Shown: positions 1 to 64,000 of the stretch, one piece after another
Numbering within the stretch: the stretch's first letter is position 1
Layout: the number at the start of each line of letters is the position of its first letter
Source of the DNA: Thermoanaerobaculia bacterium
GTDB lineage: Bacteria; Acidobacteriota; Thermoanaerobaculia; UBA5066
Assembly: GCA_038245905.1 (NCBI GenBank)
Contig: JBBRRY010000001.1
Location: forward strand, 1 to 64,000
Reading direction: 5' to 3'
Length of the DNA stretch: 64,000 nucleotides
The notes under the pieces: model-generated
Seen by the model: the letters and a program-made list of their open reading frames with translations, nothing else
Databases searched by the model: none
What the model was told of the DNA's origin: nothing
Made by a program: the position numbers and the translations under genes

Positions 1-1157
1 CCGGCGAGCGACAGCATGGAGAGCGTCAGGACGGAGGCCGCGACCGGGTGCCGCCGGCCGAGGCCCGCGAAATCATCGAGCGTGCGAGGCTCCGTCTCGC
101 CCCCCGAAAGCGCGGCGACGGTCAGGAAGGCGGCGGCGTTCGTGACGAGGTAGCCCGCGAGGAACACGAGGATGCCCTCGAACGCGTCCGGGGTGAAGGT
201 CGCGACGGCGATCGCCGCGTACCCCATCTGCGCGATCCCCGAATAGGCGAGCATCCGTTTCAGGTCCCGCTGCGAGAGCGCGACGACGTTGCCGAAGAGG
301 ATGGAGACTGCCGCGAGGATCGCGAAGAGCGGCCGATACGGCTCGGGCAGGCTTGCTGGGAACAGAGCATGCAGCAGGCGCAGGAGGACGATCAGCGCAG
401 CCGCCTTGGGGGCGGTCGAGAGAAAGGTCACGGCGGGGGTCGTCATGCCCTGGTAGACGTCTGGCGCCCACCCGTGGAACGGGACGAGAGCGATCTTGAA
501 CGAGAGGGCCGCGACGATCGCGAGGAGGCCGACACCGAGAAGCAGGTCGAACGGCACGAAGGAGCTGCCCGAAGAGAGCCCCTGGAGTGTGGTCAAACGC
601 GTCGTCCCGAGCCGTCCGTAAAGCGTGGCGATACCATAGAGGAGGAAGGCCGAGGAAAAGGCGCCCATCAGAAAGTACTTGAGGGAGGCTTCGGTCGCCG
701 CCGGGACGTCGCGGTACCACGCGGCGAGGACGTAGAGCGAGAGGGACATCAGCTCGAGGCCGAGGAACACGACGAGGAGGTCCACGCCGCGTACCATCAC
801 GATGGTGCCGGCGGCCGCGAAGAGGAGCAGGGCGTAGAACTCGCCCTGGTTGCGGCGGTCCCGCTCGAGCGAAGCCGCTCCGCCGAGCACGGCGAGGGCC
901 ACCGCTCCGCAGGCGACGAGCTCGATGAAGCGCGTGAGGCCGGAAGACTCGACCGCTCCCCCGAAGAACAGTCCCGAGACGTTGCCTCCCGTCAGGTTTG
1001 CGAGCGCGAGGCCCAGGAGCGTCAGGTAAGGGAAGAACGCGCGAATCGGCCGCGCGAATGCGTCGAGCAGGAGGATCAGGGTTGCGAATCCCGCGAGAAC
1101 GAGCTCCGGCGCGACGCAGGCGAGGTCCGCGCCGCTGACGTGAAGGAAGCCGCTCAT
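1..1157 (-). CDS. nuoN: NADH-quinone oxidoreductase subunit N (3' end outside window)
   Basis: Manual translation from ATG at 1157 (ATGA overlap with nuoM stop): MSGFLHVSGADLACVAPELVL...; EASLKYFLMG, FKIALVPFHGWAPDVYQG, KRMLAYSGIAQMGY motifs; follows nuoM. Confidence 0.93.
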   Translation of the reverse strand, partial: MSGFLHVSGADLACVAPELVLAGFATLILLLDAFARPIRAFFPYLTLLGLALANLTGGNVSGLFFGGAVESSGLTRFIELVACGAVALAVLGGAASLERDRRNQGEFYALLLFAAAGTIVMVRGVDLLVVFLGLELMSLSLYVLAAWYRDVPAATEASLKYFLMGAFSSAFLLYGIATLYGRLGTTRLTTLQGLSSGSSFVPFDLLLGVGLLAIVAALSFKIALVPFHGWAPDVYQGMTTPAVTFLSTAPKAAALIVLLRLLHALFPASLPEPYRPLFAILAAVSILFGNVVALSQRDLKRMLAYSGIAQMGYAAIAVATFTPDAFEGILVFLAGYLVTNAAAFLTVAALSGGETEPRTLDDFAGLGRRHPVAASVLTLSMLSLA

Positions 1158-2674
1158 CGAACGCGCTCCAGGGTCTTCACGGCGCCTTCCACGAGCGTCA
1201 GGAGGGGCCGCGGAAAAACGCCGAGGAGGACGATGAGGGCCACGAGGGGAAACGCCCCCGCCAATTCCCAGCCGTTGATGTCCGTGAGCGTCCGGTTTGC
1301 GGGCACGGTCTCCGGCCCCCAGAACACCTTCTGGACGAGCGTCAGGAGGTAGATCGCGCCGAGGATCAGGCCCGTGGCCGCGACGGCGGCCCAGACGACC
1401 GAGACCTGAAAGACGCCGCCCAGGATCAGGAACTCGCCGATGAATCCGTTCAGGCCGGGCAGGCCGATCGAGCCGAGGGTCGCAATGAGGAAAAGAGTCG
1501 TCGTGACGGGCACGCGCGCCGCGATGCCGCCATAGTCGGCCATCTCGCGCGTGTGGCGGCGAGAGTAGAGGACGCCGACGAGGAGGAAGAGAAGGCCCGT
1601 CGTGAGGCCGTGGCCGATCATCTGGAAGATCGCCCCCGAGAGCGCGGCGCCTGTCCCGGCGACGATGCCGAGGACGACGAGCGCAAGGTGGGTCACGGAG
1701 GAGTACGCGACGAGCTTCTTCATGTCCTTCTGCGCGGCGGCAACCCACGCGCCGTAAACGATTCCGATGAGCGCGAGCACCGCCAGGAGCGGCCCGTAAC
1801 GCGCGGCGGCGTGGGGGAAGAGCGGGTAGGCAAAGCGCAGGAGACCATAGGTCCCGAGCTTCAGGAGGACACCCGCGAGGATGATCGAGCCTCCCGTCGG
1901 GGCCTCGACGTGCGCGTCCGGCAGCCAGGTGTGTAGGGGCCAGAGCGGGATCTTGACGAGGAAGGCGAGAGCGAACGCGCCGAAGAGGAGCGCCTCGGTG
2001 CCCGGCGTCAAGTGCCAGGCGCCGGACGAGGCGGCACGCGTCCAGTCGGCGAGGGAGAAGCTTTGGATTCCCGTCGCCTGCAGGTGGACGTTCGCCGTAA
2101 ACAGGATCGCGACGAACATGAGGAGCGAGCCCGCCATGGTGAAGAGGAAGAACTTCATCGTGGCGTAGATACGCCGCTTGCCGCCCCAGACCCCGATGAT
2201 GAAGTACATCGGCACGAGCATCACTTCCCAGAACACGTAGAAGAGAAGCGTGTCGAGCGCGACGAGGCTTCCCAGCATGCCCGTCTCGAGAAGCAGGAAC
2301 GCGATCAGGTAGCCCTTGATCCTCTCGATCTCCTGCCCGCACGACACGAGGAGGACGGACACCGTGAGGAGCGTCGTCAGGAGCACGAGGGCGAGCGAGA
2401 GGCCGTCCATCCCGAGCTGATAGCGGATCCCGAATTGGGGAATCCAGGGCCGGTCGATCGCGAAGGCTTCGGGGAAAGCGGTTGAAGGGTCGAATCCCCG
2501 GTACAGGAGGACGCTGACGCCGAACGTGAGGAACGCCGTCCCGAGGGCGACTGCCTTCGCGGCGACCTTCGACGAGCCGGGGAGGAATGCGAGCACGAGG
2601 GCGCCCAGCGCGGGAAGGAAGACGAGCGTCGAGAGGAGGTCGGCGCCGAGCGGGTGGAGGTTCGCGAGGCTCAT
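1154..2674 (-). CDS. nuoM: NADH-quinone oxidoreductase subunit M
   Basis: FYVFWEVMLVPMY, VKIPLWPLHTWLPDAHVEAPT, KKLVAYSSVTH motifs; polytopic membrane protein. Confidence 0.96.
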   Translation of the reverse strand: MSLANLHPLGADLLSTLVFLPALGALVLAFLPGSSKVAAKAVALGTAFLTFGVSVLLYRGFDPSTAFPEAFAIDRPWIPQFGIRYQLGMDGLSLALVLLTTLLTVSVLLVSCGQEIERIKGYLIAFLLLETGMLGSLVALDTLLFYVFWEVMLVPMYFIIGVWGGKRRIYATMKFFLFTMAGSLLMFVAILFTANVHLQATGIQSFSLADWTRAASSGAWHLTPGTEALLFGAFALAFLVKIPLWPLHTWLPDAHVEAPTGGSIILAGVLLKLGTYGLLRFAYPLFPHAAARYGPLLAVLALIGIVYGAWVAAAQKDMKKLVAYSSVTHLALVVLGIVAGTGAALSGAIFQMIGHGLTTGLLFLLVGVLYSRRHTREMADYGGIAARVPVTTTLFLIATLGSIGLPGLNGFIGEFLILGGVFQVSVVWAAVAATGLILGAIYLLTLVQKVFWGPETVPANRTLTDINGWELAGAFPLVALIVLLGVFPRPLLTLVEGAVKTLERVR

Positions 2675-2695
2675 CGGGCTATCTCATCCACACGC

Positions 2696-4687
2696 CTACG
2701 ACATCCACACATAAGCGACGAGGGCGGCGAAACCCAACGTGAACGCGAGCGCGTAGTTGCGGACGTGGCCCGTCGTGAAGAAGCGCAGGAGGTCGCCAAG
2801 AAGCTCCACGAGGAACGCCGACGCATTCGCGATGCCGTCGATGAACAGCGCGTCGAAGCCACGCCAGAGGAATGTCCCGATCTTCCGGAATGGCGAGAGA
2901 AAGAGCGCCTCGATGCCCTCGTCGACGTTCCACTTGTTCGCGACGAGCCTGCCGAGGGCCCCAGCCTTCTCGAAGAAGACCTGCGCCTCCGGGGATACGG
3001 CTTCGACTGGCCCCGACGCCTTCCCGTACCAGCGCCACGCCCAGACGAGACCCGTCACGGCGACTCCGAGGGACAGGAGCATGAGGCCGATCTCGAGCCC
3101 GTGCGACATCTCGTGGATTTCGGGATGGGCCACGGACGCGTCCAGAAAGCGCGCGATCCTGTCCGAGCCGCCGAGGGCCGCCGGCACTCCGAGAAGGCCC
3201 GCGACGACCGAGAAGGCCGCGAGGATGAAGAGCGGCACCGTCATCGTCGCGGGGCTCTCGTGCGCGTTTTCGGCGCGGCCGCGCGCCGTGCCGAAGAAGG
3301 TCATCGAGACGAGCCGGAACATGTAAAAGGCGGTGAGGCCCGCCGTGAAGAGTCCGACGGCGTAGAGCGCCCAGTGGCCCGACGCAGCCGTTGCCCCGAG
3401 CACGGCGTCCTTCGAGAAGAATCCGGCGAGCGGGAAGATGCCCGCGATCGCGAGCGCCGCGACGAGCATCGTCCGGAACGTCTGCGGGATGCGCGTCGCG
3501 AGGCCGCCCATCTTCCTCATGTCCTGCTCGTGGTGCAGGGACATGATGACGGAGCCGGAGCCGAGGAAGAGGCATGCCTTGAAGAACGCGTGCGTGAAGA
3601 CGTGGAACATGCCCGCGGAGAACGCACCGACGCCACAGGCCAGGAACATGTAGCCGAGCTGCGAGACCGTCGAGTACGCGAGAACCTTCTTGATGTCGTT
3701 TTGCGCGAGGCCGATCGTGGCCGCGAAGATCGCCGTCCCGGCGCCGATCCAGGCCACCAGCGTGAGGGCGTCGGGAGCGAGAGCGAAAAGTGCGCTGCAG
3801 CGGGCGACGAGGTAGACGCCCGCCGTGACCATCGTCGCGGCGTGGATGAGCGCCGACACGGGAGTCGGGCCCGCCATCGCATCCGGCAGCCAGACATAGA
3901 GCGGCCCCTGAGCGCTCTTGCCGCACGCGCCGAGGAAGAGCAGCAGGCACACCGCATAGACGCCGAGCGGCGCATTCCCCGCGAGCACTTGGCGTTTCGC
4001 GAGCTCCACGAAGGAGAAGTCGGCCGTGCCGAAGAGCGCGAACACGCCGAAGATGCCGAGGACCATCCCGAAGTCGCCGAGGCGGTTTACGATGAATGCC
4101 TTCTTGCCGGCCGCGGCGGCAAAGTCCTTGTCGTAGTAATAGCCGATAAGGAGGTACGAGCAGAGGCCGACGCCCTCCCATCCCACGAAGAGCAGCGGCA
4201 GGCTGTTGGCGAGGACGAGCATCAGCATCGCGAACATGAAGAGATTCAGATACGAGAAGTAGCGCCCGTAGCCCTCTTCCTTCTGCATATACCCGACGCT
4301 GTAGACGTGGATGAGCAAGCCGACGACCGTGACGAACGAGAGCATGAGCGCCGAGAGCGCGTCGAGGCGGAAGGTGACGTCGATGGTGTAGTTGCCAGCG
4401 GCCATCCACGTGTACACCTTCTGCACGATGGGAGCGAGCCCTTCGGCGGCATGCATAGAGCCGAGCGCGTAGGGCACGAGCGCCGCGAAGGAGAGCACGG
4501 CGGCCAGGCCGACCGAGCCGACGCCCACGATGCCGTGGAAGAGCCGCTGGGAGTAGGGGAGCTGGGCTCCGGGGTGGTCGGCGCCGGACTCCTTCTCCGC
4601 GCGGGCCGAGCTTGCCACGAGGGCCACGAGGCCGTTCAGGAGGAAACCGGCGAGCGGGAGGAAGGGGATGAGCCAGAGCTGTTTCAT
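2696..4687 (-). CDS. nuoL: NADH-quinone oxidoreductase subunit L
   Basis: GKSAQGPLYVWLPDAMAGPTPVSALIHAATMV, DIKKVLAYSTVSQLGYM, HAFFKACLFL motifs. Confidence 0.96.
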   Translation of the reverse strand: MKQLWLIPFLPLAGFLLNGLVALVASSARAEKESGADHPGAQLPYSQRLFHGIVGVGSVGLAAVLSFAALVPYALGSMHAAEGLAPIVQKVYTWMAAGNYTIDVTFRLDALSALMLSFVTVVGLLIHVYSVGYMQKEEGYGRYFSYLNLFMFAMLMLVLANSLPLLFVGWEGVGLCSYLLIGYYYDKDFAAAAGKKAFIVNRLGDFGMVLGIFGVFALFGTADFSFVELAKRQVLAGNAPLGVYAVCLLLFLGACGKSAQGPLYVWLPDAMAGPTPVSALIHAATMVTAGVYLVARCSALFALAPDALTLVAWIGAGTAIFAATIGLAQNDIKKVLAYSTVSQLGYMFLACGVGAFSAGMFHVFTHAFFKACLFLGSGSVIMSLHHEQDMRKMGGLATRIPQTFRTMLVAALAIAGIFPLAGFFSKDAVLGATAASGHWALYAVGLFTAGLTAFYMFRLVSMTFFGTARGRAENAHESPATMTVPLFILAAFSVVAGLLGVPAALGGSDRIARFLDASVAHPEIHEMSHGLEIGLMLLSLGVAVTGLVWAWRWYGKASGPVEAVSPEAQVFFEKAGALGRLVANKWNVDEGIEALFLSPFRKIGTFLWRGFDALFIDGIANASAFLVELLGDLLRFFTTGHVRNYALAFTLGFAALVAYVWMS

Positions 4688-4695
4688 TTAGCCGG

Positions 4696-5031
4696 CTACC
4701 ATTTCAGGAGCGCGATCTTGTCCACTTCCACCGTCCGGTGGGTGCGGAAGAGCGCGACGAAGATCGCGAGGCCGACGGCCGCTTCGGCGGCGGCGACGGC
4801 GATCACGAAGAAGACGATCATCTGCCCCGCGAGGTCGCCGCGCATCCGCGCGTACGTCAGGAAGAGCAGGTTCGCGGCGTTCATCATCAGCTCGATCGAC
4901 AGGAAGATCGAGATCGCATTGCGCTTCAGGAGCGCTCCCGCGAGGCCGATCGCGAAGAGGAGGGTCGCGACGACGAGGAATGCGCCCGGCGGCACGGCCA
5001 TTGGGGCGACCCCGGGAAGCACGCCGGTCAT
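4696..5031 (-). CDS. nuoK: NADH-quinone oxidoreductase subunit K
   Basis: SIELMMNAANL and VAAAEAAVGLA motifs; ATGA overlap with nuoJ (alternative start 5001). Confidence 0.95.
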   Translation of the reverse strand: MTGVLPGVAPMAVPPGAFLVVATLLFAIGLAGALLKRNAISIFLSIELMMNAANLLFLTYARMRGDLAGQMIVFFVIAVAAAEAAVGLAIFVALFRTHRTVEVDKIALLKW

Positions 5032-5567
5032 TCGAACCTCCGCTTGGAGAGAAGGAGCGCGCCGACCGCCGCGACGAGGAGCAGCAGGGACAGCACCTCG
5101 AAGGCGAGGAGGTAGTCGGAGAAGAGGAGCCGTCCGAGGGCCGGAATCTCGTCCGGCATCGGAATCCGGGTGCGAGTGGGCGCGCTGCCCGGCGGCACCG
5201 GCGCGCGCAGGGTGGCGCCCGCGAGGAGGCCGCCGAGGGCGAGCGCGACGAGGAGCCCGAGCGTGCGCTGGATCGGCCGGTCGTCCTCGTCCGCCGCTTC
5301 CTCCTTGAGGTTGAGCAGCATGATGACGAACAAGAAGAGGACGAGGATCGCGCCGGCGTACACGAAGATCTGGAGCGCGGCGATGAAGGGCGCCGCGAGG
5401 AGGATCGCGAGAACCGAGAGCCCGAAAAACGTCACGACCAGGGACAGGACGCTTCTAACGGGCGCCTTCTGGACGACCATGAGGAGCGCGAACGCGAGCG
5501 ACAGGAACGAAGCGAACCCGAAGACGACGAGCTCTCCGCCCACGGCCGGCATCGTCAGCGCCGGCAT
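5028..5567 (-). CDS. nuoJ: NADH-quinone oxidoreductase subunit J
   Basis: QIFVYAGAILVLFLFVIMLL, YLLAFEVLSLLLL; start set at ATG 5567 (TGATG overlap with nuoH stop). Confidence 0.94.
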   Translation of the reverse strand: MPALTMPAVGGELVVFGFASFLSLAFALLMVVQKAPVRSVLSLVVTFFGLSVLAILLAAPFIAALQIFVYAGAILVLFLFVIMLLNLKEEAADEDDRPIQRTLGLLVALALGGLLAGATLRAPVPPGSAPTRTRIPMPDEIPALGRLLFSDYLLAFEVLSLLLLVAAVGALLLSKRRFE

Positions 5568-6616
5568 CAGATGACCCCCCAGAGGACGAGCCCGCCCGTC
5601 ACGACCAGGTTGAGGAGCGCGAGCGGCAGGAAGACCTTCCAGCCGAGATTCATGAGCTGGTCGAAGCGGAAGCGCGGAAGCGTCCAGCGCACCCACACGA
5701 AGAGGAAGATGAAGAAGCCCGTCTTGGCGGCGAAGACCACGATCGAAACAACGCCCCCGAGGATTCCCGTCAGGTGCAGACCCGGAAGCGACCAGCCGCC
5801 GAAATAAAGCGTTGCCATCATGGCCGATGCCGCGATGAGGTTCAGGTATTCGGCCATGAAGAACATGCCGAACCGGAAGGCGGAGTATTCGGTGTGGTAG
5901 CCCGCGACCAACTCGGCCTCGGCCTCCGGCAGGTCGAACGGCAGCCGGTTCGTCTCGGCGAAGGCCGAGACGACGAAGATCATACAGCCGAGGGCCTGCG
6001 GGAAGCAGTTCCAGAGGGGCAGAAACCCGAGGAAGGTACCGGACGCCTGGTACTCGACCACCTTCGTCAGCCGCAGGGAGCCCGCGGCGAGGAAAACCGA
6101 GATCGCCGCGATTCCCATCGCGAGCTCGTAGCTGATGACCTGGGCCGAAGAGCGAAGTCCGCCCATGAGCGCGAACTTGTTGTTCGAAGCCCAGCCTGCG
6201 AGGACGAGACCGTAGATTCCGATCGAGGTCAGCGCGAAGACGTAGAGGATGCCGATATTGACGTCGGCGATGACGAGCGGAATATCGCGACCGAACAGAT
6301 GAATCGAGGACCCGAACGGGATCACCGCGAACGTGGACATGGACGGCACGAGGAGGATGAGTGGGGCGATCGTGTGGAGGAGGCGGTCCGCGTACATCGG
6401 GACCACGTCTTCCTTCATGAACATCTTCAGGATGTCCGCGATGGCCTGGAAGAGGCCGAAGGGTCCCACGCGGTTCGGGCCCGGGCGGTCCTGGATGAGG
6501 CCCGCCACGCGTCTCTCGACCCAGATCAGGTTCGGAAGGACGGCGCCGAGCACCACGCCCCAGACGAAGGCGATTTTGGCCGCGCCTTCGATGGCGGCCG
6601 CGAGCGCGGGGCTCAT
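5567..6616 (-). CDS. nuoH: NADH-quinone oxidoreductase subunit H
   Basis: ERRVAGLIQDRPGPNRVGP, AETNRLPFDLPEAEAELVAGYHTEYS, LPRFRFDQLM motifs. Confidence 0.96.
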   Translation of the reverse strand: MSPALAAAIEGAAKIAFVWGVVLGAVLPNLIWVERRVAGLIQDRPGPNRVGPFGLFQAIADILKMFMKEDVVPMYADRLLHTIAPLILLVPSMSTFAVIPFGSSIHLFGRDIPLVIADVNIGILYVFALTSIGIYGLVLAGWASNNKFALMGGLRSSAQVISYELAMGIAAISVFLAAGSLRLTKVVEYQASGTFLGFLPLWNCFPQALGCMIFVVSAFAETNRLPFDLPEAEAELVAGYHTEYSAFRFGMFFMAEYLNLIAASAMMATLYFGGWSLPGLHLTGILGGVVSIVVFAAKTGFFIFLFVWVRWTLPRFRFDQLMNLGWKVFLPLALLNLVVTGGLVLWGVI

Positions 6617-8319
6617 GACCGGCGGTCCGGCGCCGTGACCGACGGGCGCGGAAAGACCTCGACGCCGGGATCTCTTTCGAGCCCGAGAACGTCGTAGGCG
6701 GCGGCAGGGGAGATGGACGGCGGGTTCCCGACGAGGGCGTCAGAATCCCACGTGAGGCCGGCGTAGCCGGCGACGGACGCCTGCATCTTTTCGAATACGT
6801 CCCTGGGAGTCCACCGGGCGTCGAACGCGCCCCAGCGGCTGCCGAGATGCAGGAGCACCTCGAGGTCCGTGCGCACGACGGGGGGCGACACGATCGCCAT
6901 GTCGATCCGCTGCACGAGGCCCTTCGCGTTCACGAACGTGCCTTCCTTGCCCGAGAGCGCCGCGACCGGCAGGACGATGTCGGCGGCGTCCGTCAGCGCG
7001 TTGCGTTTGCGGGCATGGACGATAAGGACCGAAGCCTTGCGCAGCTCGGCGACGAAGGCAGGGTCGTTGCACTTCACGCTGAAGCTTGCGTCGGAAATGT
7101 AGAGAACTGCTGTGGAAGAAGAAAGAGAAGACGAAGATTTCTTAGAAAGGCCGGCAGCCTCGGCGCCGCGGCTGTTGGGTGCGGCCTCGCTTCCGTAAAT
7201 CCACCCGTCCACCTTGTTTCGGATGCGCCTCCTGGGCCCTTCGTCCACGGTGAACTCGGGGGTGCCCACCTTCAAAGAATCCTCAAACAGCGTTTTCAGA
7301 AGCCAGCTTTCCTCGGTAGTGTGGTTCGCCGACCCGATGACGACGATCCCGTCTTTTCTTCCCTTCGAAGCAAAATCTTCCTTCTTCTTTTCATCTCTCG
7401 CGCGGTCGATCGCGATCTTGACCGCGTCCAGCGCCTCGCCCCAGTTCGTCTGCTTGCGCGTGGCTTCGCCCGCGACGCGGATCTCGGGCTTCAGGAAATC
7501 CTGCCCGTTGAGCTCCTCGGCGCGGAGGCGGCCGTAGTCGCACATCCAGAAGTCGTTCACCGCCGGGGCGACCCGGGGGAGGAAGCGGTAGACGACGCGA
7601 TCGCGGTGCTCGATCGAGATGTTGCAGCCAATTTCGCAGCCATCGCAGACGGAACGGGTCTTGTCGAGCCACCAGACGCGCTTCCGGAACCGGAATTCCT
7701 TCGTCGTGAGAGCGCCCACCGGGCAGACGTCCGCGGTGCACGCGGAGAGGTCGTTGTCGAGCGGCTTGCCCTCGTGCGTCCAGACGAACGTGTGGCCGGC
7801 GCGCTCGATGAACGTGAGCTCGCCCGTCTCGGTGATCTCCTCGCAGAACCGGATGCAGCGCGTGCACTGGATGCAACGCGTCATGTCCGCGATCACGTGC
7901 GGGCCGATGGGCGTGCGGTCGTAGCCGGGAAACTGGCGGCGGGGCTCAGACGTGCGCGAGACCGGCAGGCCCGCGCCGAAGGCGTTGTCCTGCAGCTTGC
8001 ACTCGCCTGCCTGGTCGCAGATCGGGCAGTCGAGCGGGTGGTTGATGAGGAGGAACTCCATCGTGGCGTTACGTGCCGCGAGGGCCTTTTCGGTCGAGGC
8101 CTTGATGACCATTCCGTCGCGCACGGGGACGGTGCATGACGCCTGGATCTTCGGCACGCCTTCGACCTCGACCATGCACATGCGGCACTGGCCGACGATC
8201 GAGAGGGCCGGGTGGTAGCAGAAGTGGGGGACGTCGACGCCCGCGGCGCGGCACGCCTCGAGTGCGTTTGCGCCGTTCGGGACCTCGACGGTCTTACCGT
8301 CTACGGTTACTTTCGCCAT
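6613..8319 (-). CDS. nuoG: NADH-quinone oxidoreductase subunit G (short form, 568 aa)
   Basis: FCYH..CRMC..SC, HPLDCPICDQAGEC, CIQCTRC..CPVGAL and CDGCEIGC..MCD Fe-S motifs; molybdopterin-oxidoreductase-like C-terminus. Confidence 0.93.
   Translation of the reverse strand: MAKVTVDGKTVEVPNGANALEACRAAGVDVPHFCYHPALSIVGQCRMCMVEVEGVPKIQASCTVPVRDGMVIKASTEKALAARNATMEFLLINHPLDCPICDQAGECKLQDNAFGAGLPVSRTSEPRRQFPGYDRTPIGPHVIADMTRCIQCTRCIRFCEEITETGELTFIERAGHTFVWTHEGKPLDNDLSACTADVCPVGALTTKEFRFRKRVWWLDKTRSVCDGCEIGCNISIEHRDRVVYRFLPRVAPAVNDFWMCDYGRLRAEELNGQDFLKPEIRVAGEATRKQTNWGEALDAVKIAIDRARDEKKKEDFASKGRKDGIVVIGSANHTTEESWLLKTLFEDSLKVGTPEFTVDEGPRRRIRNKVDGWIYGSEAAPNSRGAEAAGLSKKSSSSLSSSTAVLYISDASFSVKCNDPAFVAELRKASVLIVHARKRNALTDAADIVLPVAALSGKEGTFVNAKGLVQRIDMAIVSPPVVRTDLEVLLHLGSRWGAFDARWTPRDVFEKMQASVAGYAGLTWDSDALVGNPPSISPAAAYDVLGLERDPGVEVFPRPSVTAPDRRS
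7133..7399. repeat. Cluster of AT-rich intragenic motif copies in nuoG
   Basis: CCTTTCTAAGAAATCTTC (7133-7150, -), CACCTTCAAAGAATCCTC (7267-7284, +), CCCTTCGAAGCAAAATCTTC (7361-7380, +); two are followed by pyrimidine tracts. Confidence 0.6.
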
Positions 8320-9695
8320 CAGGAATGAATTCCCGCGGCCGTGCGGTCCGCGATGGCGTTGGTCAAATCATCGGGAGCGTGCTGTTCGAACTCCGGCTTC
8401 TGGCTCTTCGCTACGTACGCCTCGAACTCCCCGCGGAACTTTGTGATGCCGGAGATGACGGGGGCGATCGCCGCGTCCGAGAAGACGCAGATCGTCATCC
8501 CGTTGCCCATCTGGTTCGAAATCTGGAGGAGGAGGTCGAGGTCGGACTTCTTCCCCTCGCCGTTCACGATGCGCCGGAGCATCTTGAGGAGCCAAGGCGT
8601 GCCTTCGCGGCAGGGCGTACATTGCCCGCAGGACTCGTGCGCGTAAAACTTCGCGATGTTCGTGACGGCCTTCGGGATGTCCGTCGTCTCGTCCATCACG
8701 ATGATCCCCGCCGACCCGAACATCGATTTCGCGGCGACGAGGCCGTCGAAGTCCATCGGGACGCCGGCGATCTCCGCCGCCGTCAGCATCGGCGCCGAGG
8801 AGCCGCCCGGAATGACGGCCTTGAGCGCGCGCCCGCCGCGGACGCCGCCGGCCAACGCGAGGAGCTGCTCCCACGGGATTCCCGTCGGGGCCTCATAGAC
8901 ACCGGGCTTCTCGACGTGTCCGGAGACGCAGTAGAGCTTCGGGCCCGTGTTCTTCTCGTTCCGGCCAATCCCCTTGAACCAGTCCGCGCCGCGGTCGACG
9001 ATGTGCTTGACGCAGGCGAGCGTCTCGACGTTGTTGACGACGGTCGGGCAGCCCCACGCGCCCTCGACGGCCGGGAAGGGCGGTTTGATGCGCGGCTGGC
9101 CGCGTTTGCCCTCGAGGCTCTCGATGAGGGCCGTCTCCTCGCCACAGATGTACGCGCCCGCGCCGCGGTGGATGGTGATCTCGAGATCCAGCCCGGAGCC
9201 GAGGACGTCTTTTCCGAGGAAGCCTTTCGCCTTGGCCTCGGCGACGGCCTTGTTCAGGATCTCCGCGCCGTGGACCATCTCGCCGCGGATATAGAGGTAA
9301 GCGTGCCTCACGTCGAGGGCGAAGCTCGCGAGCATCATTCCCTCGAGGATCTGATGCGGGTCGCTTTCCATCAGGAGGCGGTCCTTGAACGTGCCGGGCT
9401 CGGATTCGTCCGCGTTGCACAGGAGGTAGACCGGCTTGTCGCCGCGCTTCTCCTTCAGCGGGACGAACGTCCACTTCATTCCGCACGAGAAGCCGGCGCC
9501 GCCGCGCCCGCGCAGGCCCGCAACCTTGACCATCTCCGTGACCTTCGCGGGCGTCCACTCCCCGCTTCCCGCGCCCGCGAGGACCTTCTTCCACGAGGCG
9601 TAGCCCCCATCGGCGACGTATCCGTCGATTCCGCAGGATCCCGGCTTGCCGAGACGGGCGAGGAGCACGGGCGGGATCGGCTCGAGTCCGCTCAT
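8319..9695 (-). CDS. nuoF: NADH-quinone oxidoreductase subunit F
   Basis: GLRGRGGAGF, CNADESEPGTFKDR, GAGAYICGEETAL, ESCGQCTPCREG motifs. Confidence 0.97.
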   Translation of the reverse strand: MSGLEPIPPVLLARLGKPGSCGIDGYVADGGYASWKKVLAGAGSGEWTPAKVTEMVKVAGLRGRGGAGFSCGMKWTFVPLKEKRGDKPVYLLCNADESEPGTFKDRLLMESDPHQILEGMMLASFALDVRHAYLYIRGEMVHGAEILNKAVAEAKAKGFLGKDVLGSGLDLEITIHRGAGAYICGEETALIESLEGKRGQPRIKPPFPAVEGAWGCPTVVNNVETLACVKHIVDRGADWFKGIGRNEKNTGPKLYCVSGHVEKPGVYEAPTGIPWEQLLALAGGVRGGRALKAVIPGGSSAPMLTAAEIAGVPMDFDGLVAAKSMFGSAGIIVMDETTDIPKAVTNIAKFYAHESCGQCTPCREGTPWLLKMLRRIVNGEGKKSDLDLLLQISNQMGNGMTICVFSDAAIAPVISGITKFRGEFEAYVAKSQKPEFEQHAPDDLTNAIADRTAAGIHS

Positions 9696-9699
9696 CGCC

Positions 9700-10257
9700 T
9701 CAGGCCAGCCCCTTCAGGAATGCGTCAAGCTTGTCCTTCGTGATCACGGCGTAGTCGTCGTCGTTCACCATGACGGCGGGCGCCTTGTCGCACTGGGCGA
9801 GGCACTCCACCTCGATGACGGTGAACTTCCCGTCGGGCGAGACCTCGCCCGACTTCAAGCTGCCGAGCCGCTTCTTGCACTCGTGGAAGATCTCCTCGGC
9901 GCCGTTCAGGTGACAGGAGATCGACGTGCAGACCTGGATGAGGTGCTTTCCGACCGGCGCTCGGTTGTACATCGTGTAGAACGTCACGACGCCCCAGACG
10001 AATGCCGGCGCGAGCTCGAGAATCGTCGCCACGTAATCCACGGCCTCCCGCGAGATCCATCCCCATTCGCGCTGCGCGAGCCAGAGCGTGGGGAGAAGCG
10101 CGGACTGCTTCGTGGGATAGCGGCCGAGGAGGCGGTCGAAGTCGGCCCGCGTCTCAGGCGAGAACGAGAGCGCCCGGCCGCACGAAAGTGCGCCATGCTC
10201 GCCCGCGCGGGGGTTTCCGGCCTGCTCGGCCACGGGAACGTTCTGTCCGCCGCTCAC
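9700..10257 (-). CDS. nuoE: NADH-quinone oxidoreductase subunit E
   Basis: VVTFYTMY, VCTSISC...ECLAQC 2Fe-2S ligands; GTG start. Confidence 0.94.
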   Translation of the reverse strand: MSGGQNVPVAEQAGNPRAGEHGALSCGRALSFSPETRADFDRLLGRYPTKQSALLPTLWLAQREWGWISREAVDYVATILELAPAFVWGVVTFYTMYNRAPVGKHLIQVCTSISCHLNGAEEIFHECKKRLGSLKSGEVSPDGKFTVIEVECLAQCDKAPAVMVNDDDYAVITKDKLDAFLKGLA

Positions 10258-10258
10258 A

Positions 10259-10621
10259 TCAATCCCAGTCGAACGCGCCCTTCTTCCACAGGTAGGCGAA
10301 CCCGAGGAAGAGGACGGAAACGAAGATGAGCATTTCGCCGAAGACGGGCCACCCGCCCTGCCGGAACACGACGGCCCAGGGGTAGAGGAACGCCGCTTCG
10401 ACGTCGAACAGGATGAAGATCATCGCGACGATGAAGAACTTCACGCTGATGCGCTTGTGGCTGTCGTCGAGGAGCGGCATGCCGCTCTCGAAGGGCGAAA
10501 GCTTGCGTTTCGTGCGGATCTTGCGGCCGAGGAGCGCGTTCAAACTCAGCAGAACGACGCCGACGACGAGAGCGCCCATGAGCATGAGCAGGATCGGCAG
10601 GAAGGCGAGGGGAGAACCCAT
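10259..10621 (-). CDS. nuoA: NADH-quinone oxidoreductase subunit A
   Basis: KLSPFESG, FILFDVEAAFLYPWA, WKKGAFDW motifs. Confidence 0.96.
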   Translation of the reverse strand: MGSPLAFLPILLMLMGALVVGVVLLSLNALLGRKIRTKRKLSPFESGMPLLDDSHKRISVKFFIVAMIFILFDVEAAFLYPWAVVFRQGGWPVFGEMLIFVSVLFLGFAYLWKKGAFDWD

Positions 10622-10628
10622 GCGGCGC

Positions 10629-10646
10629 TCGTGATACTTTTCACAA
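10629..10646. promoter_or_regulatory. Rex-type operator upstream of nuoA
   Basis: TCGTGAT-ACTT-TTCACAA versus Rex consensus TTGTGAA-N4-TTCACAA (2 mismatches); 7 nt from the nuoA ATG; minus-strand TTGACG -35 candidate at 10659-10664. Confidence 0.7.
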
Positions 10647-10676
10647 AGTAGGCTCGTTCGTCAACCCCTCATTCGC

Positions 10677-11393
10677 ATGTCAGGCGACCACCCTTCATCC
10701 CCGCCCGAGGGCGCTGACCCCTTCTTTCCGGCAGCCCTCGTTCCCGCCTACCGTTGCTCGGGCACGGTCGGTGGGGTCGTTCGGGGCCTTCGCGCGCTCG
10801 TCGGGGAGATCCTCGTCGTGGACGACGGCAGCCGCGACGCCACCGCCGACGAGGCCCGGGCCGCGGGCGCGCGGGTCCTGGAACGCCCCCAAAACGGAGG
10901 GAAGGGCCGCGCGCTCAGGGACGGCCTCGCCGACCTCCTCGCGCGCCGATTCACGCATGTGGCCTTCGTGGACGCGGACGGCCAGCACGACCCCGGCGAC
11001 CTTTCGGCCCTCCTCTCGGCCGCGCGGTGGGGGGCGGACTTCGTGATCGGGTCGCGGTTGAAGGACGCCGCCACGATGCCGGCGAAAAACTACTGGGCGA
11101 ACACGATCGGCGACAGGGTCCTGTCGCGCATGACCGGCCTGCCCGTAGAGGACGGCCAGTCCGGCTACCGGGTGATCGCGGCGGACCTTCTCCGACCTCT
11201 GCGCCTTCGCGCGGACGGGTATTCGATCGAGAACGAGATCCTCATCAAGGCGGCTCCCCGCGTCCGCCGCTTCGCGGCGGTGCCCGTGCAGACGATCTAC
11301 GGCGCGCGGTCGCACTACCGTCCGTTCCGCGACACCTGGGTCACGTCGTGGCTGTCCGTCTACTACAAGACGCTCGATTCCGACGCGAGCTGA
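10677..11393 (+). CDS. Glycosyltransferase family 2 (DPM-synthase-like)
   Basis: LVPAY, LVVDDGSRD, NGGKG, FVDADGQHDP, DGQSGYR motifs. Confidence 0.9.
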   Translation: MSGDHPSSPPEGADPFFPAALVPAYRCSGTVGGVVRGLRALVGEILVVDDGSRDATADEARAAGARVLERPQNGGKGRALRDGLADLLARRFTHVAFVDADGQHDPGDLSALLSAARWGADFVIGSRLKDAATMPAKNYWANTIGDRVLSRMTGLPVEDGQSGYRVIAADLLRPLRLRADGYSIENEILIKAAPRVRRFAAVPVQTIYGARSHYRPFRDTWVTSWLSVYYKTLDSDAS

Positions 11394-11396
11394 ATG

Positions 11397-12380
11397 TCAT
11401 CGGGGACTGACCCCGGTCGGACCCACCGCATAGAGAAAGAGGCTCCACTTGATTCCGCTGCGCCCCGCGAGGATCGACTCGATGGAAAGCGTCGCGCTGG
11501 AGGCTCCCTCCACGAATCCCGTCGGCGGCTTCGTGAACGCGAGCTCGCTCTGCACCATGACGTCCTCCGTCGCGAAACCGTAGTCGTAGAGGCCCCATCC
11601 GTTGGCGAGATGCACGCGAACGGTGTCCGTCCAGAGCAGGGACGTCAGAAGGAAGTCCCCGGCGAGCACCTGGTGAGAGGCGCCGGCCGTTCCCGGCACC
11701 GTTCCCTCGGGGATCGAAATGGGCCGGCAATCGCCCGGCCTTTTCGCGCAGCTGACGGACACGTCGTCCGGCTGCAGCCAATAGAGCGACCGCGAGGCGC
11801 GGAAACCCAGCGGCACGTCGTTTCCGATCGTGAGGTCGTTCCTGAGAACGGTGATTCTCGCCGGCTGGTCGGAAACTCCGCTCGTCGCTGGCACCCGCGC
11901 AACCAGGACGCGATCGCGCCAAGGCGGGATGATCTCGAGCTCGAGGAAGCCGTTCGGAAACTGGCCGAGCAGGCGGACGTGCGGCCGGGCGACGCCGAAA
12001 CCGCAGCCGTTGAGGACGATCTCCTCTCCAGGAGAAACGGGAGAGTCCGAGAGGACCGCCTGGATCGTCGGTTTCGGACAACTCGGAAGGTCCACCGTGG
12101 CCGGCAAGCCGGTCAGGCGCGCCCGCACGGTGATGTTGCTCGCGTCAATGCGGGTCTTTTCGTTCCGTTCCAGCTTCGCGCGGACGGCCGCGAGGCCGGC
12201 GATCGCGCCGATCCGGACGTTCTTGTACCGGGCCGCCTCACTCAGGAGGGACGGGGGAATCTGAAGCGCCGCCGGCTTGAGGGTCGGGGCCGGCGTCCGG
12301 GTCGGCGCGCTCGCGGTGGGTCTGTTTTCTGCGGCCCCAGCCGACAGGGCGAAGAGAAGGATCCCGGCGTAGCGTTTCAC
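11397..12380 (-). CDS. Secreted hypothetical protein with IPT/TIG-like Ig domain
   Basis: GTG at 12380 after GGAGG; signal peptide (VKRYAGILLFALSAGA); P/T-rich linker; PTIQAV..SPGEEIVLNGCGFG..WRDRVLVARVP resembles IPT/TIG. Confidence 0.65.
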   Translation of the reverse strand: MKRYAGILLFALSAGAAENRPTASAPTRTPAPTLKPAALQIPPSLLSEAARYKNVRIGAIAGLAAVRAKLERNEKTRIDASNITVRARLTGLPATVDLPSCPKPTIQAVLSDSPVSPGEEIVLNGCGFGVARPHVRLLGQFPNGFLELEIIPPWRDRVLVARVPATSGVSDQPARITVLRNDLTIGNDVPLGFRASRSLYWLQPDDVSVSCAKRPGDCRPISIPEGTVPGTAGASHQVLAGDFLLTSLLWTDTVRVHLANGWGLYDYGFATEDVMVQSELAFTKPPTGFVEGASSATLSIESILAGRSGIKWSLFLYAVGPTGVSPR

Positions 12381-12515
12381 AGCGTTCCTCCCGTCCGAAG
12401 ACGGCTCTCCGGCAAAGGGGGAGACGGAAGACGTCGCGTAGCGACATAGATCGCGGCCGCAAGTCGGTCCGGCGGCCGGTCTTTTGGGAAATCGGGCGCG
12501 CGTCATAATCGACGG

Positions 12516-13355
12516 GTGACCGCCCCCATCCTGACCGTCGACGTGGAGGACTGGTTCCACGTGTGCGGGCATCCGCTCTATTCGGACCCCGCCACGTGGG
12601 CCGGCCGGGAAAAGCGCGTGCACGCTGGTGTCGAACGCATCCTCGCCCTCCTCGACGGCTCGGGCTCGAGGGCGACGTTCTTCGTCCTCGGCTGGATTGC
12701 GCGGCAGAGCCCGTCGCTCGTGCGGCGGATCGCCGACGCGGGCCACGAGATTGGCTGCCACGGCGACGTCCACCGCAGGGTTTTCGAGATGACGCTCCTG
12801 GAATTCCGCGAGGACGTCCGGAAGTGCCGCGAGACCCTGCAGGACGCGACGGGCCGTCCAGCGACCGCGTTCCGCGCGCCGGAGTGGTCGATGCTCCGCG
12901 CCGGCAACCCTGCGTTCGCAATCCTCGTGGAGGAAGGCTTCACGCTCGACTCCTCCCTCACGACGGCGCCACCCGTGGGAGAGATATCGAATCCCACCCG
13001 CCCCGTGATGCTCGAGACCGGCTCCGGCCCGATCCTGGAGGTCCCGCCGCTCATGGGCACGTTCTTCGGCTTCCGCGCGATGTGGGGCGGCGGCGTCTGT
13101 GCGCGCCTCACGCGCGAGAGCCGCGTCGAGGTCGCGATCGACCGGTCTCTCGCCGCCGGCGTTCCGCCGGTTCTGTATGCCCACCCATGGGAGTTCGACG
13201 ACGCGCATCCCGCCATGCCGGGCCTCTCGACCGTTCAGCGCCTCGTCCATTTCGCGGGGCGCACGCGGACGGAGGCGCGGTGGGCGCGGTTCCTGAAGCG
13301 CTGGACATTCGCGCCGATTTCGTCCGCAAGAGAGAAAGAGAGAGTTGCCGCTTGA
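12516..13355 (+). CDS. Polysaccharide deacetylase family protein (CE4, DUF3473-type)
   Basis: TVDVEDWFH, ATFFVLGW, HEIGCHG..H, FRAP, YAHPWEFD motifs. Confidence 0.9.
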   Translation: MTAPILTVDVEDWFHVCGHPLYSDPATWAGREKRVHAGVERILALLDGSGSRATFFVLGWIARQSPSLVRRIADAGHEIGCHGDVHRRVFEMTLLEFREDVRKCRETLQDATGRPATAFRAPEWSMLRAGNPAFAILVEEGFTLDSSLTTAPPVGEISNPTRPVMLETGSGPILEVPPLMGTFFGFRAMWGGGVCARLTRESRVEVAIDRSLAAGVPPVLYAHPWEFDDAHPAMPGLSTVQRLVHFAGRTRTEARWARFLKRWTFAPISSAREKERVAA

Positions 13356-14419
13356 AGGCCTCCCTCGTCGTCCGTGAGCCGTCGTCGTCCGCCTTCGCCG
13401 CGCTTTTTCCGGGTCAGCTGTCCGAGAAGCCAGGGATGGGCGAGGCCCTCGCCCGGCGGTACGAGTTCGCCTCTTCGCTCTTCGAAGAAATCTCCAAGAG
13501 GTCCGGAGTCCGGCTCGGCGACACGTTCTTTGGAGAGGGAACGAAGGACCTCCACGCCGACCTGCCCGCCCAGGTCGGCGTCTTTGCGGTCTCCCTCGCG
13601 GCGCTCGAGACCCTGCGCCGCATCCATCGGCTCGAACCCGCGGCTGCCGTCGGCTACAGCCTCGGCACGTATGCCGCGTTCGTCGCGGCCGGCTCGCTGG
13701 AAACTTGGGCCGCGCTCGACGTCGTCCTCGAGGCCGAGCGGCTCATGTCCGAAGCCGCGCGGCGAGGAGAGCTGGAAGGCGGGATGGCATACGTGATCGG
13801 CCTCGCGCGGCCCGCGGTGGAGGCGACGCTCCTCGCGCTGACACCGGATCGCGCGCGCCTCGCGGTCGCGACGGAGAATGCGGCCGCGCAGTTCGTCTTC
13901 TCGGGCGAGCGCGCGCTCGTCGCCGCGGCGGTCGATGCGTTCCGGCCGATTGCGCTGAAGACAGATTTGCTTTCGATCAGGATCCCGATGCACTCGAGCA
14001 GGCTGAGTGCGATTTGTGATCGCCTGCAAAGTTTCTTAGAGGGTGGTGTGAGGGTGAAGCAGCCGGTGTCGGCTCTCTTTGCCCCCATGCTTGGCCGCAG
14101 GGTCCGGAGCGAGGAGGACGCTCTTCATGTCCTTTCTAAGCAAATCTCTCTTCCCTCTCTCTTCGGACCTACCCTCAAGGTGATGCGTGACTCCGAGCTT
14201 CGGCGGTTCGTCGAGATCGGCCCAGGCAACGTGCTCACGAAGCTCGTCCGCTGGACGGTCCGCGACGCGAAGGTGCCCCCCGGGGCGTTAGAGGATCCGG
14301 ACTCGATCGACGCGTTTGCGAGAGAACTGGCTCCGCCTCCCCTCTTCCCCTTCAAAGAGAATCCGAAGCGGCCCTCTGCAACGGCGTCCCAGGATGCGAT
14401 CGGGTCCGAAAACAAATGA
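13352..14419 (+). CDS. FabD-like acyl-CoA:ACP acyltransferase (atypical active site)
   Basis: LFPGQ, GYSLG nucleophile motif, PMHS, FVEIGPG; TTG start overlapping the upstream stop. Confidence 0.85.
   Translation: MKASLVVREPSSSAFAALFPGQLSEKPGMGEALARRYEFASSLFEEISKRSGVRLGDTFFGEGTKDLHADLPAQVGVFAVSLAALETLRRIHRLEPAAAVGYSLGTYAAFVAAGSLETWAALDVVLEAERLMSEAARRGELEGGMAYVIGLARPAVEATLLALTPDRARLAVATENAAAQFVFSGERALVAAAVDAFRPIALKTDLLSIRIPMHSSRLSAICDRLQSFLEGGVRVKQPVSALFAPMLGRRVRSEEDALHVLSKQISLPSLFGPTLKVMRDSELRRFVEIGPGNVLTKLVRWTVRDAKVPPGALEDPDSIDAFARELAPPPLFPFKENPKRPSATASQDAIGSENK
13478..14365. repeat. Cluster of AT-rich intragenic motif copies in the FabD-like gene
   Basis: CTCTTCGAAGAAATCTCC (13478 +), GATCGAAAGCAAATCTGT (~13961-13978 -), CACCCTCTAAGAAACTTTG (14027-14045 -), CCTTTCTAAGCAAATCTCTC (14131 +), CCCCTTCAAAGAGAATCCG (14347 +). 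Confidence 0.6.
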
Positions 14420-15189
14420 ATTCTCCGAATTCTCCGGATTCTTCCGCACCGCTTCGTCAGCGCGTCGCGCTCGTCAGCGGCGCGTCGCGTGGCATCGGCC
14501 GCGCCATCGGCGAGCGCCTCGCGGCCGACGGCTACTACGCCGTCCTCACGTATCGCGCGGACGCGCCGGGGGCGGAAGCCGCCGTCCTTGCGATCCGGGC
14601 AGCCGGAGGGAGCGCCGAGGCCGCGAAAGCGGACGTGACTTCCGCGGCCGACATCGCAGCGCTCGCCGACCGTCTCGACAGGGAGCGAGGGGGCGTGGAC
14701 GTGCTCGTGAACAACGCCGCTGTCCTGAAGAACGGCCTCTTCGCGCTCATGCCCGAGGCAAGCTGGAATCTCGTGCTCGACACCGCGCTCGGCGGCACGT
14801 ACCGCATGACGAAGGCCGTGATGCGCGGGATGCTGCGGCGCCGCTGGGGCCGCATCGTGAACATCTCGTCGCTCGCGGCGTTCTCGGGGAGCGCCGGGCA
14901 GACGAATTACTCCGCCGCGAAAGGCGCTCTCGTCGCCTTCACGAAGTCGCTCGCGGCCGAGGTCGGAGCCTTCGGCGTGACCGTCAACGCGGTCGCCCCC
15001 GGGTTCGTCGAAACCGAGATGATTTCGTTCCTCACGAAGGAAGTTCGAGAGGACTTTCTGAAGCGGGTCCCGGTGCAGCGCTTCGGCCGGCCGGAGGACA
15101 TCGCCCCGTTCGTCTCGTTTCTGTGCACGGACGGCGCGGCGTACCTCACGGGCCAGACGGTACGCATCGACGGCGGCTTCGTCGGCTGA
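14416..15189 (+). CDS. fabG: 3-oxoacyl-ACP reductase (SDR)
   Basis: SGASRGIG, NNAA, YSAAK, NAVAPGFVET, TGQTVRIDGG motifs. Confidence 0.9.
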   Translation: MNSPNSPDSSAPLRQRVALVSGASRGIGRAIGERLAADGYYAVLTYRADAPGAEAAVLAIRAAGGSAEAAKADVTSAADIAALADRLDRERGGVDVLVNNAAVLKNGLFALMPEASWNLVLDTALGGTYRMTKAVMRGMLRRRWGRIVNISSLAAFSGSAGQTNYSAAKGALVAFTKSLAAEVGAFGVTVNAVAPGFVETEMISFLTKEVREDFLKRVPVQRFGRPEDIAPFVSFLCTDGAAYLTGQTVRIDGGFVG

Positions 15190-15253
15190 GAGGCCGGCAG
15201 GACGCGGCGCTCGTATACTCCGCGGTTCCGGCCAGACCCGGGGGGAGTAGTTC

Positions 15254-15517
15254 TTGTCAGAAGACCTGAAGAAGAGAGTCAAGGAGCTGATCGTTCGGCA
15301 GCTCAAGCTCGAAATGGATCCCGCGACGATCGCGGACGACGCGCCGCTTTTCGGCGACGCGGACGGCGGTCTCGGCCTCGACTCGATCGACGCTCTCGAG
15401 CTCGTGCTCGGGGTGGAGAAGGAGTTCGGCATCAAGGTGCAGGACGAAGAGGTGGGCGTGACGGCCTTCGCCTCCGTGAACGCGCTGTGTGAGTTCGTGC
15501 GCCAGAAGGCGGCCTGA
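15254..15517 (+). CDS. Acyl carrier protein (aryl-polyene/flexirubin-like subtype)
   Basis: LFG...GLGLDSIDALEL phosphopantetheine motif; acidic, 87 aa; TTG start after GGGGAG. Confidence 0.9.
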   Translation: MSEDLKKRVKELIVRQLKLEMDPATIADDAPLFGDADGGLGLDSIDALELVLGVEKEFGIKVQDEEVGVTAFASVNALCEFVRQKAA

Positions 15518-15522
15518 AGAAG

Positions 15523-15921
15523 GTGGACTTCCAGCCCCTGCCACATGCCTTCCCGTTCCGTTTCGCCGACGGCGTCGTCCTCAGGAGCGGCCCGGCCGAG
15601 GGCCGTGTGCGGGCCTGCGTGACGGCGAACGCGGAAGCCGTGCGCCCCACGGGGTTTCCGGCGGCCGTGCTCGCCGAGCTCGTGGCGCAGTCGGCCCTGC
15701 TCCTTCAGGGGGGCGACGCGGCGCTCGGGAGGACGGGCTTTCTCGCGGGCATTTCCGATTTCTCGGTCCAGCGGCTGCCCGTCGCCGGAGACGTTCTCAC
15801 GATCGACGTCGCGATCGCCGGCCGCCTCGGCGGCATGGTGAAGCTCGAGGGCATCATCCGCGATGCCGAGGGCGGAGCGGTCGCGCGCGGCTCGGTGACA
15901 GTCAAGCAGGGAAGCGCCTGA
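15523..15921 (+). CDS. Hotdog-fold 3-hydroxyacyl-ACP dehydratase-like protein
   Basis: LPHAFPFRFAD and ELVAQ resemble FabZ LPHRYPFLLVD and EAMAQ; directly after the ACP. Confidence 0.8.
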   Translation: MDFQPLPHAFPFRFADGVVLRSGPAEGRVRACVTANAEAVRPTGFPAAVLAELVAQSALLLQGGDAALGRTGFLAGISDFSVQRLPVAGDVLTIDVAIAGRLGGMVKLEGIIRDAEGGAVARGSVTVKQGSA

Positions 15922-16658
15922 TGGACAGCTCCGGCACGTTCCCGCGCGGCTCGGGTACCTTCGCGAAGAAGAAAGTCGCGCTCGCCGGTGCTCCGGCGGG
16001 GCTCCTGCGCGGGGCCGCGGGGGCGCTCGAGACAGCAGGCTATTCGATCGTTTCCGCCGAGCGGCTGGACGACCTCCTCGGCATACCGGCCGAAAGGGTC
16101 CCGGACCTCGTGATCCTGGACAGCGGGTTTCTCCCGGACGGAGGCGTCGCTGCCTGCCGCAAGCTGCGCGAGCAGGCCTGCTGGCGCACGGTCTCGATGA
16201 TGCTGGTCGTAGCGGCGGGGGAGCCGCACCTGGAAGAAGCCCTCGTGCCGGGCGTGAACGATTTCATGCTCGCCCCTTTCCCGGCCGCCGAGCTCCTCGA
16301 CAAGACGAAGCGGCTCACGCTCATCCCGGCGCGCCGGGAGCTGAACACGCTGGCGCGCGTGCGCGACAGCCGCCCGGATGGGGCGCTTCTCCTCGGCAAG
16401 ACGCTCAACGTTTCGGAGAACGGTCTCCTCGTGGAGATCGAGAATGGCATCGCGATCGGGCGCGTCCTCGAGATCGAGTTCTTCCTGCCCGAAGATCCTC
16501 AGCCCCTGAACGCGAAGGGCCGTGTCATGCGCCGGACGATCGAGCTCGATCACTTCCACCCCGCCTTCGGCATCCGTTTCACGGAGATCTCCGAGAAGGA
16601 CCAGGCGCGGATCGACACATTCGTCGCCGAGCGCGAGCGCGCGGGCTTCAGGCGTTAA
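15921..16658 (+). CDS. Receiver-like domain plus C-terminal PilZ domain protein
   Basis: PDLVILD and NDFMLAP receiver remnants; NVSENG and FGIRF PilZ motifs; RxxxR appears degenerate. Confidence 0.8.
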   Translation: MDSSGTFPRGSGTFAKKKVALAGAPAGLLRGAAGALETAGYSIVSAERLDDLLGIPAERVPDLVILDSGFLPDGGVAACRKLREQACWRTVSMMLVVAAGEPHLEEALVPGVNDFMLAPFPAAELLDKTKRLTLIPARRELNTLARVRDSRPDGALLLGKTLNVSENGLLVEIENGIAIGRVLEIEFFLPEDPQPLNAKGRVMRRTIELDHFHPAFGIRFTEISEKDQARIDTFVAERERAGFRR

Positions 16659-16680
16659 GGGCGCTGACTGTGTTCCTGAT

Positions 16681-16709
16681 TTGACGAGGCCCGGCACGGG
16701 CCTTATCCT
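16681..16709 (+). promoter_or_regulatory. Sigma70-type promoter of tRNA-Leu/rnr
   Basis: TTGACG-17 nt-TATCCT, ending 10 nt before the tRNA; the spacer is the inverted repeat AGGCCC-N5-GGGCCT. Confidence 0.7.
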
Positions 16710-16719
16710 GCCGATCCGC

Positions 16720-16808
<89 letters not shown>

Positions 16809-16826
16809 GACACCCCAAGGCTCCCC

Positions 16827-19151
16827 ATGAATTCCAATCGACTCCGTGACGCGATTCTCGAGGCGCTGAAGCCTCGGGGCTCACGCGTCCTCTCGTTCTC
16901 CGAGCTCGCCGATCGCGTCTTGCGGGCGGATCTCGATCCCGCACGCGAGGATGCCCTGCGCGCGGCCGTGGCCGAGCTGGAGCGCCGGGGCGAGATCGTG
17001 CGCATCAAGGGCGAGAAGCTCTCGCGCATCGAAAATACCGACTACGAAGCGGGCACGCTCGCGATTCGCGGTGAGGGCCGGGCGTACCTCCTTTCCCGCG
17101 TACCGGGCGCTGCCGACACGGTCGTGACGGGGCTCTCGAGCGCCCTCGACGGCGACGTCGTTCTCGTTCGGCTGGCCGCGCCGCGTGCAGCGGCGAAGGA
17201 AGCGCGGGGGCCGCGTACCCGGGAGGGCCGGCCGGCTCGCACGGAGCCACGCGCGACGGGCGTCGTCGTGAAGGTCCTCGAAAGGCGCCGCGAGACGATC
17301 GTCGGGAAGATCGTACGCGGCCCGGAGGGCGTGTTCATCGTCCCGTTCGACCGGAAGATCGACGCACGGCTCGCCGTTCCGGACGGCAAGGACATGTCGG
17401 CCCCGACGGGCATCTTCGTGGAGGCCCGCATCACGGCATATCCCGACGACCGTCGGCTCGCTCTGGCTGAGGTTTTGGGGCTGATCGGCTACGAAGGCGA
17501 CCCCGGCGTCGACGTCGAGGTCGTGGCCCGCAAGTGGGGAATTCCCCGGGTCTATCCCGAGGCCGTGATCGCCGAGGCCGAGGCCGCGAACGGGACTGTC
17601 GGGATCGACGAACGAAAGCTCCGGTCGGACTTCACTGGGCGGACGATCGTCACGATCGACGGCGAGACCGCGCGCGACTTCGACGACGCCATCGAGGCCG
17701 AGGAGCTTCCGGGCGGCGGATTCCGCATCGGCATCCACATTGCGGACGTCTCCCATTACGTCTCCATCGGCAGCGCTCTCGACGCCGAGGCGTTCGAGCG
17801 TGGCACCTCGGTCTATTTCCCCGACCGCGCGATCGCGATGCTCCCGGAGCACCTCTCGAACGACCTCTGCTCGCTGCGTCCGGACGAGGAGCGGCGAACG
17901 CTGTCGGCGGTGCTCACGCTGGACGGGAACGGCGAGACGGTGAAGAGCGACTTCTATCGCTCGCTCATCAAGAGCCGGGCGCGATTGACCTATACGGAAG
18001 TCGGGGATTTCTTAGATAGTGAAGGAGGGAGGGGCAACTCTTCCATCTCCTCCGAAGTCGGTTCGATGCTGCCCGTCGCGCGGCGCGCCGCGCAGGCGCT
18101 GCAGGCGCGGCGCGTGCGCCGGGGGTCCCTGGACTTCGACCTGCCGGACTCGGACGTGCTTCTCGGCGAGACCGGAGATGTCGTGGCGATCGTGCGCGCC
18201 GTGCGCAATTCGGCGCACCGGCTCATCGAAGAATTCATGCTGGCCGCGAACGAGGCGGTCGCGAAGCAACTCGAGCTCATCCCGACGCCGGCGCTCTACC
18301 GCGTGCACGACCGGCCGGACGAGAGCCGGCTCGCGGACATCCGGGTCGTCCTGGGTCCGCTCGGCTACGACCTTCCCGAGGACGATGAAGAGATCTCGCC
18401 GGCGACGTTTCAGGCGATCCTCGACAAGGCTCAGGGAAAGCCCGAAGAGCGCCTCGTCTCGGACCTTGTCCTCAGGGCCCAGAAGAAGGCCATCTACTCC
18501 GAGGAGTGCCGTGGGCACTACGCGCTCGCCGCGAAGCACTACTGCCATTTCACGTCTCCGATCAGGCGTTATCCGGACCTCCTCGTCCACCGCGCGCTCG
18601 TGGAATGGCTCGCCATACGCCGGCCGCCCGCGGCCGAGGACGCGGACGGCCGCACGCGCTGGTTCCACGAGGCGGCAGCGCACTGCTCGTCGCGCGAAAG
18701 GCGCGCCGAGTCGGCCGAGCGCGAGGCGGTTTCCTGGAAGAAATTCGTATTTCTGTCGTCACGCGTCGGCGAGGAGTTCTGGGCGTACGTCTCGGCCGTC
18801 GTGGGCTTCGGGCTCTTCGTGACGCTCGAGGACATCTACGTCGACGGCCTCGTCCCGATCTCGTCCCTCGGAGACGACTTCTACCGTTACGAAGAAGTCG
18901 AGCATCGCCTCGTCGGGTCCTCGACGGGACGCGTCTTCCGCCTCGGCGACCGCCTGCGCGTGAAGCTCGTGAAGGCCGACCCCGAGAAGCGCGGTCTCGA
19001 CTTCGCGCCGCTGGGCGAGAGCGGAGGCGGAGGCGGCGGAGCCCGGCGCCCATCGCGCGCCACAGACCCCCCGAAGGCGCAGAAGGGGCGCCGCCGCGGA
19101 CCGACCCGGCCGTCTCCCGCCCCTCCACGCGGACGCAAGCGGCAGCGCTGA
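16827..19151 (+). CDS. rnr: Ribonuclease R
   Basis: TIDGETARDFDDAI, HIADVSHYV, HFTSPIRRYPDL, C-terminal S1 domain and basic tail. Confidence 0.96.
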   Translation: MNSNRLRDAILEALKPRGSRVLSFSELADRVLRADLDPAREDALRAAVAELERRGEIVRIKGEKLSRIENTDYEAGTLAIRGEGRAYLLSRVPGAADTVVTGLSSALDGDVVLVRLAAPRAAAKEARGPRTREGRPARTEPRATGVVVKVLERRRETIVGKIVRGPEGVFIVPFDRKIDARLAVPDGKDMSAPTGIFVEARITAYPDDRRLALAEVLGLIGYEGDPGVDVEVVARKWGIPRVYPEAVIAEAEAANGTVGIDERKLRSDFTGRTIVTIDGETARDFDDAIEAEELPGGGFRIGIHIADVSHYVSIGSALDAEAFERGTSVYFPDRAIAMLPEHLSNDLCSLRPDEERRTLSAVLTLDGNGETVKSDFYRSLIKSRARLTYTEVGDFLDSEGGRGNSSISSEVGSMLPVARRAAQALQARRVRRGSLDFDLPDSDVLLGETGDVVAIVRAVRNSAHRLIEEFMLAANEAVAKQLELIPTPALYRVHDRPDESRLADIRVVLGPLGYDLPEDDEEISPATFQAILDKAQGKPEERLVSDLVLRAQKKAIYSEECRGHYALAAKHYCHFTSPIRRYPDLLVHRALVEWLAIRRPPAAEDADGRTRWFHEAAAHCSSRERRAESAEREAVSWKKFVFLSSRVGEEFWAYVSAVVGFGLFVTLEDIYVDGLVPISSLGDDFYRYEEVEHRLVGSSTGRVFRLGDRLRVKLVKADPEKRGLDFAPLGESGGGGGGARRPSRATDPPKAQKGRRRGPTRPSPAPPRGRKRQR

Positions 19152-19167
19152 CCCGCGGAAACGCACT

Positions 19168-20484
19168 GTGAACAGTTTTCGCGTCGTCCTCGTCGGCCGC
19201 CCGAACGTCGGGAAATCGGCTCTCTTCAACCGGCTCGCGCGCGAGCGCCGCGCGCTCGTGCACGACCGCCCGGGGATGACGCGCGACGCGCTCGAGATGA
19301 CGGCCCGCACGCCTTCGGGGCGCGCCTATACCCTCGTCGACACGGGCGGGCTGGATCTCGACGCGGCGGGCGGCTTCGCGGCCTGGACGAGCGACCGGGC
19401 GCTCGCGGCGGTCGCGGACGCCGATCTCATCGTCTTCGTCCTCGACGGTATCGCCGGGCGCCTTCCCGAGGACGAGCGGCTCGCCCGCAAGCTCCACGCC
19501 CTCGGTAAGAACGTGGTCGTGGCCTGGAACAAATGCGACGCGAAAGCCGCCGCCGAATCGCTTGCGGACGGCTTCTCGCTGGGCTTCCAGAAGGTCATCG
19601 GCGTCTCGGCGCTCCACGGGACGGGCGCGGACGAGCTTCTCGAGGCCATCGAAGCGGTGCTCCCGTCGGACCTCGATCCGGACACGCGCACCGAGCCCCT
19701 CCCGATCGCGATCGTCGGCCGCCCGAACGTGGGGAAGTCGTCGCTCGTGAACGCGCTCGCCGGCGCGGACCGCGTCATGGTCTCGGAGATCGCCGGTACG
19801 ACGCGCGACTCGATCGACGTCCGCCTGTCCCGGGGCGGCCGTGATTACGTCTTCGTCGACACGGCGGGAATCCGTCGCAAGGGCAAGACGACCGATTCGG
19901 CCGAGCTGCTCTCGATCGTCGCATCGCGCAAGGCGATCGACCGCGCGCGGATCGTCGTCATCGTCTTCGACGCCTCCGCCGGCATCACGGCGCAGGACGC
20001 CACGATCGCGGGCTACGCGGAAGAGGCGGGCCGCGGCGTGCTTCTCGTCGCGAACAAATGGGACCTCATCGAGAAGGACCGCGAGCGCGCGGCCGAGCTC
20101 AAGCACGACACGGAGCGGCGTTTCATCTTTCTCCGCAAGGCGCCGTTCCTGCCACTCTCGGCCACGACGGGGAAGGGCGTCCAGCGCCTCCTCCCCGAGG
20201 CGGACGCGCTCGCGAAGAGATTCACGACTCGGATGTCCACGGGCGAGCTGAACCGGCTGCTGCAGAAGGCATACGAACGGGAGGCCCCTCGCGGCCGTTC
20301 GGGCCGCAACATGAAGATCCGGTACGCGGTGCAGGTGGCCGCCGAGCCGCCGCTCATCCGTCTCTTCGCGGACCGGACCGAGCCGCTGCACTTTTCCTTC
20401 GAGAGATTCCTGCAGAATCGCATCCGCGAGAAGTGGAATTTGAACGGCGTGCCCCTGAAGTTCGTCGTCAAGAAGGACGACTAG
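19168..20484 (+). CDS. der: Ribosome biogenesis GTPase Der (EngA)
   Basis: Two GRPNVGKS P-loops, DTGG/DTAG, NKCD/NKWD. Confidence 0.97.
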   Translation: MNSFRVVLVGRPNVGKSALFNRLARERRALVHDRPGMTRDALEMTARTPSGRAYTLVDTGGLDLDAAGGFAAWTSDRALAAVADADLIVFVLDGIAGRLPEDERLARKLHALGKNVVVAWNKCDAKAAAESLADGFSLGFQKVIGVSALHGTGADELLEAIEAVLPSDLDPDTRTEPLPIAIVGRPNVGKSSLVNALAGADRVMVSEIAGTTRDSIDVRLSRGGRDYVFVDTAGIRRKGKTTDSAELLSIVASRKAIDRARIVVIVFDASAGITAQDATIAGYAEEAGRGVLLVANKWDLIEKDRERAAELKHDTERRFIFLRKAPFLPLSATTGKGVQRLLPEADALAKRFTTRMSTGELNRLLQKAYEREAPRGRSGRNMKIRYAVQVAAEPPLIRLFADRTEPLHFSFERFLQNRIREKWNLNGVPLKFVVKKDD

Positions 20485-20537
20485 CGTCCGATCGGCCCGT
20501 CAATGTGTTAAAAAGGACGGACGATCCGATTCAACAC

Positions 20538-21086
20538 ATGACGCAAACGACGAACGAAAACCCGGACGTCCGTTACAAGATCGGAGACGTCTGCCGCATC
20601 GCGGACGTTCAACCGTACGTCCTGCGTTACTGGGAGTCGGAGTTCCCGCTCCTCGCGCCCGATCGATCGCTCCCGGGCCCGCGTACCTATAGCGCGCGCG
20701 AGCTCGAGCTGATCGGTCAGATCAAGCGGCTTCTCTACGACGAGGGCTACACGATCGCCGGCGCAAAGAAGCGCCTCGAGAGCGAAGCGTCAAGCGCCCG
20801 GTCTCACGACACGAACCCGGCCTTCATCCCGGCGGAAGTGGGGAAGAGCGAAAAGGACGAGAAGTCCGTGAAGCCTCCGGAGCGCCCTCCCGCACGCCGG
20901 CCGTCCTCCAAAGCCGGCGCGCCGGTATTCGTCGAGACGTCGCCCGTTTCCGCTCAAACCGAGGTAGGCGAGGCGACTTTTCCCGTCGCTCCCGTCAAGC
21001 GCGCCGCGGCAGAGACACCGGACCCACGCGTCGCCCGCGTCGTCTCGGAGCTTAAGGAAATTCTCAAGCTCCTCTCCGGCGACTGA
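20538..21086 (+). CDS. MerR-family HTH transcriptional regulator
   Basis: YKIGDVCRIADVQPYVLRYWESEFP...LLYDEGYTIAGAK; type usually found next to tRNA-Pro(GGG). Confidence 0.9.
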   Translation: MTQTTNENPDVRYKIGDVCRIADVQPYVLRYWESEFPLLAPDRSLPGPRTYSARELELIGQIKRLLYDEGYTIAGAKKRLESEASSARSHDTNPAFIPAEVGKSEKDEKSVKPPERPPARRPSSKAGAPVFVETSPVSAQTEVGEATFPVAPVKRAAAETPDPRVARVVSELKEILKLLSGD

Positions 21087-21152
21087 CCGATCACCGCATG
21101 GTATAAATCGCTACCCCCGAAGGGCTTCGTGCTCTTCGATGACGGTTCCGGT

Positions 21153-21229
21153 CGGGACGTGGCGCAGCCTGGTAGCGTACTTGAATGGGGTTCAAGGGGT
21201 CGTGGGTTCGAATCCCACCGTCCCGACCA
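21153..21229 (+). tRNA. tRNA-Pro(GGG)
   Basis: 77 nt; CGGGACG/CGTCCCG acceptor, CTTGA-ATGGGGT-TCAAG anticodon arm, GTTCGAATC, CCA. Confidence 0.97.
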
Positions 21230-21593
21230 CTTGACTCCCCGGAGAATCTCGGCTGGCGGAACGGTCCAGAGCGAATGCGGCCAAGGTCGTCCCGAAGAGG
21301 ATGACCGTCGCGACGTAATTCGGTGCATGGGGTTGCACGACACTGAACGTCACGTAGAACGCGAAAAACGCGACGTTACTCCCGTGGGCCATCCACCTGA
21401 AACGGCGCGAACGAATCGGGACCTCCCATGTCGCGAGGTTCAGACAGCCGAGAAAGACGAAGCCGAAGCCGTGCTGAGCGAAGGCGAGCATGTCCTTGGG
21501 CGCGGCGCGGAAAAGCGCGATCGCCATCGCGAACGTAAGCGCGGCATGTACGAATGCGAGTCCAACGGCAACGCGGAGCACGACACGCCACAT
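21192..21593 (-). CDS. Small 4-TM membrane protein; 3' end runs antisense into tRNA-Pro
   Basis: Four hydrophobic segments; GGAAGG RBS upstream; stop lies inside the tRNA. Confidence 0.6.
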   Translation of the reverse strand: MWRVVLRVAVGLAFVHAALTFAMAIALFRAAPKDMLAFAQHGFGFVFLGCLNLATWEVPIRSRRFRWMAHGSNVAFFAFYVTFSVVQPHAPNYVATVILFGTTLAAFALDRSASRDSPGSQVVGTVGFEPTTP

Positions 21594-21637
21594 GATTCAC
21601 CCTTCCATTTGAGGTCCTTGGTTGACCTCGCCTCGCG

Positions 21638-22327
21638 TCAAGCGAGACGCGCGGGCGTAGCGACCCCTTTGATGAGCAGCCACGGCCCGAGTGCGAGCTG
21701 AAATACGATCATCGGCACCCACATGTAGCCGGTGACCGGGCCGTGGAGAAACCCTGCGAGCTGCAGGGGCAGGCCCACCGCGAGTACGACCGACGCGAGC
21801 ACGCCGAGCCACGCGAGCGGGACGGGAACGATTCGTCCGCGCAGCATGAGATACGAGAAGATCACGCTCCCCACGGCGAAGAAGGGCGCGCCGATCACCC
21901 CGCCGGGGACGGGCATCAGCAGGAATGCGCCCAGCGCGTTTGCCGTCGCGACGTCCGGCGCACCCGGCCCCGCCCCGCCCGTCGCGAGCCACAGCAGTCC
22001 GACCTTCCTCGGGATGCCGGCCGTACCAAGAACCCCTTCGCCGACGCGAAACGCGAAGGCCAGCATCGCGAGCTCGTGGTCCTCGTCGCGCGTGATCCTC
22101 CACAGCGAAACGGCCAGCACGAGGGCGGCGAAGCACTCGAGCAGCTCGAGCAAGACGGCGAGCCGCACGTCGGTCGCGTACGCGGCGATGCGCGCGAGCG
22201 TCGCGGTCGTCCCTTCGGCGTTCGTCGCGCGGTTGGACAGGAACACGCTGGTGGCGCCGACAGCCATGTAGAAGAGGTATGTGAAGCCGGCGAGCCGCGC
22301 GTAGAACTGCCGTGATGCTTCGCCCAT
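21638..22327 (-). CDS. DUF4386-family membrane protein
   Basis: ARLAGFTYL N-terminus, about 6 TM segments, LGPWLLIKG C-terminus. Confidence 0.8.
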   Translation of the reverse strand: MGEASRQFYARLAGFTYLFYMAVGATSVFLSNRATNAEGTTATLARIAAYATDVRLAVLLELLECFAALVLAVSLWRITRDEDHELAMLAFAFRVGEGVLGTAGIPRKVGLLWLATGGAGPGAPDVATANALGAFLLMPVPGGVIGAPFFAVGSVIFSYLMLRGRIVPVPLAWLGVLASVVLAVGLPLQLAGFLHGPVTGYMWVPMIVFQLALGPWLLIKGVATPARLA

Positions 22328-22335
22328 ACGAGTCG

Positions 22336-23034
22336 TCACGAACGCAATCCCTTGAGCAGAAGCCAGAACCCCATCGTCAGCTCGAAGATGAAGATGGGGC
22401 CGCCGTACCATGTCACGTCGATGACCTTCGCGAGCTCGGGGAAGATCATGAAGGCGAAGGCGCAGGTCCCGAAGAGGGCGGACGAAAACATGCCGAAGGC
22501 GGCCAATGCTCTCGGGATGAGGCCGGACTTGAACCACAAATAGCAGAAGGTGGTGCTGCGAAGCCCGGCGAGCACGAGGCCGACGTTGTACGCGGCGCCA
22601 TGCGCGCCAATTGACAGCCGCGCCAGCGCCTGCAAGCGATCCGCTTCGAATACCTTCAAGTAGTCGGCACCGCTCAGGATCCGCAGAACGTCGAAGTCGC
22701 TCAGTGTGACGACGACCAGTATTGCGGTCTCGATCAGCCCCCAGCCCAGGGCCAGCAGGGCGAGACGACGGTGGATCGGCTCGAGGACCACGTAAAGGGC
22801 GGTGATCAGGACGACATCGATCGCGAAAACGGTGAGGTTGCTGGCGATGCCCAGACGAAAGAGCCGTTCGTGCGCCACGATGTTCAGCGCGGTTTGTGCG
22901 GCATTGCTGGAGACGATGAGCCGGCCGCCGACATAGAACTCGGCGAAGATCGCGGGAACGAGCGCGAACAAGTAAGCAGCGCCTACGACCGTCGCTGCTC
23001 TGCGCTGTGAGTCGTCGATGGTGCGGGTGGTCAT
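22336..23034 (-). CDS. DUF4386-family membrane protein
   Basis: NIVAHERLFRLGI, YLWFKSGLIPR, FELTMGFWLLLKG; ATGA overlap with the upstream gene. Confidence 0.85.
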   Translation of the reverse strand: MTTRTIDDSQRRAATVVGAAYLFALVPAIFAEFYVGGRLIVSSNAAQTALNIVAHERLFRLGIASNLTVFAIDVVLITALYVVLEPIHRRLALLALGWGLIETAILVVVTLSDFDVLRILSGADYLKVFEADRLQALARLSIGAHGAAYNVGLVLAGLRSTTFCYLWFKSGLIPRALAAFGMFSSALFGTCAFAFMIFPELAKVIDVTWYGGPIFIFELTMGFWLLLKGLRS

Positions 23035-24959
23035 CTGATGCTCGCCATGGCCTCTTTCGCCACCCGAACCCTCGGCGGATCTGCCCCCGGCACCGTCACC
23101 ACGATCTCCTCGGTCACCGGCAGCGGCCGCGTGACCGCGATGTCGGGTCGGCCGCCCGGGAAGACGGTGAGTGTTCCTCTCGCGGGAAGCCCGACGATCC
23201 GCGCGATGCCATCGGCGCCCGACGACCACTGTGAGCCTGACCACGTGACCTGCTGGGAGAATGGGCCCTCGAACATGATCACATCGTCCACGCCGACGCG
23301 CACGAGGCGTTTGATGGGCTGGCCGGCAGAATTCTGGAACCGGATCGTCACGGGAGGCCCTGAGGGCTGGATTTCGATGACCTGCTCCCTTTCGCCGGAC
23401 CAGCGCGTGAACGCCATGCGCCCTCTCCCGTCGAACGCGAAGAAGGGCGCGCCGGGCGCGAGATCACCGTCGAAGATCGTCGATCCGTCGTCCGCCGTCG
23501 GTGGGGCTCCTCGACCCCCAGCCGTCCAGATGAAACCACCCCGCGCAGGCACGCCTTCGGGCTCCACGAGGCGAATCGCCACGGAGGGCGACTTCTTCAA
23601 GGAGACGAAGATGTCGCCGCCCTCGCTCGTGCTCTCGACGCGGACCGGCGGAGCTTCGCCGGGCCGGTAGCCGACGATTCGCACCGTGACCTTGAGCTGT
23701 CCCTCGGGAACGGGCGGAAGCTCGAGTGAGCCGTCTTCGCCCGTGAAGCCCTTCGCCGACAGCGGATCGTTGCGGCTGTTCCAGCTCGCGGAGCCCACCT
23801 CGTAGTCCACGCGCGCCTTCGCGAGCGGCTTGCCGTCCTCGGCGCTCTGGACGCGGACGACATAGCGATTCGCGGGAAGCTCGAAATCCCTGTGCGTGTC
23901 ACCGGCCACGTCGATCGCGGCGGGGAAGTCCAGGAAGCCCTCCGTCCGGATCCTCACCGCGTAGCGGCTTTTCTCGGCGACGACGACCCGGTAGCGGCCC
24001 TGCTCGTCCGTGTCCGCCTCGGCCCGTGCGGACGAGGATGGAGACTCGAAGACGAGATGCGCCGCGACGCCGTCGCCGTGGCGCTCGACGCGCCCGGAGA
24101 CTTCGAAGACCTCGACGTCGATCTGTTTCTCGACGTCGGAGAAGTCCGGGACCTCGATCCAGCCCGCGGCCGAGAGGCTCTCCTTCCGCCAGCGGTACGC
24201 GAAGGTTCCCGGGAGGAGGCCGGTGAAGGTGAACTCCCGATCGGCCGGCTCGGTGCGCGCGACCGGCGTCTCGCATCGGTCGAGGTGCGGAGCGCTCGAG
24301 ACGAACTCCTTCTGCTTGTCGCACGCGAAGACCTCCACGGAGACGCCGCCTTTCGGAAGACGGTCGCCTCCCGCGAGGCGAACCCTCAGGGTCGGCCGCC
24401 GGAGGAGGCCGACGGCGGACGGGAGGGCGGCGTGGCGCTCGGGCACGGACACGACGAGCGGACGCTCGGGTGCCCAGATCTTCGATGCCAGTCCCACTGT
24501 GGCATCTCCGCTCGGGGCTGCAAACCAGAAGGCGCGCAGCGAACCGTTCGCGTCAACCACGGCGTCCGCGGGGAGCCGGCGCTCGCTGGTGAGCAGCTCG
24601 AGCCGGATGTCATGCAGTGCTCCGGCGGGATCGTCTTTGGAGGGGTAGGAGAGAGTCAGGCCGAGCTGTCCCCGGCTACGCTCTGGCGTGGGGAGCTCCT
24701 TGACGGTGATCTTCTCTCCCACCCTTGGCTGGAGTTTCATCAAGCCGAGAGGACGAGAGGAGGAGTCGAAGACCACGACGACCAGTACGCCGGACGAGAC
24801 CTCGAGGATCTCCGCGCGGCCGTCTTTCGGAATCACTCCCTCGGCGAAGGTGATCTTCGCCGCAGTGTTCTGCGGCGCTGAAGCGGTTTGCCCGCAGACG
24901 GCAGAGACCCGGAAAAGGGCGACCAAGAGGAGACACAGGGGCGTGCGCGGCACGGGCAT
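23031..24959 (-). CDS. Secreted protein with repeated carboxypeptidase-regulatory-like (Ig/transthyretin-fold) domains
   Basis: Signal peptide; repeated VSGRV..TDEQGRY, TGEDGS, TADDGS, GADGI units. Confidence 0.7.
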   Translation of the reverse strand: MPVPRTPLCLLLVALFRVSAVCGQTASAPQNTAAKITFAEGVIPKDGRAEILEVSSGVLVVVVFDSSSRPLGLMKLQPRVGEKITVKELPTPERSRGQLGLTLSYPSKDDPAGALHDIRLELLTSERRLPADAVVDANGSLRAFWFAAPSGDATVGLASKIWAPERPLVVSVPERHAALPSAVGLLRRPTLRVRLAGGDRLPKGGVSVEVFACDKQKEFVSSAPHLDRCETPVARTEPADREFTFTGLLPGTFAYRWRKESLSAAGWIEVPDFSDVEKQIDVEVFEVSGRVERHGDGVAAHLVFESPSSSARAEADTDEQGRYRVVVAEKSRYAVRIRTEGFLDFPAAIDVAGDTHRDFELPANRYVVRVQSAEDGKPLAKARVDYEVGSASWNSRNDPLSAKGFTGEDGSLELPPVPEGQLKVTVRIVGYRPGEAPPVRVESTSEGGDIFVSLKKSPSVAIRLVEPEGVPARGGFIWTAGGRGAPPTADDGSTIFDGDLAPGAPFFAFDGRGRMAFTRWSGEREQVIEIQPSGPPVTIRFQNSAGQPIKRLVRVGVDDVIMFEGPFSQQVTWSGSQWSSGADGIARIVGLPARGTLTVFPGGRPDIAVTRPLPVTEEIVVTVPGADPPRVRVAKEAMASIR

Positions 24960-25064
24960 CGTGACCTCCCGGACATGCAGCGATTCTATGTGAACCCTTC
25001 GCGGACGGGCGGCATCATCGCGCCTCTGATAGCGTCATCCTCTTCCGGAGGGATCGTGAGCAAC

Positions 25065-27107
25065 ATGCGCCGTCTTCGTGCTCTCGCCGTCTGCCTGTCT
25101 CTTCTTGCCCTTCTCGCTGCCGCCCTGCCGCTCGGCGCCGCCGACGCGCCGGCCAGGAAGCGCTTCTCGGTCGACGACCTCGAGAGGATCGTGCGCCTCT
25201 CGTCGCCGCGAATCTCGCCCGACGGGAAGTCAGTCGCCGTCGTCGTGACGCGCGCCGACGTTGGGAAGAACAAGTGGATCCCCGAGGTCGACCTCGTCGA
25301 CATCGCGACGGGCGCGCGGCGGGCCCTGACGCACGATCGCAAGGGAGTCGGTCATCCTCGCTGGTCGCCCTCCGGCGACCGCCTCGCATTCCTCGCGCTC
25401 GACGGCGCGGAGAAGAAGGAAAAGGTGCAGATCTTCGTCCTTCCTATGGCCGGCGGCGATGCGCAGAAGGTCACGAGCGCGCCGGCCGGCGTCCAGCACT
25501 TCGCGTGGCGGCCGGACGGGCGGGCCTTCGCGTACGCGGCCGAAGACGAACGCCCGAACAAGGCGGAGATTGAGAAAGGCAACGATCTTTTCGAGGTCGG
25601 AAGCGACAACCTCTTCGTGTCCGAGCCCCCGATGCCGGTTCACGTGTGGCTCGTCCCTGCGGAGGGAGGAGAAGCGAAGCGGCTTACCTCCGGTGCCTGG
25701 AGCCTTCCGGCTGCTCTGCCGCCCAGCCCGCCGTCATCGCCGCTTTCGTGGTCGCCGGACGGGACGCTCCTCGCGTTCACGCGCGTCGAAACGCCGCACT
25801 CGGGCGACAACGACCAGGCAACCGTCCGGATTCTCGACGTCGCCTCCGGCTCGATTCGTGCGCTGACGGCGAAAACGCACTTCGAGGGCTTCCCGGTCTT
25901 CTCGCCGGACGGAACGAAGATCTCGTACTGGTGTCCGCGCGACCGCGACCCGAACAACGTGAACGACATCCACGTCACGTCCGTGTCCACCGGCGGCGAT
26001 GGGATGAACCTGACGAAGCCGATCGACCGCTGCCTGTACGCGTCGATCTGGATGCCCGACGGAAAGGCGCTGATCGTGGGCGGGAACGACGGAACGCGCA
26101 TCTCGCTCTGGCTCGCGCCGCTCGACGGCCCCGCGAAGAGGCTCGAGCTGGGCGACGTTCACCCAGCGTGGTCGTTTTTCGTGGACGTATCCGTAGGTCC
26201 GAACGGCTCGATTGCGTTCGTCGGAAGCGAGCCGGGCCGTCCGGGAGAGCTGTGGGTCATGGCCTCCGCGGCTTCGGCGCCCAGGCGCCTCACCGACCTC
26301 AACGCCGAGATCGCCGGCCGCGACCTCGGAAAGGTTGAACGCTTCACGTGGCAGGGGCCCGATGGCTGGAAGGAAGACGGCGTCGTCGTCCTCCCGCCGG
26401 GCCTCGCGCCGGGAGCGAAGGTCCCGCTCGTTCTCTACATCCATGGTGGCCCGCAGGCCGCCTCCACACGCGCCTTCTCGACTCAAGCACAGCTTTTCGC
26501 CGCGCAGGGCTGGGCCGTCTTCTCGCCAAACTACCGCGGGAGCGACAACCTCGGGAACGCGTACCAGCGGGCGATCTTCAACGACGCCGGGGACGGCCCC
26601 GGCCGTGACGTCCTCGCGGGACTCGATGCCCTCGTCGGGAAGGGGTTCGTCGACCCGGCGCGGATCGCGGTGTCGGGCTGGTCCTACGGCGGCTACATGA
26701 CGAGCTGGCTGATCGGGCACGACACGCGCTGGAAGGCCGCGGTGGCGGGCGCCGCGGTCACGGACCTCGCCGACCAGTACGCCTTCGCGGATTTCAACGT
26801 CCAGATGCGGTACACGATGAAGGGGAGCGCGACGCCGTTCTCGCCGGGAGGCGATGCGCTCTACCGCGCGCAGTCGCCGATCACATACGTGGCGCGGGCG
26901 AAAACGCCGACGCTGATCCTCTCGGACACGGGCGACTTCCGCGTTCCCTTTACGCAGTCGTTCAAGCTCTTCCGCACGCTGAAGGAAGCCGGAGTCGAGA
27001 CTTCGTTCGTGGCGATCCCGGTCGAGGGCCACTTCCCCGGCGATCCCGTCCGCACGCGCGAGGTCTTCCGGCGCTGGATCGACTGGCTGGCACCGCGGCT
27101 GAAGTAG
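25065..27107 (+). CDS. S9-family (prolyl oligopeptidase/acylaminoacyl) serine peptidase, secreted
   Basis: Signal peptide, WSPDG/PD40 propeller repeats, IHGGP, NYRGS, GWSYGG, DFRV, EGH. Confidence 0.93.
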   Translation: MRRLRALAVCLSLLALLAAALPLGAADAPARKRFSVDDLERIVRLSSPRISPDGKSVAVVVTRADVGKNKWIPEVDLVDIATGARRALTHDRKGVGHPRWSPSGDRLAFLALDGAEKKEKVQIFVLPMAGGDAQKVTSAPAGVQHFAWRPDGRAFAYAAEDERPNKAEIEKGNDLFEVGSDNLFVSEPPMPVHVWLVPAEGGEAKRLTSGAWSLPAALPPSPPSSPLSWSPDGTLLAFTRVETPHSGDNDQATVRILDVASGSIRALTAKTHFEGFPVFSPDGTKISYWCPRDRDPNNVNDIHVTSVSTGGDGMNLTKPIDRCLYASIWMPDGKALIVGGNDGTRISLWLAPLDGPAKRLELGDVHPAWSFFVDVSVGPNGSIAFVGSEPGRPGELWVMASAASAPRRLTDLNAEIAGRDLGKVERFTWQGPDGWKEDGVVVLPPGLAPGAKVPLVLYIHGGPQAASTRAFSTQAQLFAAQGWAVFSPNYRGSDNLGNAYQRAIFNDAGDGPGRDVLAGLDALVGKGFVDPARIAVSGWSYGGYMTSWLIGHDTRWKAAVAGAAVTDLADQYAFADFNVQMRYTMKGSATPFSPGGDALYRAQSPITYVARAKTPTLILSDTGDFRVPFTQSFKLFRTLKEAGVETSFVAIPVEGHFPGDPVRTREVFRRWIDWLAPRLK

Positions 27108-27116
27108 CGGGTTTGG

Positions 27117-28760
27117 CTACGCCTTCAGGTCCGCCGTCGCCAGGAACCGCGGCGGTTTCCGGAGCTTCGTCGTTTGCTCGAATGCAAAGGCGAGGCGAAG
27201 GAGCACGGCCTCGCTCCAGGCCCGACCGAAGAACGAGAGCCCGATCGGGAGTCCGAAGACGAAGCCAGCGGGCACGGTGATGCTCGGGTAGCCGGCCACG
27301 GCCGCCGCGGTCGAGCTTTCGCCCAGCCAGCGGTCGCCGTTCAGGAAGTCGGTCACGCATGCCGGGCCCAGCGTCGGAGCGACGAAGGCGTCGAGCTTGT
27401 GCTTGTCCATGACAGCGTCGATCCCCTCGGCGCGCGAGAGCCTCCGGCACTTCGCGAGCGCCTCGAGGTACTCATACGATGTCAGCGGTCCCTTGGCCTC
27501 GGCCTTCACGAAGCTGTCCTGACCGAACCAGGGCATCTCTTTCTTCGCGTGCTTCTCGTTGAACTCGATGACGTCCTTCAGCGACTTCACCGGCGCTCCG
27601 GGCCCGAGCCGTGCGAGGTAGGCGTTCAGATCCGCTTTCAGCTCGAAGCGGAGGACCAGGGACTCGGCGTCGCCGATCTTGTCCATGTTCGGGATGTCGG
27701 CCGGGTCGATCAGCTCCGCACCCTGCTTCTTCATGGCAAGGAGCGCATCGCCCATCACGGCGTCCACGCTGTCGAGGAAGCCGAAGTAGTTCCGCGCGAC
27801 GCCGATCCGCGCCCCCTTCAGGCCGCCCGGCTCGAGGAACGCCGCGTAGTTGAGCGCCGCCTTCCGCTCGGGCGCCGCCGTCGCGTCGTCGTCCGCATCC
27901 TGCCCGGCGAGGGCGCCGAGGAGGATGGCCGCGTCGAGGACCGTGCGCGCCATCGGGCCGGGCGTGTCCTGCGAGTGGGAGATTGGAATGATGCCGCTCC
28001 TGCTCAGGAGCCCGACCGTGGGCTTGATCCCGACGATGCCGTTCGCGGAAGAAGGGCTGACGATCGAGCCGTCCGTCTCGGTCCCGACCGCGACGGCGCA
28101 GAGGTTGGCCGCCACGGCCACGCCCGAACCCGAGCTCGAGCCGCAGGGGTTGCGGTCCAGCGCGTAGGGGTTCCTCGTCAGGCCGCCGCGCCCGCTCCAT
28201 CCGCTCGTGGAGGTCGAGGAGCGGATGTTTGCCCACTCGGAGAGGTTCGTCTTGCCAAGGACGACGGCGCCTGCCTCGCGGAGCCTCCGGACGACGAAGG
28301 CGTCTTTGGACCGCTTCGAGCCGACGAGGGCGAGCGATCCGGCGGTCGTCGCCATCCGGTCAGCAGTGTCGATGTTGTCCTTGATCAGGACGGGGATGCC
28401 GTGCAGAAGCCCGCGCGGGCCCTTCGCCTTCCGCTCGCGGTCGAGCGCGTCGGCGATCGCGAGGGCGTCAGGGTTCAGCTCGAGGACGCTCCGGAGCGTT
28501 GGCCCGCTCCGGTCGAGAGCTTCGATGCGCGAGAGGTACTTCTCGGCGATGGACCGGGCGGTCAGCTTCCCGCTTTGCATCCCCTGCTGGAGGTCGGCGA
28601 TCGTCGTCTCGGCGAGATCGAACGGGCGGTCCACGGCCGCGGCCGAGCTGGCGAATGCAGGCGGCAGAGCGGCAACGAGGCCGCCGGCCACTCCGGCCGC
28701 GACGAGCTGGCGGCGGGTCAGCGACGTGGACGGGGCCGGGCGTTCCGAATCGTCAGGCAT
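27117..28760 (-). CDS. Amidase-signature family amidase with Tat signal
   Basis: LTRRQLV twin-arginine; KDNIDT, GKTNLSEW, GSSSGS, GTETDGSI. Confidence 0.93.
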   Translation of the reverse strand: MPDDSERPAPSTSLTRRQLVAAGVAGGLVAALPPAFASSAAAVDRPFDLAETTIADLQQGMQSGKLTARSIAEKYLSRIEALDRSGPTLRSVLELNPDALAIADALDRERKAKGPRGLLHGIPVLIKDNIDTADRMATTAGSLALVGSKRSKDAFVVRRLREAGAVVLGKTNLSEWANIRSSTSTSGWSGRGGLTRNPYALDRNPCGSSSGSGVAVAANLCAVAVGTETDGSIVSPSSANGIVGIKPTVGLLSRSGIIPISHSQDTPGPMARTVLDAAILLGALAGQDADDDATAAPERKAALNYAAFLEPGGLKGARIGVARNYFGFLDSVDAVMGDALLAMKKQGAELIDPADIPNMDKIGDAESLVLRFELKADLNAYLARLGPGAPVKSLKDVIEFNEKHAKKEMPWFGQDSFVKAEAKGPLTSYEYLEALAKCRRLSRAEGIDAVMDKHKLDAFVAPTLGPACVTDFLNGDRWLGESSTAAAVAGYPSITVPAGFVFGLPIGLSFFGRAWSEAVLLRLAFAFEQTTKLRKPPRFLATADLKA

Positions 28761-28864
28761 GTCCCGATCCTCCTTCTGACTTCCCCGACGATACGCGATG
28801 CCCGGGCCGAAACTGGTCCCTGATTCATTTGATTCATCGACGTGGAATTACTGTCTTTCTTACC

Positions 28865-29119
28865 ATGCGGCCCATGCCGGCAGGGGCTCTCACGTTGCTG
28901 TGCGGGGCGTGCGGGGACGTTCGAAAAATCGATCTCACGCTCCTCCGAAACGTTCCTCTCTGGGTGCGCGTGATCGAGGAGACCTGTCGCGCGATGGGCG
29001 CTGGGGCCATCCGTGTCGAAGGGTGCGACAGTTGCCGCGATACGTGGGTGGTCCGGGATTCGACAACGGTCCTCGAGGAGCTCAAACGCTCCCTCGAGGG
29101 CAGTCTCGGCGCGCGCTGA
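28865..29119 (+). CDS. Small Cys-rich hypothetical protein (CxxC...CxxC)
   Basis: CGAC and CDSC pairs; fills the intergenic gap; alternative start at ATG 28874. Confidence 0.55.
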   Translation: MRPMPAGALTLLCGACGDVRKIDLTLLRNVPLWVRVIEETCRAMGAGAIRVEGCDSCRDTWVVRDSTTVLEELKRSLEGSLGAR

Positions 29120-29127
29120 TCCGGGCG

Positions 29128-31131
29128 CTAAAGGCTCCAGCTCACGTAAAGGCGCCACTCCGACTGCGTCTTGGGCGCCTCCTGAAAGCCGCCCGGGTAC
29201 GTGGTCCTCCGGCCGTACCACGAATACCCGGCGCCCACGCCCAGAAGCCGGGTGAGCGGGATACGGGACGAGGCGCGGAAGAACTGAAGCGTGTTGCTGG
29301 AGGAGCTCCCGTTCGCGGTGCGCGCGTAGGCGACGCCGTAGCCGAGCCTGACGATCTCCCATTCCTTCCGGTAGAGGCGGGCGGCCAGGCGAAAGCCGCC
29401 GCCGGGCGCGTAGTCGTAGGTCCGGCCCGTTTCCGGGTTCAGGAAGTCGGTCGTCCGGATGCCGGCGAGCGGAAACAGAATCGCCGCGACGTCGGTCGAG
29501 ACCTTGAGGTCCGGCCGAAGGTTGTATCGGGAAAGGAGTCCGACGCTGAAGATCTGCGCGGCGAAGATCTGGGACTCGTTGCTGAAGTACTCGTACTCCT
29601 GGAAAACGCCGAGGATGTGTCGCAGCCGCGCGGTCTCATCGCCGAGCTCCCATCCCTTCAGGACGCCGCGACCCTCGACACGCGACACGCCGGTCGTCGC
29701 GACATCGGCCTCGAGCCAGAACGTGTCGAAGGGCTTGCGGATCTCGCCCGCGAAGGCGTCGCCGTAGACCGCCGAGAGGGAGACGATCCCCTGGTTCGGA
29801 TCCGCGGCTCCTGCGCCGATGTGCCGGTAGCCGAGGTCACCGACGACGCTGAAGCGGCTCGGGAGGCGCTCGTCGGGGTTCGAGAACTGGCGGGACATCT
29901 CGCCGTGCACGAGCCGGTTAAAGCCGCCCATCGGATCCACGATTACGCCCGCAAGCTCACGCCAGAATCGCGGGAGCCCGCTCGCCGTGTTGTCGCGGAG
30001 CATCACCCCGAGACGGTGCGCCATCTCCCCGCGGGACATGCCGCCGAACGTGGTGTTCACGATGTCGTTGATCGAGGGCTGGGTGTTCTCCATGCAGCAT
30101 TCCCAGAGGAAGCTGCCCGCCAGCGTGAACGCCCCCGACTCCCAGTAGCCGTAGCCGTTCGATCGCGCGGCGTTGAAGTAAAGGCTGCCGTGAAAGGGGT
30201 GGGCGGCCTGGTTGGTGTTGAAATCGTCGCGGTCGTAACCGAAGCCGGCCTTAAAGTTCTCCTTCACGGTCTGCGTGGAGATGAAGGCGAAATCGTCCTT
30301 GGTGACGTAACGGTCATAAGCCCAGGGCAGGAATTCCACGAGGGCGACTTCGCCCGCGGCCGTGAAGAACCGCTCCGGCGGGGCCGGGCGCCTCGACGGC
30401 GCCGCGAGGACGGCGGGGGAGGTCGGGGACGCCGGCGCGGCTGGGAGATCCCAGATGCGCGGTCCTCCGAACCGATACGACAGCCCGCCGGTGACCTCGG
30501 TGCTCGAGTAGAGGTCCGTCGTGAAACCGTAGCAGCCCAGACTCCCACAGACGACCGCGCCGGTTCCGGGGCTGGCGCTTCTCCAGCGATAGCGGGCGTC
30601 GACGCGGAGGGCGAGGCGCTGGCTCAGATAGAACTTTCCGCCGAGCGCGGCGTTCGCGACGAACCGCGTGTCCGCTTCCGTTTCGACGCCCGGGACGAAC
30701 GGGTGAAGCGTCATGACGCCCCCGCCGAGCCCCATGTACCCGCGTACGCGGCCCGCGCCGAACCCGTAGAGGCCGTTGAGCTCGTAGGTATTGACGTCGA
30801 TCGGCGCGGACGGCGCGAGCGAGGCCCCCGTCGACGGGCTGACCGCGGTGAGTCGTGCGCTTGCCCTGGACAGGCTGACTTCGAGGCTGAAGGTCTTGTC
30901 CACGCTGAAGGCACCACGGAGCCCGAACGCGGCTGATTTGCCGATCTCGATGTCGGTATTCTGGTCCAGGAAGATCCGGCTCCCGACGTAGCCGCCGGCG
31001 AACCCGCCGACTTCCCACCGGCCGGTGTCCTGCGCCATCGCCGGAACGGCCACGAAGCTTGCTCCCGTGAGAAGGGCTGCGGCAAGGCGAGCCGTGAAGC
31101 CCGATGGGGCAGACGACTTTCGAATGTTCAA
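29128..31131 (-). CDS. Outer-membrane beta-barrel plus DUF3943-like domain protein
   Basis: TTG start after GGAAGG-A8; signal peptide ending AMA/QD; OmpA-like barrel ending GGLSYRFG; NQAAHPFHGSLYFNAARSNG motif; C-terminal YVSWSL. Confidence 0.75.
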   Translation of the reverse strand: MNIRKSSAPSGFTARLAAALLTGASFVAVPAMAQDTGRWEVGGFAGGYVGSRIFLDQNTDIEIGKSAAFGLRGAFSVDKTFSLEVSLSRASARLTAVSPSTGASLAPSAPIDVNTYELNGLYGFGAGRVRGYMGLGGGVMTLHPFVPGVETEADTRFVANAALGGKFYLSQRLALRVDARYRWRSASPGTGAVVCGSLGCYGFTTDLYSSTEVTGGLSYRFGGPRIWDLPAAPASPTSPAVLAAPSRRPAPPERFFTAAGEVALVEFLPWAYDRYVTKDDFAFISTQTVKENFKAGFGYDRDDFNTNQAAHPFHGSLYFNAARSNGYGYWESGAFTLAGSFLWECCMENTQPSINDIVNTTFGGMSRGEMAHRLGVMLRDNTASGLPRFWRELAGVIVDPMGGFNRLVHGEMSRQFSNPDERLPSRFSVVGDLGYRHIGAGAADPNQGIVSLSAVYGDAFAGEIRKPFDTFWLEADVATTGVSRVEGRGVLKGWELGDETARLRHILGVFQEYEYFSNESQIFAAQIFSVGLLSRYNLRPDLKVSTDVAAILFPLAGIRTTDFLNPETGRTYDYAPGGGFRLAARLYRKEWEIVRLGYGVAYARTANGSSSSNTLQFFRASSRIPLTRLLGVGAGYSWYGRRTTYPGGFQEAPKTQSEWRLYVSWSL

Positions 31132-31163
31132 ATTTTTTTTCCTTCCGCTGAGCGGGGCCTTGG

Positions 31164-32102
31164 TCAGAAGTCGAGGCTCGCCGAGACACCGAGCGTGCCC
31201 GCGCTCAGGATCGGGAGGATCGTCAGTTGAGCACCGCCGCTCTCCGGCTCCGCCTCGCCCGACCGGAGTTTCCGGTTGAAGTGCACGACGGACCGGCCGA
31301 CCGCCGTGCCGATCGCCGCCGCCACGACCACGTCGGTCGGGAAGTGCTTGCCCCGTTGTACGCGAACGTATGCCGTCACCGCGGCCGCTCCGTACGCCGT
31401 GACCTTCACCCAGAGCTGGTCGTAGGAAGTCGCGATCACCGAAGCGACTGCGAACGCCTGGGTGGTGTGGCCCGAGGGAAACGACCGTCCTTCGAACGGA
31501 TGGAACGCATATGCGCCCTGGCTCTCTGTCGGCCGCTCGCGTCCGATCAGTGACGAGAGGACCGGCGTGATCATTCCGCTGGCGATCAGGCTGGCCGAGA
31601 GCCCATCGAAAAACACATTCTTCGCCTTCGAGTCGTGTCCGATCGCGCCAGCCAGATAGAACCCGCCGAGAAGCAGGAACGAGCGGCCGTCGCCCAGTCC
31701 CTCGAGCGTGTCCCCGACGAAACCGAGCGTGGATCCGCCTTCGCGCGCCCTGTCGCTCAACGCCTCGTCCGCGCGCGTCAGCGCGACGACTGCGGCCGTT
31801 GATGCCGAGAACAGAATCCATTCCCGGCCTCGCCAGTGGATCGGCGAGGTCAGGACGTGCCCCGTATCGAGGAGCACCATCTTCGGGAACGACGGAGGCC
31901 GGAATGGTTTCGGCTCCTCGACGGGAGCGGGTGGAACCGCGGCCGAGACCGGTGACGGCTCGATCCGTTCCTTCTCTTCCGTTTCTTCCGCCCTGCTGGA
32001 TGCCTGGATCGTCTCGGCCGCCGGGTACCGTGGAGTCACCTCCTGCGCGGTCGCCGGCGATGCAGACGCGCAGACTGAGACGATCAGGAGAATCGCGAAC
32101 AT
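31164..32102 (-). CDS. PAP2-family phosphatase
   Basis: GRERP, SFPSGH, RVQRGKHFPTDV motifs; N-terminal signal peptide. Confidence 0.88.
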   Translation of the reverse strand: MFAILLIVSVCASASPATAQEVTPRYPAAETIQASSRAEETEEKERIEPSPVSAAVPPAPVEEPKPFRPPSFPKMVLLDTGHVLTSPIHWRGREWILFSASTAAVVALTRADEALSDRAREGGSTLGFVGDTLEGLGDGRSFLLLGGFYLAGAIGHDSKAKNVFFDGLSASLIASGMITPVLSSLIGRERPTESQGAYAFHPFEGRSFPSGHTTQAFAVASVIATSYDQLWVKVTAYGAAAVTAYVRVQRGKHFPTDVVVAAAIGTAVGRSVVHFNRKLRSGEAEPESGGAQLTILPILSAGTLGVSASLDF

Positions 32103-32145
32103 TGGACCTCGTCTCGTCGGTGCATTCCTCAATGTCGGGTGATCC

Positions 32146-32160
32146 GCAAGTTGCGTGCCG
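32146..32160 (-). promoter_or_regulatory. Sigma54 -24/-12 promoter (PAP2/OM-barrel unit)
   Basis: CGGCACG-CAAC-TTGC on the minus strand, about 44 nt upstream of the PAP2 ATG. Confidence 0.75.
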
Positions 32161-32169
32161 GGCGTTTCG

Positions 32170-32184
32170 TGGCACGAGAGTTGC
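32170..32184 (+). promoter_or_regulatory. Sigma54 -24/-12 promoter (lipoprotein)
   Basis: TGGCACG-AGAG-TTGC, a consensus match, 34 nt upstream of ATG 32219. Confidence 0.85.
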
Positions 32185-32218
32185 GCTGTTCAGCACCGAC
32201 ACGAAAGGCAAGATCATA

Positions 32219-32872
32219 ATGAAAAGCAATTCCATCTCGACCGCAGTGTCGTGCCTCGGATCGGCGACCCTCGTTCTCGGTCTCGCCTGCGCCTCGAGCG
32301 GCCCTTCCCGCTCCGCGAAGACGGTGGAAACAATGGACGAGACCCACGCGGGCCTTACGAAGGTACGCACGCAGATCGACCGAACGTTGACGTCCCTGAG
32401 CGACCTGATGAGCGCCGGCCCGGAGAGGCTCCGGCCGACGTACAGCGCGTTCAGCAAGGACGTCGACAAGCTGCGAGCCGACGCCGTGCAGACGAAGAAC
32501 CGCTTTCGGAACATGAAGACGAAGAGAAACGACTATCTCGCGGCTTGGGGAAAGGAGCAGGGCCGTGTGAGCGACCCAGAGCTCCGGCAGATCGGCGACG
32601 CCCGTCGCTCGGAGGCTACGGCGAGCCTGGACAGGGCGATCGAGTCGCTGACGGTCGCGAACGAGGCATTCGACCCGTTCCTGAATAACCTCGCCGATGT
32701 CCAGAAGGTCCTCGGCAACGACCTTACTCCCGCGGGCCAGAGGCTCGTCTCGAACACCGCCGTCGTCCAGGGCGTCAACGACAAGGGAGCCCGCGTGGCG
32801 CGGAGCATCGACATCGCGCTCGCGGCGCTCTCGAACGTTTCGGGTCAGCTTTCTCCGAGCGCGGTGAAGTAG
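32219..32872 (+). CDS. Coiled-coil lipoprotein (DUF2959-like)
   Basis: Lipobox LGLAC; all-helical; DVQKVLGNDLTPAG motif. Confidence 0.75.
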   Translation: MKSNSISTAVSCLGSATLVLGLACASSGPSRSAKTVETMDETHAGLTKVRTQIDRTLTSLSDLMSAGPERLRPTYSAFSKDVDKLRADAVQTKNRFRNMKTKRNDYLAAWGKEQGRVSDPELRQIGDARRSEATASLDRAIESLTVANEAFDPFLNNLADVQKVLGNDLTPAGQRLVSNTAVVQGVNDKGARVARSIDIALAALSNVSGQLSPSAVK

Positions 32873-32876
32873 AGGC

Positions 32877-33506
32877 TCAGGGCTCGAGCCGGGACGCGTG
32901 CACGATGAACCGGTTCGGCGCATTCCCCACGTACGTGAACGGATAGCACGTCACGAGCGTGAGGACGGCGTCGCCGGTCGGGTCGAGAATCCGCGTCGCC
33001 TCCGGCGCGACCACCTCGGTCGACGCTACGCGGTACTCGTAGCGGCGGCCGGCCGTGCGTATGCGGATCGTGTCGTCGACCCGGATGTGCTTGAGCGCGC
33101 GGAAAAAAGAATCCCGGTGACCCGCGAGGGCCATGTTGCCCCGCTCGCCGGGCCGCGCCGTGCCGGGGATGTGTCCGACCGCCACGGAAAGAGTCGCGTC
33201 GTCGTCACCTTCCCGCACGATCGCCGAGACCCCGATCCGCGGGATGTCGATCCGGCCGAGAACGAGCGGATCGACGTCCAAGGCAGCCGCGGACGGTCCC
33301 TCGGACGCCGGCGTCGAAGCGGGCGCGACCCGGGATGCTGACGCGCCGGCCCTTCGCTCCACTTCGGAAAAGGCGCGCCCCTGGCGCGCCTGGTAGACCC
33401 GGCTGTTGACGATCGCTACGAGGGCCACGCCGAGGAGAGAGAGGCCGATCGCGCAGAGCGCGAGATCGGCCCCGTGGAACCACCGTGCGATGCCGGACCT
33501 GGTCAC
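32877..33506 (-). CDS. Sortase (class D-like)
   Basis: N-terminal TM anchor, GRIDIPRIG, AGHRD (His), TLVTC (Cys), RFIV (Arg). Confidence 0.93.
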   Translation of the reverse strand: MTRSGIARWFHGADLALCAIGLSLLGVALVAIVNSRVYQARQGRAFSEVERRAGASASRVAPASTPASEGPSAAALDVDPLVLGRIDIPRIGVSAIVREGDDDATLSVAVGHIPGTARPGERGNMALAGHRDSFFRALKHIRVDDTIRIRTAGRRYEYRVASTEVVAPEATRILDPTGDAVLTLVTCYPFTYVGNAPNRFIVHASRLEP

Positions 33507-34201
33507 ACCGCCCGGTTCGCGAGTGCGCGAAGCCCGAAAGCGCCGCCCAGAGACAAGAGCCCCAGCGCGGCGAAGAGGGGAACGTGACTTGCGGTCGCCG
33601 GCAGCTGCTTGACGGGACGGGCCTCCGCCACGACGGCGACCGGCACCGGCGCTTTCTGAACTACGACCACCGGCTCTTCGTACGGCTTCACGTTCTGATC
33701 CGGCGTCACGACCGTGAAGGTCGCCGTCTTGTAATCAGCTTCCTTGACCTCGTCGGGGATCGCGATCACGGGCTCCTTGGCCAAGGCCGCGAGCTCCATA
33801 GCGCGCCGCTTCGGATAGATGATGTCCTGGCCGTTCGTCGTGTCGCGAGCGAACCACGTGCGAAGCGCCCTGGGTTGACCTGCCGCGGCCGTGTAATAGA
33901 TGTAGCGGCTGGTTGGCACCACCTCGTTCGGCCGGAGGGTGTGCGGCGTGGCGAGGACGCTGGCGAAGACCTTCGTCTGCTCCTCGTTCGTGACCTGAAT
34001 CATGTTGCGGTTGGACGCGAGCATCACGACCTTGATCAGGTACGTTCCCGGCTGAAGGGTGACGCCCCCTACATCGACCGGCTCCGTCACGGTGAAGGTC
34101 GAGTTCTCCCGATCGCTCTGCGCATAGGCGGCGGGCGTCGATACGATCCCGAGGAGCGTCGCGAACGCGCCCAAGGCCAGGCATTTCATCAGCGTTTTCA
34201 T
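33503..34201 (-). CDS. Secreted protein with LPxTA sorting signal (sortase substrate)
   Basis: Signal peptide; C-terminal LPATAS, hydrophobic TM and basic tail; overlaps the sortase start. Confidence 0.85.
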   Translation of the reverse strand: MKTLMKCLALGAFATLLGIVSTPAAYAQSDRENSTFTVTEPVDVGGVTLQPGTYLIKVVMLASNRNMIQVTNEEQTKVFASVLATPHTLRPNEVVPTSRYIYYTAAAGQPRALRTWFARDTTNGQDIIYPKRRAMELAALAKEPVIAIPDEVKEADYKTATFTVVTPDQNVKPYEEPVVVVQKAPVPVAVVAEARPVKQLPATASHVPLFAALGLLSLGGAFGLRALANRAV

Positions 34202-34274
34202 CTCAAACCTCTTCTTTCTTCTTGATGTTGATGGACTCTGGACAGACCGGAGACGGTCCAGCAGCCGGAGGAGC

Positions 34275-34829
34275 TCAGTTGAGAAGGTTGACGACCTTCT
34301 TGACGCCCTCGATCGAACGGGTCTTCTTGATTGCGGCCTTCGAGGACTCGGGGTTGTCGAGCTTGCCGCGCAGGCTGACGACGCCGTCGACGACCTCGAC
34401 CTCGATCTTGAGTGCGTTCCTTCCGATCTCGGTCAGGAGGATTCCCTTGACCTTCAATTCGAGGGCCACGTTCTTCACGGAGGCTTCGCTTGCGGCCAAC
34501 GGCCCGGCGGCGTCCTTCACCGTCACCTTGTTGTCGACCTTCTTGATCCCGTCGACCGACAGGGCGACCTCCTCGGCGAGGCCCTGGCTGGGTGACTTCG
34601 CCACTTCACCGGTGAGCGTGGCTGTCTCTCCGGAGACAGAGACGCTGATCCGGAGGGCGTCTGCGCCGAGCTTGTCGATCAGTCTGGCCCTGACGGAGGT
34701 GGCATTGAGCGCGTCGGAGACTTCCGTAGGAACCGCATGGGAGGTGTCTGCGGCGTTCGCGGGTGACGCCACGAGAAGCCATGTGAGGGAGAGGGTTGCC
34801 GCGAGGATCGGTACAAAGTTCCTTTTCAT
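34275..34829 (-). CDS. Two-BON-domain periplasmic protein (OsmY-like)
   Basis: Signal peptide; two repeats ending VDGIKKVDNKV and IEGVKKVVNLL; AGGAG RBS. Confidence 0.88.
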   Translation of the reverse strand: MKRNFVPILAATLSLTWLLVASPANAADTSHAVPTEVSDALNATSVRARLIDKLGADALRISVSVSGETATLTGEVAKSPSQGLAEEVALSVDGIKKVDNKVTVKDAAGPLAASEASVKNVALELKVKGILLTEIGRNALKIEVEVVDGVVSLRGKLDNPESSKAAIKKTRSIEGVKKVVNLLN

Positions 34830-34858
34830 TGAATGAATCTCCTGCTCTGCCTCACAGC

Positions 34859-34873
34859 GCAATTCCCCTGCCA
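34859..34873 (-). promoter_or_regulatory. Sigma54 -24/-12 promoter (BON-LPxTA-sortase unit)
   Basis: TGGCAGG-GGAA-TTGC on the minus strand, 29 nt upstream of the BON ATG. Confidence 0.8.
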
Positions 34874-34927
34874 GGTGCGGTTCGAACGGCACGACGTCTT
34901 CACGACCGATTCGCTCTTCAAAACGGC

Positions 34928-34956
34928 CGCCCCCCGGTGAGCCCGGCCGGGGGGCG
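34928..34956 (-). terminator. Putative terminator hairpin after csbD
   Basis: Perfect 10-bp stem CGCCCCCCGG/CCGGGGGGCG, 9-nt loop, then GCCGTTTT on the minus strand. Confidence 0.5.
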
Positions 34957-34989
34957 CGTAACGTGCAGAACGTTCCGATCCGACTCGAA

Positions 34990-35193
34990 TTATTTCTTGA
35001 TGGCGTTGCCGAGATCCGTCAGAGCCTGGCCGACTTTGTGGCTCACCTTGCCGAGACCCTCTTCGATCGCGCCCGTCGTGCGCTGAGCCGCACCCTCCCA
35101 TTCCATCTTCTTGTTGCCCGAGAGGATTCCAACGGCCTCTTTCACTTTCCCCTTGGCCTTGTTCACTTTCCCGTCGACTTCCTGCTGTTTCAT
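34990..35193 (-). CDS. csbD: CsbD-family general stress protein
   Basis: GKVNKAKGKVKEAVG.L.GN..EG pattern; 67 aa; AAGGAG RBS. Confidence 0.9.
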   Translation of the reverse strand: MKQQEVDGKVNKAKGKVKEAVGILSGNKKMEWEGAAQRTTGAIEEGLGKVSHKVGQALTDLGNAIKK

Positions 35194-35230
35194 GGTGTTC
35201 TCCTTTCCGTACTTTCCGTGAGAGGGATAC

Positions 35231-35245
35231 GCATGCGCTATGCCA
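35231..35245 (-). promoter_or_regulatory. Sigma54 -24/-12 promoter (csbD)
   Basis: TGGCATA-GCGC-ATGC on the minus strand, 37 nt upstream of the csbD ATG. Confidence 0.7.
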
Positions 35246-35256
35246 TGCGGGGCCCA

Positions 35257-35784
35257 TTACGACTTGGGCGTGCTCTCCTCAGTGTTCGGTGCGGGGGCCA
35301 TCCCCGTCTTCATCATCGGGCAGTCCATTCCGCCCCTTCCGCCGTTCATGTGCATGTGATGGTCCATGTGCGCCATCGTCCCGTGATGCATCTCCATCAT
35401 CATCGAGCGAGAGGCCTTGCGCTGGGCGACGAGCTCGTTGAGGACGGCCGCCATCGGCCTCTCCAGGGCGCCGACATCCTTGGACGCCTTGGCGGCGTTC
35501 ATTTCCGCCACGAGCTTGTCCAGCGTGGCGTCCATCGCGAGCATCTTGTCCTGCATTTCCTGCTTCTTCGCCATCATGGATTCGCATTCCGCTTTCATGG
35601 CGTCGGTATGCTTGGCCGTTGCCGCGCTGCCCCTGTGGTGGCCCGTCATGGAGGTCGTCCGCGGGCTCTTGGCGGCCGTGGAGGGAGCTGCAGGCGGAGG
35701 CGTCTGGGCGCCGGCGCTCACGGCCAACGCGAGCGCGGTCGCGGCAATTGCGCCTGGAACGAGAGCGCGGAGGTGCATGTTCAT
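35257..35784 (-). CDS. Secreted Met/His-rich helical protein (possible metal binder)
   Basis: Signal peptide; MMMEMHHGTMAHMDHHMHM and CPMM; GAGGA RBS. Confidence 0.7.
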   Translation of the reverse strand: MNMHLRALVPGAIAATALALAVSAGAQTPPPAAPSTAAKSPRTTSMTGHHRGSAATAKHTDAMKAECESMMAKKQEMQDKMLAMDATLDKLVAEMNAAKASKDVGALERPMAAVLNELVAQRKASRSMMMEMHHGTMAHMDHHMHMNGGRGGMDCPMMKTGMAPAPNTEESTPKS

Positions 35785-35861
35785 TGTCGTTTTCCTCATT
35801 GCGGCCCAAGGGACCGCGCGTTTGGGCGCCTTGGGGTCGCCAGGCGCGGATGAAAGTGCGG

Positions 35862-36080
35862 CTACTTCTTCGCGCGAACGAAGAGCAGAACCCCGCCGAC
35901 CACGATCGCCGAGACGCCGGCCCACACCGGCACGTTGACGCTCTCCTTTTCCTTGATCGCAAACTCGAGCGGCCCGATCTTTGTCTGATGTGTCTTTTTG
36001 GTGTAACTGAAGCCGCCGTACAAGAGCGCGAGAACGCCCGCGACGAGAAGAACGAGAGCGACGCCTTTGGACCTGTCCAT
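35862..36080 (-). CDS. Small 2-TM membrane protein (DUF3185-like)
   Basis: TM-GGFSYT..KIGPL..VPVWAG-TM; AAGGAGG RBS. Confidence 0.75.
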   Translation of the reverse strand: MDRSKGVALVLLVAGVLALLYGGFSYTKKTHQTKIGPLEFAIKEKESVNVPVWAGVSAIVVGGVLLFVRAKK

Positions 36081-36142
36081 CTAGTGGCCTCCTTCGGAAC
36101 AGCAGTTCGTGTCCATTTCTGACTTCACGAGCTTGAAGAGCA

Positions 36143-36211
36143 GCCGATCGGCCCGGCGCCCACGATCGCCACGGTGTCTCCCGGCTTCACCTGGCCGTTC
36201 AGGACCCCGCA
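36143..36211 (-). pseudogene. Relic fragment of a zinc-dependent alcohol dehydrogenase
   Basis: Translates CGVLNGQVKPGDTVAIVGAGPIG (MDR Rossmann GxGxxG segment), with an in-frame TGA immediately upstream. Confidence 0.75.
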
Positions 36212-36229
36212 TCATGTCTCGAGGCTTTC

Positions 36230-36244
36230 GCAACAACGATGCCG
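36230..36244 (-). promoter_or_regulatory. Sigma54 -24/-12 promoter (ADH relic / DUF3185 unit)
   Basis: CGGCATC-GTTG-TTGC on the minus strand. Confidence 0.65.
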
Positions 36245-36353
36245 CATGGCCGTCGCACCGCCGTCGAGCCGGGCGTGTGCGCGGCGGCACGTTTTGCCGA
36301 ATCGTGCGGAAAAGTGTGCCGATGTTTTATGCTCCTCGCGAGGCCCTTTTTCG

Positions 36354-38003
36354 ATGCCTGACCCGCTCCGCGTTCTGCTTGTCGACGCCGACGAGGCCGC
36401 CGTCGCTCTGATGCGCGGCCATATGGCAGAGATGAAGGCTCCAATCGACATGGAGCGGGCCGCGAGCTTCGGCGTCGGCCTCGAGCAGATGACGTCACAC
36501 CACTACGACGCCCACCTCGTCGCCTCCCGGATCGGCACACGGAGCGGGTTAGAGCTCCTGCGCGCCTACCGCGAGTCCGGCGGCGATGGTGCCGTGATCC
36601 TGATCGCGGACGAGCCGGACCGGGCCGAGGACCTCTCAGCTCTGGAGAGCGGCGCCTCGGACTACCTCGTCCGAGATCGTCTCGATGCGACCCTGCTGGA
36701 GAAATCCATTCGGTACGCGGTCGAGGAGTCGAGGCGCGCGGCGGGCCTCCGCCGCGTTCGAGACGAGTTCGAGACTCGGGTCGCCGAGCGGGCCGACGTG
36801 CTCGAAACCATGAACGAAGCACTGGCGGCCGAGGTGGCCGAGCGGCGGGCGGCCGAGCGTGCGCTACGCGAGGAGGACCGCCGGAAGGACGCGTTCTTCG
36901 CCACGCTGGCACACGAGCTCCGCAATCCCCTCGCGCCGCTGTCGTTCGCGACCGAGATCCTGTCGCGGACGAGCGACACGCCCGAGGAGCAGGCGAGGCG
37001 CGAACGCGCCCTGCGCGTGATCGAGCGTCAGGTCGCGCACATGGTGCGTTTGATCGACGATCTTCTCGACCACTCCCGTATCACGCACGGGAAGCTGGAT
37101 CTGCGCCGCGAGCGGGTGTCCCTCGCGGTCGTCATCGAGAACGCGCTCGAAACGGCAAGGCCTCTTCTAATCGGTCGCCGGCAGGCGTTCGAGCTGATCG
37201 TGCCCGAGGTGCCGGTGCCCCTGCATGTCGATCCGATGCGTCTCGCGCAGGTTTTGTCGAACCTTCTCTCGAACGCCGCCAAGTTCACCGAGCCGGGCGG
37301 ACGCATCCGCCTCGAGGCCGTTCGAGACGGAAATGACGTCGTGGTGTCGGTCGTCGACTCCGGGATCGGGATCCCGGCGGCGCACCTTGCGCACGTCTTC
37401 ACGATGTTCGGTCAGGGGCACCGCGCGCAGAAGGCAGTCTTCGGAGGACTCGGGATCGGCCTCGCTCTTGCGAAGGGCCTCGCCGAGCTGCACGGCGGCA
37501 CTCTGACTGCGGCGAGCGACGGCGAGGGGAAGGGGAGTGTCTTCACGCTCCGTCTCGCGTGCGCGGCAGACCACTCCGCCGCTCCGGTGGCGACGCAGAC
37601 TCCGCCGAGTGTGACGCCGCCCTCACGCCGGATCCTCGTCGTCGACGACAACGTCGAGGCCGCTCTCACGCTCGCCGAGCTGCTGGCGCTCGAGGGGCAC
37701 GAGACGCACGTCGCGCACGACGGCCCGGCCGCCGTCGATGCCGCGCGGCGCCTGAGCCCCGACGTCGCGATTCTCGACATCGGCCTGCCCGGGTTCGACG
37801 GGCTCGAGGTGGCGCGCCGTCTCCGGGCGGAGCCGGGACTCGGGGACCTTCTCCTCGTGGCTCTCTCGGGCTGGGTCCAGCCGGACGATCGGGAACGATC
37901 CCGGGAGGCTGGCTTCGACTATCACTTCGCGAAGCCGATCCGGCTCAAGAGCCTCGAGCTCGTCCTCCTGGAAGCGCGGGGTGATCGAGGCCGTAATGCT
38001 TGA
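36354..38003 (+). CDS. Cytoplasmic hybrid histidine kinase (pseudoREC-HisKA-HATPase-REC)
   Basis: [29 protein letters not shown]; C-terminal [13 protein letters not shown]; N-terminal REC lacks the phospho-Asp (HLVASRIG); no TM. Confidence 0.92.
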
Positions 38004-39351
38004 GCCGGTTGTAGACCGTCTTGAGGCTGATGCCGAGGAGCTCGGCCGCCGTCTTCCGGTCTCCCTTCACGGCCTGCAAGGTGGCGATCAGCAGCTTTCG
38101 CTCGACCTCTTCCAGCTTTTCTCCGACGCGCACCGGCACGGCGGGCCATGACTCGCCCGGCGGCTCCGCCTCCGGCGGGCGGTCGACCAGGTGCGACACG
38201 TCGAGGACCGCCTCCACGGCCTCTGTCTGAATGAGGGGCGGGTCGCTCAGGACATAAGTCCGATGCACCGCGTTCCGAAGCTCGCGCACGTTGCCAGGCC
38301 AGTCGTGACGGTCCAGCATGCCGAGCGCTTGCGCCTCGAACGATGTGAAACCGCGCCGCTCCTTCTCCTCGACCTGTGAAAGGAAGTGGCCCGCGAGAGC
38401 CGGGATGTCCGGCTTGCGCTCTCGCAGGGACGGCATGCGGAGAGGGAAGACGTTGAGCCGATAGAAGAGGTCGGGGCGAAACGACTTGCTTTTCACCGCC
38501 TCGGCCAGGTCGCGGTTCGAGCTCGCCACGAGCCGGACGTCGACGTCCAGCTCCTCGTTTCCGCCGACGCGCCGGAAGGCTCGGGTGTCGAGGACCCGAA
38601 GGAACTTCACCTGCAGCTCGGGCGGCATCTCCGTCACCTCGTCGAGGAAGAGGGTTCCTCCGTGGGCCATCTCGAAGGTGCCGGCACGGCGCCGCTCCGC
38701 CCCCGTGAACGCACCCTTCTCGTGCCCGAAGAGCTCGCTCTCGACGAGAGTCGGCGAGATCGCGCCGCAGTTGACTGCGACGAACGGTCCCCGAGCGCGC
38801 CGCGAGAGGGCGTGCACGGTGCGGGCCGCGATCTCCTTGCCCGTGCCGCTTTCCCCGGTGATCAACACGGGCGCTTCGGAACCCGCAACGCGGGAGATCA
38901 GACGGAAGACCTCCCGCATCGCAGGTGAGCGGCCGACCATTTCCCCGAGCTGACCCGTGCCCGCCGGCCCGAGATGTACGGCGGGCGGTGGAGCCCGATG
39001 CTCGGCAAGGCGCGCGAGAGCCGACGCGAGGAGAGTGGGCTTCAGGGGCTTGAGGAGGAAGTCGTAGGCGCCGGCCCTCATCGCGTCGACCGCGGCGAGG
39101 ATCGAGCCCTTGCCCGTCAGAACGAGAACGGCAGAATCCGGGCGAACCGCCTTCGCGGCGCGGATAACGTCGAGCCCATCCCCGTCCGGCAGCCCGAGGT
39201 CGGTGATGCAGACGTCCGGCGCTCCACGTGTCAATGCGTCGCGCGCCTCCGCAACCGAGCCAACGGCGGATGCCTCGTATCCGAGCTCCTGAATGAGCTC
39301 GACGAGCGACGCCCGGACCCTTGGCTCGTCCTCCACCACGAGGAGCTTCAT
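37945..39351 (-). CDS. NtrC-family sigma54-dependent response regulator
   Basis: REC (CITDLGLP), [36 protein letters not shown]-terminal HTH. Confidence 0.96.
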
Positions 39352-40019
39352 GCTTCGCCCGGGCGCTCGGCGTCGCCTTCAAGCCGGACTGGCCACGAGA
39401 CGAGCGCCACGAGACGCCCATCGCGCTCGGTCAGCTCCAGCCGACCGCCATCGGCTTCGAGGGCGGCCCGGGCCACGAATAGAGACTCCGCTTCCTCGAT
39501 CCCGTGCGGCAGATCGAGGAGCCGCTCGGGACGACCATCGGCTATCACCCGCGACCCCTCGAAGGTCAAGGTCACCCGCCCGGTCTCGAGTCCCGCTCGT
39601 CCCATCGGCGAGGGCGTGCCGTCGCCTCGCGTCATGAACGACGCAACGCTCTGAATGGCCTCGGCCGACGACCTGTGCCGCAGCGGCAGCCGCGAAACGA
39701 CTCCGTCCTTTTCGTGGAGCGGAACACCCGCGGTGCGGCAGATGTCCGGGAGAGACGTCTCCTCCGGCCGCTCGCCGGCGATTTCCGCGAGGCGAAGCAA
39801 GAGGTCGAGGAGCCTGTTCGCCGTGCCCAAATCGGCCTGTGCCGCCCTGACCCGCTCCACCACCCACGAGGGATCAGCTCCGGACTGCGTCTTGAGCCGC
39901 CGATCGACGAGGTCGAGCTTCAGCGCGGCCGCCGAGAGCGGATCGGCCAGGGCATGCCGGAGAGCACGCAGGGTATGGGCGGATCCGCCCGCCGGTTCGG
40001 AAGGTGATGCGGCGTCCAT
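39348..40019 (-). CDS. Degenerate histidine-kinase-like protein (possible phosphotransferase)
   Basis: H-box-like [11 protein letters not shown]; HATPase-like tail ([16 protein letters not shown]) lacking N/G1/G2 boxes; ATGA overlap with the NtrC gene. Confidence 0.65.
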
Positions 40020-40084
40020 ATCGACCGTCAATGAAAGTAGCACATCCGCCCGGGGGGCATCTCGTTCCAGGGAGGGCGTCGGGG

Positions 40085-40522
40085 TCAGGCCGCGAGGTGG
40101 TCGAGCATCGAGGAGAGCTGAGCGATGTGCTTCCGCTGCCGCGGGATCAGCTCGAGCTCGACGAGGTTTCGGGCGTCCTCGTCGAGCGAGTCCAAGGCGG
40201 TCTCGTACTCGGTGAGACCGCGCTCCTCGACCTCGAGAAGGGCGTCCAGAAACGCCTTCCTTTCGACCAGGACCGACTTGCCGTCGCCGTTAAAAGCGGC
40301 GGAGACCGAGTCTTGCCAGGAGTGCGCCAGGACATCGGGCGCTCCCCCCCGCGCATGAACGGATACCTGAAGAGCAGTGACCGTTCGCTGGTGCTCCGCG
40401 GCGAGCTGCAGGAGCTGGTCGCCCTCGGCGAGGGCCTTCTTCTTCATCGCGCGTAAGGCCGCCTGATATCCAGCCACGGCGGCGAGCTCGACGCGAAGGA
40501 GGGAGTTGAGTCTCTCGAGCAC
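40085..40522 (-). CDS. Ferritin-like four-helix-bundle protein (DUF2383-like)
   Basis: LNSLLRVELAAVAGY..EH..GGAP..EERGLTEY..QRKHI; GTG 40522 chosen because the ORF start at 40537 lies inside the sigma54 site. Confidence 0.8.
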   Translation of the reverse strand: MLERLNSLLRVELAAVAGYQAALRAMKKKALAEGDQLLQLAAEHQRTVTALQVSVHARGGAPDVLAHSWQDSVSAAFNGDGKSVLVERKAFLDALLEVEERGLTEYETALDSLDEDARNLVELELIPRQRKHIAQLSSMLDHLAA

Positions 40523-40533
40523 GTTTTGGCTAC

Positions 40534-40548
40534 GCACACAGTATGCCA
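40534..40548 (-). promoter_or_regulatory. Sigma54 -24/-12 promoter (ferritin-like / pseudo-kinase / NtrC unit)
   Basis: TGGCATA-CTGT-GTGC on the minus strand. Confidence 0.6.
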
Positions 40549-40752
40549 GCCATGGTCGCCGATGTTTGACGGTTCGCCGCCGTCTTCCCGGTCCCTCTGT
40601 TCAAAAATCGGCACGTTTGACGAAAGAGACCGGTAAGGCGTGCAGAGATGAGATGCCCCCGGGAGCGCAATTTTCGCCATCCACGAACCTGAGAGGTCGC
40701 CATGCGATATCTTCGCGGAGTCTTGGACGCGTAAACGATCTGGAGGAATGAA

Positions 40753-41253
40753 ATGGCTGCAAAGAAGAAAACGAAGAAAGCCGCCTCGAAACCTGCCCCC
40801 CGCAAGACGAAGAAGGCTTCGGCCAGGCCTGCGAAAAAGCGCGCGCCCTCAGTGGTGGCCGGACTGTCTCTGGTCGACGTCTCGCCGGGAGTGACGGTGA
40901 ACGACATCGAGAAGAGCCTCGTCTGGTACCGCGACGTCGTCGGCTTCGCCGAAGGGGAGCGCTGGATGCGGGACGGAAAGCTCGCGGGCGCCGAGCTCAA
41001 GGCCGGCAAGTCCACGTTCATGATCGGTCAGGACGACTGGAAGAAGGGCCGCGACCGCGTCAAGGGCGTCGGCTTCCGCCTCTACTGCACGACGACGCAG
41101 GACATCGACGCCCTCGCGAAGAAGATCGAGAGCCGAGGCGGCAAGCTCGACCAGCAGCCGACGGACCAGCCCTGGGGCATGCGCGACATCGCCATGACCG
41201 ATCCGGACGGCTTCAAGATCACGATCGCGAGAGAGCTGAAGAAGAAGCGCTAG
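40753..41253 (+). CDS. VOC/glyoxalase-family protein with Lys/Ala-rich N-terminal tail
   Basis: VNDIEKSLVWYRDVVGF, DQPWGMR...DPDG; GGAGG RBS. Confidence 0.88.
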   Translation: MAAKKKTKKAASKPAPRKTKKASARPAKKRAPSVVAGLSLVDVSPGVTVNDIEKSLVWYRDVVGFAEGERWMRDGKLAGAELKAGKSTFMIGQDDWKKGRDRVKGVGFRLYCTTTQDIDALAKKIESRGGKLDQQPTDQPWGMRDIAMTDPDGFKITIARELKKKR

Positions 41254-41274
41254 CGCCCCGAGGTCGTTCGCGCC

Positions 41275-41757
41275 TCAGTTGACGTCGTAAGGGAGCCGCT
41301 CGAGGAAAGCCGTCGCGAGCGGGTCCCCAGGGTTGAGGCGCAGCGCCTCTTCGAACTCCCGCGTCGCTTCCGAGGTCTGTCCGCGATCGAAGTAGAGCCG
41401 GCCGAGGTTCAGGCAGGGGAAGTGGCGCGGTTCGTAGCGCTCCGATCCCTTGGCTTTCTGGAACCATTCGATGGACTCCTCCGGCCGACCCAGGTGGACG
41501 AGATACGACCCGATGTCGTTGTACGGGTTGCCGAATGTGGGATCGGTCGCGATCGCCTTGCGGCATTCGGCGATGGCGTCCTCGTACCGCTCGAGAAACG
41601 AGTACGCCCAGCCGCGAAAGGTGTAGCCCTCGGCCGTCGGCTCCGACTCCAGAGACTCCGTGAAGAATCGGATGGCTTCCTCGACGTCCCCGTCGTGGAG
41701 CGCCCGGGTCCCTTTCTCACAGAGCCCCATCGCGTGCGAGCGAGCGACGTCCGACAT
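41275..41757 (-). CDS. Tetratricopeptide-repeat protein
   Basis: About four TPR units (AIRFFTESL, AIAECRKAI, NPYNDIG, EEALRLNP). Confidence 0.88.
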   Translation of the reverse strand: MSDVARSHAMGLCEKGTRALHDGDVEEAIRFFTESLESEPTAEGYTFRGWAYSFLERYEDAIAECRKAIATDPTFGNPYNDIGSYLVHLGRPEESIEWFQKAKGSERYEPRHFPCLNLGRLYFDRGQTSEATREFEEALRLNPGDPLATAFLERLPYDVN

Positions 41758-41821
41758 GACCCGAGTCTAGTCTCCCACGGGCAGAGCCGGTCCGCCCGAG
41801 TCCGGTTAAGCTCTACCGGGT

Positions 41822-42865
41822 ATGGCCATGCAGAAGACGTCCCGGCGGATTCCGCCCGCCCTCCTCCTCGCGGCGCTCATCCTGACGACCGGTGTCGTGC
41901 GCGCCGGGAAACCCGCCACCTTCGCCGACGTCGCCCGGACGAAACCCGACGTCACGATCCTCGTGACGGACTCGGGTCTCGGCGGGCTTTCCGTCGCCGC
42001 AGATCTCGCGGCGCGGCTTCCGGCCAGCGGCATCGTCCGCTCGGCGCGAATCGTCTTCGTGAACGCCGAGCCCGACGCCGTATTCGGGTACAACGACATG
42101 AAGAACGACGCGGACAAGGTGCGGATCTTCGACGGTGCGCTCTCCGCGATGGACGTCCGCTGGAAGCCCGACCTCGTCCTGATCGCCTGCAACACCCTCT
42201 CCGTCGTTTTCCCTCGGACTGAGCACGCGAGAACGGGCAGCACGCAGACCGTCGAGATCGTCGGTCTCGGCGCCGGCCTCATCCGGAAGGAGCTGGCCGC
42301 GAAACCCGACGAAACAGCTCTCGTCTTCGCGACGAAGACGACGATCGAGTCCGGCGCGCACAAGAAGCTTCTCGTCGAGCAGGGCGTCGCCGCCGACCAC
42401 GTCGTCGGCGAGGCCTGCCCGAAGCTCGCGGGCGCGATCGAGCGAGGGGTCGCGAGCGACGAGACGATCGGGTACGTGAAGAAGTTCGTCGCCGAAGCGC
42501 TCGAGAAGAGGCCTGTCAAGGGCGGCCCGCTCGTCGTGAGCCTCAACTGCACGCACTTTGGCTACGTGAAGTCCCTCTGGGAGCAGGCCTTCGCGGGCGC
42601 GGGTTACCCCGGGGTGAAGGTCCTCGACCCGAACCCCCTCATGACGGATCTCGTTCTCCAGGAGGGCGGCGCAAGGCGCTATCCCGAGACGAAGATTTCC
42701 GTCGAAGTCGTCTCGAAGGTGCCGATCGACGAGGCGACGCGCGCGAACCTCGGCTCGCTCCTCCGCACGACGTCACCCGAGACGGCCGATGCCCTCGGGA
42801 AGTACGTCCACGACCCCGGGCTTTTCCCGGCGAAGGTCGATCCCGCGGCGATCGTCGCGCGCTGA
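41822..42865 (+). CDS. Asp/Glu-racemase family protein with signal peptide
   Basis: DSGLGGLSV, IACNT, NCTHF (both catalytic Cys); N-terminal basic plus hydrophobic leader. Confidence 0.85.
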   Translation: MAMQKTSRRIPPALLLAALILTTGVVRAGKPATFADVARTKPDVTILVTDSGLGGLSVAADLAARLPASGIVRSARIVFVNAEPDAVFGYNDMKNDADKVRIFDGALSAMDVRWKPDLVLIACNTLSVVFPRTEHARTGSTQTVEIVGLGAGLIRKELAAKPDETALVFATKTTIESGAHKKLLVEQGVAADHVVGEACPKLAGAIERGVASDETIGYVKKFVAEALEKRPVKGGPLVVSLNCTHFGYVKSLWEQAFAGAGYPGVKVLDPNPLMTDLVLQEGGARRYPETKISVEVVSKVPIDEATRANLGSLLRTTSPETADALGKYVHDPGLFPAKVDPAAIVAR

Positions 42866-42882
42866 GGGCGCCCGCTCGGGAC

Positions 42883-43074
42883 CTAGTCGGACTCCCTCCG
42901 GCCCTCGAGATGGACGAGGTCGCCGCCCGGCGCTACGACGGCAATCACGATGGGCTGGCAGCAGACGCTGCAGTCCTCGACGTACTCCTGGCGCGCAACC
43001 GAGCAATCGACCTGAATCTCGATCTGCTCTCCGCAGTAGGGGCACTGCAGGAATGCGGCTTCCAGGTTGGTCAT
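42883..43074 (-). CDS. CPXCG-motif cysteine-rich small protein
   Basis: CPYCGE...YVEDCSVCCQP. Confidence 0.88.
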   Translation of the reverse strand: MTNLEAAFLQCPYCGEQIEIQVDCSVARQEYVEDCSVCCQPIVIAVVAPGGDLVHLEGRRESD

Positions 43075-43225
43075 CCCTCGAGATTACTCTCGCGAACCGA
43101 AGCCGGCATTTATCAAGCTCCGGGCGAACGGCTTGCGAAGCATTTCTCTCGATGGCAGACGCTATGCTCCCGGCCGGGTTAGGCTGTGAAGGGACCGTGA
43201 CGAACGAAACGATGGGAGCGATGCC

Positions 43226-46200
43226 GTGAGGAGTTTCAGGGACGCGCGGTCGGAAACGGCGCCGTTTCTCGACGACAGCGTGGGCTGGAATGCTCCCGCG
43301 CTGCTCGGGGAGATCCTCAGTCTCGAAACCCTCGAAGAGCGCGCGACGGCCCTCGCGGCCCATCTCACGCTGGCGCGCGAGTCGAAAAGGAGCAGCCGCG
43401 CTCATCTCGACCGCCTCGAGAGGAATATGGAACGGTTGCGCAGCGCGTACCTCGCGCTCGCCGACGACGTCCATCGAGGCGAGCCGCTCGCGCCTGCGGG
43501 GGAGTGGCTGCTCGACAACTTCCATCTGCTCGAGTCCGAGTCCCGGGCCGTGCGCCACGACCTGCCCCCGCGCTACTACAAGAAGCTCCCGAAGCTCGCC
43601 TCGCGGGAGCACGCGGGGACGGCGCGACTGTATGCCATGGCGGTCGAGCTCATCCGCTCGGGAGACGGGCGCCTCGATCTCGAGCGCCTGACGCGATTCC
43701 TGAAGGCGTATCAGACCGTGGCGCCGCTCACGATCGGCGAGCTGTGGGCCTGGCCCAGCATCCTGAAGCTGGCGCTGCTCGAGAACCTCCGCCGCCTCTC
43801 GGACGGCCTTCTCGCGCGGCGGCGGGGGCGCCGCGCCGCCGACGAGATCCGCGCCCGCCTCGAGCGCGGCGACCGTGCCGTGCCGCTCCCGAAGGTCCTG
43901 GATCCGGCCTTCGTCGCCCAGCTCCTCTCGCACATGCGCGAGTTCGATCCGCGCCTTTCCGTGCAGCGCGCCGAGCTGACGACGCGCCTCACCGAAGATG
44001 GGACGACCGCGGAAGACGCCGTGAGGGCGGAGCATCAGCGGCTCGCGACCGAGCAGGCGTCCACGGCGAACTCGATTACGAGCCTCCGCCTCGTGGCGGC
44101 GATGGACTGGAGCCGGTACGTCGAGGGCGTGAGCCTCATCGAGCAGATTCTGCAGCGGGATCCCGCGGGTATTTACGGGCGCATGGATTTCGAGAGCCGG
44201 GACCTCTACCGCCACGCGGTCGAGGAGCTTGCCGACCCCACGGGCGAGGCTCAGGTCCGCGTGGCGCTCCGCGTCGTGGCGAGCGCCCGGCGGCCTCCGG
44301 AAAGCCCTGGCTGGAAAGAACGGGCCGCGCACGTCGGCTATCACCTCATCGGAGGGGGGCGGCCCGACCTCGAGACAGACGTGGCCTTCCGCCTGCCGCT
44401 CCTCGGCCGCGTCGGGCGCGCGCTTTTCGCGCGGGCCGACGGCGTGTACCTCTCGGCCATCGCCTTTCTCACGTTTCTTGGGGTCCTCGTCGCGGTGACG
44501 CCTCTATGGGCAGGCGGCGCTTCCATCCGGGCCCAGCTTGCCGCGGCACTCCTGGTCCTCCTGCCGGCGAGCGAGATCGCCATCGCGCTGATCCAGCGCA
44601 TCGCGACCGGGCTTGTGCCCCCGCGCCGCCTCCCGCGGCTGGATCTCTCCAGCGGCGTGCCCGAGAGCGCGCGGACGATGGTCGTCGTTCCGACGCTCTT
44701 CTCGAGCGTGGAGGGGGTGCGCGGCCTGATCGACCACCTCGAAGTTCAGGCTCTCGGCAACCTGGACGCGAACGTCCATTTCGCGCTCCTCGGCGACTTT
44801 CTCGACGCCGAGACCGAGACGCTGCCGGAGGATGCCGGAATCCTCGCGGCGGCGCGCGCCGGGATCGAGGAGCTGAACAACCGTCACGCGGCCGGCAGGA
44901 ACGACCGCTTCTTTCTCTTCCACCGGTCCCGCACGTGGAATGCGAAAGAGGGCCTCTACATGGGCTGGGAGCGCAAGCGGGGGAAGATCGAGGAGTTCAA
45001 CCGCCTGCTCCGTGGGGCCACGGGAACCCGCTACACGCAGATCGTCGGCGACGTGGCGATCCTTCCGTCCGTCCGCTACGTTCTGACGCTCGACTCCGAC
45101 ACGCGGCTCCCGCGCGGAACGGCCCGCTCGCTGATCGGGATCCTCGCGCACCCTCTCCAGCAGGCGCACGTGGACCCGAGGCTCCGGCGGGTCACCGAGG
45201 GATACGGAATCCTCCAGCCCCGCGTCTCGATCACGCAATCCGGCGCGGCGGACTCGCTGTTCGCGCGCGTCTATTCGGGGCACACCGGAGTCGATCCCTA
45301 TTCGCGGGCCGTGTCCGATACGTACCAGGACCTCTTCGGAGAGGGCATCTTCACGGGGAAAGGCCTGTACGACGTGGACGCGTTCGTCGCGTCTCTCGAG
45401 GGCCGCGTCCCGGAGAACGCGCTGCTCTCACACGACCTCTTCGAGGGCCTCTACGCGCGCACGGCCCTCGTGTCGGACGTCGAGGTCGTGGACGACTATC
45501 CGGCGAACGTCCTGGCCCACGCGCGGCGGCAGCATCGCTGGGTGCGGGGCGACTGGCAGATCCTCCTGTGGCTGTTCACGTTCGTCCCGGCGCGGCACGG
45601 CATCGTGCGAAACCGTCTTCCGTTGATCAGCCGCTGGAAGATCCTCGACAACCTCAGGCGCAGCCTCGTGGCGCCGGCCCTGCTCGCGCTCTTCTGCGCC
45701 GCCTGGACCGTCCTGCCCGGAGCGCCTCTTCTCTACACGCTCTTCGGGCTCACGGTCCTCGCGCTCCCTCTCGTCTTTGCGCTTATGGGAGGGTCGCTGG
45801 TCGAGCGCGGCCGCGGACCCGTGCGCGTTTACGTGCGTGGCGTGCTGACGGACCTCGCCATCGCCGCCGCGCAGTCCTTCCTGGCTCTCGTTCTCCTGGC
45901 CCAGCAGGCGTGGGACACGGTACACGCCGTCACGCTGACGCTCGTCCGGCTCCTCGTCACCCAGAGGCGCCTTCTCGAATGGGAGACCGCCGCGGCCCAG
46001 GCGGCGCGTGCGGCGGGCCTCCTCAGCGCCGGCGCTCGCTCGTTCCTCGCGGAGATGATCGCGAGCCCGCTCGTTGCGGTCGCGGTCGTCGCGATGACGC
46101 TCTCGGTGCGTCCCACAGCGCTCTGGCTTGCGGTTCCGTTCGCGGCCGCGTGGATTGCGGCGCCCTTTGTGGCGTTTTGGCTCAGCCGGCCGCTCCAGGC

Positions 46201-49200
46201 GACGAGCCGCCGGCTCTCCGAGGACGAACGGGCCTATCTCCTCGATATCGCGCGAGGGACGTGGACCTATTTCGAAAAACTCGACGGCGACGTAGACCAT
46301 GGCCTGCCGCCGGACAACTATCAAGAGGATCCGGGCCCGGCGGTCGCGCACCGGACGTCCCCGACGAACATCGGCATGGCCCTTCTGTCCACGCTTGCGG
46401 CGCACGATCTCGGGTTCCTCGCGACGGAGAAGCTGCTCGCGAGGCTCGAACGCACGATCGCGACGGTGGAAGGGCTCGAGCGCCACGAAGGACATCTGCT
46501 GAACTGGTACGACACGCAGACGCTCGCACCTCTCTTCCCGCGCTACGTGTCGACGGTCGACAGCGGCAACCTGGCCTGCGCGCTCGTCGCGCTGGCGCAG
46601 GGGCTCGTGGCGCTTTCGCGGTCGAAGAGCGAGCTGGAACCGAGGCTCGTCTCGCTCGCTGCCCGCGCGTTGGCTCTCGCGAACGGGATGCGTTTCGCCT
46701 TCCTGTACCGGGCCGACCGGCAGCTCTTCGCGATCGGGTACCGCCTGGCCGACGCGAACGGTCCGGGCGGGCTGGACGGCTCCTCCTACGACCTCCTCGC
46801 TTCGGAGGCGCGGCTCGCGAGCTTCTTCGCAATCGCCAAGGGCGACGTGCCGCAGAGCCATTGGTTCCACCTGGGCCGGCTCGTCGTGAGCGTGGAGGGG
46901 GTCCCGACGCTCGTGTCGTGGAGCGCCACGATGTTCGAGTATCTGAAACCTCTCCTCCTGACTCGCAGCTACCCCGGGACGCTGCTCCATGAATCCTGCC
47001 GCATGGTCGTGAAGCGCCAGCGTTCCTACGCGAAGTCGCGTGGCGTGGCCTGGGGAATCTCGGAGTCGGCGTACGCGATGGTCGACCGTCAAGGCACCTA
47101 CCAATACAAAGCCTTCGGCGTTCCGGGTCTCGGGCTCAAGAGAGGCCTCGGCGACGAGCTCGTCATCGCCCCGTATGCCTCGGCTCTCGCGGCGATCGTG
47201 GATCCCTCCGCCGCTGTCTCCAACCTGAGGCGGCTCGCCGACGAAGGCGCGCGCGGAGCCTGGGGCTTCTACGAGGCCGTCGATCACACGGATCGCCGCG
47301 TTTCCGCGGAAGAGCGCGACGCAGAGCCCGAGGGCCACGTCGTCAAGGCGCATTTCGCGCATCACCAGGGAATGACGCTGGTCGCCATCGCGAACGCTCT
47401 TCTGGAGGACGTGATGGTCGAGCGCTTCCACGCCGACCCCCGGGTGAAAGCCACCGAGCTGCTCCTCCAGGAGCGGGTACCGAGACAGGCCCCGATCATC
47501 GACCCGCACCCCGCGAAGGAATCCCACTCCGCGGCCCCTGTCATGGCCGTGCCGCCTCGTCGCCTCCGGTCGCCGCACACGCCCTATCCCCGCGCGCACA
47601 TTCTCGGCAACGGCGCCTACGTCTCGATCGTGACGAACGCGGGCGGAGGAGCGAGCCTCTACAAGGACCGCGCCGTCACACGGTGGCGCGAGGACCCGAC
47701 GGCGGATCCGGGCAGCCAGTTCCTCTATCTCAGGGACGTCCACTCGGGAGACGTATGGTCGGCGACGTACCAGCCGACGTGTCGCGAGGCGGACGAGTAC
47801 GTCGTCGATTTTCTGTCCGAGAAATCGGTCTTCCGGCGCCGGGACCACGAGATCGAGGCGCGTCTCGAGGTCGGCGTGTCACCCGAGGACGACGTCGAGG
47901 TCCGCAGGATCACGCTCCGGAATCGGAGCGAGCGGCCGCGTGAGATCGAGGTCACGAGCTACGCGGAGATCTCCCTCGGGACGATCGCGGAGGACATGGC
48001 GCATCCCGCATTCGGCAAGCTCTTCGTGGAGACGGCCTGGGCGGGGGAGAGTACGGCGCTGCTCGCGCACCGCCGCCCGCGCTCGCCGGGCGATCCGAAT
48101 CTCTGGGCGCTCCACGTCTTGAGTCTCGACCGCCGGATCCAGGCGCCGATCGAGTGGGAGACGGACAGGGCCCGCTTCCTGGGCCGCGGGCGTGGACCGG
48201 ACGATCCTCAGGCCCTCGACGGACGGGCCCTCTCGGGCACGACGGGCGCCGTCCTCGACCCGATCCTGAGCCTCCGGACACGCGTGCGCCTCGCTCCGGG
48301 AGGCAGCGTGCGCCTCTGTTTCGCGACGGGAGTGGCCGGCGACGAAGACCGCGCGCGGGCCCTCGCCCAGAAGTATCACGATACGGGCGCCGCCGCGCGC
48401 GCGTTCCACCTCGCGCACACCCACACGCAGATCGCGCGCGAGCACCTCGGGATCCAGGCGGACGCGGCCCAGCTCTTCGACCGCCTCGGGTCGCGCGTCT
48501 TCTTCTCCGATGCCTCCCTCCGCGAGTCGGGAGAGATCCTCGCGAAGAGTACGTTGGGCCAGAACGGCCTCTACGGCCACGGAATCTCGGGCGACCTCCC
48601 GATCGTGCTCGTCCGCATCGTCGAGTCCGACGACCTGCCCCTCGTCCTCCAGGTGCTGAAGGCGCAGGAGTACTGGCGCCTCGTCGGACTGAAGGCCGAC
48701 CTCGTCGTCCTGAACGAGCACCCCGTGAGCTACCTCGACGAGATGCACGAGCAGCTCACGACGCTCATCGACGGGGGATCGTGGTCGTCCTGGAAGGGCC
48801 GGTCCGGCGGCGTGTTCCTCCTGCGCGGCGACGGGATGCCCGATGCCGAACGCATCCTCCTCCTGACGGTCGCGCGCGCGGTCCTCTCCGGGGAGCGGGG
48901 CGAGCTCGCCGCCCAGCTCGATCGAAACACCCCGGAGCCTCCGCGCCCGCTCAAGGCGCCTCTCGTCGACGAGGGCGGCGGAAACGAGCCGGAACCGCCC
49001 GTGCCGCCGCTCGTCATGGGCAACGGGCTCGGGGGATTCTCGCCGGACGGCAAGGAGTACGTCGTCGTGCTCTCGGGCAGCGCCGAGACGCCGCTTCCAT
49101 GGGTGAACGTCATCGCGAACCCGCGCTTCGGCACGATCGTGACGACGTCGGGCGCTTCGACGACGTGGTCGGAAAACAGCCGCGAGAACCGGCTCACGCC

Positions 49201-51481
49201 GTTCGCGAACGACCCCGTTTCGGACCCCACGGCAGAGGCGATCTTCATCCGCGACGAAGAGACCGGGCGTGTCTGGGGCGCGACACCGGCCCCGGTGAAG
49301 AGGACGCCGCGATCGCCGCGCTGGATCGTGCGGCACGCGGCCGGAGTGACGCGCTTCCAACGCGCCGCGGACGGCATCGAACAGGAGCTCACGGTCTTCG
49401 TCGCGAAGGACGATCCCGTGAAGCTCTCGGTCCTCACGCTCAAGAACCGGGGGGCCAGGCCGCGCCGGCTGACGCTCCTCAGCTACACGGAATGGAGTCT
49501 CGGCCCGCCTCGGACAGGCGAGTCGCGTTTCGTCGTGAGCGAGCGGGATCCGGAGACCGGCGCCCTCCTGGCTCGAAATCCCTACAACGCGGACTTCGCG
49601 GGCCGCGTCGCCTTCGCGGCGTCGAGCGAACCGGTCGTCTCGGCGACCGGCGACCGGCTGGAAGTGCTCGGCCGCAACGGGTCCCTCGCGCGCGCGGGAG
49701 CGCTCCTACGGCTGCCGCTCGCGGGACACTTCGGGGCGGGCCTCGATCCCTGTGCCGCCATGCACGTCTCGATCCAGCTCCAGCCCGGTGAGACGCAGAA
49801 GGTCGTGTTCGTGCTCGGGCAGGCGCCGGATCTCGCCGAGGCGCGGTCCCTCGCGAAGCGGCACGCGAGCTCGGAGTCCGCCGCGCGGGAGCTACGCCAG
49901 GTGGAGGGATTCTGGGACGAGACGCTCGGGACGATCAGCGTCAAGACGCCGGACGATTCCTTCGACCTCGTCATGAATCGCTGGCTCCTGTATCAGAACC
50001 TCTCGGCCCGGATCTTCGCGCGAAGCGGCTACTACCAGGCGAGCGGGGCGTATGGGTTCCGAGACCAGCTGCAGGACGTTCTCGCGCTCGCGTGGTCGCG
50101 TCCGGATCTGGCCCGCGAGCACCTCCTCCGGGCGGCGGGCCGGCAGTTCGTCGAGGGCGACGTCCAGCACTGGTGGCATCCGCCCTCGGGCCGTGGGATC
50201 CGGACGCATTGCTCGGACGACCTCCTCTGGCTGCCCTGGGTCGCCGCCCGCTATGCGGCGGAGACAGGCGACTCCAGTATCTTCGACGAGGTCGTCCCGT
50301 TCCTGTCGGGTCCCGCGCTGGCCCCCGGAGAGGCCGAATCCTACGGGCAACCCTCCACGTCCTCCGAGACTGGCTCTCTCTTCGATCATTGCGTGCGTGC
50401 GATCGAACGCGGCCTCACGCAGGGACCGCACGGCCTTCCGCTCATAGGGACCGGCGACTGGAACGACGGATACAACCGCGTCGGGGCCGAAGGGCGCGGC
50501 GAGAGCGTGTTCGTCGGATGGCTTCTTCACGCGGCACTTTCGGACTTCGCTCCGCTCGCCGAGGCCCGGGGGGACACGGTGCGGGCGCTCAGGTACCGGA
50601 AGGAGAGGGAACGGCTCTCCGGGATGCTCGAGCTCGCCTGGGACGGAGACTGGTACCGGCGCGCGTACTTCGACGACGGGACGCCGCTCGGCTCCGCGCA
50701 GAACGACGAAGGGCGGATCGACTCCGTGGCGCAGACGTGGGCGGTCCTCTCGGGCGCCGCGCCGAGGGAGCGCGCCGAGCGGGCGATGGATGCCGTGCGG
50801 GCGCACCTCGTGAGGCGCGCGTCGCAAGTCATCCTGCTCCTGACGCCTCCATTCGATCGCACCACCCTCGACCCGGGTTACATCAAGGGTTACCTGCCCG
50901 GCATCCGGGAGAACGGCGGCCAGTACACGCACGCGGCGGAATGGGTGGTCCTCGCCCTGACGCGGCTCGGATACGGAGCCGAGGCCGTCGAAGCGTTCCA
51001 CATGCTCAACCCGATCAACCACACGCGAACGGCGGCCGAGCTCGACCGGTACAAGACGGAACCGTACGTGCTCGCCGGCGACGTCTACGACCATCCGCAG
51101 CATCGCGGGCGCGGCGGCTGGACGTGGTACACCGGAGCTGCCGGCTGGATGTATCGCGTCGGACTCGAGGGCATCCTGGGCCTGACGCCGCAGGGGAGCA
51201 CGTTCTCGGTGAACCCGTGCGTGCCGGGCTCCTGGCCGGCCTTCTCGATCTCATGGCGATTCGGCTCCGCGCGATACGAGATCGCGGTCGAGAACCCGGA
51301 GGGCCGGAGCGGCGGGGTCGCAAGCGCGGAATGCGACGGCGCGCCCGTCGATCCCGCGTCGATCCCGCTTCGCGACGACGGCCGCGTCCACCAGGTCGTC
51401 GTCCGGTTAGGGGCTAAAAAAGGGGACCCGGCAGCAGCCCGCGAATCGGAGCAGCATCGCCGTCGCGCGCTGAACCGTTAG
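43226..51481 (+). CDS. ndvB: Cyclic beta-1,2-glucan synthase (Cgs/NdvB/ChvB; GT84 plus GH94)
   Basis: 2751 aa; WERKRGK, LDSDT, LSHDLFEG, RQHRWVRGDW, central TM block, RTSPTNIG, WGISES, GDWNDG, RENGGQYTH. Confidence 0.93.
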   Translation: MRSFRDARSETAPFLDDSVGWNAPALLGEILSLETLEERATALAAHLTLARESKRSSRAHLDRLERNMERLRSAYLALADDVHRGEPLAPAGEWLLDNFHLLESESRAVRHDLPPRYYKKLPKLASREHAGTARLYAMAVELIRSGDGRLDLERLTRFLKAYQTVAPLTIGELWAWPSILKLALLENLRRLSDGLLARRRGRRAADEIRARLERGDRAVPLPKVLDPAFVAQLLSHMREFDPRLSVQRAELTTRLTEDGTTAEDAVRAEHQRLATEQASTANSITSLRLVAAMDWSRYVEGVSLIEQILQRDPAGIYGRMDFESRDLYRHAVEELADPTGEAQVRVALRVVASARRPPESPGWKERAAHVGYHLIGGGRPDLETDVAFRLPLLGRVGRALFARADGVYLSAIAFLTFLGVLVAVTPLWAGGASIRAQLAAALLVLLPASEIAIALIQRIATGLVPPRRLPRLDLSSGVPESARTMVVVPTLFSSVEGVRGLIDHLEVQALGNLDANVHFALLGDFLDAETETLPEDAGILAAARAGIEELNNRHAAGRNDRFFLFHRSRTWNAKEGLYMGWERKRGKIEEFNRLLRGATGTRYTQIVGDVAILPSVRYVLTLDSDTRLPRGTARSLIGILAHPLQQAHVDPRLRRVTEGYGILQPRVSITQSGAADSLFARVYSGHTGVDPYSRAVSDTYQDLFGEGIFTGKGLYDVDAFVASLEGRVPENALLSHDLFEGLYARTALVSDVEVVDDYPANVLAHARRQHRWVRGDWQILLWLFTFVPARHGIVRNRLPLISRWKILDNLRRSLVAPALLALFCAAWTVLPGAPLLYTLFGLTVLALPLVFALMGGSLVERGRGPVRVYVRGVLTDLAIAAAQSFLALVLLAQQAWDTVHAVTLTLVRLLVTQRRLLEWETAAAQAARAAGLLSAGARSFLAEMIASPLVAVAVVAMTLSVRPTALWLAVPFAAAWIAAPFVAFWLSRPLQATSRRLSEDERAYLLDIARGTWTYFEKLDGDVDHGLPPDNYQEDPGPAVAHRTSPTNIGMALLSTLAAHDLGFLATEKLLARLERTIATVEGLERHEGHLLNWYDTQTLAPLFPRYVSTVDSGNLACALVALAQGLVALSRSKSELEPRLVSLAARALALANGMRFAFLYRADRQLFAIGYRLADANGPGGLDGSSYDLLASEARLASFFAIAKGDVPQSHWFHLGRLVVSVEGVPTLVSWSATMFEYLKPLLLTRSYPGTLLHESCRMVVKRQRSYAKSRGVAWGISESAYAMVDRQGTYQYKAFGVPGLGLKRGLGDELVIAPYASALAAIVDPSAAVSNLRRLADEGARGAWGFYEAVDHTDRRVSAEERDAEPEGHVVKAHFAHHQGMTLVAIANALLEDVMVERFHADPRVKATELLLQERVPRQAPIIDPHPAKESHSAAPVMAVPPRRLRSPHTPYPRAHILGNGAYVSIVTNAGGGASLYKDRAVTRWREDPTADPGSQFLYLRDVHSGDVWSATYQPTCREADEYVVDFLSEKSVFRRRDHEIEARLEVGVSPEDDVEVRRITLRNRSERPREIEVTSYAEISLGTIAEDMAHPAFGKLFVETAWAGESTALLAHRRPRSPGDPNLWALHVLSLDRRIQAPIEWETDRARFLGRGRGPDDPQALDGRALSGTTGAVLDPILSLRTRVRLAPGGSVRLCFATGVAGDEDRARALAQKYHDTGAAARAFHLAHTHTQIAREHLGIQADAAQLFDRLGSRVFFSDASLRESGEILAKSTLGQNGLYGHGISGDLPIVLVRIVESDDLPLVLQVLKAQEYWRLVGLKADLVVLNEHPVSYLDEMHEQLTTLIDGGSWSSWKGRSGGVFLLRGDGMPDAERILLLTVARAVLSGERGELAAQLDRNTPEPPRPLKAPLVDEGGGNEPEPPVPPLVMGNGLGGFSPDGKEYVVVLSGSAETPLPWVNVIANPRFGTIVTTSGASTTWSENSRENRLTPFANDPVSDPTAEAIFIRDEETGRVWGATPAPVKRTPRSPRWIVRHAAGVTRFQRAADGIEQELTVFVAKDDPVKLSVLTLKNRGARPRRLTLLSYTEWSLGPPRTGESRFVVSERDPETGALLARNPYNADFAGRVAFAASSEPVVSATGDRLEVLGRNGSLARAGALLRLPLAGHFGAGLDPCAAMHVSIQLQPGETQKVVFVLGQAPDLAEARSLAKRHASSESAARELRQVEGFWDETLGTISVKTPDDSFDLVMNRWLLYQNLSARIFARSGYYQASGAYGFRDQLQDVLALAWSRPDLAREHLLRAAGRQFVEGDVQHWWHPPSGRGIRTHCSDDLLWLPWVAARYAAETGDSSIFDEVVPFLSGPALAPGEAESYGQPSTSSETGSLFDHCVRAIERGLTQGPHGLPLIGTGDWNDGYNRVGAEGRGESVFVGWLLHAALSDFAPLAEARGDTVRALRYRKERERLSGMLELAWDGDWYRRAYFDDGTPLGSAQNDEGRIDSVAQTWAVLSGAAPRERAERAMDAVRAHLVRRASQVILLLTPPFDRTTLDPGYIKGYLPGIRENGGQYTHAAEWVVLALTRLGYGAEAVEAFHMLNPINHTRTAAELDRYKTEPYVLAGDVYDHPQHRGRGGWTWYTGAAGWMYRVGLEGILGLTPQGSTFSVNPCVPGSWPAFSISWRFGSARYEIAVENPEGRSGGVASAECDGAPVDPASIPLRDDGRVHQVVVRLGAKKGDPAAARESEQHRRRALNR

Positions 51482-53243
51482 GACGCGGAGCCAACGGGCC
51501 GGGCCTGCCCGGAATGGAGAGCGCTCGCTCGAGGTTGGCGCGGGCATAGGCATAGTCCGGGTCGAGGCGAAGCGCCTCGCGGAACTGCTCGATCGCTTCC
51601 GCGAGCCGCCCGCCCTGCATGAGAGCGGCGCCGAGGCCGTTGTGGGCGATAGGGCTCCCGGACGCACCGAGGCGGAGCGCCTCCTGGTACGTGGCGACGG
51701 CCTCTTCGATCCGGCCCGATTTCGTGCTCACGGTCGCCAGGTTGATGAGCACGGTCGTGTCCTGGGGGACGATGCGGAGCGCGTCCCTCAGGTGAGCGGT
51801 CGCCGCGTCGAAGCGGCCGCCCTGCTCCTCGATGCGCGCGAGATTCAGTAGCGCGGGCACGTTGTCGGGCTTGAGGCTCAGCGATTTCTCGAAGTGAGGG
51901 ACGGCCTCGACGTCGCGGCCCTTCTCCATCAGCCAGTTTCCATAGTTCGTCTCGCACATGAAGCAGGAGGGGCTTCTCTCGAGCGTGTCCCGCCAGAGCG
52001 TCTCCTCGTCGCGGTACGTGCCGCTCTGGGCGTATGTCCGGGACGCGAGGACGGCGAGCACAGCGAGGCCGAGGGCCGCGGCACTCCTTCGCCATCCGAT
52101 CCCGAGCCGGTCGGTCCACGCCGCTGCTCCGCACACGGTGCCCGCGGCGAAGACGGCGACGGCCTGATAGGCGAAGTGGTCCGCGACCCATGAATAGCGC
52201 ATCGCGTAGACGTTGAAGAACCCCATCGCGGGAGCGAGGACGCCGAGAAAAAGCAGCAGTCCGGTGAGGGGCCCGCGCCCGACGCGGCGCCGGAGGAGCC
52301 ACGCGGCTGCCAGGAGCCCGAGGACGCCCGCCACCGGAATCCACTGGCGGAGATCGCGCGGGTCGACGGTCCAACGCTCGTAGATGAAGGCGAGCTTCGT
52401 TGGGAAAAAGAGCTTGCTGGCGTAAAACAGGGAAGTCTGGCCTGCGAGGGCCACGCGTCCGGCCGGCCCGATCTCCCATTCGCTTCCCGTCGCCTGCACC
52501 ATCGTCCGCTCGAGCCACGCGGTCTGGAACGCGAGAGCGGCGCCGATGGCAAAGAGAGGGAAGAGCGGCCGCACGTCGCCGGCCGTCACGCGCCCATTCC
52601 TCCACCAGACGAGGACGAGCAGCACGGCGGGGACGACCGAAGCCGTCGTCTTCGCGAAGAGGGCGAGGGTGAAACAGCCGAAGGCGAGGGCATAGAAGAC
52701 CGTTGACGTCCTCCACCACGGCTCTGCCGCCTGCGCCGCACGCCGTTTCCTTTTCTTTTTCGGTTCTGCGCCGTTCGCGCGCGCCTCGAGGAACGAATAC
52801 CACGCGTGGATCGCGAGGAGTGAAAGTAGGAGGGAGAGCGTGTTCTTGCGCTCGGTGACCCAGGCGACGGACTCGACGCTCACGGGGTGCAGGGCGAACA
52901 AGGCGGCCGCGAACCACGCGCCCCGAAGTCCGAGGCGGACGAGGAGTCCCCACAGGAGCAGGGCCGAACCCGCATGCAGGAGGACGTTGACGAGGTGATA
53001 GCCGAACGGCTGCAGGGACCAAAGGCGCTTCTCGACCCAGAACGAGGTAAAGACCATCGGGTAGTACTGCTCGTTGGCCTTCGGCTCGGTCCAGATGAGC
53101 CGCAGCCCTTCGATCCCGTCGAGAGTCCGGTTCTCCGTCAGGTAGGTGTCGTCGTTCCAGACGAAGCCTGCCTGTAGGGCCGGCAGATACGCGACGATCA
53201 CCGCCGCCACGAGAGCTAGACCGGGCAGCCACTTCCTCAGCAC
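51414..53243 (-). CDS. TMTC-like GT-C membrane protein with C-terminal TPRs
   Basis: FVWNDD loop, YHLVNVLLH, HPVSVESVAWVTERK, TLW, TPR tail; GTG start. Confidence 0.85.
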   Translation of the reverse strand: MLRKWLPGLALVAAVIVAYLPALQAGFVWNDDTYLTENRTLDGIEGLRLIWTEPKANEQYYPMVFTSFWVEKRLWSLQPFGYHLVNVLLHAGSALLLWGLLVRLGLRGAWFAAALFALHPVSVESVAWVTERKNTLSLLLSLLAIHAWYSFLEARANGAEPKKKRKRRAAQAAEPWWRTSTVFYALAFGCFTLALFAKTTASVVPAVLLVLVWWRNGRVTAGDVRPLFPLFAIGAALAFQTAWLERTMVQATGSEWEIGPAGRVALAGQTSLFYASKLFFPTKLAFIYERWTVDPRDLRQWIPVAGVLGLLAAAWLLRRRVGRGPLTGLLLFLGVLAPAMGFFNVYAMRYSWVADHFAYQAVAVFAAGTVCGAAAWTDRLGIGWRRSAAALGLAVLAVLASRTYAQSGTYRDEETLWRDTLERSPSCFMCETNYGNWLMEKGRDVEAVPHFEKSLSLKPDNVPALLNLARIEEQGGRFDAATAHLRDALRIVPQDTTVLINLATVSTKSGRIEEAVATYQEALRLGASGSPIAHNGLGAALMQGGRLAEAIEQFREALRLDPDYAYARANLERALSIPGRPGPLAPRPNGSARDGDAAPIRGLLPGPLF

Positions 53244-53361
53244 GGATGGACGATAAGCCAAAGGCGTGAGGCTCCCCTCGATCCGCTTTCCGGCCGGCAG
53301 GCGGTCCGTCGCGCGCCCGAGTCTTGATATCGTTGGCGAAGCGGCAATCGGTTGTTCGAGA

Positions 53362-54114
53362 ATGAGTGAACCTGTCATCCGGGCGACGGAGCTGACGCGC
53401 CGCTTCGGTGCCATGACGGCTCTGAATTCGGTGAGCCTGTCGCTGGCTCGCGGGGCGGTCTACGGACTCGTCGGAGCGAACGGTGCGGGCAAGACGACGC
53501 TCATCAAGCACATTCTGGGTCTGTTGCGGGCGGACAGCGGCTCGGTCCGCGTCTTCGGCCTCGATCCCGTCGCCGATCCGGTCGCCGTCCTGTCGCGAAT
53601 CGGTTATCTGTCCGAGGAGAACGACCTACCCGGCTGGATGCGCGTGGACGAGCTCATCCGGTACTCGCGCGCGTTCTATCCCGCCTGGGACGATCGGTAC
53701 GCGGAGGAGCTGCGGCGTGCGTTCGCGCTCGACCCCACGGCGAAGATCAAGAGCTTGTCCAAAGGGCAGAAGGCCCGGGCGGGACTGCTCATCGCGCTGG
53801 CCTATCGACCGGAACTGCTCGTACTGGACGAACCGTCGTCCGGCCTCGATCCCATCGTTCGCCGCGACATCCTCGGCGCCGTCCTGCGCACCATCGCCGA
53901 CGAAGGCCGCACGGTGCTCTTCTCGTCACACCTCCTTGAGGAAGTGGAGCAAGTCGCCGACCACGTCACGATGATTCACCAGGGCAGGATCGTTCTGAGC
54001 GCGCCGCTTCTCGCCATCAGGGAATCGCATCGGGTCGGCGAACGCGTCCCCTCCCTCGACGAGATCTTCGTCGCCCTTGCCGGGATATCCGCTGCCTCTG
54101 CCCCGGAGACCTAG
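53362..54114 (+). CDS. ABC transporter ATP-binding protein (exporter type)
   Basis: GANGAGKT, LSKGQ, LVLDEP, SSH. Confidence 0.95.
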   Translation: MSEPVIRATELTRRFGAMTALNSVSLSLARGAVYGLVGANGAGKTTLIKHILGLLRADSGSVRVFGLDPVADPVAVLSRIGYLSEENDLPGWMRVDELIRYSRAFYPAWDDRYAEELRRAFALDPTAKIKSLSKGQKARAGLLIALAYRPELLVLDEPSSGLDPIVRRDILGAVLRTIADEGRTVLFSSHLLEEVEQVADHVTMIHQGRIVLSAPLLAIRESHRVGERVPSLDEIFVALAGISAASAPET

Positions 54115-54117
54115 AGC

Positions 54118-55755
54118 ATGCGTTCCGCCGCTGCCGCGATCGCCTGGGAGTTCCGCCTCAAGCATCGCTGGGGACTGATCGCCCTGACCGGCTACCTGAT
54201 CCTCATCGCGACGATCAGGCTCCTGACCCAGGAGCGGGGCCAGTCCGTCGACTTTGATGACGCCCAGAGCTTTGCTTTGGTCGTGGTCGTGCCCATCACG
54301 TCGACATTCATGTATTTCCTGGCGGTTTTCAGCTTCGGCCTTTCTGGCGATCTGGCTGCGCGCCAATCGATGTATCCCGCCCGCATGTTCACGCTGCCGG
54401 TGTCGACCGCCGCGCTGGCGGGGTGGCCGATGCTCTACGGCACGGCGGCCATGGCGATCCTGTGGCTCGCGACGAGGCTCTTCGCCTTGTGGCCGTCCGG
54501 TGTCGAGGTGCCCGTGATCTGGCCGGCGCTTCTGGCCGCGTCGCTTCTCGCGTGGACGCAGGCCCTGGTTTGGATGCCGTACGCCTTGCCCGGGCTGCGG
54601 GTGATCGTCACCGTGCTGTGGCTGGCCACGATCGACGCCGTCGTGATGCTGGCGCTCTACTACAAGGCCCGCGAGCCGGTGATGCTGGCCATCCTGGCGC
54701 CGCACGTTCCCCTCGCGTATTTCACCGCCCGCTTCGCCATCGGCCGGGCTCGCCGCGGCGACGTGCCCGATTGGCGCGGGGTCTTCGCCCGGCTCGGACG
54801 GATCGCGGACGTCCTGCCGCGCCGGCGAGACCGCTTTCCTTCACCCGCCCGCGCCCAGGAGTGGTTCGAGTGGCGTCGGCACGGCCGGTCGCTCCCGGCG
54901 ATGGTGGGAATCCTGCTGCCATTCGAGCTGACGTTGCTTTTCGTCTTCAGAGAGACGCCGGCACTCGTTCTCGAGACCCTTGTCCTGGTCTTGCTCACTC
55001 CACCCTTCATGGCCGCCTTTGCGGCCGCGACCGTCCGGAAGTCGAACCCCGAGGGAAGCGATTCCTACGGCCTGACGCCATTTCTCGCGACGCGGCCGCT
55101 GACGAGCGCTTCGCTCGTCGCCGCCAAGCTGAAGGTGACGATCTGGAGCACCCTGGCCGCCTGGCTGCTGGTTCTCGTTTCTCTTTCTCTCGGGTTGAGA
55201 CTCTCGGGAGCCTGGCCCGTGGTGATGGAACGAGCGCGCGAACTGGTCGACGCCGTCGGGAGGCCCCGCGCAGTCGCGATCGTGCTGCTGGTGCTCTCGG
55301 CCCTCGTGGCATCCACATGGAAACAGCTTGTCCAGAGCCTGTTCGTCGGCCTGAGCGGCCGGAAATGGGCTGTCAATTTGAGCGTGTTCGGGACCCTGTC
55401 GCTCCTCGCCGTCGCCGTGCCGCTCGCCCAATGGATCGCCGGAAGCAAATACCGGATGGGGGTGCTGTGGAACGCCTTACCGTGGATCGCCGCTGTTCTG
55501 GTCTGCCTGAAGGTATCAGCCGCTGCCTGGATCGCCATTCGCCTCCGTGACAGCCGCCTGTTGAGCGACCGGACCCTCGTCCTGGGCGCGGCCTGCTGGG
55601 ATGCCAGCGTGTTCGCTGTCTACGGCCTGTTCGTGTGGCTCACACCCGCGCTGCTCTTCCGCAGCTACCTCCTAGCGCTCGTCGCGATCCTCGCCGTTCC
55701 CCTGGCGAGACTCTCGGCGACTCCGCTGGTGCTCGCGTGGAATCGACATCGGTGA
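54118..55755 (+). CDS. ABC-2-type permease with internally duplicated halves
   Basis: About 12 TM; AIAWEFRLKH/AQEWFEWRRH and FTLPVST/LATRPLTS repeats; follows the ATPase. Confidence 0.7.
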   Translation: MRSAAAAIAWEFRLKHRWGLIALTGYLILIATIRLLTQERGQSVDFDDAQSFALVVVVPITSTFMYFLAVFSFGLSGDLAARQSMYPARMFTLPVSTAALAGWPMLYGTAAMAILWLATRLFALWPSGVEVPVIWPALLAASLLAWTQALVWMPYALPGLRVIVTVLWLATIDAVVMLALYYKAREPVMLAILAPHVPLAYFTARFAIGRARRGDVPDWRGVFARLGRIADVLPRRRDRFPSPARAQEWFEWRRHGRSLPAMVGILLPFELTLLFVFRETPALVLETLVLVLLTPPFMAAFAAATVRKSNPEGSDSYGLTPFLATRPLTSASLVAAKLKVTIWSTLAAWLLVLVSLSLGLRLSGAWPVVMERARELVDAVGRPRAVAIVLLVLSALVASTWKQLVQSLFVGLSGRKWAVNLSVFGTLSLLAVAVPLAQWIAGSKYRMGVLWNALPWIAAVLVCLKVSAAAWIAIRLRDSRLLSDRTLVLGAACWDASVFAVYGLFVWLTPALLFRSYLLALVAILAVPLARLSATPLVLAWNRHR

Positions 55756-55777
55756 ACGCGCTTCGAGGACGACGGCC

Positions 55778-56719
55778 ATGAAGAGCAGGAAGATAGTCAT
55801 CGGTGCTGTGCTGGCTTTCATCAACCTGCCTGTGGTGCTGGCCCTCGGCGAGGCCATTTCTTTCCACGTCCGGAATCGGGCCAACGGCACGATCGTCTCC
55901 TCTGGCGAGAAGCGGGTGTACCTCCTCCATGTCCCGCCCAGCTACGACCGGACAAGGCCGACGCCGCTCGTCATCAGCCTGCACGGCGCCGGGGGATGGC
56001 CGGTCCAGCAGAGGGACTTGAGCGGCTGGAACCGCGTGGCCGACGAGAAGGGGTTCATCGTCGTCTACCCCTCGGGCATCGAGAGCGTCGGGCCGAGGAT
56101 CTGGCACACGGGCGGGAACGGTCTGACGAAAGATGTCCGGTTCATCTCGGAGCTGATCGACAAGCTGGAGGCGTCCTACAACATCGATCCCGCGAGGATC
56201 TACGCGAACGGCCTCTCCAATGGAGGAGGCATGTCGTTCGCGCTCTCCTGCACGCTGTCCGATCGGATCGCCGCGGTCGGGCTGGTGGGGGCCGCTCACT
56301 TTCTCCCTTGGAGCTGGTGCACGGAGCCTCGACCGATGCCGATGATCTCGTTTCATGGCACCGCTGATCCGATGATCCCGTACAAGGGCGGCCGGGCCTG
56401 GGTTGCCTCCGAAGTGTTTCCAGACATCCCGTCCTGGACGAGGGGTTGGGCGCGAAGGAACCGGTGCGGAACGGTCCCCGTCGAATCCGTGATCGCTCCG
56501 GATGTCACCCGGATCGAATACCCGGACTGCGCCGACGGCGCGGATGTGGTTCTGTACCGGGTCCAGGGTGGAGGCCATACGTGGCCTGGTGGCGAGCCAA
56601 TGCCGGAATGGTTCGTGGGGCCCACCACCAACGGCATCGACGCCACGGGCACGATGTGGGCGTTCTTTCGCGAGCACCGGCTCCCGGGGAGCGTTACGTC
56701 GTCAGATGCAGGTCGATGA
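55778..56719 (+). CDS. PHB-depolymerase/LpqC-like alpha/beta esterase
   Basis: PLVISLHG, VVYPSG, GLSNGG, FHGTAD, GGHTWPG; N-terminal anchor. Confidence 0.88.
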   Translation: MKSRKIVIGAVLAFINLPVVLALGEAISFHVRNRANGTIVSSGEKRVYLLHVPPSYDRTRPTPLVISLHGAGGWPVQQRDLSGWNRVADEKGFIVVYPSGIESVGPRIWHTGGNGLTKDVRFISELIDKLEASYNIDPARIYANGLSNGGGMSFALSCTLSDRIAAVGLVGAAHFLPWSWCTEPRPMPMISFHGTADPMIPYKGGRAWVASEVFPDIPSWTRGWARRNRCGTVPVESVIAPDVTRIEYPDCADGADVVLYRVQGGGHTWPGGEPMPEWFVGPTTNGIDATGTMWAFFREHRLPGSVTSSDAGR

Positions 56720-57119
56720 GGCCGTGCTGGTGGAACGCGCCGATCCGCGGCGCGAAAAGGCCGATGACGAACAGCACGAGCGCGCCGCCCGCGATAGCCG
56801 ACAGCGCGAGGAGCGGCAGGAACCGGGCCTCGCGGAGCTGGTCGGCGTTGTTCACGCGCACGGTGGCTTCCGTGACGGCTCTCAGGCCGGCATCCGTGGC
56901 GACGCTGAGCCGCTTCTCGGCGATCGCTTTTTCGAGAGGCATATCGGCGACGAGAACCTGGAGGCGGTCGGCCGTCGTCGAGAGGGGGAGCGCGAGATGG
57001 GCGGGGGTCCAGACGGTTTCCTGCGGTTTGCTCTGGACCAGCCAGAAGCCGCCAATCGAGAGGACGAGCACGAGACCCCCTCCGAGAAGCGCGAACAGGC
57101 GGAAATGACTCTTTTGCAT
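56694..57119 (-). CDS. Hypothetical 2-TM protein
   Basis: Hydrophobic N- and C-terminal segments; GAGG RBS. Confidence 0.6.
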   Translation of the reverse strand: MQKSHFRLFALLGGGLVLVLSIGGFWLVQSKPQETVWTPAHLALPLSTTADRLQVLVADMPLEKAIAEKRLSVATDAGLRAVTEATVRVNNADQLREARFLPLLALSAIAGGALVLFVIGLFAPRIGAFHQHGLIDLHLTT

Positions 57120-57241
57120 GCAACCCTCATCTTTCTGCGGCCCTTGCGGCCGCTCGGATCGGGATCCCTGTAGATGGTTAGGGCTCCCCTCGAGGTCCGG
57201 TCAAGGTGCATTTGCATCGGTGCGGACTAAACTCCGCCCGC

Positions 57242-57643
57242 ATGCGACCCGCTCCCGAGAACGCGCAGCGGATCTATCTCCGTAGCGGCCGCGAAGGCGA
57301 TCCCCTATCGTTCTCCGTCCGATGGTTCGTCCCGGCGGGATTCGACGCCGGCGAAAGGTCGGAGGTCTCGAGCGTCGCGGACGGCAAGGCCGAGCTGGCG
57401 TCCTGTCTCGCGCTTCTGGGCGTGACCGCCCTCGCCGTGATGGTGGGAGACGTCATCGACGGAACGCCCGTGTTCGATTTCAAGCCCTGCACGCCGACGG
57501 AGGCTGCCGAGCATGCCTGCCGGGAAGGTCAGCGGGCGCGGTCCATCGCGTACTCTCAGACCGTGTACGTCGAGACGACACCCGAGGAGCTCTACCGGCG
57601 CCTCTCCCTCTGGGAGAACGCGCGCCGCCGGTGGGGACGATGA
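57242..57643 (+). CDS. Hypothetical protein
   Basis: ORF co-oriented with and directly upstream of the PTPS gene; no recognised motif. Confidence 0.5.
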   Translation: MRPAPENAQRIYLRSGREGDPLSFSVRWFVPAGFDAGERSEVSSVADGKAELASCLALLGVTALAVMVGDVIDGTPVFDFKPCTPTEAAEHACREGQRARSIAYSQTVYVETTPEELYRRLSLWENARRRWGR

Positions 57644-57650
57644 GCGGACG

Positions 57651-58073
57651 ATGAGCGAGCCCTCGGTCCGCATCACGACGCACGCGCACTTTTCCGCGGC
57701 TCACCGGCTGCACAACGATTCCCAGGGTCCCGAGTGGAACCAGCGCGTGTTCGACAAGTGCAACAACCCATACGGCCATGGCCACACATACGGGCTCGAC
57801 GTCACCGTGGAGGGGCCGGTCGATCCGGTCACGGGCTGGGTGATGGATTTCGGCGTCGTAAAACGCGTGGTTCAGGACCGGGTCGTGAAGGCTTGCGACC
57901 GCAAGAATCTGAACGTCGACGTGCCGTTCCTCGCGGGCGTGAACCCGACCGCCGAGAACATCGCGATCCGGATCTGGGAAGTCCTCGCGCCCGCCGTGGC
58001 CCCGGGCCGGCTCGTGCGGATCGAGCTCCACGAGACGGAGCGTAACCGGGTCGTGTATACGGGGCCGTCGTGA
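57651..58073 (+). CDS. queD: 6-pyruvoyl/6-carboxy-tetrahydropterin synthase family protein
   Basis: FSAAHRL, CNNPYGHGHTY, PTAENIA, ETE; the Cx5HGH spacing makes the queD symbol tentative. Confidence 0.85.
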   Translation: MSEPSVRITTHAHFSAAHRLHNDSQGPEWNQRVFDKCNNPYGHGHTYGLDVTVEGPVDPVTGWVMDFGVVKRVVQDRVVKACDRKNLNVDVPFLAGVNPTAENIAIRIWEVLAPAVAPGRLVRIELHETERNRVVYTGPS

Positions 58074-58840
58074 GGGCCCTCATTTCGAACGACGACGGCG
58101 TCCACAGCCCCGGAATCGCCGCGCTCGAGAGGGCAGCCAGGGCCGCCGGGTTCGAGACGTATGTCGTCGCGCCCGACCGTGAGCAGAGCGCCTCGGCTCA
58201 TTCGCTCACGATGCATCGCCCTCTTCGCGTCCTGAAGACCGGGGAGCGGACCTGGGTCGTCGACGGAACCCCGACGGATTCGGTGAACATCGCGCTCTGT
58301 TCGGTCCTGAAGGAGAACCCGCCGGATTTCGTCTTCTCGGGAATTAACGCCGGGCCGAATCTCGGCGACGACGTGACGTACTCGGGCACGGTCGCCTGCG
58401 CGTTCGAAGGGACTCTCCTCGGCGTGCCTTCGATCGCGTTCTCCCTCGACTACGCGCGTGACGCCGCGGGAGCGATCGACTACTCGGAGGCGGAAAAGGC
58501 CGCCGGGAAGATCCTCGCCTGGGCGAAGGGTCACCCGCCCGCGGCCGATACGCTCTGGAACGTGAACATTCCTTCGGGAAAGCCGCGCGGCTTCCGGCCG
58601 ACGCGGATGGGCCGGCGCCGGTACGGGGAGAACATCGTCGAGAAGATCGACCCGCGCGGACGCCCCTACTACTGGATCGGCGGAACCTTCGTCGACACGA
58701 AAGCCGAGGGAACCGACCTTCTCGCGGTGGCCGAAGGCTGGGTGTCCGTGACGCCTCTGCACATGGACATGACCGACTACCGTGCGCTCGCCGATCTGGA
58801 CGGCCTCGCGGAGAAGCTCGCGCCGCCGGACGCGGGATGA
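58070..58840 (+). CDS. surE: 5'/3'-nucleotidase SurE
   Basis: ISNDDG, GTPTD, SGINAGPNLG, YSGTV, SVTPL. Confidence 0.96.
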   Translation: MRALISNDDGVHSPGIAALERAARAAGFETYVVAPDREQSASAHSLTMHRPLRVLKTGERTWVVDGTPTDSVNIALCSVLKENPPDFVFSGINAGPNLGDDVTYSGTVACAFEGTLLGVPSIAFSLDYARDAAGAIDYSEAEKAAGKILAWAKGHPPAADTLWNVNIPSGKPRGFRPTRMGRRRYGENIVEKIDPRGRPYYWIGGTFVDTKAEGTDLLAVAEGWVSVTPLHMDMTDYRALADLDGLAEKLAPPDAG

Positions 58841-58850
58841 AGCCGGGAAC

Positions 58851-59555
58851 GTGAAGCCGGCCGATCCCGAGGTCGCGCGCGCCGCCCGGGCGGGAGCGGG
58901 AGAGCGGCGGGCGCTTGTCGCGCGTCTGAAGGCGGCGGGCCTCTGCCGCGACGCCGGTGTCGCCGACGCGATGGCCGCCGTGCCCCGCCACCTGTTCGTC
59001 CCGTCCGCGCTTCTCGGAGAGGCCTACGGCGACCACGCGCTGCCGATCGGCTACGGGCAGACGATCACGCAGGCGGCGAACGTGGCCCGCGCGGCGGAGC
59101 TCGCGGCCCTGACGCCGAAAGCCCGCGTCCTCGAGGTCGGGACCGGCTCGGGCTATCAGGCGGCGGTTCTCGCGCGGCTCGCGCGCTGGGTGTTTTCGCT
59201 CGAACGCATCCCGGAGCTCGCGCAGGGAGCCGTTCGGCTTCTCAGGGCGCTTGGCATCTCGAATGTCTCTATCAAAGTTTTCGACGGGTCGTACGGCTGG
59301 AGCGAGCACGCCCCGTACGACGCGATTCTCGTGGCGGCCGCGGCCCCCGAGGTGCCCGAGCCGCTCGTCGCCCAGCTCGTGGCCGGCGGGCGCCTCGTGA
59401 TCCCGGTCGGCTCGGCCGGACGGCAGAAGCTGCTCGTGGTCCGGAAGCTCCCGAACGGCCGGACGAGGACCGAGGACGCCGGCGACGTCGCATACGTTCC
59501 GCTCGTGGGGCGCTTCGGCTTCGCTTCCAGGGGAAAGGACGGAGGCCAGGCGTGA
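58851..59555 (+). CDS. pcm: Protein-L-isoaspartate O-methyltransferase
   Basis: VPRHLFV, GQTI, VLEVGTGSGYQAA, APYDAI, GGRLVIPVG; follows surE. Confidence 0.95.
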   Translation: MKPADPEVARAARAGAGERRALVARLKAAGLCRDAGVADAMAAVPRHLFVPSALLGEAYGDHALPIGYGQTITQAANVARAAELAALTPKARVLEVGTGSGYQAAVLARLARWVFSLERIPELAQGAVRLLRALGISNVSIKVFDGSYGWSEHAPYDAILVAAAAPEVPEPLVAQLVAGGRLVIPVGSAGRQKLLVVRKLPNGRTRTEDAGDVAYVPLVGRFGFASRGKDGGQA

Positions 59556-59878
59556 CCGGCCCGGACCTGTCGATCGACGACTCGGGGGGCTGGGGCGCCG
59601 CGGCGCGCCGCTTCACGATTTCGGGCCGCGTGCAGGGCGTCGGCTATCGCGCGTTCGCCGCTCGCGCGGCCCGGGCGCTGAAGCTCAAGGGCGGCGCGCG
59701 AAACCTCGACGACGGCCGCGTGGAGGTGGTCGCGTCCGGCGCCATTCACGCTCTCGACCGCCTGGAGTCGGCCCTCGGTGAAGGGACCCGCCTCTCCCGC
59801 GTCACCCGTGTGGACGTCGTGGCGCTCGCCTCCCATCCCTCGACCGAGGACCTAGCGGCCTGCGACGTGGAGTTTTGA
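59552..59878 (+). CDS. acyP: Acylphosphatase
   Basis: SGRVQGVGYR, RNLDDGRVE. Confidence 0.92.
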   Translation: MTGPDLSIDDSGGWGAAARRFTISGRVQGVGYRAFAARAARALKLKGGARNLDDGRVEVVASGAIHALDRLESALGEGTRLSRVTRVDVVALASHPSTEDLAACDVEF

Positions 59879-59903
59879 GCCCTCCGTTTAAGATTGGAGC
59901 CTC

Positions 59904-61556
59904 GTGAACGAACGGAAGATCCTGATCGTCGACGACGACGAGGACATTCTCCTCATCGTGCAGACGCTGCTCACGAACGCGGGCTATGCCCCCGTGCTCG
60001 CGCGCAACGGGCGGGAGGGGATCGAACAGGCGATGGCGACGCAGCCGGACGTGATTCTCCTGGATGTCACGATGCCGCAGATCTCGGGATGGGAGGTCTG
60101 CGCGACGCTCAAGAACCTGCCCGAGACTGCCGCGATTCCGGTCGTCATGCTCACGGTCAAGTCCGAGATCAAGGACCTCATCACGGGTATGCAGGTCGGC
60201 GCGGACGACTACATCACGAAGCCGTTCACGAAGAGGCATCTCCTCGAGACGGTCGAACGCCTCCTCGAACCGGGGGAGGGACGGCGCTCGGCTTTCCTTC
60301 CGAAGGACACGGGAGACGCGCGGACGCGCAATCTGCTCTTCGACACGGTGTCGGGCCTTCCGACGATTCCCGTGATCGTGGATGCGCTCCGCGAATGGCT
60401 CCTCGTGGATCAGGAGGTGGGCGTTCTCTTCATCGACTTCGAGAAATACGCCCACATCGAGGACTACTACGGCTGGGAGGTCTTCGACGACGTCCTGCGC
60501 GAGGCGGCCAAGGCGCTCAAGCGTCTCCTCGGCACTCTATTCTCGACCGAGGACCTCATCGCGATCAACCGGCCTTCGGGCTCGGAGTTCTACGTCTTTC
60601 TGTCCGTGCCGCCCGGCCTTCGCGGTGACGAGATCCTCGAGCGGTTGCAGCGCAAGGCGAAGCAGATCGAAGAGTCTCTGAAGGAGACGCTGAGCGAGAA
60701 ATTTCAGAGCCGCATCCAGCGGAAGATCGGGCTTTTCGTCGGCTACGCAAAGCTCCTCTACAGCCCGCAGGTCCGGCTCGAGCGCCTCGTCTACCGGGCG
60801 CTCCGCGAGGCGATTTCGGTCGCCTCGACGAAGGAAGGCGAGCGCGCGGCGATCCTCCGGGAACAGTTCAAGGACGTGCTCGTGCACCGGCAGATCGAGA
60901 CGGTCTACCAGCCGATCGTCGATCTTTCGACGGGCGGCGTTTTCGCGCACGAGGCGCTTTCACGCGGCCCGGCCGACTCGCCGTTCGAGAATCCCGAGGT
61001 GCTCTTCGACTATGCCCTGAAGTCGGATCAGGTGTGGAGCCTCGAGAAGATCTGCATGCAGTTCTCGGCCGAGCGCTTCGTGGGGAAGAGGCCCGGAGCG
61101 CTGTTCGTGAACGTGGAGACGGAGCTCATCCACGAGCTGAAGACGCGGGGGCACGAAGTGCTTCAGCCGCTTCTCGCGATCCAGAGCGGCGTCGTCCTCG
61201 AGATCACCGAGCGCGCCGCCATCCGCGACTACGACCTTTTCCGCGAGAGCGTGCGCGTGCTCCGGGATCTCGGCTTCCGGATCGCGATCGACGACGCGGG
61301 ATCCGGGTACGCGTCCCTCCAGTCGATCGCCGAGCTGCGGCCGAATTACCTCAAGATCTCGAACTACCTCGTCACCGGCCTTCACACGGACTCGATCAAG
61401 CGGGATGTCGTCGAGATGCTCGTCCGGCTCGCCGCACGGATCGACGCGGAGACGGTCGCCGAAGGCATCGAGACGGAGGCGGAGATGGCCGAGGTGAAAC
61501 GCCTTGGCGTCACGTATGGGCAGGGCTACCTGCTCGGACGGCCCGCGAAGATCTAG
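59904..61556 (+). CDS. REC - degenerate GGDEF - EAL c-di-GMP phosphodiesterase
   Basis: REC ILLDV; SGSEF replacing GGDEF; YQPI, EALSRG, EITE, IDDAGSG, AEGIE, GQGY. Confidence 0.9.
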   Translation: MNERKILIVDDDEDILLIVQTLLTNAGYAPVLARNGREGIEQAMATQPDVILLDVTMPQISGWEVCATLKNLPETAAIPVVMLTVKSEIKDLITGMQVGADDYITKPFTKRHLLETVERLLEPGEGRRSAFLPKDTGDARTRNLLFDTVSGLPTIPVIVDALREWLLVDQEVGVLFIDFEKYAHIEDYYGWEVFDDVLREAAKALKRLLGTLFSTEDLIAINRPSGSEFYVFLSVPPGLRGDEILERLQRKAKQIEESLKETLSEKFQSRIQRKIGLFVGYAKLLYSPQVRLERLVYRALREAISVASTKEGERAAILREQFKDVLVHRQIETVYQPIVDLSTGGVFAHEALSRGPADSPFENPEVLFDYALKSDQVWSLEKICMQFSAERFVGKRPGALFVNVETELIHELKTRGHEVLQPLLAIQSGVVLEITERAAIRDYDLFRESVRVLRDLGFRIAIDDAGSGYASLQSIAELRPNYLKISNYLVTGLHTDSIKRDVVEMLVRLAARIDAETVAEGIETEAEMAEVKRLGVTYGQGYLLGRPAKI

Positions 61557-62451
61557 CCGGCCAGGTCGCGAGAGCGATTCCCGAGAAGATGAGCGCGCAG
61601 GCAACAGCGGTGCGCGGCGACGGCGATTCGCCGAGGACGGCCTTGGCGAGCGTCATGGCGACGAGGGGCTGGACGTAGATGAACATAGCCGTCGTCGCGG
61701 GGCTCGTGCGTGCGAGGGCCCAGGCGTTCAGGGAGTACGAGACGACGGTCGCGAGAATCACGCTGCCGGCGATCCCTGTCCAGGCGGTCGCCGAGAGCGC
61801 GGCGGGATGGAAGCGGAGGAGGTCGGGCATTGCGACGAGGGCTACGGGCAGGGCCGCGTACCGGAAGATCGCCGCGGTGACCCGAACGGCCGAGTGGCGC
61901 GTGAGGATTCCTTTCGCGAGGACGAGGAAGATCGAGTAGGAAAGCGCGTTGGCCAGGATGAGGGTGTTCCCGAGGAAGGTCCGGTTGCCGAAGTCGAGTC
62001 GGGACACGTCGAGCAGCCACAGAAGTCCCGCGAGGGCGACGGGAATTCCCAGGAGGCGGCGCGGCGAGGGCCGCTGCCGGGCGAGGACCGCCGCCACGGT
62101 GAGCGTCAGGATCGGCGTCATCGCGGTCAGGAGCGTGGCGTTCGTGGCGGTCGTTTTCGAGAGACCGAAGATGAAGAGGATCTGATTCGCGACGATCCCG
62201 AAGAACGACAGCACGATGAGCGTTCGTCGGTCCTTCGAGTCGAACGTTCCGCCGGGGTCGAGGATCCGCGCGAGAAGAGTCAGGACCGCCGCTCCGGCCA
62301 CCGCACGGAAGGCCGCAAGAACGAGCGGCGCCGTCTCGGCGAGCGCGAGCTTTCCGAAGATCGGGAAGCTGCCGAAGCAGAGCTGGACGACGAGGAGGGC
62401 GAGGAACGCGCGCGGATCCCGCCTGTGCGCGCCGGAGCGCTGCTCAGGCAA
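61510..62451 (-). CDS. EamA/DMT-family transporter
   Basis: 10 TM in two repeats; GLSKTTATNA, YVQPLVA..LGE. Confidence 0.9.
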   Translation of the reverse strand: MPEQRSGAHRRDPRAFLALLVVQLCFGSFPIFGKLALAETAPLVLAAFRAVAGAAVLTLLARILDPGGTFDSKDRRTLIVLSFFGIVANQILFIFGLSKTTATNATLLTAMTPILTLTVAAVLARQRPSPRRLLGIPVALAGLLWLLDVSRLDFGNRTFLGNTLILANALSYSIFLVLAKGILTRHSAVRVTAAIFRYAALPVALVAMPDLLRFHPAALSATAWTGIAGSVILATVVSYSLNAWALARTSPATTAMFIYVQPLVAMTLAKAVLGESPSPRTAVACALIFSGIALATWPARSSRAVRAGSPAHT

Positions 62452-63451
62452 GCGCAGCCGGTGCCACGAGAGCCGGAAGATTTTCTTTGAAAGGGGAAAT
62501 CGTCAACGCCATTCCTTCGCCCGCAAGCTCCCTCTTGACGTACGCGAGGGCCGTTACGCCGCCTCCCTCCGCCGGAGCGACACTCGTGAGCGACCCGGCC
62601 CTTTCACCCTCGAAGAAGACTTCGTCCCCCGGGACCGGGACGCCGCCGGAAACGGAAAGTCGGACGAGCCGCCGGTTCACGTGGCCGTATGTCTTGATGC
62701 GCGCGATCGTCTCCTGCCCGATGTAGCAGCCCTTGCTCTCGGAGATGAAGCCTCGCTCGCGGAGTCCCGCCTCGTCCGGCAGGACGGCCTCGGTCAGCTC
62801 GAAGCCCCAGCGGGGAATGCCGGCGCCGATGCGCAGGGCCTCGAGGCGGTCCGGCGATCCGGGCTCCGCCCCCGCGGAGAGAAACCCAATTCGGATTCTT
62901 TCTGAAAGGGAAGAGGGGACGCGGACGTCGTAGCCGGGGAGGCCGGTGCGGTTTTCGCGGACGATACGGAGGGACGAGACAGAGCCGCCTTCGGCGGCCC
63001 GGGGGTGTTCTTTGAAGGGGAATACGACGGCGCGATGCGCGTGCGGCGTTTCAGGCATCGCGAGGCCGCTCTCGAAGCCCACCCCCCTTCTAAGCAAATC
63101 TTCAGCGCCGCTCCCCGGCACCTCCGCCGTGAGGTGAAAGACAGCGGTAGCGGCCGTTTCATTTCCGATCGTGACGTCGTTGAAGACGAGATATTTCCGA
63201 AGCAAATCTTCTATCTTCTTCCCGAGCTCTGGCTCGCAGTTGATTTCCAGACGATCCTCCTCGCAGAGGACGACGCAGTCGGCAAGCATCTTTCCCTTCG
63301 GAGTGAGGAACGCCGCCGCGCAGCCGGTGCCCGCCGTGAGCTTCCGGATGTCGTTCGTGACGAGACCGTGCAGGAAGGACGCGCGATCCTTGCCGGTGAG
63401 GAGTACCGCGCCGCGCGCGCCGAGGTCGAAGAGGAGGGGACTACCGAGCAT
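62444..63451 (-). CDS. ygfZ: YgfZ/GcvT-like folate-binding protein
   Basis: GKDRASFLHGLVTND, LTPKGK, EALRI, KGCYIGQE signature. Confidence 0.9.
   Translation of the reverse strand: MLGSPLLFDLGARGAVLLTGKDRASFLHGLVTNDIRKLTAGTGCAAAFLTPKGKMLADCVVLCEEDRLEINCEPELGKKIEDLLRKYLVFNDVTIGNETAATAVFHLTAEVPGSGAEDLLRRGVGFESGLAMPETPHAHRAVVFPFKEHPRAAEGGSVSSLRIVRENRTGLPGYDVRVPSSLSERIRIGFLSAGAEPGSPDRLEALRIGAGIPRWGFELTEAVLPDEAGLRERGFISESKGCYIGQETIARIKTYGHVNRRLVRLSVSGGVPVPGDEVFFEGERAGSLTSVAPAEGGGVTALAYVKRELAGEGMALTISPFKENLPALVAPAALA
62475..63211. repeat. Cluster of AT-rich intragenic motif copies in ygfZ
   Basis: CCCCTTTCAAAGAAAATCTTCC (62475-62496 -), CCCTTTCAGAAAGAATCCG (62892-62910 -), CCCCTTCAAAGAACACCCC (63002-63020 -), CCCCTTCTAAGCAAATCTTC (63084-63103 +), ATTTCCGAAGCAAATCTTC (63193-63211 +). 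Confidence 0.65.
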
Positions 63452-63738
63452 GCGGGATTCTCGCACCGGACGGACGCACGAGGCCTCCGGCCGCGGAACG
63501 TGCGACAATGCGCCGACGTGACAGAGGTTTCGTGAGCGACGTGGCACCGAAAGCCGCAGGCGCCGTCCGGCGCCGCAGGCGCGGCGGGCGCGGCCGGGCA
63601 GGGGCGAAGGCCAAAGCTGCCGACGAGCTTCCGGACGTCCCGTTTCCCGAAGCCGAACCCGTTCTCGCGGCCCCGCCCTTCCTCATTCCGACGTCGAGTT
63701 TCATCGACGGAATGGGAGCGCCGCCGCCGGCAGGAGCC

Positions 63739-64000
63739 ATGAACCAGGAAGAACAGATCCTCGCTCTCTTCATCGACATCGACAACCTTCTGATCGGGCT
63801 GCGCGAGAGCGGACATCCGAAGTTCGACGTCAAGCTGCTCATTTCGCGTCTCCTCGAGAAGGGGAAGATCGTCGTCAAGCGCGCGTACGCGGACTGGAGC
63901 CGCTACACGGAATACAAGCGCGCGTTCCACGAGTCCGCGTTCGAGCTTATCGACATCCCCCAGCACCGCATGACGGGCAAGAACTCGGCGGACATCCGGA
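63739..64000 (+). CDS. NYN-domain (LabA/DUF88, PIN-like) protein, 3' end outside window
   Basis: Manual translation: MNQEEQILALFIDIDN...KRAYADW...GKNSADIR; AGGAG RBS; the frame is also open upstream to GTG 63532. Confidence 0.9.
   Translation, partial: MNQEEQILALFIDIDNLLIGLRESGHPKFDVKLLISRLLEKGKIVVKRAYADWSRYTEYKRAFHESAFELIDIPQHRMTGKNSADIR

What the first reader, a model, noticed from the sequence alone, without database searches (positions are those of the whole stretch)
7133..63211. AT-rich DNA motif overprinted in clusters on unrelated core genes
Seen: about 14 copies of ~CCYTTCWAAG(C)AAATCYTC inside nuoG (7133, 7267, 7361), the FabD-like gene (13478, 13961, 14027, 14131, 14347), rnr (CACTATCTAAGAAATCCCC, 18003-18021 -) and ygfZ (62475, 62892, 63002, 63084, 63193). 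TTCTAAGCAAATCT is identical at 14134 and 63088. Copies occur on both strands and in different frames (LSKQIS, EDLLRR, GDFLDS, PFKEN/PFKEH, LSKKSS), use codons otherwise rare here (TTA, CTT, TCT, AGA, AAA) and often adjoin pyrimidine tracts. I saw no strong copy in the 21-57 kb accessory block. Inference: selection acts on the DNA, not the protein. Candidates are binding sites for a chromosome-organising, segregation or nucleoid protein, or an uptake-type signal specific to the core genome.
Basis: partly seen in the sequence, partly recalled or inferred. Interest (0 to 1): 0.8.

Follow-up and report, generated by a model that had tools for sequence, protein, structure and literature searches.

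The report
Paired DNA words written into genes
A whole genus of uncultured GC-rich bacteria carries several hundred copies of one AT-rich DNA word inside ordinary and essential genes, mostly as facing pairs that bracket short stretches of normal gene sequence, and no known type of repeat or signal explains it.

Summary
The word TTCNAAG(A/C)AAATCY sits in a ~45-nt pyrimidine-rich, G-poor "arm".

- **Abundance:** 265 loose matches in this 3.8-Mb, 68% GC genome, against 12 for the reversed pattern. 197 lie in coding DNA, against 6.0±2.1 after protein-preserving codon shuffles. A profile finds 372-457 arms.
- **Distribution:** all 24 sampled genomes of the genus; weaker in a sister genus; one stray match each in 2 of 182 genomes outside the family.
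- **Selection on nucleic acid:** arms use both strands and several frames. Their AT-rich codons persist across species (GC3 0.45-0.55 against 0.84-0.91). Outgroups are GC-rich in the same columns.
- **New finding:** arms come as head-to-head pairs, purine-rich reading first on either strand (134 pairs against 8 in the opposite order). They bracket 19-364 nt of unrelated, ordinary sequence and nest like parentheses.
- **Origin:** in place, by substitutions and small insertions.
- **No support for:** co-evolving stems, inversion, transposition, a REP transposase, or replication polarity.

Best guess (0.38) is paired binding sites for a lineage-specific DNA-binding factor. An RNA-level role and an uptake-type drive remain open.

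The parts
6613..8319 (-). NuoG-like gene that hosts three arms. In gene sense the order is purine-rich, purine-rich, pyrimidine-rich.
   Evidence: Translation; Pfam Fer2_4, Fer4_Nqo3, NADH-G_4Fe-4S_3 and Molybdopterin; orthologue alignments.
7126..7151 (-). Arm whose pyrimidine-rich reading is on the - strand. It encodes LSKKSSSS in NuoG and lies in a region that is an insertion relative to outgroups.
   Evidence: 18.5 bits. Conserved in 17 of 18 genus sequences aligned. In-place origin shown.
7265..7284 (+). Arm overprinted on conserved NuoG columns (FEDSLKV; the closest outgroup has FRDTLRV). It forms a head-to-head pair with 7126-7151, enclosing 123 nt of native NuoG sequence.
   Evidence: 12.3 bits; pair listing; alignments.
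7357..7384 (+). Arm inside a small lineage-specific insertion (KKEDFASKG) in NuoG.
   Evidence: 15.6 bits; alignments.
13280..14419 (+). Acyltransferase (FabD-like) gene that hosts five arms.
   Evidence: Translation; Pfam Acyl_transf_1.
13469..13495 (+). Arm (pyrimidine-rich on +) with no detected partner upstream.
   Evidence: 15.8 bits. Orthologous copy in G004.
13948..13988 (-). Arm (purine-rich on +). Outer opener of a nested set on the + strand: open, open, close, close.
   Evidence: 15.6 bits with the seed profile; exact AAGCAAATCT on the - strand at 13963.
14027..14045 (-). Weak arm (purine-rich on +). Inner opener of the nested set.
   Evidence: 1.8 bits here, but 10.7 bits at the orthologous place in G004.
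14125..14155 (+). Strong arm (LSKQIS). Inner closer of the nested set.
   Evidence: 16.8 bits. The 26 letters centred on the core are identical in G004.
14339..14358 (+). Arm (PFKEN). Outer closer of the nested set.
   Evidence: 9.9 bits.
17997..18016 (-). Single arm in the RNase R-like gene (16827-19151 +). It has diverged in G004.
   Evidence: 10.7 bits; Pfam RNB, CSD2 and S1.
62444..63547 (-). YgfZ/GcvT-like folate-binding gene that hosts six arms. On the + strand they read open close, open open close close.
   Evidence: Translation; Pfam GCV_T and GCV_T_C; alignment of 21 genus and 4 outgroup orthologues.
62469..62499 (-). Strong arm (PFKENL in gene sense).
   Evidence: 19.1 bits.
62599..62617 (+). 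Very weak arm-like site (VFFEGE region). Stronger in other species.
   Evidence: 1.3 bits. Loose-pattern matches (lower-case residues) at this column in L005, L007 and L018; codons.
62891..62917 (-). Weak arm (PSSLSERI). It keeps the pyrimidine tract and AT-rich codons in most genus members.
   Evidence: 3.5 bits; codon alignment.
63008..63028 (-). Arm (PFKEH). Partner of 63081-63109. The pair brackets a lineage-specific insertion.
   Evidence: 10.1 bits.
63081..63109 (+). Strong arm (EDLLRR in gene sense). Present in the 21 genus orthologues aligned (degenerate in L012), with AT-rich codons kept.
   Evidence: 18.9 bits.
63198..63217 (+). Arm (KIEDLLRK). It lies in alignable columns, is present in 13 of the 21 genus orthologues aligned, and is GC-rich in the other 8 and in outgroups.
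   Evidence: 8.5 bits.

Best explanation
The window holds members of a lineage-specific family of about 370-460 asymmetric DNA 'arms' spread across the chromosome. Each arm is about 45 nt: a short pyrimidine tract, the core TTCNAAG(A/C)AAATCY, then a longer pyrimidine tract.

**Shown**
- The arms are kept by selection or a drive acting on the nucleic acid, not on the proteins.
- More than half stand as head-to-head pairs. On either strand the purine-rich reading comes first and the pyrimidine-rich reading second.
- A pair brackets 19-364 nt (mode 60-90) of ordinary, unrelated sequence. Pairs can nest.
- Arms arise in place by point substitutions and small in-frame insertions, in parts of proteins that tolerate Ser-rich or Glu/Lys/Arg-rich peptides. 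Hosts include essential genes.

**Inferred, not shown**
- Each arm is read on its own as double-stranded DNA by a sequence-specific factor found only in this genus and its sister.
- Two molecules facing each other across the bracketed DNA bind cooperatively.
- The factor would be an architectural or nucleoid-type protein, or a domesticated transposase-type end-binding protein.
- The system would then work like REP/BIME elements, but in a genome that is 93% coding it has been written into genes.
For: **Real and lineage-wide**
- 265 loose sites against 12 for the reversed pattern.
- At the 10-bit threshold the profile finds 372 arms against 10 in the reversed genome; at 8 bits, 457 against 25.
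- 197 coding sites against 6.0 +/- 2.1 in codon shuffles.
- Exact word in 24 of 24 genus genomes and 0 of 16 genomes of two other families of the order, with 0 control hits.
- Across the class: 10 of 10 in the genus, 1 of 2 in the sister genus, 0 of 6 other genomes of the family, and single hits in 2 of 182 genomes outside the family.

**Nucleic-acid level**
- 97 sense and 100 antisense sites, flat along genes, several frames.
- GC3 in arm columns of other genus members is 0.55 (ygfZ) and 0.45 (nuoG), against 0.84 and 0.91 elsewhere. Outgroups show 0.89 and 0.92 in the same columns.

**Pairs**
- Among neighbours up to 300 bp apart: 50 in the -+ order, 5 ++, 4 -- and 0 +-. About 3 to 8 close pairs of any kind are expected by chance.
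- With the profile: 134 -+ against 8 +-, and 253 of 457 arms have a partner.
- Cluster patterns: RY 96, RRYY 3, YR 3. Of 136 multi-arm clusters, 118 never place a pyrimidine-rich arm before its purine-rich partner.

**Arms read individually, not as stems**
- No within-pair excess of complementarity (p=0.74 and 0.54), and the same core variant occurs in 3 pairs against 3.3 expected.
- Duplex energy is -31.4 within pairs, -31.6 between pairs, and -32.1 for random 48-mers.
- Only 60% of anchored positions are complementary, and there is no G.U bias in the sense strand (137 against 119, p=0.29).
- No arm-to-arm stem and a covariation term of -0.18 in 18 nuoG orthologues.

**Symmetric with respect to genes**
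- Upstream and downstream arms score alike (p=0.20).

**In-place origin**
-.
Against: - No binding protein was identified, so the reading rests on elimination.
- Spacing shows no 10.5-bp helical phasing, which short protein-held loops usually show (Rayleigh R=0.031, p=0.91, n=96).
- Spacing varies widely (19-364 nt), which a rigid complex would not allow.
- Clusters are clumped rather than regular (CV 1.17 against 0.945 +/- 0.064).
- Arms are about tenfold rarer in the most codon-typical genes (23.0 to 2.1 per 100 kb across quartiles, partly circular). That looks more like a tolerated burden than a placed structural element.
- A pair reads the same on both strands, so equal use of both gene orientations does not exclude a role in RNA.
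- No histone-fold gene (0 of 41) and no REP-associated transposase was found.
- The candidate search was otherwise not done.
Confidence: 0.38

Rival explanations
1. RNA-level element. Because a pair is symmetric, every transcript from either strand carries a GA-rich arm followed by a CU-rich arm.

- The GA-rich arm resembles a Shine-Dalgarno sequence.
- The CU-rich arm resembles an anti-Shine-Dalgarno sequence or a Rho-loading site.
- The arms could act on the ribosome, on Rho, or on an RNase. Or the upstream arm could mask the downstream one, in mRNA and in antisense RNA alike.
For: - 'Purine-rich first' is natural if order along a transcript matters.
- All 116 pairs scored lie within one gene or one spacer, or straddle one gene end or one same-strand gene junction. 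None spans divergent or convergent genes.
- 22 of 371 arms have their purine-rich reading ending between 12 nt inside and 29 nt upstream of a predicted start codon, where they look like the ribosome-binding site.
- The pyrimidine-rich reading partly resembles the 16S 3' end and spacer start read in genus relatives.
- The arm strand is strongly G-poor and C/T-rich over about 45 nt.
- Arms are rare in the most codon-typical genes.
Against: - No pair-specific complementarity.
- Arm duplexes are no more stable than random local 48-mers.
- Only 60% of positions are complementary, with no G.U excess in the sense strand.
- RNAalifold finds no arm-to-arm stem and no covariation in 18 orthologues.
- Upstream and downstream arms do not differ relative to the gene.
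- Single arms are as often purine-rich as pyrimidine-rich in the sense strand (176 against 174).
- The 16S tail scores only 3.1 bits with the arm profile.
- The share of pairs straddling a gene end (12 of 116) is about what random placement gives, so one search is weak support.
- No Rfam family matches in the window.
Confidence: 0.25
2. A word of the uptake type, or of the recombination-drive type, like DUS or USS. It would accumulate because DNA carrying it is preferentially taken up or converted.
For: - Lineage-specific 'dialect' with a weaker form in the sister genus.
- Overprinting by substitution inside genes, in tolerant parts of proteins, in both orientations and several frames.
- Persistence at orthologous sites.
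- Fourfold enrichment in spacers: 26% of sites against 7% of the genome.
Against: - Density is about one arm per 8 kb. DUS and USS occur about once per kb (recalled, not from a call).
- The arm is about 45 nt, not 9-12 nt.
- The strict head-to-head order with 19-364 nt spacing has no place in an uptake model.
- There is no orientation or gene-end bias of the kind reported for uptake sequences (abstract of PMC2346458).
- Competence could not be tested.
Confidence: 0.12
3. Old selfish element of the MITE or Rickettsia-palindromic-element type. Units with two inverted ends inserted in frame into genes, and only the ends are still recognisable.
For: - The parenthesis pattern (pairs, nests, tandems, few reversed neighbours) is what insertion of two-ended units gives.
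- Some pairs bracket lineage-specific insertions, for example the inner ygfZ pair.
- Arms carry expandable CT/GA tracts that add poly-Ser or Glu/Lys runs.
- Hosts include essential genes, as for the Rickettsia elements (that comparison is recalled).
Against: - Interiors are unrelated between copies.
- In nuoG the interior is native sequence that aligns with outgroups.
- Arms appear in alignable columns by substitution.
- No clean presence/absence insertion among the 16 window arm sites compared with G004, which is 82-85% identical.
- No excess of pairs at 0.3-2 kb that could be a full-length parent element.
- No Y1 transposase in this genome.
- AT-rich codons persist at divergences where neutral sites should have drifted to GC.
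Confidence: 0.1
4. Invertible segments (invertons). The inverted arms would be crossover sites of a master recombinase that flips the bracketed DNA.
For: Inverted repeats with one consensus at many loci, some inside genes.
Against: - The modal interior of 60-90 nt, and the minimum of 19 nt, are too short to flip by looping (the limit is my own knowledge).
- Bracketed segments have the same orientation in all 21 ygfZ and 22 nuoG genus orthologues aligned.
- After a simulated inversion 22 of 33 genes stay open, against 19.6 +/- 3.0 for random segments.
Confidence: 0.03

Closest known systems
DNA uptake sequences (DUS of Neisseriaceae, USS of Pasteurellaceae)
   Same: A short lineage-specific word, hugely over-represented. 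It lies inside genes in both orientations and several frames, sits where proteins tolerate it, and has 'dialects' in related lineages.
   Different: - About tenfold sparser.
- The conserved unit is about 45 nt, with pyrimidine tracts.
- Obligate head-to-head pairing with 19-364 nt spacers inside genes.
- No orientation or gene-end bias.
- Uptake was not tested.
REP/BIME elements and REPIN doublets with their RAYT transposase
   Same: Hundreds of dispersed copies, organised as inverted pairs. They are thought to be protein-binding, architectural or RNA-stabilising sites.
   Different: - REPs are extragenic, and each is itself a GC-rich palindrome.
- These arms are asymmetric and AT-rich at the core, and 74% lie in coding DNA.
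- Spacers are variable native sequence.
- No Y1/RAYT gene in this genome, and one in only 3 of 24 genus genomes.
Rickettsia palindromic elements and other in-frame MITEs
   Same: Repeats carried in frame inside housekeeping genes, at orthologous places in related species, adding hydrophilic peptide segments.
   Different: - Those are whole conserved elements of 100-150 bp that were inserted.
- Here only the two ends are conserved.
- The interior can be native gene sequence.
- Arms arise by substitution in place.
HIP1 (highly iterated palindrome of cyanobacteria)
   Same: An intragenic, lineage-wide over-represented word of unknown function, kept against codon expectation.
   Different: HIP1 is an 8-bp palindrome at very high density, with no paired long-range arrangement. 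This comparison is recalled and was not tested.

Membership tests
DUS/USS uptake sequences | One short word over-represented genome-wide in a lineage, in both orientations, including coding DNA. | tested here: met
DUS/USS uptake sequences | Density of roughly one per kilobase (figure recalled). | tested here: not met
   457 arms in 3.8 Mb, about one per 8.3 kb.
DUS/USS uptake sequences | Competent cells preferentially take up DNA that carries the word. | not testable with these tools
   Uncultured organism; no assay possible.
REP/BIME/REPIN | Extragenic location. | tested here: not met
   197 of 265 sites lie inside predicted genes.
REP/BIME/REPIN | Each unit is itself an imperfect palindrome. 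| tested here: not met
   One strand of the arm is 78-80% pyrimidine next to the core, which excludes self-complementarity.
REP/BIME/REPIN | Units occur as inverted doublets. | tested here: met
   134 head-to-head pairs against 8 in the opposite order.
REP/BIME/REPIN | A cognate Y1 (RAYT) transposase gene in the genome. | tested here: not met
   PF01797: 0 matches in G000, 3 of 24 in the genus, 11 of 16 in outgroups.
MITE / Rickettsia palindromic element | The whole element, interior included, is alike between copies. | tested here: not met
   The interiors of the 50 pairs are unrelated and range from 19 to 281 nt.
MITE / Rickettsia palindromic element | Present as an insertion relative to orthologues that lack it. 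| tested here: inconclusive
   The inner ygfZ pair is an insertion. The nuoG pair brackets native sequence, and its arms arose by substitution. No presence/absence insertion against G004.
Inverton | The bracketed segment is found in both orientations. | tested here: not met
   Same orientation in 21 ygfZ and 22 nuoG genus orthologues. No open-frame signal after simulated inversion.
Chi / KOPS-type polar words | Strand bias that switches with replication direction. | tested here: not met
   In the 3-contig genome G020 there are 88 forward and 79 reverse copies, with the two strands interleaved along the contigs.
Any Rfam RNA family | Match at the family's gathering score. | tested here: not met
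   Only two tRNAs in the window.

The most novel reading that the evidence does not exclude
This is a previously undescribed kind of bacterial cis-element: a genus-wide 'bracket code'. A single asymmetric word is written by point mutation into hundreds of places, including essential genes such as dnaE, an aminoacyl-tRNA synthetase, alr and nuoG. It always appears as facing pairs that delimit segments of 20-300 bp. It is read by an unknown lineage-specific machine that needs two inward-facing sites. Such a machine might fold the chromosome locally, or mark units for patch-wise repair, conversion or exchange.
Probability: 0.4. Interest if true: 0.9.

Novelty: new variant of a known kind. Interest (0 to 1): 0.8.

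Why it matters
Over-represented words inside genes are known for very few systems, such as uptake sequences and HIP1. Paired dispersed repeats (REP/BIME) are known only outside genes. Here one lineage of uncultured sediment and soil bacteria has forced a ~45-nt signal, in oriented pairs, into the coding sequence of core and essential genes. It has kept the signal through speciation at a visible cost in codon usage and protein sequence.

That implies a strong, still unknown, sequence-specific machinery. It also gives a clean natural case of conflict between a DNA-level code and the protein code.

The system is directly testable. The word is sharply defined. It is found in the genus and, more weakly, in one of two sister-genus genomes sampled, and not in six genomes of four other genera of the family, so phylogenetic profiling can name candidate readers. 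Arm oligos can then be used for binding assays.

Tried and rejected
**Explanations rejected**
- Chance or codon usage: dinucleotide shuffles, reversed-pattern and reversed-genome controls and protein-preserving codon shuffles.
- Assembly artefact: the arms lie at orthologous, in-frame places in up to 22 other assemblies of the genus, which range from 2 to 690 contigs.
  - Logan's separate contigs of run X1, which may be the source sample and is therefore not independent data, cover 6000-7198, 12539-13681 and 13654-14520 without a difference.
  - Run X6, from another study, holds related versions of 7160-7507 and 14126-14350.
- Co-evolving hairpin.
- Invertible DNA.
- REP/RAYT.
- Histone-type wrapping: PF00808 in 0 of 41 genomes.
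- Helical phasing of spacing.
- Signal-peptide or membrane-segment interiors: maximum-window hydropathy 0.61 against 0.63.
- Replichore polarity.
- Regular spacing along the chromosome.
- Mimicry of the 16S 3' end: only 3.1 bits.
- Programmed frameshifting at arms: the split ygfZ matches in G006 and G008. In G006 the frame changes lie in GC-rich runs away from the arm cores, and I read them as assembly indels; G008 was seen only as two blast frames.

**Searches that led nowhere**
- Scan of viral contigs for the 16-mer: every contig listed has a single match and none holds several; I take these as chance hits but did not check the contigs' base composition.
- The search for related loci on genome contigs gave only distant relatives (39% identity or less) and no name for the genus.
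- The protein atlas gave no taxonomy.
- Papers: the motif strings occur only as chance strings in two unrelated papers (listing only).
- Searches for in-frame palindromic repeats and for uptake sequences with inverted repeats listed nothing like this. Listings and abstract starts were seen for both; only the abstract of PMC2346458 was read.
- I claim 'not in print' only for those three searches. Supplements were not consulted.

**Sequencing runs**
- No RNA holder was listed.
- All runs laid were contigs, so starts, ends, strand and rare variants cannot be seen.
- No listed joint has an end inside an arm.
- Several joints listed near 13900-13935 have short sides or come from runs laid at 85% likeness, and cannot be read.

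**Caveats**
- Gene calls come from my own crude codon-score caller, so start codons are approximate.
- The arm profile was built from pattern matches, so its hits lean towards that pattern.
- Genomes of one genus are kin, so counts across them are not independent.
- G025 and G030 are unpublished. G030 is 1 of the 4 ygfZ outgroups. G030 and G025 are 2 of the 8 nuoG outgroups. Both are among the 16 order-level genomes without the word. The outgroup statements rest partly on them, although other outgroup genomes show the same.

Full report
**Setting.** The window is the first 64 kb of contig C1 of a 3,797,265-base assembly in 113 contigs with 67.8% G+C. A sequencing-run search finds it mainly in one sediment metagenome, and parts of it in soil and permafrost runs. 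My own codon-score gene caller gives 3,188 genes covering 93% of the DNA.

All 14 listed places carry the motif. Eleven reach 8 bits or more with a genome-derived profile, one more is strong with the seed profile, and two are weak.

Genome-wide enrichment:
- The 14-mer shared by 14134 and 63088 occurs 14 times.
- A loose pattern, TTC-N-AAG, an optional A or C, 2-4 A, then TC and a pyrimidine, occurs 265 times. The same pattern read backwards occurs 12 times.
- A profile finds 372 arms at 10 bits or more, against 10 in the reversed genome. At 8 bits it finds 457 against 25.
For the strict 14-mer it gives 0 against 28.

**Anatomy of one copy ('arm').** Aligned copies share the core. About 10-12 nt of pyrimidines lie on one side and about 20-25 nt on the other. 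G falls to 1-15% on that strand, and pyrimidines reach 78-80% next to the core. The arm is therefore asymmetric: one strand is C/T-rich ('Y') and the other G/A-rich ('R').

**Arms come in oriented pairs.**
- Among neighbouring pattern matches 300 bp or less apart, 50 are in the order minus-then-plus, 5 are ++, 4 are -- and none is plus-then-minus. Only about 3 to 8 close neighbours of any kind are expected.
- With the profile there are 134 -+ pairs against 8 +-, and 253 of 457 arms have such a partner within 400 bp.
- On either strand, therefore, the R reading comes first and the Y reading second.
- The DNA between the arms is 19-364 nt, with a mode of 60-90. It is GC-rich and unrelated between pairs.
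- Clusters read like parentheses: RY 96, RRYY 3, RRY 5, RYY 6, YR 3. Of 136 multi-arm clusters, 118 never have a Y before its R.
- The window shows this pattern. The ygfZ arms read R Y, R R Y Y on the + strand. The acyltransferase arms read Y, then R R Y Y. The nuoG arms read R Y Y.

**The constraint is on the nucleic acid.**
- Sites are 97 sense, 100 antisense and 68 in spacers or at gene edges. They are flat along genes, and two frames are used on each strand.
- In a codon alignment of ygfZ from 21 genus genomes and 4 outgroups, the arm that encodes EDLLRR keeps AT-rich codons, which are rare in this genome, in species only 57-81% identical in protein.
- GC3 in arm columns of the other genus members is 0.55 (ygfZ) and 0.45 (nuoG), against 0.84 and 0.91 elsewhere. 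Outgroups show 0.89 and 0.92 in the same columns.

**Arms arise in place.**
- In NuoG, one arm overprints conserved columns. The genus has FEDSLKV or CKDSLKV and the closest outgroup has FRDTLRV.
- Another arm replaces LLDGS-type residues with LSKK followed by an expandable poly-Ser run.
- The bracketed 123 nt is native NuoG sequence that aligns with outgroups.
- In the sister genus, one genome has both arms and the other has partial versions. Three other genera of the family and the outgroups have none.
- One ygfZ arm exists in 13 of the 21 genus orthologues aligned.
- Against the closest genome, G004 (82-85% identical and syntenic), arms are orthologous and differ by point changes. None is a clean insertion.

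**Distribution.**
- The exact word is in 24 of 24 genus genomes (10-90 copies each) and in 0 of 16 genomes of two other families of the order.
- In a draw from the class it is in 10 of 10 genus genomes, 1 of 2 sister-genus genomes (5 copies) and 0 of 6 other genomes of the family. Among 182 genomes outside the family there are single hits in 2.
- Hosts with four or more arms include a class I aminoacyl-tRNA synthetase, DNA polymerase III alpha, alanine racemase and a diaminopimelate/ornithine-type decarboxylase.
- Arm density falls from 23.0 to 2.1 per 100 kb from the least to the most codon-typical gene quartile. This is partly circular, because the arms themselves lower the score.

**Tests of mechanism.**
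- *Stem or hairpin.* Partners are no more complementary to each other than to arms of other pairs (p=0.74 and 0.54). They do not share the core variant more than chance (3 pairs against 3.3 expected).
  - Duplex energy is -31.4 within pairs, -31.6 between pairs and -32.1 for random local 48-mers.
  - Only 60% of anchored positions are complementary.
  - Transition mismatches are not biased towards G.U in the sense RNA (137 against 119, p=0.29).
  - RNAalifold on 18 nuoG orthologues predicts no arm-to-arm stem and gives a covariation term of -0.18.
- *Inversion.* The bracketed DNA has one orientation in all aligned orthologues. Simulated inversion keeps 22 of 33 genes open, against 19.6 +/- 3.0 for random segments.
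- *Mobile element.* Interiors are unrelated or native. There is no excess of pairs at 0.3-2 kb. No Y1 transposase is found here (0 in G000, 3 of 24 in the genus, 11 of 16 in outgroups).
- *Polar word.* In the 3-contig genome G020 there are 88 forward and 79 reverse copies, and the two strands are mixed along the contigs.
- *Protein-held loop.* Spacing shows no 10.5-bp phase (p=0.91) and no 3-bp phase (p=0.20).
- *Regular barriers.* Clusters are clumped (CV 1.17 against 0.945 +/- 0.064).
- *Gene-relative asymmetry.* There is none.
- *Interiors.* They are ordinary protein segments, not signal peptides.

**Hints towards RNA.**
- 22 of 371 arms end, in their R reading, from 12 nt inside to 29 nt upstream of a predicted start codon, and look like the ribosome-binding site.
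- The Y reading resembles the 16S 3' end and spacer start of genus relatives, but only weakly (3.1 bits).
- All 116 pairs scored lie within one gene or spacer, or across one gene end or one same-strand gene junction. That is close to what random placement gives.

**Reading.**
- *Shown:* a lineage-specific, strongly maintained DNA word of about 45 nt. It is deployed as inward-facing pairs, written into genes in place, and tolerated in hydrophilic and low-complexity parts of proteins.
- *Inferred:* arms look like independent copies of one consensus, and pairs are symmetric with respect to genes. The simplest reader is therefore a sequence-specific factor that binds double-stranded DNA, with two molecules facing each other. 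I put this at about 0.38.
- The other readings stand at about 0.25 for an RNA-level role, 0.12 for an uptake-type drive, 0.10 for a decayed two-ended mobile element and 0.03 for invertons. The remainder is something not yet thought of.

**Comparison with known systems.** The element shares features with three known kinds.
- Like uptake sequences, it is an over-represented word inside genes.
- Like REP/BIME elements, it occurs as inverted doublets.
- Like Rickettsia palindromic elements, it is carried in frame in housekeeping genes.

It fails a defining feature of each, as set out in the membership table. Statements about those families are from my own knowledge, except the abstract of PMC2346458.

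**Limits.**
- Only contig-level DNA runs were available.
- Outgroup statements rest partly on the unpublished genomes G025 and G030.

Noticed in passing
L141:3040-3065 and L143:3040-3065 (16S 3' end and spacer start in genus relatives): The last bases of 16S rRNA plus the first spacer bases share a 10-letter run and a following ATCT with the C-variant of the arm. The purine-rich reading of an arm therefore resembles an extended Shine-Dalgarno word. The arm profile scores this site at only 3.1 bits.
   Followed up: partly
window 43226-51481 (+): A single open frame of 2,751 codons with a high coding score. It aligns with G004 at 81% identity and was not characterised.
   Followed up: no
window 21-27 kb, 28.8-32.2 kb, 34.2-36.5 kb and 53.3-56.7 kb: These stretches have no aligned counterpart in the syntenic region fetched from the closest genome, G004, and neighbouring blocks are rearranged.
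   Followed up: partly
L020 (G006) and L022 (G008), ygfZ orthologues: The ygfZ gene is split over two or three frames in these genomes, which are assembled in few contigs. In G006, read base by base, the frame changes lie in GC-rich runs, one of them a run of seven C, and not in the arm cores; they look like assembly indels. G008 was seen only as two blast frames.
   Followed up: partly
window 7100-7150 and orthologues (L112-L132): The CT tract beside the NuoG arm expands and contracts between species. It gives poly-Ser runs of about 3 to more than 15 residues, and in three genomes a second tandem arm. Arms appear to be indel hot spots.
   Followed up: partly
G025-G040 (other families of the order): Y1 (IS200/IS605-type) transposase genes are common in the outgroup families (11 of 16 genomes, up to 9 copies) and nearly missing from the motif-bearing genus (3 of 24).
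   Followed up: no
G000:C1:220559-220613 and G000:C8:26323-26416: Two tight arm pairs fill the short spacers between convergent genes, where they could serve as two-way terminators.
   Followed up: no
window 13900-13935: Several runs show contig joints or loose ends just upstream of the arm at 13948. Their sides are short and the runs were laid at 85% likeness, so they probably come from other organisms.
   Followed up: no
window 16720-16805 and 21153-21226: Two tRNA genes. The second lies at the edge of the variable block.
   Followed up: no

Follow-up and report, generated by a model that had tools for sequence, protein, structure and literature searches.

Introduction

In other bacteria, general-stress genes are run by dedicated stress sigma factors, and the outputs of SigB, RpoS and EcfG include CsbD, OsmY/BON and ferritin-like proteins together with Gly-zipper, Transgly_assoc, DUF883-like and DUF5670-like small proteins. 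The locus described here, from an uncultured soil-type acidobacterium of the Thermoanaerobaculia (Acidobacteriota) with a genome of 3.8 Mb, has the same output types behind sigma-54-type promoters. The window analysed is a stretch of 64,000 nucleotides, in which a sequence-only reading had seen, at 29128-40625, a self-contained sigma-54 regulon with its own phosphorelay. The evidence leans towards a sigma-54-dependent stress and envelope regulon with a neighbouring three-protein signalling relay, and no description of such wiring was found in the literature. New in this analysis is a 37-nt tandem-dyad enhancer. The features are collected in Table 1; the gene calling used was crude.

Table 1. 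Features of the locus, with positions in the window
Feature	Position	Strand	Evidence
OM beta-barrel + DUF3943 protein, second gene of PAP2 unit	29128..31053	-	Pfam OMP_b-brl, DUF3943
PAP2-family phosphatase	31164..32102	-	Pfam PAP2, 65.5 bits
Sigma-54-type promoter of PAP2-OMP, CGGCACGCAACTTGC	32146..32160	-	14.3 bits
Sigma-54-type promoter of lipoprotein gene, TGGCACGAGAGTTGC	32170..32184	+	16.9 bits
DUF2959 lipoprotein	32219..32872	+	Lipobox-like N-terminus in translation; Pfam DUF2959, 36.7 bits
Sortase, closest to class D (LPxTA-specific)	32877..33506	-	Pfam Sortase
Secreted sortase substrate: C-terminal LPATAS signal, hydrophobic stretch, basic tail	33503..34201	-	Translation
Periplasmic OsmY-like protein, two BON domains	34275..34829	-	Pfam BON x2
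Sigma-54-type promoter of BON-substrate-sortase, TGGCAGGGGAATTGC	34859..34873	-	19.7 bits
Terminator-like end of CsbD unit: GC-rich hairpin, then U run	34920..34957	-	Fold of CsbD-BON spacer
CsbD-family protein	34990..35193	-	Pfam CsbD, 47.4 bits
Sigma-54-type promoter of CsbD, TGGCATAGCGCATGC	35231..35245	-	16.5 bits
Met/His-rich secreted protein	35257..35793	-	Translation
72-aa two-helix membrane protein	35862..36080	-	Translation
Zn-dependent alcohol dehydrogenase (ADH) relic, residues 176-209 only	36110..36211	-	tblastn vs intact ADH of related locus L056
Weaker sigma-54-type promoter of relic/72-aa/Met-His unit, CGGCATCGTTGTTGC	36230..36244	-	Consensus score 12.0
Enhancer 1, tandem dyad CGGCACGTTTTGCCG-N7-CGGAAAAGTGTGCCG	36285..36321	.	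46.7 bits, top genome match
Cytoplasmic hybrid histidine kinase: pseudo-receiver, coiled coil, HisKA, HATPase_c, receiver	36354..38003	+	Pfam
NtrC-type activator: receiver, AAA+ with GAFTGA, HTH_8	37945..39351	-	Pfam and translation
Putative His phosphotransferase, kinase-core fold, without ATP-binding motifs	39348..40043	-	AF2 and Foldseek
DUF2383 ferritin-like four-helix protein, first gene of activator operon	40085..40522	-	Pfam DUF2383
Sigma-54-type promoter of DUF2383-phosphotransferase-NtrC, TGGCATACTGTGTGC	40534..40548	-	20.1 bits
Enhancer 2, tandem dyad upstream of activator operon	40609..40645	.	29.0 bits, second-best genome match
Candidate seventh sigma-54-type promoter, TGGCAGACGCTATGC, outside the range first described	43153..43167	+	12.5 bits
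GH94/glucoamylase-domain protein, 2751 aa, cyclic beta-1,2-glucan synthase-like	43226..51481	+	Pfam

Enrichment and conservation of sigma-54 sites

The six sites of the form GG-N10-GC (YGGCA-N7-TGC) that had been proposed are all present where, and on the strands on which, they had been placed. Each stands upstream of a transcription unit of the same strand, with 11-149 nt between the GC and the start codon. The motif matches 10 times in the window where 3.54 matches are expected, a count that none of 100 shuffles attained; no other 11.5 kb of the 3.8-Mb genome is as dense in this motif as the stretch starting at 32146. The sigma-54 matrix behind the bit scores derives from orthologs of the promoters described here, which makes it circular in part when applied to close relatives; a reversed-sequence control of it gave more matches than the real strand and was unusable. 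In ~20 to 40 related genomes of Thermoanaerobaculia and Holophagales, whose loci are rearranged, the sites have stayed with their genes. When a site was counted at a score of 12.5 or more in rearranged orthologous loci, sites were present in 19/19 rows for DUF2383 (11-14 nt before the start in 16), 7/7 for BON (23-30 nt before the start), 9/12 for CsbD and 4/4 for the lipoprotein (the window and three orthologs; in two rows the weaker TGGCGG form). Across 41 wider loci (591 kb), 114 sites reached 13 bits or more, many of them before CsbD (14), DUF2383, BON, DUF5670, Transgly_assoc, Gly-zipper and glyoxalase genes, and such sites also occur in Holophagales loci where phosphotransferase identity falls to 43-52%.

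It is highly improbable that these GG-N10-GC matches arose by chance because the DNA is GC-rich and lack promoter function: 29128-40625 holds 7 matches against 0.75 expected (Poisson P ~1.4e-5), strands and start-codon distances are correct, and the sites survive gene shuffling, whereas among 80 rows for control genes (phosphotransferase, NtrC, kinase, sortase, substrate, OMP, amidase and glyoxalase) a single one has a site. A chance origin would suit the shortness of the motif, its 249 matches genome-wide, the poor score of the 36230 site and the position of the seventh match in the block (37496, plus strand) within the kinase gene, but rpoN, an activator and an enhancer were all found. Since rpoN is present in the genome and the sites are enriched and conserved in rearranged homologous loci, the sequence evidence supports their behaving as genuine sigma-54 promoters.

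Transcription units behind the sites

Pfam and NCBIfam agreed with the gene content first described, apart from the designation of the 72-aa protein as DUF3185, which had no match; only a sub-threshold DUF202 match was seen (Pfam). The PAP2-OMP and lipoprotein promoters stand back to back, their GC dinucleotides lying 43 nt from the PAP2 ATG (32102) and 34 nt from the lipoprotein ATG (32219). Among related loci, the PAP2 ortholog of L046 starts 28 nt after a 16.2-bit site, and in L026 the OMP ortholog follows PAP2. The lipoprotein, previously unassigned, is a DUF2959 protein by Pfam. The corresponding distances are 29 nt for BON (ATG 34829) and 37 nt for CsbD (ATG 35193); both are general-stress output types, as had been recognised, and each is the sole copy found in the genome. 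The spacer between these two genes folds at -40.2 kcal/mol. The sortase matches NF058671 at 132 bits, under the cut-off of 140, and its substrate, which had no family match in Pfam or NCBIfam, has no promoter of its own in 9/10 rows.

The 72-aa protein starts at 36080, 149 nt from the GC of its site, with the ADH relic between. This relic is real: 34 aa share 68% identity with part of an intact Zn-ADH in a relative and are followed by a stop, and the intact gene has its own sigma-54-type promoter. The Met/His-rich protein of the same unit had no match in Pfam or NCBIfam. The 36230 site is the weakest of the six (5.4 bits with the small trained matrix); an enhancer centre lies ~60 nt upstream of it, similar to relatives, and the L026/L046 ortholog of the unit has a 15.0-bit site with the enhancer 67 nt upstream.

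In the activator operon, the GC of the site lies 11 nt upstream of the DUF2383 GTG (40522), and the transcript is predicted to be leaderless. The DUF2383 match itself (29.8 bits) is just under the Pfam cut-off of 30.8; orthologs stand before the phosphotransferase gene in 17/20 loci.

A tandem-dyad enhancer

Two palindromes of 15 bp (CGGCA-N5-TGCCG), spaced by about two helical turns, make up the enhancer. A scan of the 3.8 Mb with a matrix built exclusively from other genomes returned just two strong matches, both at this locus; the third-best, at 17.0 bits, lies inside a gene, and the reversed-sequence control reaches 12.4 bits. Enhancer 1 is upstream of the 72-aa/Met-His operon; it also lies 33 nt ahead of the start codon of the kinase gene, a position that would suit an operator. 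The dyad might belong to another DNA-binding protein, its nearness to sigma-54 promoters being incidental or repressive. We consider this improbable, because the dyad is restricted to this locus within the genome, accompanies the system in 16 related loci and, at 19 promoters of relatives, is centred at an enhancer-typical 48-108 nt upstream of the -24 GG; moreover, two palindromes are the layout expected of NtrC-type enhancers bound by dimers of an HTH_8 activator.

As an enhancer, the second dyad precedes the operon of DUF2383, phosphotransferase and NtrC, a placement that implies autoregulation; together with the sigma-54 promoter there, it supports the positive feedback first suggested. 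In distant relatives the phosphotransferase-NtrC pair is divergent from DUF2383 and has a sigma-70-like element in front, so autoregulation is not universal.

Kinase, putative phosphotransferase and activator

The block encodes, as had been read, a GAFTGA-containing NtrC activator and a hybrid kinase in which neither Pfam nor the translation shows a recognisable sensor domain. In the kinase N-terminal receiver-like domain the acceptor position is not Asp in 11/11 aligned sequences, and the H-box is conserved in the alignment. The 3' end of the NtrC gene overlaps the kinase gene by 59 nt; D51, T79 and K101 of the activator are invariant. Both proteins have sub-threshold NCBIfam matches, to LuxQ_Vibrio and LuxO_transreg_Vib.

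Judging from its predicted kinase-core fold, an invariant histidine and the lack of ATP-binding motifs, the third protein, formerly a 'pseudo-kinase', is most likely a phosphotransferase of the ChpT/Spo0B kind that connects the sensorless hybrid kinase with NtrC. It has 231 aa (the real start may be Met9), no Pfam or NCBIfam match, HisKA and HATPase_c included, and no PDB sequence match. The AF2 model (pLDDT 79.6) matches the kinase cores (DHp + CA) of HK853, DivL and ChpT in Foldseek, and H30 is invariant within an invariant 10-residue stretch of the ortholog alignment. The gene is single-copy in the genome and adjoins NtrC in 20/20 loci; the family is small, with 50 clusters in 1.84 billion representatives. 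The complex predicted for the NtrC receiver and the phosphotransferase dimer received a score of 0.59, compared with 0.02 for the best control, with at least 93% of contacts shared between runs and partner pLDDT of at least 82. The prediction tool rates this as weak support: the mark is reached by 116/157 solved complexes and 2/215 mismatched pairs, 18 of those 157 and both passing mismatches pass at 0.60 or under, and the score may owe its pass to a resemblance to kinase-regulator complexes already solved.

From these parts we infer the signal, the order of phosphotransfer and which protein binds the enhancer. The hybrid kinase would autophosphorylate and pass phosphate to its own C-terminal receiver; the 231-aa protein would carry it through H30 to D51 of the activator, in a relay resembling those of ChpT and Spo0B. 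The activator would then bind the enhancer and activate sigma-54 holoenzyme at promoters ~50-110 nt downstream, its direct targets being its own operon, giving positive feedback, and the 72-aa/Met-His unit.

Extent of the regulon

The remaining four promoters of the block would drive CsbD, BON-substrate-sortase, the DUF2959 lipoprotein and PAP2-OMP, and additional ones elsewhere would drive similar stress-type genes. The proposal that all outputs are wired through the local activator holds best for the 2/6 promoters with an enhancer. Within the block, the other four had no enhancer and no half-site above chance, and the sigma-54 activator domain has 28 matches in roughly two dozen genes of the genome, so their control by the local activator is something we infer. 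The description as self-contained did not stand: similar enhancer-less promoters precede a 148-aa lipoprotein gene (an orthologous regulon member) and other stress-type genes on contigs C16, C20 and C2, and a candidate seventh promoter precedes the adjoining GH94 gene. This candidate has 15.6-15.9-bit counterparts in two of three close relatives with the 5' region covered; 8 related loci of the system also contain a GH94 ortholog, which in three loci of Holophagales comes immediately downstream of DUF2383.

These enhancer-less promoters and the many activators make it possible, though unlikely, that the sigma-54 promoters are real but the local activator runs only the two enhancer-bearing units, other activators serving CsbD, BON-sortase, lipoprotein and PAP2-OMP. 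Against such a mosaic, promoters of BON, CsbD, a 147-aa lipoprotein, glyoxalase and AI-2E in relatives carry the same enhancer at 48-108 nt, and no other motif common to the enhancer-less promoters was found upstream of them. Some back-to-back promoter pairs of relatives have their sole enhancer ~550 nt off, implying action at a distance. The enhancer-less promoters probably take part in the same response, either through activation at a distance or through an increase in the amount of activator.

Comparison with known systems

Output types are common to this locus and the SigB/RpoS/EcfG regulons, which use a sigma-70-family stress sigma where sigma-54 and an ATP-dependent activator would act here; a profile search found no RpoS above the model's cut-off in this genome. 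NtrB-NtrC and ZraS-ZraR of E. coli are two-component sigma-54 regulons, and ZraSR also serves envelope stress. They share the receiver-AAA+(GAFTGA)-HTH_8 activator, the autoregulated regulator operon and paired palindromic enhancers tens of nt upstream of -24/-12 promoters. Their kinase-to-regulator step is direct, in contrast to the soluble hybrid kinase and separate putative phosphotransferase here, and the enhancer sequence and the CsbD, BON and general-stress-type outputs also differ. The same three component types, namely hybrid kinase, free-standing His phosphotransfer protein and sigma-54 activator of the NtrC type, make up the Vibrio relay LuxQ/CqsS-LuxU-LuxO; LuxU, however, is an HPt four-helix bundle rather than a kinase-core fold (DHp + degenerate CA), the kinase here has no membrane sensor, and outputs differ.

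In the sections of the reports drawn on here, the three-component DVU3305 system of Desulfovibrio vulgaris is discussed as belonging to a general stress response, with a receiver-type sigma-54 activator governing its own operon and a neighbouring membrane/stress-protein operon (PMC3333781, PMC4641369). The same sections, which concern another phylum, pair it with a Lon-protease response regulator as well as a kinase and describe UspA-type and hypothetical proteins as its outputs, with no phosphotransferase and no CsbD/BON set (PMC3333781, PMC4641369). Unlike ChpT (Caulobacter CckA-ChpT-CtrA) and Spo0B (Bacillus sporulation relay), the 231-aa protein has no detectable sequence-family membership and would target a sigma-54 activator. 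As modelled, it resembles both in being small and dimeric, with a helical DHp hairpin, a His that could be phosphorylated and a CA-like domain predicted to have lost ATP binding, and ChpT structures 4fmt and 4fpp are among its Foldseek matches.

Gene content of the block

The window covers the initial 64 kb of contig C1. The genome under study (3.8 Mb, 67% GC, 96% complete) carries at positions 29128-40625 of the window a block that the sequence-only reading took for a self-contained sigma-54 stress regulon with its own phosphorelay. Real sigma-54-type promoters, stress-type outputs, a local activator with probable feedback and a putative relay are the parts of that interpretation that stand; the claim of self-containment and the assignment of one activator to all six transcription units go too far. 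The gene map was built from Pfam, NCBIfam and translations, with gene calls made by a crude caller.

Genes of the block, and sigma-54-type promoters before stress-type genes on other contigs (C2, C16, C20) of the same genome
Feature	Position	Strand	Basis or remark
OM beta-barrel with DUF3943	29128-31053	-	Pfam/NCBIfam/translation
PAP2 phosphatase	31164-32102	-	Pfam/NCBIfam/translation
DUF2959 lipoprotein	32219-32872	+	Pfam/NCBIfam/translation
Sortase, class-D-like	32877-33506	-	Pfam; NF058671 132.2 bits, cut-off 140
Secreted protein (sortase substrate) with C-terminal LPATAS, hydrophobic stretch and basic tail	33503-34201	-	Translation
Two-BON-domain protein	34275-34829	-	Pfam/NCBIfam/translation
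CsbD	34990-35193	-	Pfam/NCBIfam/translation
Met/His-rich secreted protein	35257-35793	-	Translation
72-aa two-helix membrane protein	35862-36080	-	Translation; DUF202 match below threshold
Hybrid kinase	36354-38003	+	Pfam/NCBIfam/translation
NtrC-type activator with GAFTGA	37945-39351	-	Pfam/NCBIfam/translation
231-aa protein	39348-40043	-	No family match (Pfam, NCBIfam)
DUF2383 ferritin-like protein	40085-40522	-	Pfam/NCBIfam/translation
Promoter, 148-aa lipoprotein	C16:38718		16.0 bits; product 82% identical to one having its enhancer in common with DUF2383 in relatives
Promoter, small membrane protein, DUF883-like, Gly-zipper	C16:30351		17.1 bits; first two labels weak or by eye
Promoter, Transgly_assoc protein	C20:22879		18.1 bits
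Promoter, Gly-zipper protein	C2:175215		17.8 bits

The output set of a general-stress regulon (CsbD, OsmY/BON and small membrane stress proteins) is present, and the only copies of CsbD and BON found in the genome both lie inside the block. The gene for the LPxTA-type protein, identified by its translated LPATAS end, adjoins that for the class-D-like sortase. The label DUF3185, previously attached to the 72-aa protein, was not returned by Pfam. The convergent kinase and NtrC genes overlap at their 3' ends by 59 nt (37945-38003), an overlap kept in related loci such as L022, L026 and L031-L035.

Sigma-54-type promoters and their conservation

Pattern search of the window recovered all six GG-N10-GC sites that had been picked out by inspection, at 32146 (-), 32170 (+), 34859 (-), 35231 (-), 36230 (-) and 40534 (-), and each of the six sits upstream of the next gene and on its strand. 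The pattern YGGCA-N7-TGC occurs ten times in the window against 3.54 expected, a count reached by none of 100 shuffles. Seven of the 249 matches in the whole genome fall within 29128-40625, where 0.75 would be expected, and the 11.5 kb from 32146 are the densest in the genome. The seventh match (37496, +) lies within the kinase gene and was treated as a chance occurrence. An untrained pattern and a genome-wide comparison of density were used here because the sigma-54 matrix matched reversed sequence more often than the real strands, so that this control is unusable as a null. Another 11.5-kb stretch with seven matches is found on a different contig (C6:83532-94845), and the top matrix score of the genome, 20.8 bits, is also on C6 (90993, -), within coding sequence according to the crude caller.

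The presence of rpoN, on which the earlier proposal depended, was confirmed by a Sigma54_DBD match of 214.8 bits at C1:207577-208050, on the contig of the window. The sigma-54 activator domain gave 28 matches in the genome, corresponding to roughly two dozen genes. A consensus scan for sigma-70 promoters and terminators returned one promoter-like and six terminator-like sites, not above shuffles. The distance from GC to start codon is 11-43 nt at five of the sites and 149 nt at the sixth, where the gap is occupied by the remnant of an alcohol dehydrogenase (ADH). This relic, too, had been noticed before and is genuine: 34 aa at 36110-36211 have 68% identity to residues 176-209 of an intact Zn-ADH. 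In a relative this intact Zn-ADH has a sigma-54-type site of its own upstream.

Orthologs of the 231-aa protein, a putative phosphotransferase encoded directly upstream of the activator, were found in 21 further genomes among 61 searched (same genus and family), at 46-83% identity, and 20 of these loci were taken for comparison. The relatives recovered with the most specific protein of the locus are all uncultured Acidobacteriota, mostly Thermoanaerobaculia with some Holophagales, and one is labelled Acidithiobacillales. The phosphotransferase and NtrC genes adjoin in 20/20 loci, DUF2383 lies upstream of the pair in 17/20, and the kinase gene is usually convergent with NtrC. The genes for CsbD, BON, sortase substrate, sortase, lipoprotein, Met/His protein and 72-aa protein are shuffled in order, duplicated or interrupted among the loci. 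This shuffling provides a natural test of the sites, which move with their genes.

Rows from the window and the related loci in which a GG-N10-GC site scoring at least 12.5 by simple consensus lies at most 300 nt upstream
Gene	Rows with site	Remark
DUF2383	19/19
BON	7/7
CsbD	9/12	The three without are directly behind the Met/His gene
Lipoprotein	2/4	The other two have TGGCGG sites, score 11.5-12.0
72-aa protein	2/8	The window's own site scores 12.0
Met/His protein	3/8	In three genomes without a detected adjoining 72-aa gene in the locus
Controls	1/80	Phosphotransferase 21, NtrC 21, kinase 14, sortase 8, substrate 10, OMP 2, amidase 2, glyoxalase 2

The sole control row with a site belongs to a substrate gene whose upstream BON gene has been lost. 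Across 41 loci of a wider set, together 591 kb, there are 114 sites of at least 13 bits, about one per 5 kb, compared with 58 in the entire 3.8 Mb genome, as scored with a matrix that was trained on the first locus set and is thus partly circular for close relatives; the consensus is visible by eye in the listed site sequences. The genes behind these sites encode DUF2383 (~30), CsbD (14), BON (5) and the 72-aa protein (4), at least nine lipoproteins of 144-148 aa, DUF5670, Transgly_assoc and Gly-zipper proteins, glyoxalases, AI-2E transporters, B12/radical-SAM proteins, L,D-transpeptidase and ADH. The pattern of sites and genes holds in Holophagales loci too, where the phosphotransferase is only 43-52% identical. 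We reject, on the strength of conservation and enrichment, the reading of the GG-N10-GC sites as chance matches without function.

A putative tandem-dyad enhancer

Alignment of the regions upstream of conserved promoters uncovered a dyad, CGGCACGcTTTgCCG-N7-CGGcAAAgCGTGCCG, composed of two 15-bp palindromes (CGGCA-N5-TGCCG) with centres about two helical turns apart. This tandem-dyad element was absent from the sequence-only reading and is new here. Looser searches, by half-site or by the outer arms alone, gave too many chance matches in a genome this rich in GC; a full matrix was therefore built from 22 instances, none of them from this genome, and run over the whole 3.8 Mb. Five matches exceeded 12 bits: 46.7 bits at 36285-36321 (enhancer 1), 29.0 bits at 40609-40645 (enhancer 2), and three of 17.0, 15.0 and 13.1 bits, all within genes. 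As the reversed-sequence control reached up to 12.4 bits and the lesser matches are genic, we take the element to occur exactly twice in the genome, both times in the block. Enhancer 2 lies upstream of the promoter of DUF2383, phosphotransferase and NtrC; enhancer 1 precedes the kinase start by 33 nt and the weak 36230 promoter by ~60 nt.

Among the relatives, 26 such elements were found in 16 loci, with the element centre 48-108 nt upstream of the -24 GG at 19 promoters. These precede genes for DUF2383, a 147-aa lipoprotein, BON, the 72-aa protein, CsbD, glyoxalase, AI-2E and a small HTH_8-only protein; the promoters of the 147-aa lipoprotein are often divergent, with an element in common. 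Judged from sequence, the element is placed as an activator binding site would be, and the local NtrC is the obvious candidate binder, since the element is restricted to this locus.

The HTH_8-only protein is encoded by a 166-167-aa gene beside the kinase gene, in loci where the kinase is separated from NtrC (L045:12148-12651 and L047:14612-15112). The product corresponds to the C-terminal HTH_8 region of NtrC alone, at 68-73% identity. The gene is preceded by a sigma-54-type site, and in L047 an enhancer lies a further 94 nt upstream. The protein may compete for the enhancer, which would make for negative feedback, or may be left over from the overlap of the 3' ends.

Probable autoregulation and a predicted leaderless transcript

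In the DUF2383 promoter, 11 nt separate the GC from the GTG start, and the spacing is 11-14 nt in 16/19 rows. The DUF2383 domain begins at this GTG codon, which leaves no room for a start further downstream. By textbook rule the GC of a sigma-54 promoter lies at -12 relative to the transcript start, so that the DUF2383 transcript would begin at the start codon or at most 3 nt from it. A leaderless sigma-54 mRNA is thus predicted from the spacing. More distant relatives have DUF2383 leaders of ~66-69 nt.

In distant relatives (loci L059-L073) DUF2383 is divergent from the phosphotransferase-NtrC pair, and a conserved sigma-70-like element, TTGACG-N17-GATGCT/GATCCT, stands before the pair, ~100 nt before the phosphotransferase start. 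Sigma-54 autoregulation therefore seems to be specific to closer relatives.

The putative phosphorelay

The kinase has a receiver-like domain at its N-terminus and a receiver at its C-terminus; between them lie a coiled coil, HisKA and HATPase_c, and it has neither a membrane segment nor a known sensor domain. Its H-box is conserved, and a residue other than Asp takes the acceptor position of the N-terminal domain in 11/11 aligned sequences, which marks this domain as a pseudo-receiver. The activator is made up of a receiver, an AAA+ domain and HTH_8, with D51, T79 and K101 invariant.

The 231-aa protein, previously described as a pseudo-kinase, is single-copy in the genome. H30 is invariant in an H-box-like motif in 21/21 sequences, and a C-terminal ARA..DGG..L motif is present. 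The N, G1 and G2 ATP-binding boxes are missing in an alignment read by eye, and no HATPase_c or HisKA match was obtained at E 0.01. Its AlphaFold (AF2) model (pLDDT 79.6) has a DHp hairpin and a CA-like alpha/beta domain, and Foldseek matched it to HK853 (E 1e-10), WalK/YycG, DivL and ChpT (4fmt, E 3e-8; 4fpp). By sequence the protein belongs to neither the ChpT nor the Spo0B family, and its profile found no relative among solved structures, the sole match (E = 0.78) being an unrelated hydrolase. The family comprises 50 clusters at E <=0.001 among 1.84 billion representatives, and the nearest Atlas clusters are unnamed Acidobacteriota proteins.

The simplest reading would be a relay of the ChpT/Spo0B kind, in which phosphate would pass from the kinase to its receiver, on to His30 and finally to D51 of NtrC, given a hybrid kinase on one side and a translationally coupled receiver-type activator on the other. 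When the phosphotransferase dimer and the NtrC receiver were predicted as a complex, the score was 0.59, with 0.02 for the best control (agreement between runs in at least 93% of contacts, partner pLDDT at least 82), which the tool rates as weak support. The mark was reached by 116/157 solved complexes and 2/215 mismatched pairs, and scores of at most 0.60 took in only 18 of those 157 together with both passing mismatches. The pass may reflect only a likeness to solved kinase-regulator complexes.

Comparison with known systems

Sigma-54, an NtrC-type activator, paired palindromic enhancers and autoregulation are familiar parts. In Vibrio, LuxQ-LuxU-LuxO is likewise a route from a hybrid kinase through a phosphotransferase to a sigma-54 activator, but its middle partner is an HPt protein, whereas no block protein has an Hpt match in Pfam. 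ChpT and Spo0B are degenerate-kinase-type phosphotransferases like the 231-aa protein, but feed other regulators. SigB, RpoS and EcfG regulons rely on a dedicated sigma-70-family stress sigma, in contrast to the -24/-12 promoters found here; of these three sigmas the search covered RpoS, whose model gave sub-threshold matches only in this genome.

Acidobacteriota are abundant in soils and sediments, and their stress physiology is largely unknown because few have been cultured. We tentatively propose, as a possibility that we hold to be somewhat short of even, that in two or more classes of Acidobacteriota, Thermoanaerobaculia and Holophagae among them, the response to general, osmotic and envelope stress depends on sigma-54 in place of a sigma-70-family stress sigma. 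The relay, not recognised before, would comprise a sensorless hybrid kinase, a new lineage-restricted ChpT-like family and an NtrC with a new tandem-dyad enhancer; the activator would amplify itself from a leaderless transcript, and many promoters lacking a nearby enhancer would be reached from a few enhancers that act over kilobases or in trans. A whole lineage would then wire familiar general-stress outputs, namely CsbD, OsmY-like BON, small membrane stress proteins and probably cyclic glucan, to sigma-54. Sigma-54 requires ATP hydrolysis by its activator and permits tight off-states, so the design logic would be unlike that of RpoS, SigB or EcfG. The analysis also supplies concrete parts: an enhancer sequence present twice in the genome, a small unannotated family of putative phosphotransferases, a predicted leaderless sigma-54 mRNA and promoters that apparently work without a nearby enhancer. 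All are open to tests in E. coli with synthetic DNA, the organism itself being uncultured.

The sigma-54 activator DVU3305 of Desulfovibrio vulgaris acts on its own operon and on adjacent UspA-type and membrane-protein genes, and was discussed as a general-stress three-component system (PMC3333781, PMC4641369); its partners and outputs differ from those here. One comparative study made the case that the cell exterior is under sigma-54 control; a search of its text for the terms Acidobacteria, CsbD and OsmY found none of them (PMC3162934). The literature searched, mostly outside subscription journals, yielded no account of this relay or of CsbD/BON-type genes controlled by sigma-54.

Promoters without a nearby enhancer and the possible reach of the regulon

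The enhancer is present at only two of the six block promoters. At the BON, CsbD, lipoprotein and PAP2 promoters a scan of the block revealed no element even with the threshold set very low, and half-sites no more often than by chance, and a k-mer comparison of enhancer-less upstream regions gave no alternative common motif. The lipoprotein and PAP2 promoters stand back to back, 9 nt apart, which leaves no space for an enhancer. Relatives have back-to-back DUF2383 and lipoprotein promoters whose sole enhancer is ~550 nt off, an arrangement that makes action at a distance plausible. From enhancer 1 it is ~1.1 kb to the CsbD promoter, ~1.4 kb to that of BON and ~4.1 kb to the lipoprotein/PAP2 pair, and the enhancer-less promoters of the block may plausibly be run from such a distant enhancer. 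Other activators could possibly serve them.

The block is not self-contained, in that similar promoters precede stress-type genes on C16, C20 and C2; no enhancer was found at these four sites. C16:30351-32000 and C16:38249-38741 (L083) form a second sigma-54-rich stretch of the genome. Beyond the right-hand end of the block, TGGCAGACGCTATGC at 43153-43167 (+) is a sigma-54-type site 54 nt before a gene (43226-51481, +) for a 2751-aa protein that has GH94 and glucoamylase domains and is of the cyclic beta-1,2-glucan synthase type. Orthologs of this protein are encoded in the system's locus in eight related loci, directly downstream of DUF2383 in three Holophagales loci, and comparable sites occur in two of the three close relatives in which the 5' region is covered. 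A gene for a small Cys-rich CPXCG protein (42883-43074, -) lies between racemase-like and glucan synthase-like genes. On another contig, a 19.7-bit sigma-54-type site stands 27 nt before the gene for a 185-aa PAS and LuxR/GerE regulator (C4:101265-101868, L086), which may be a second tier of the cascade.
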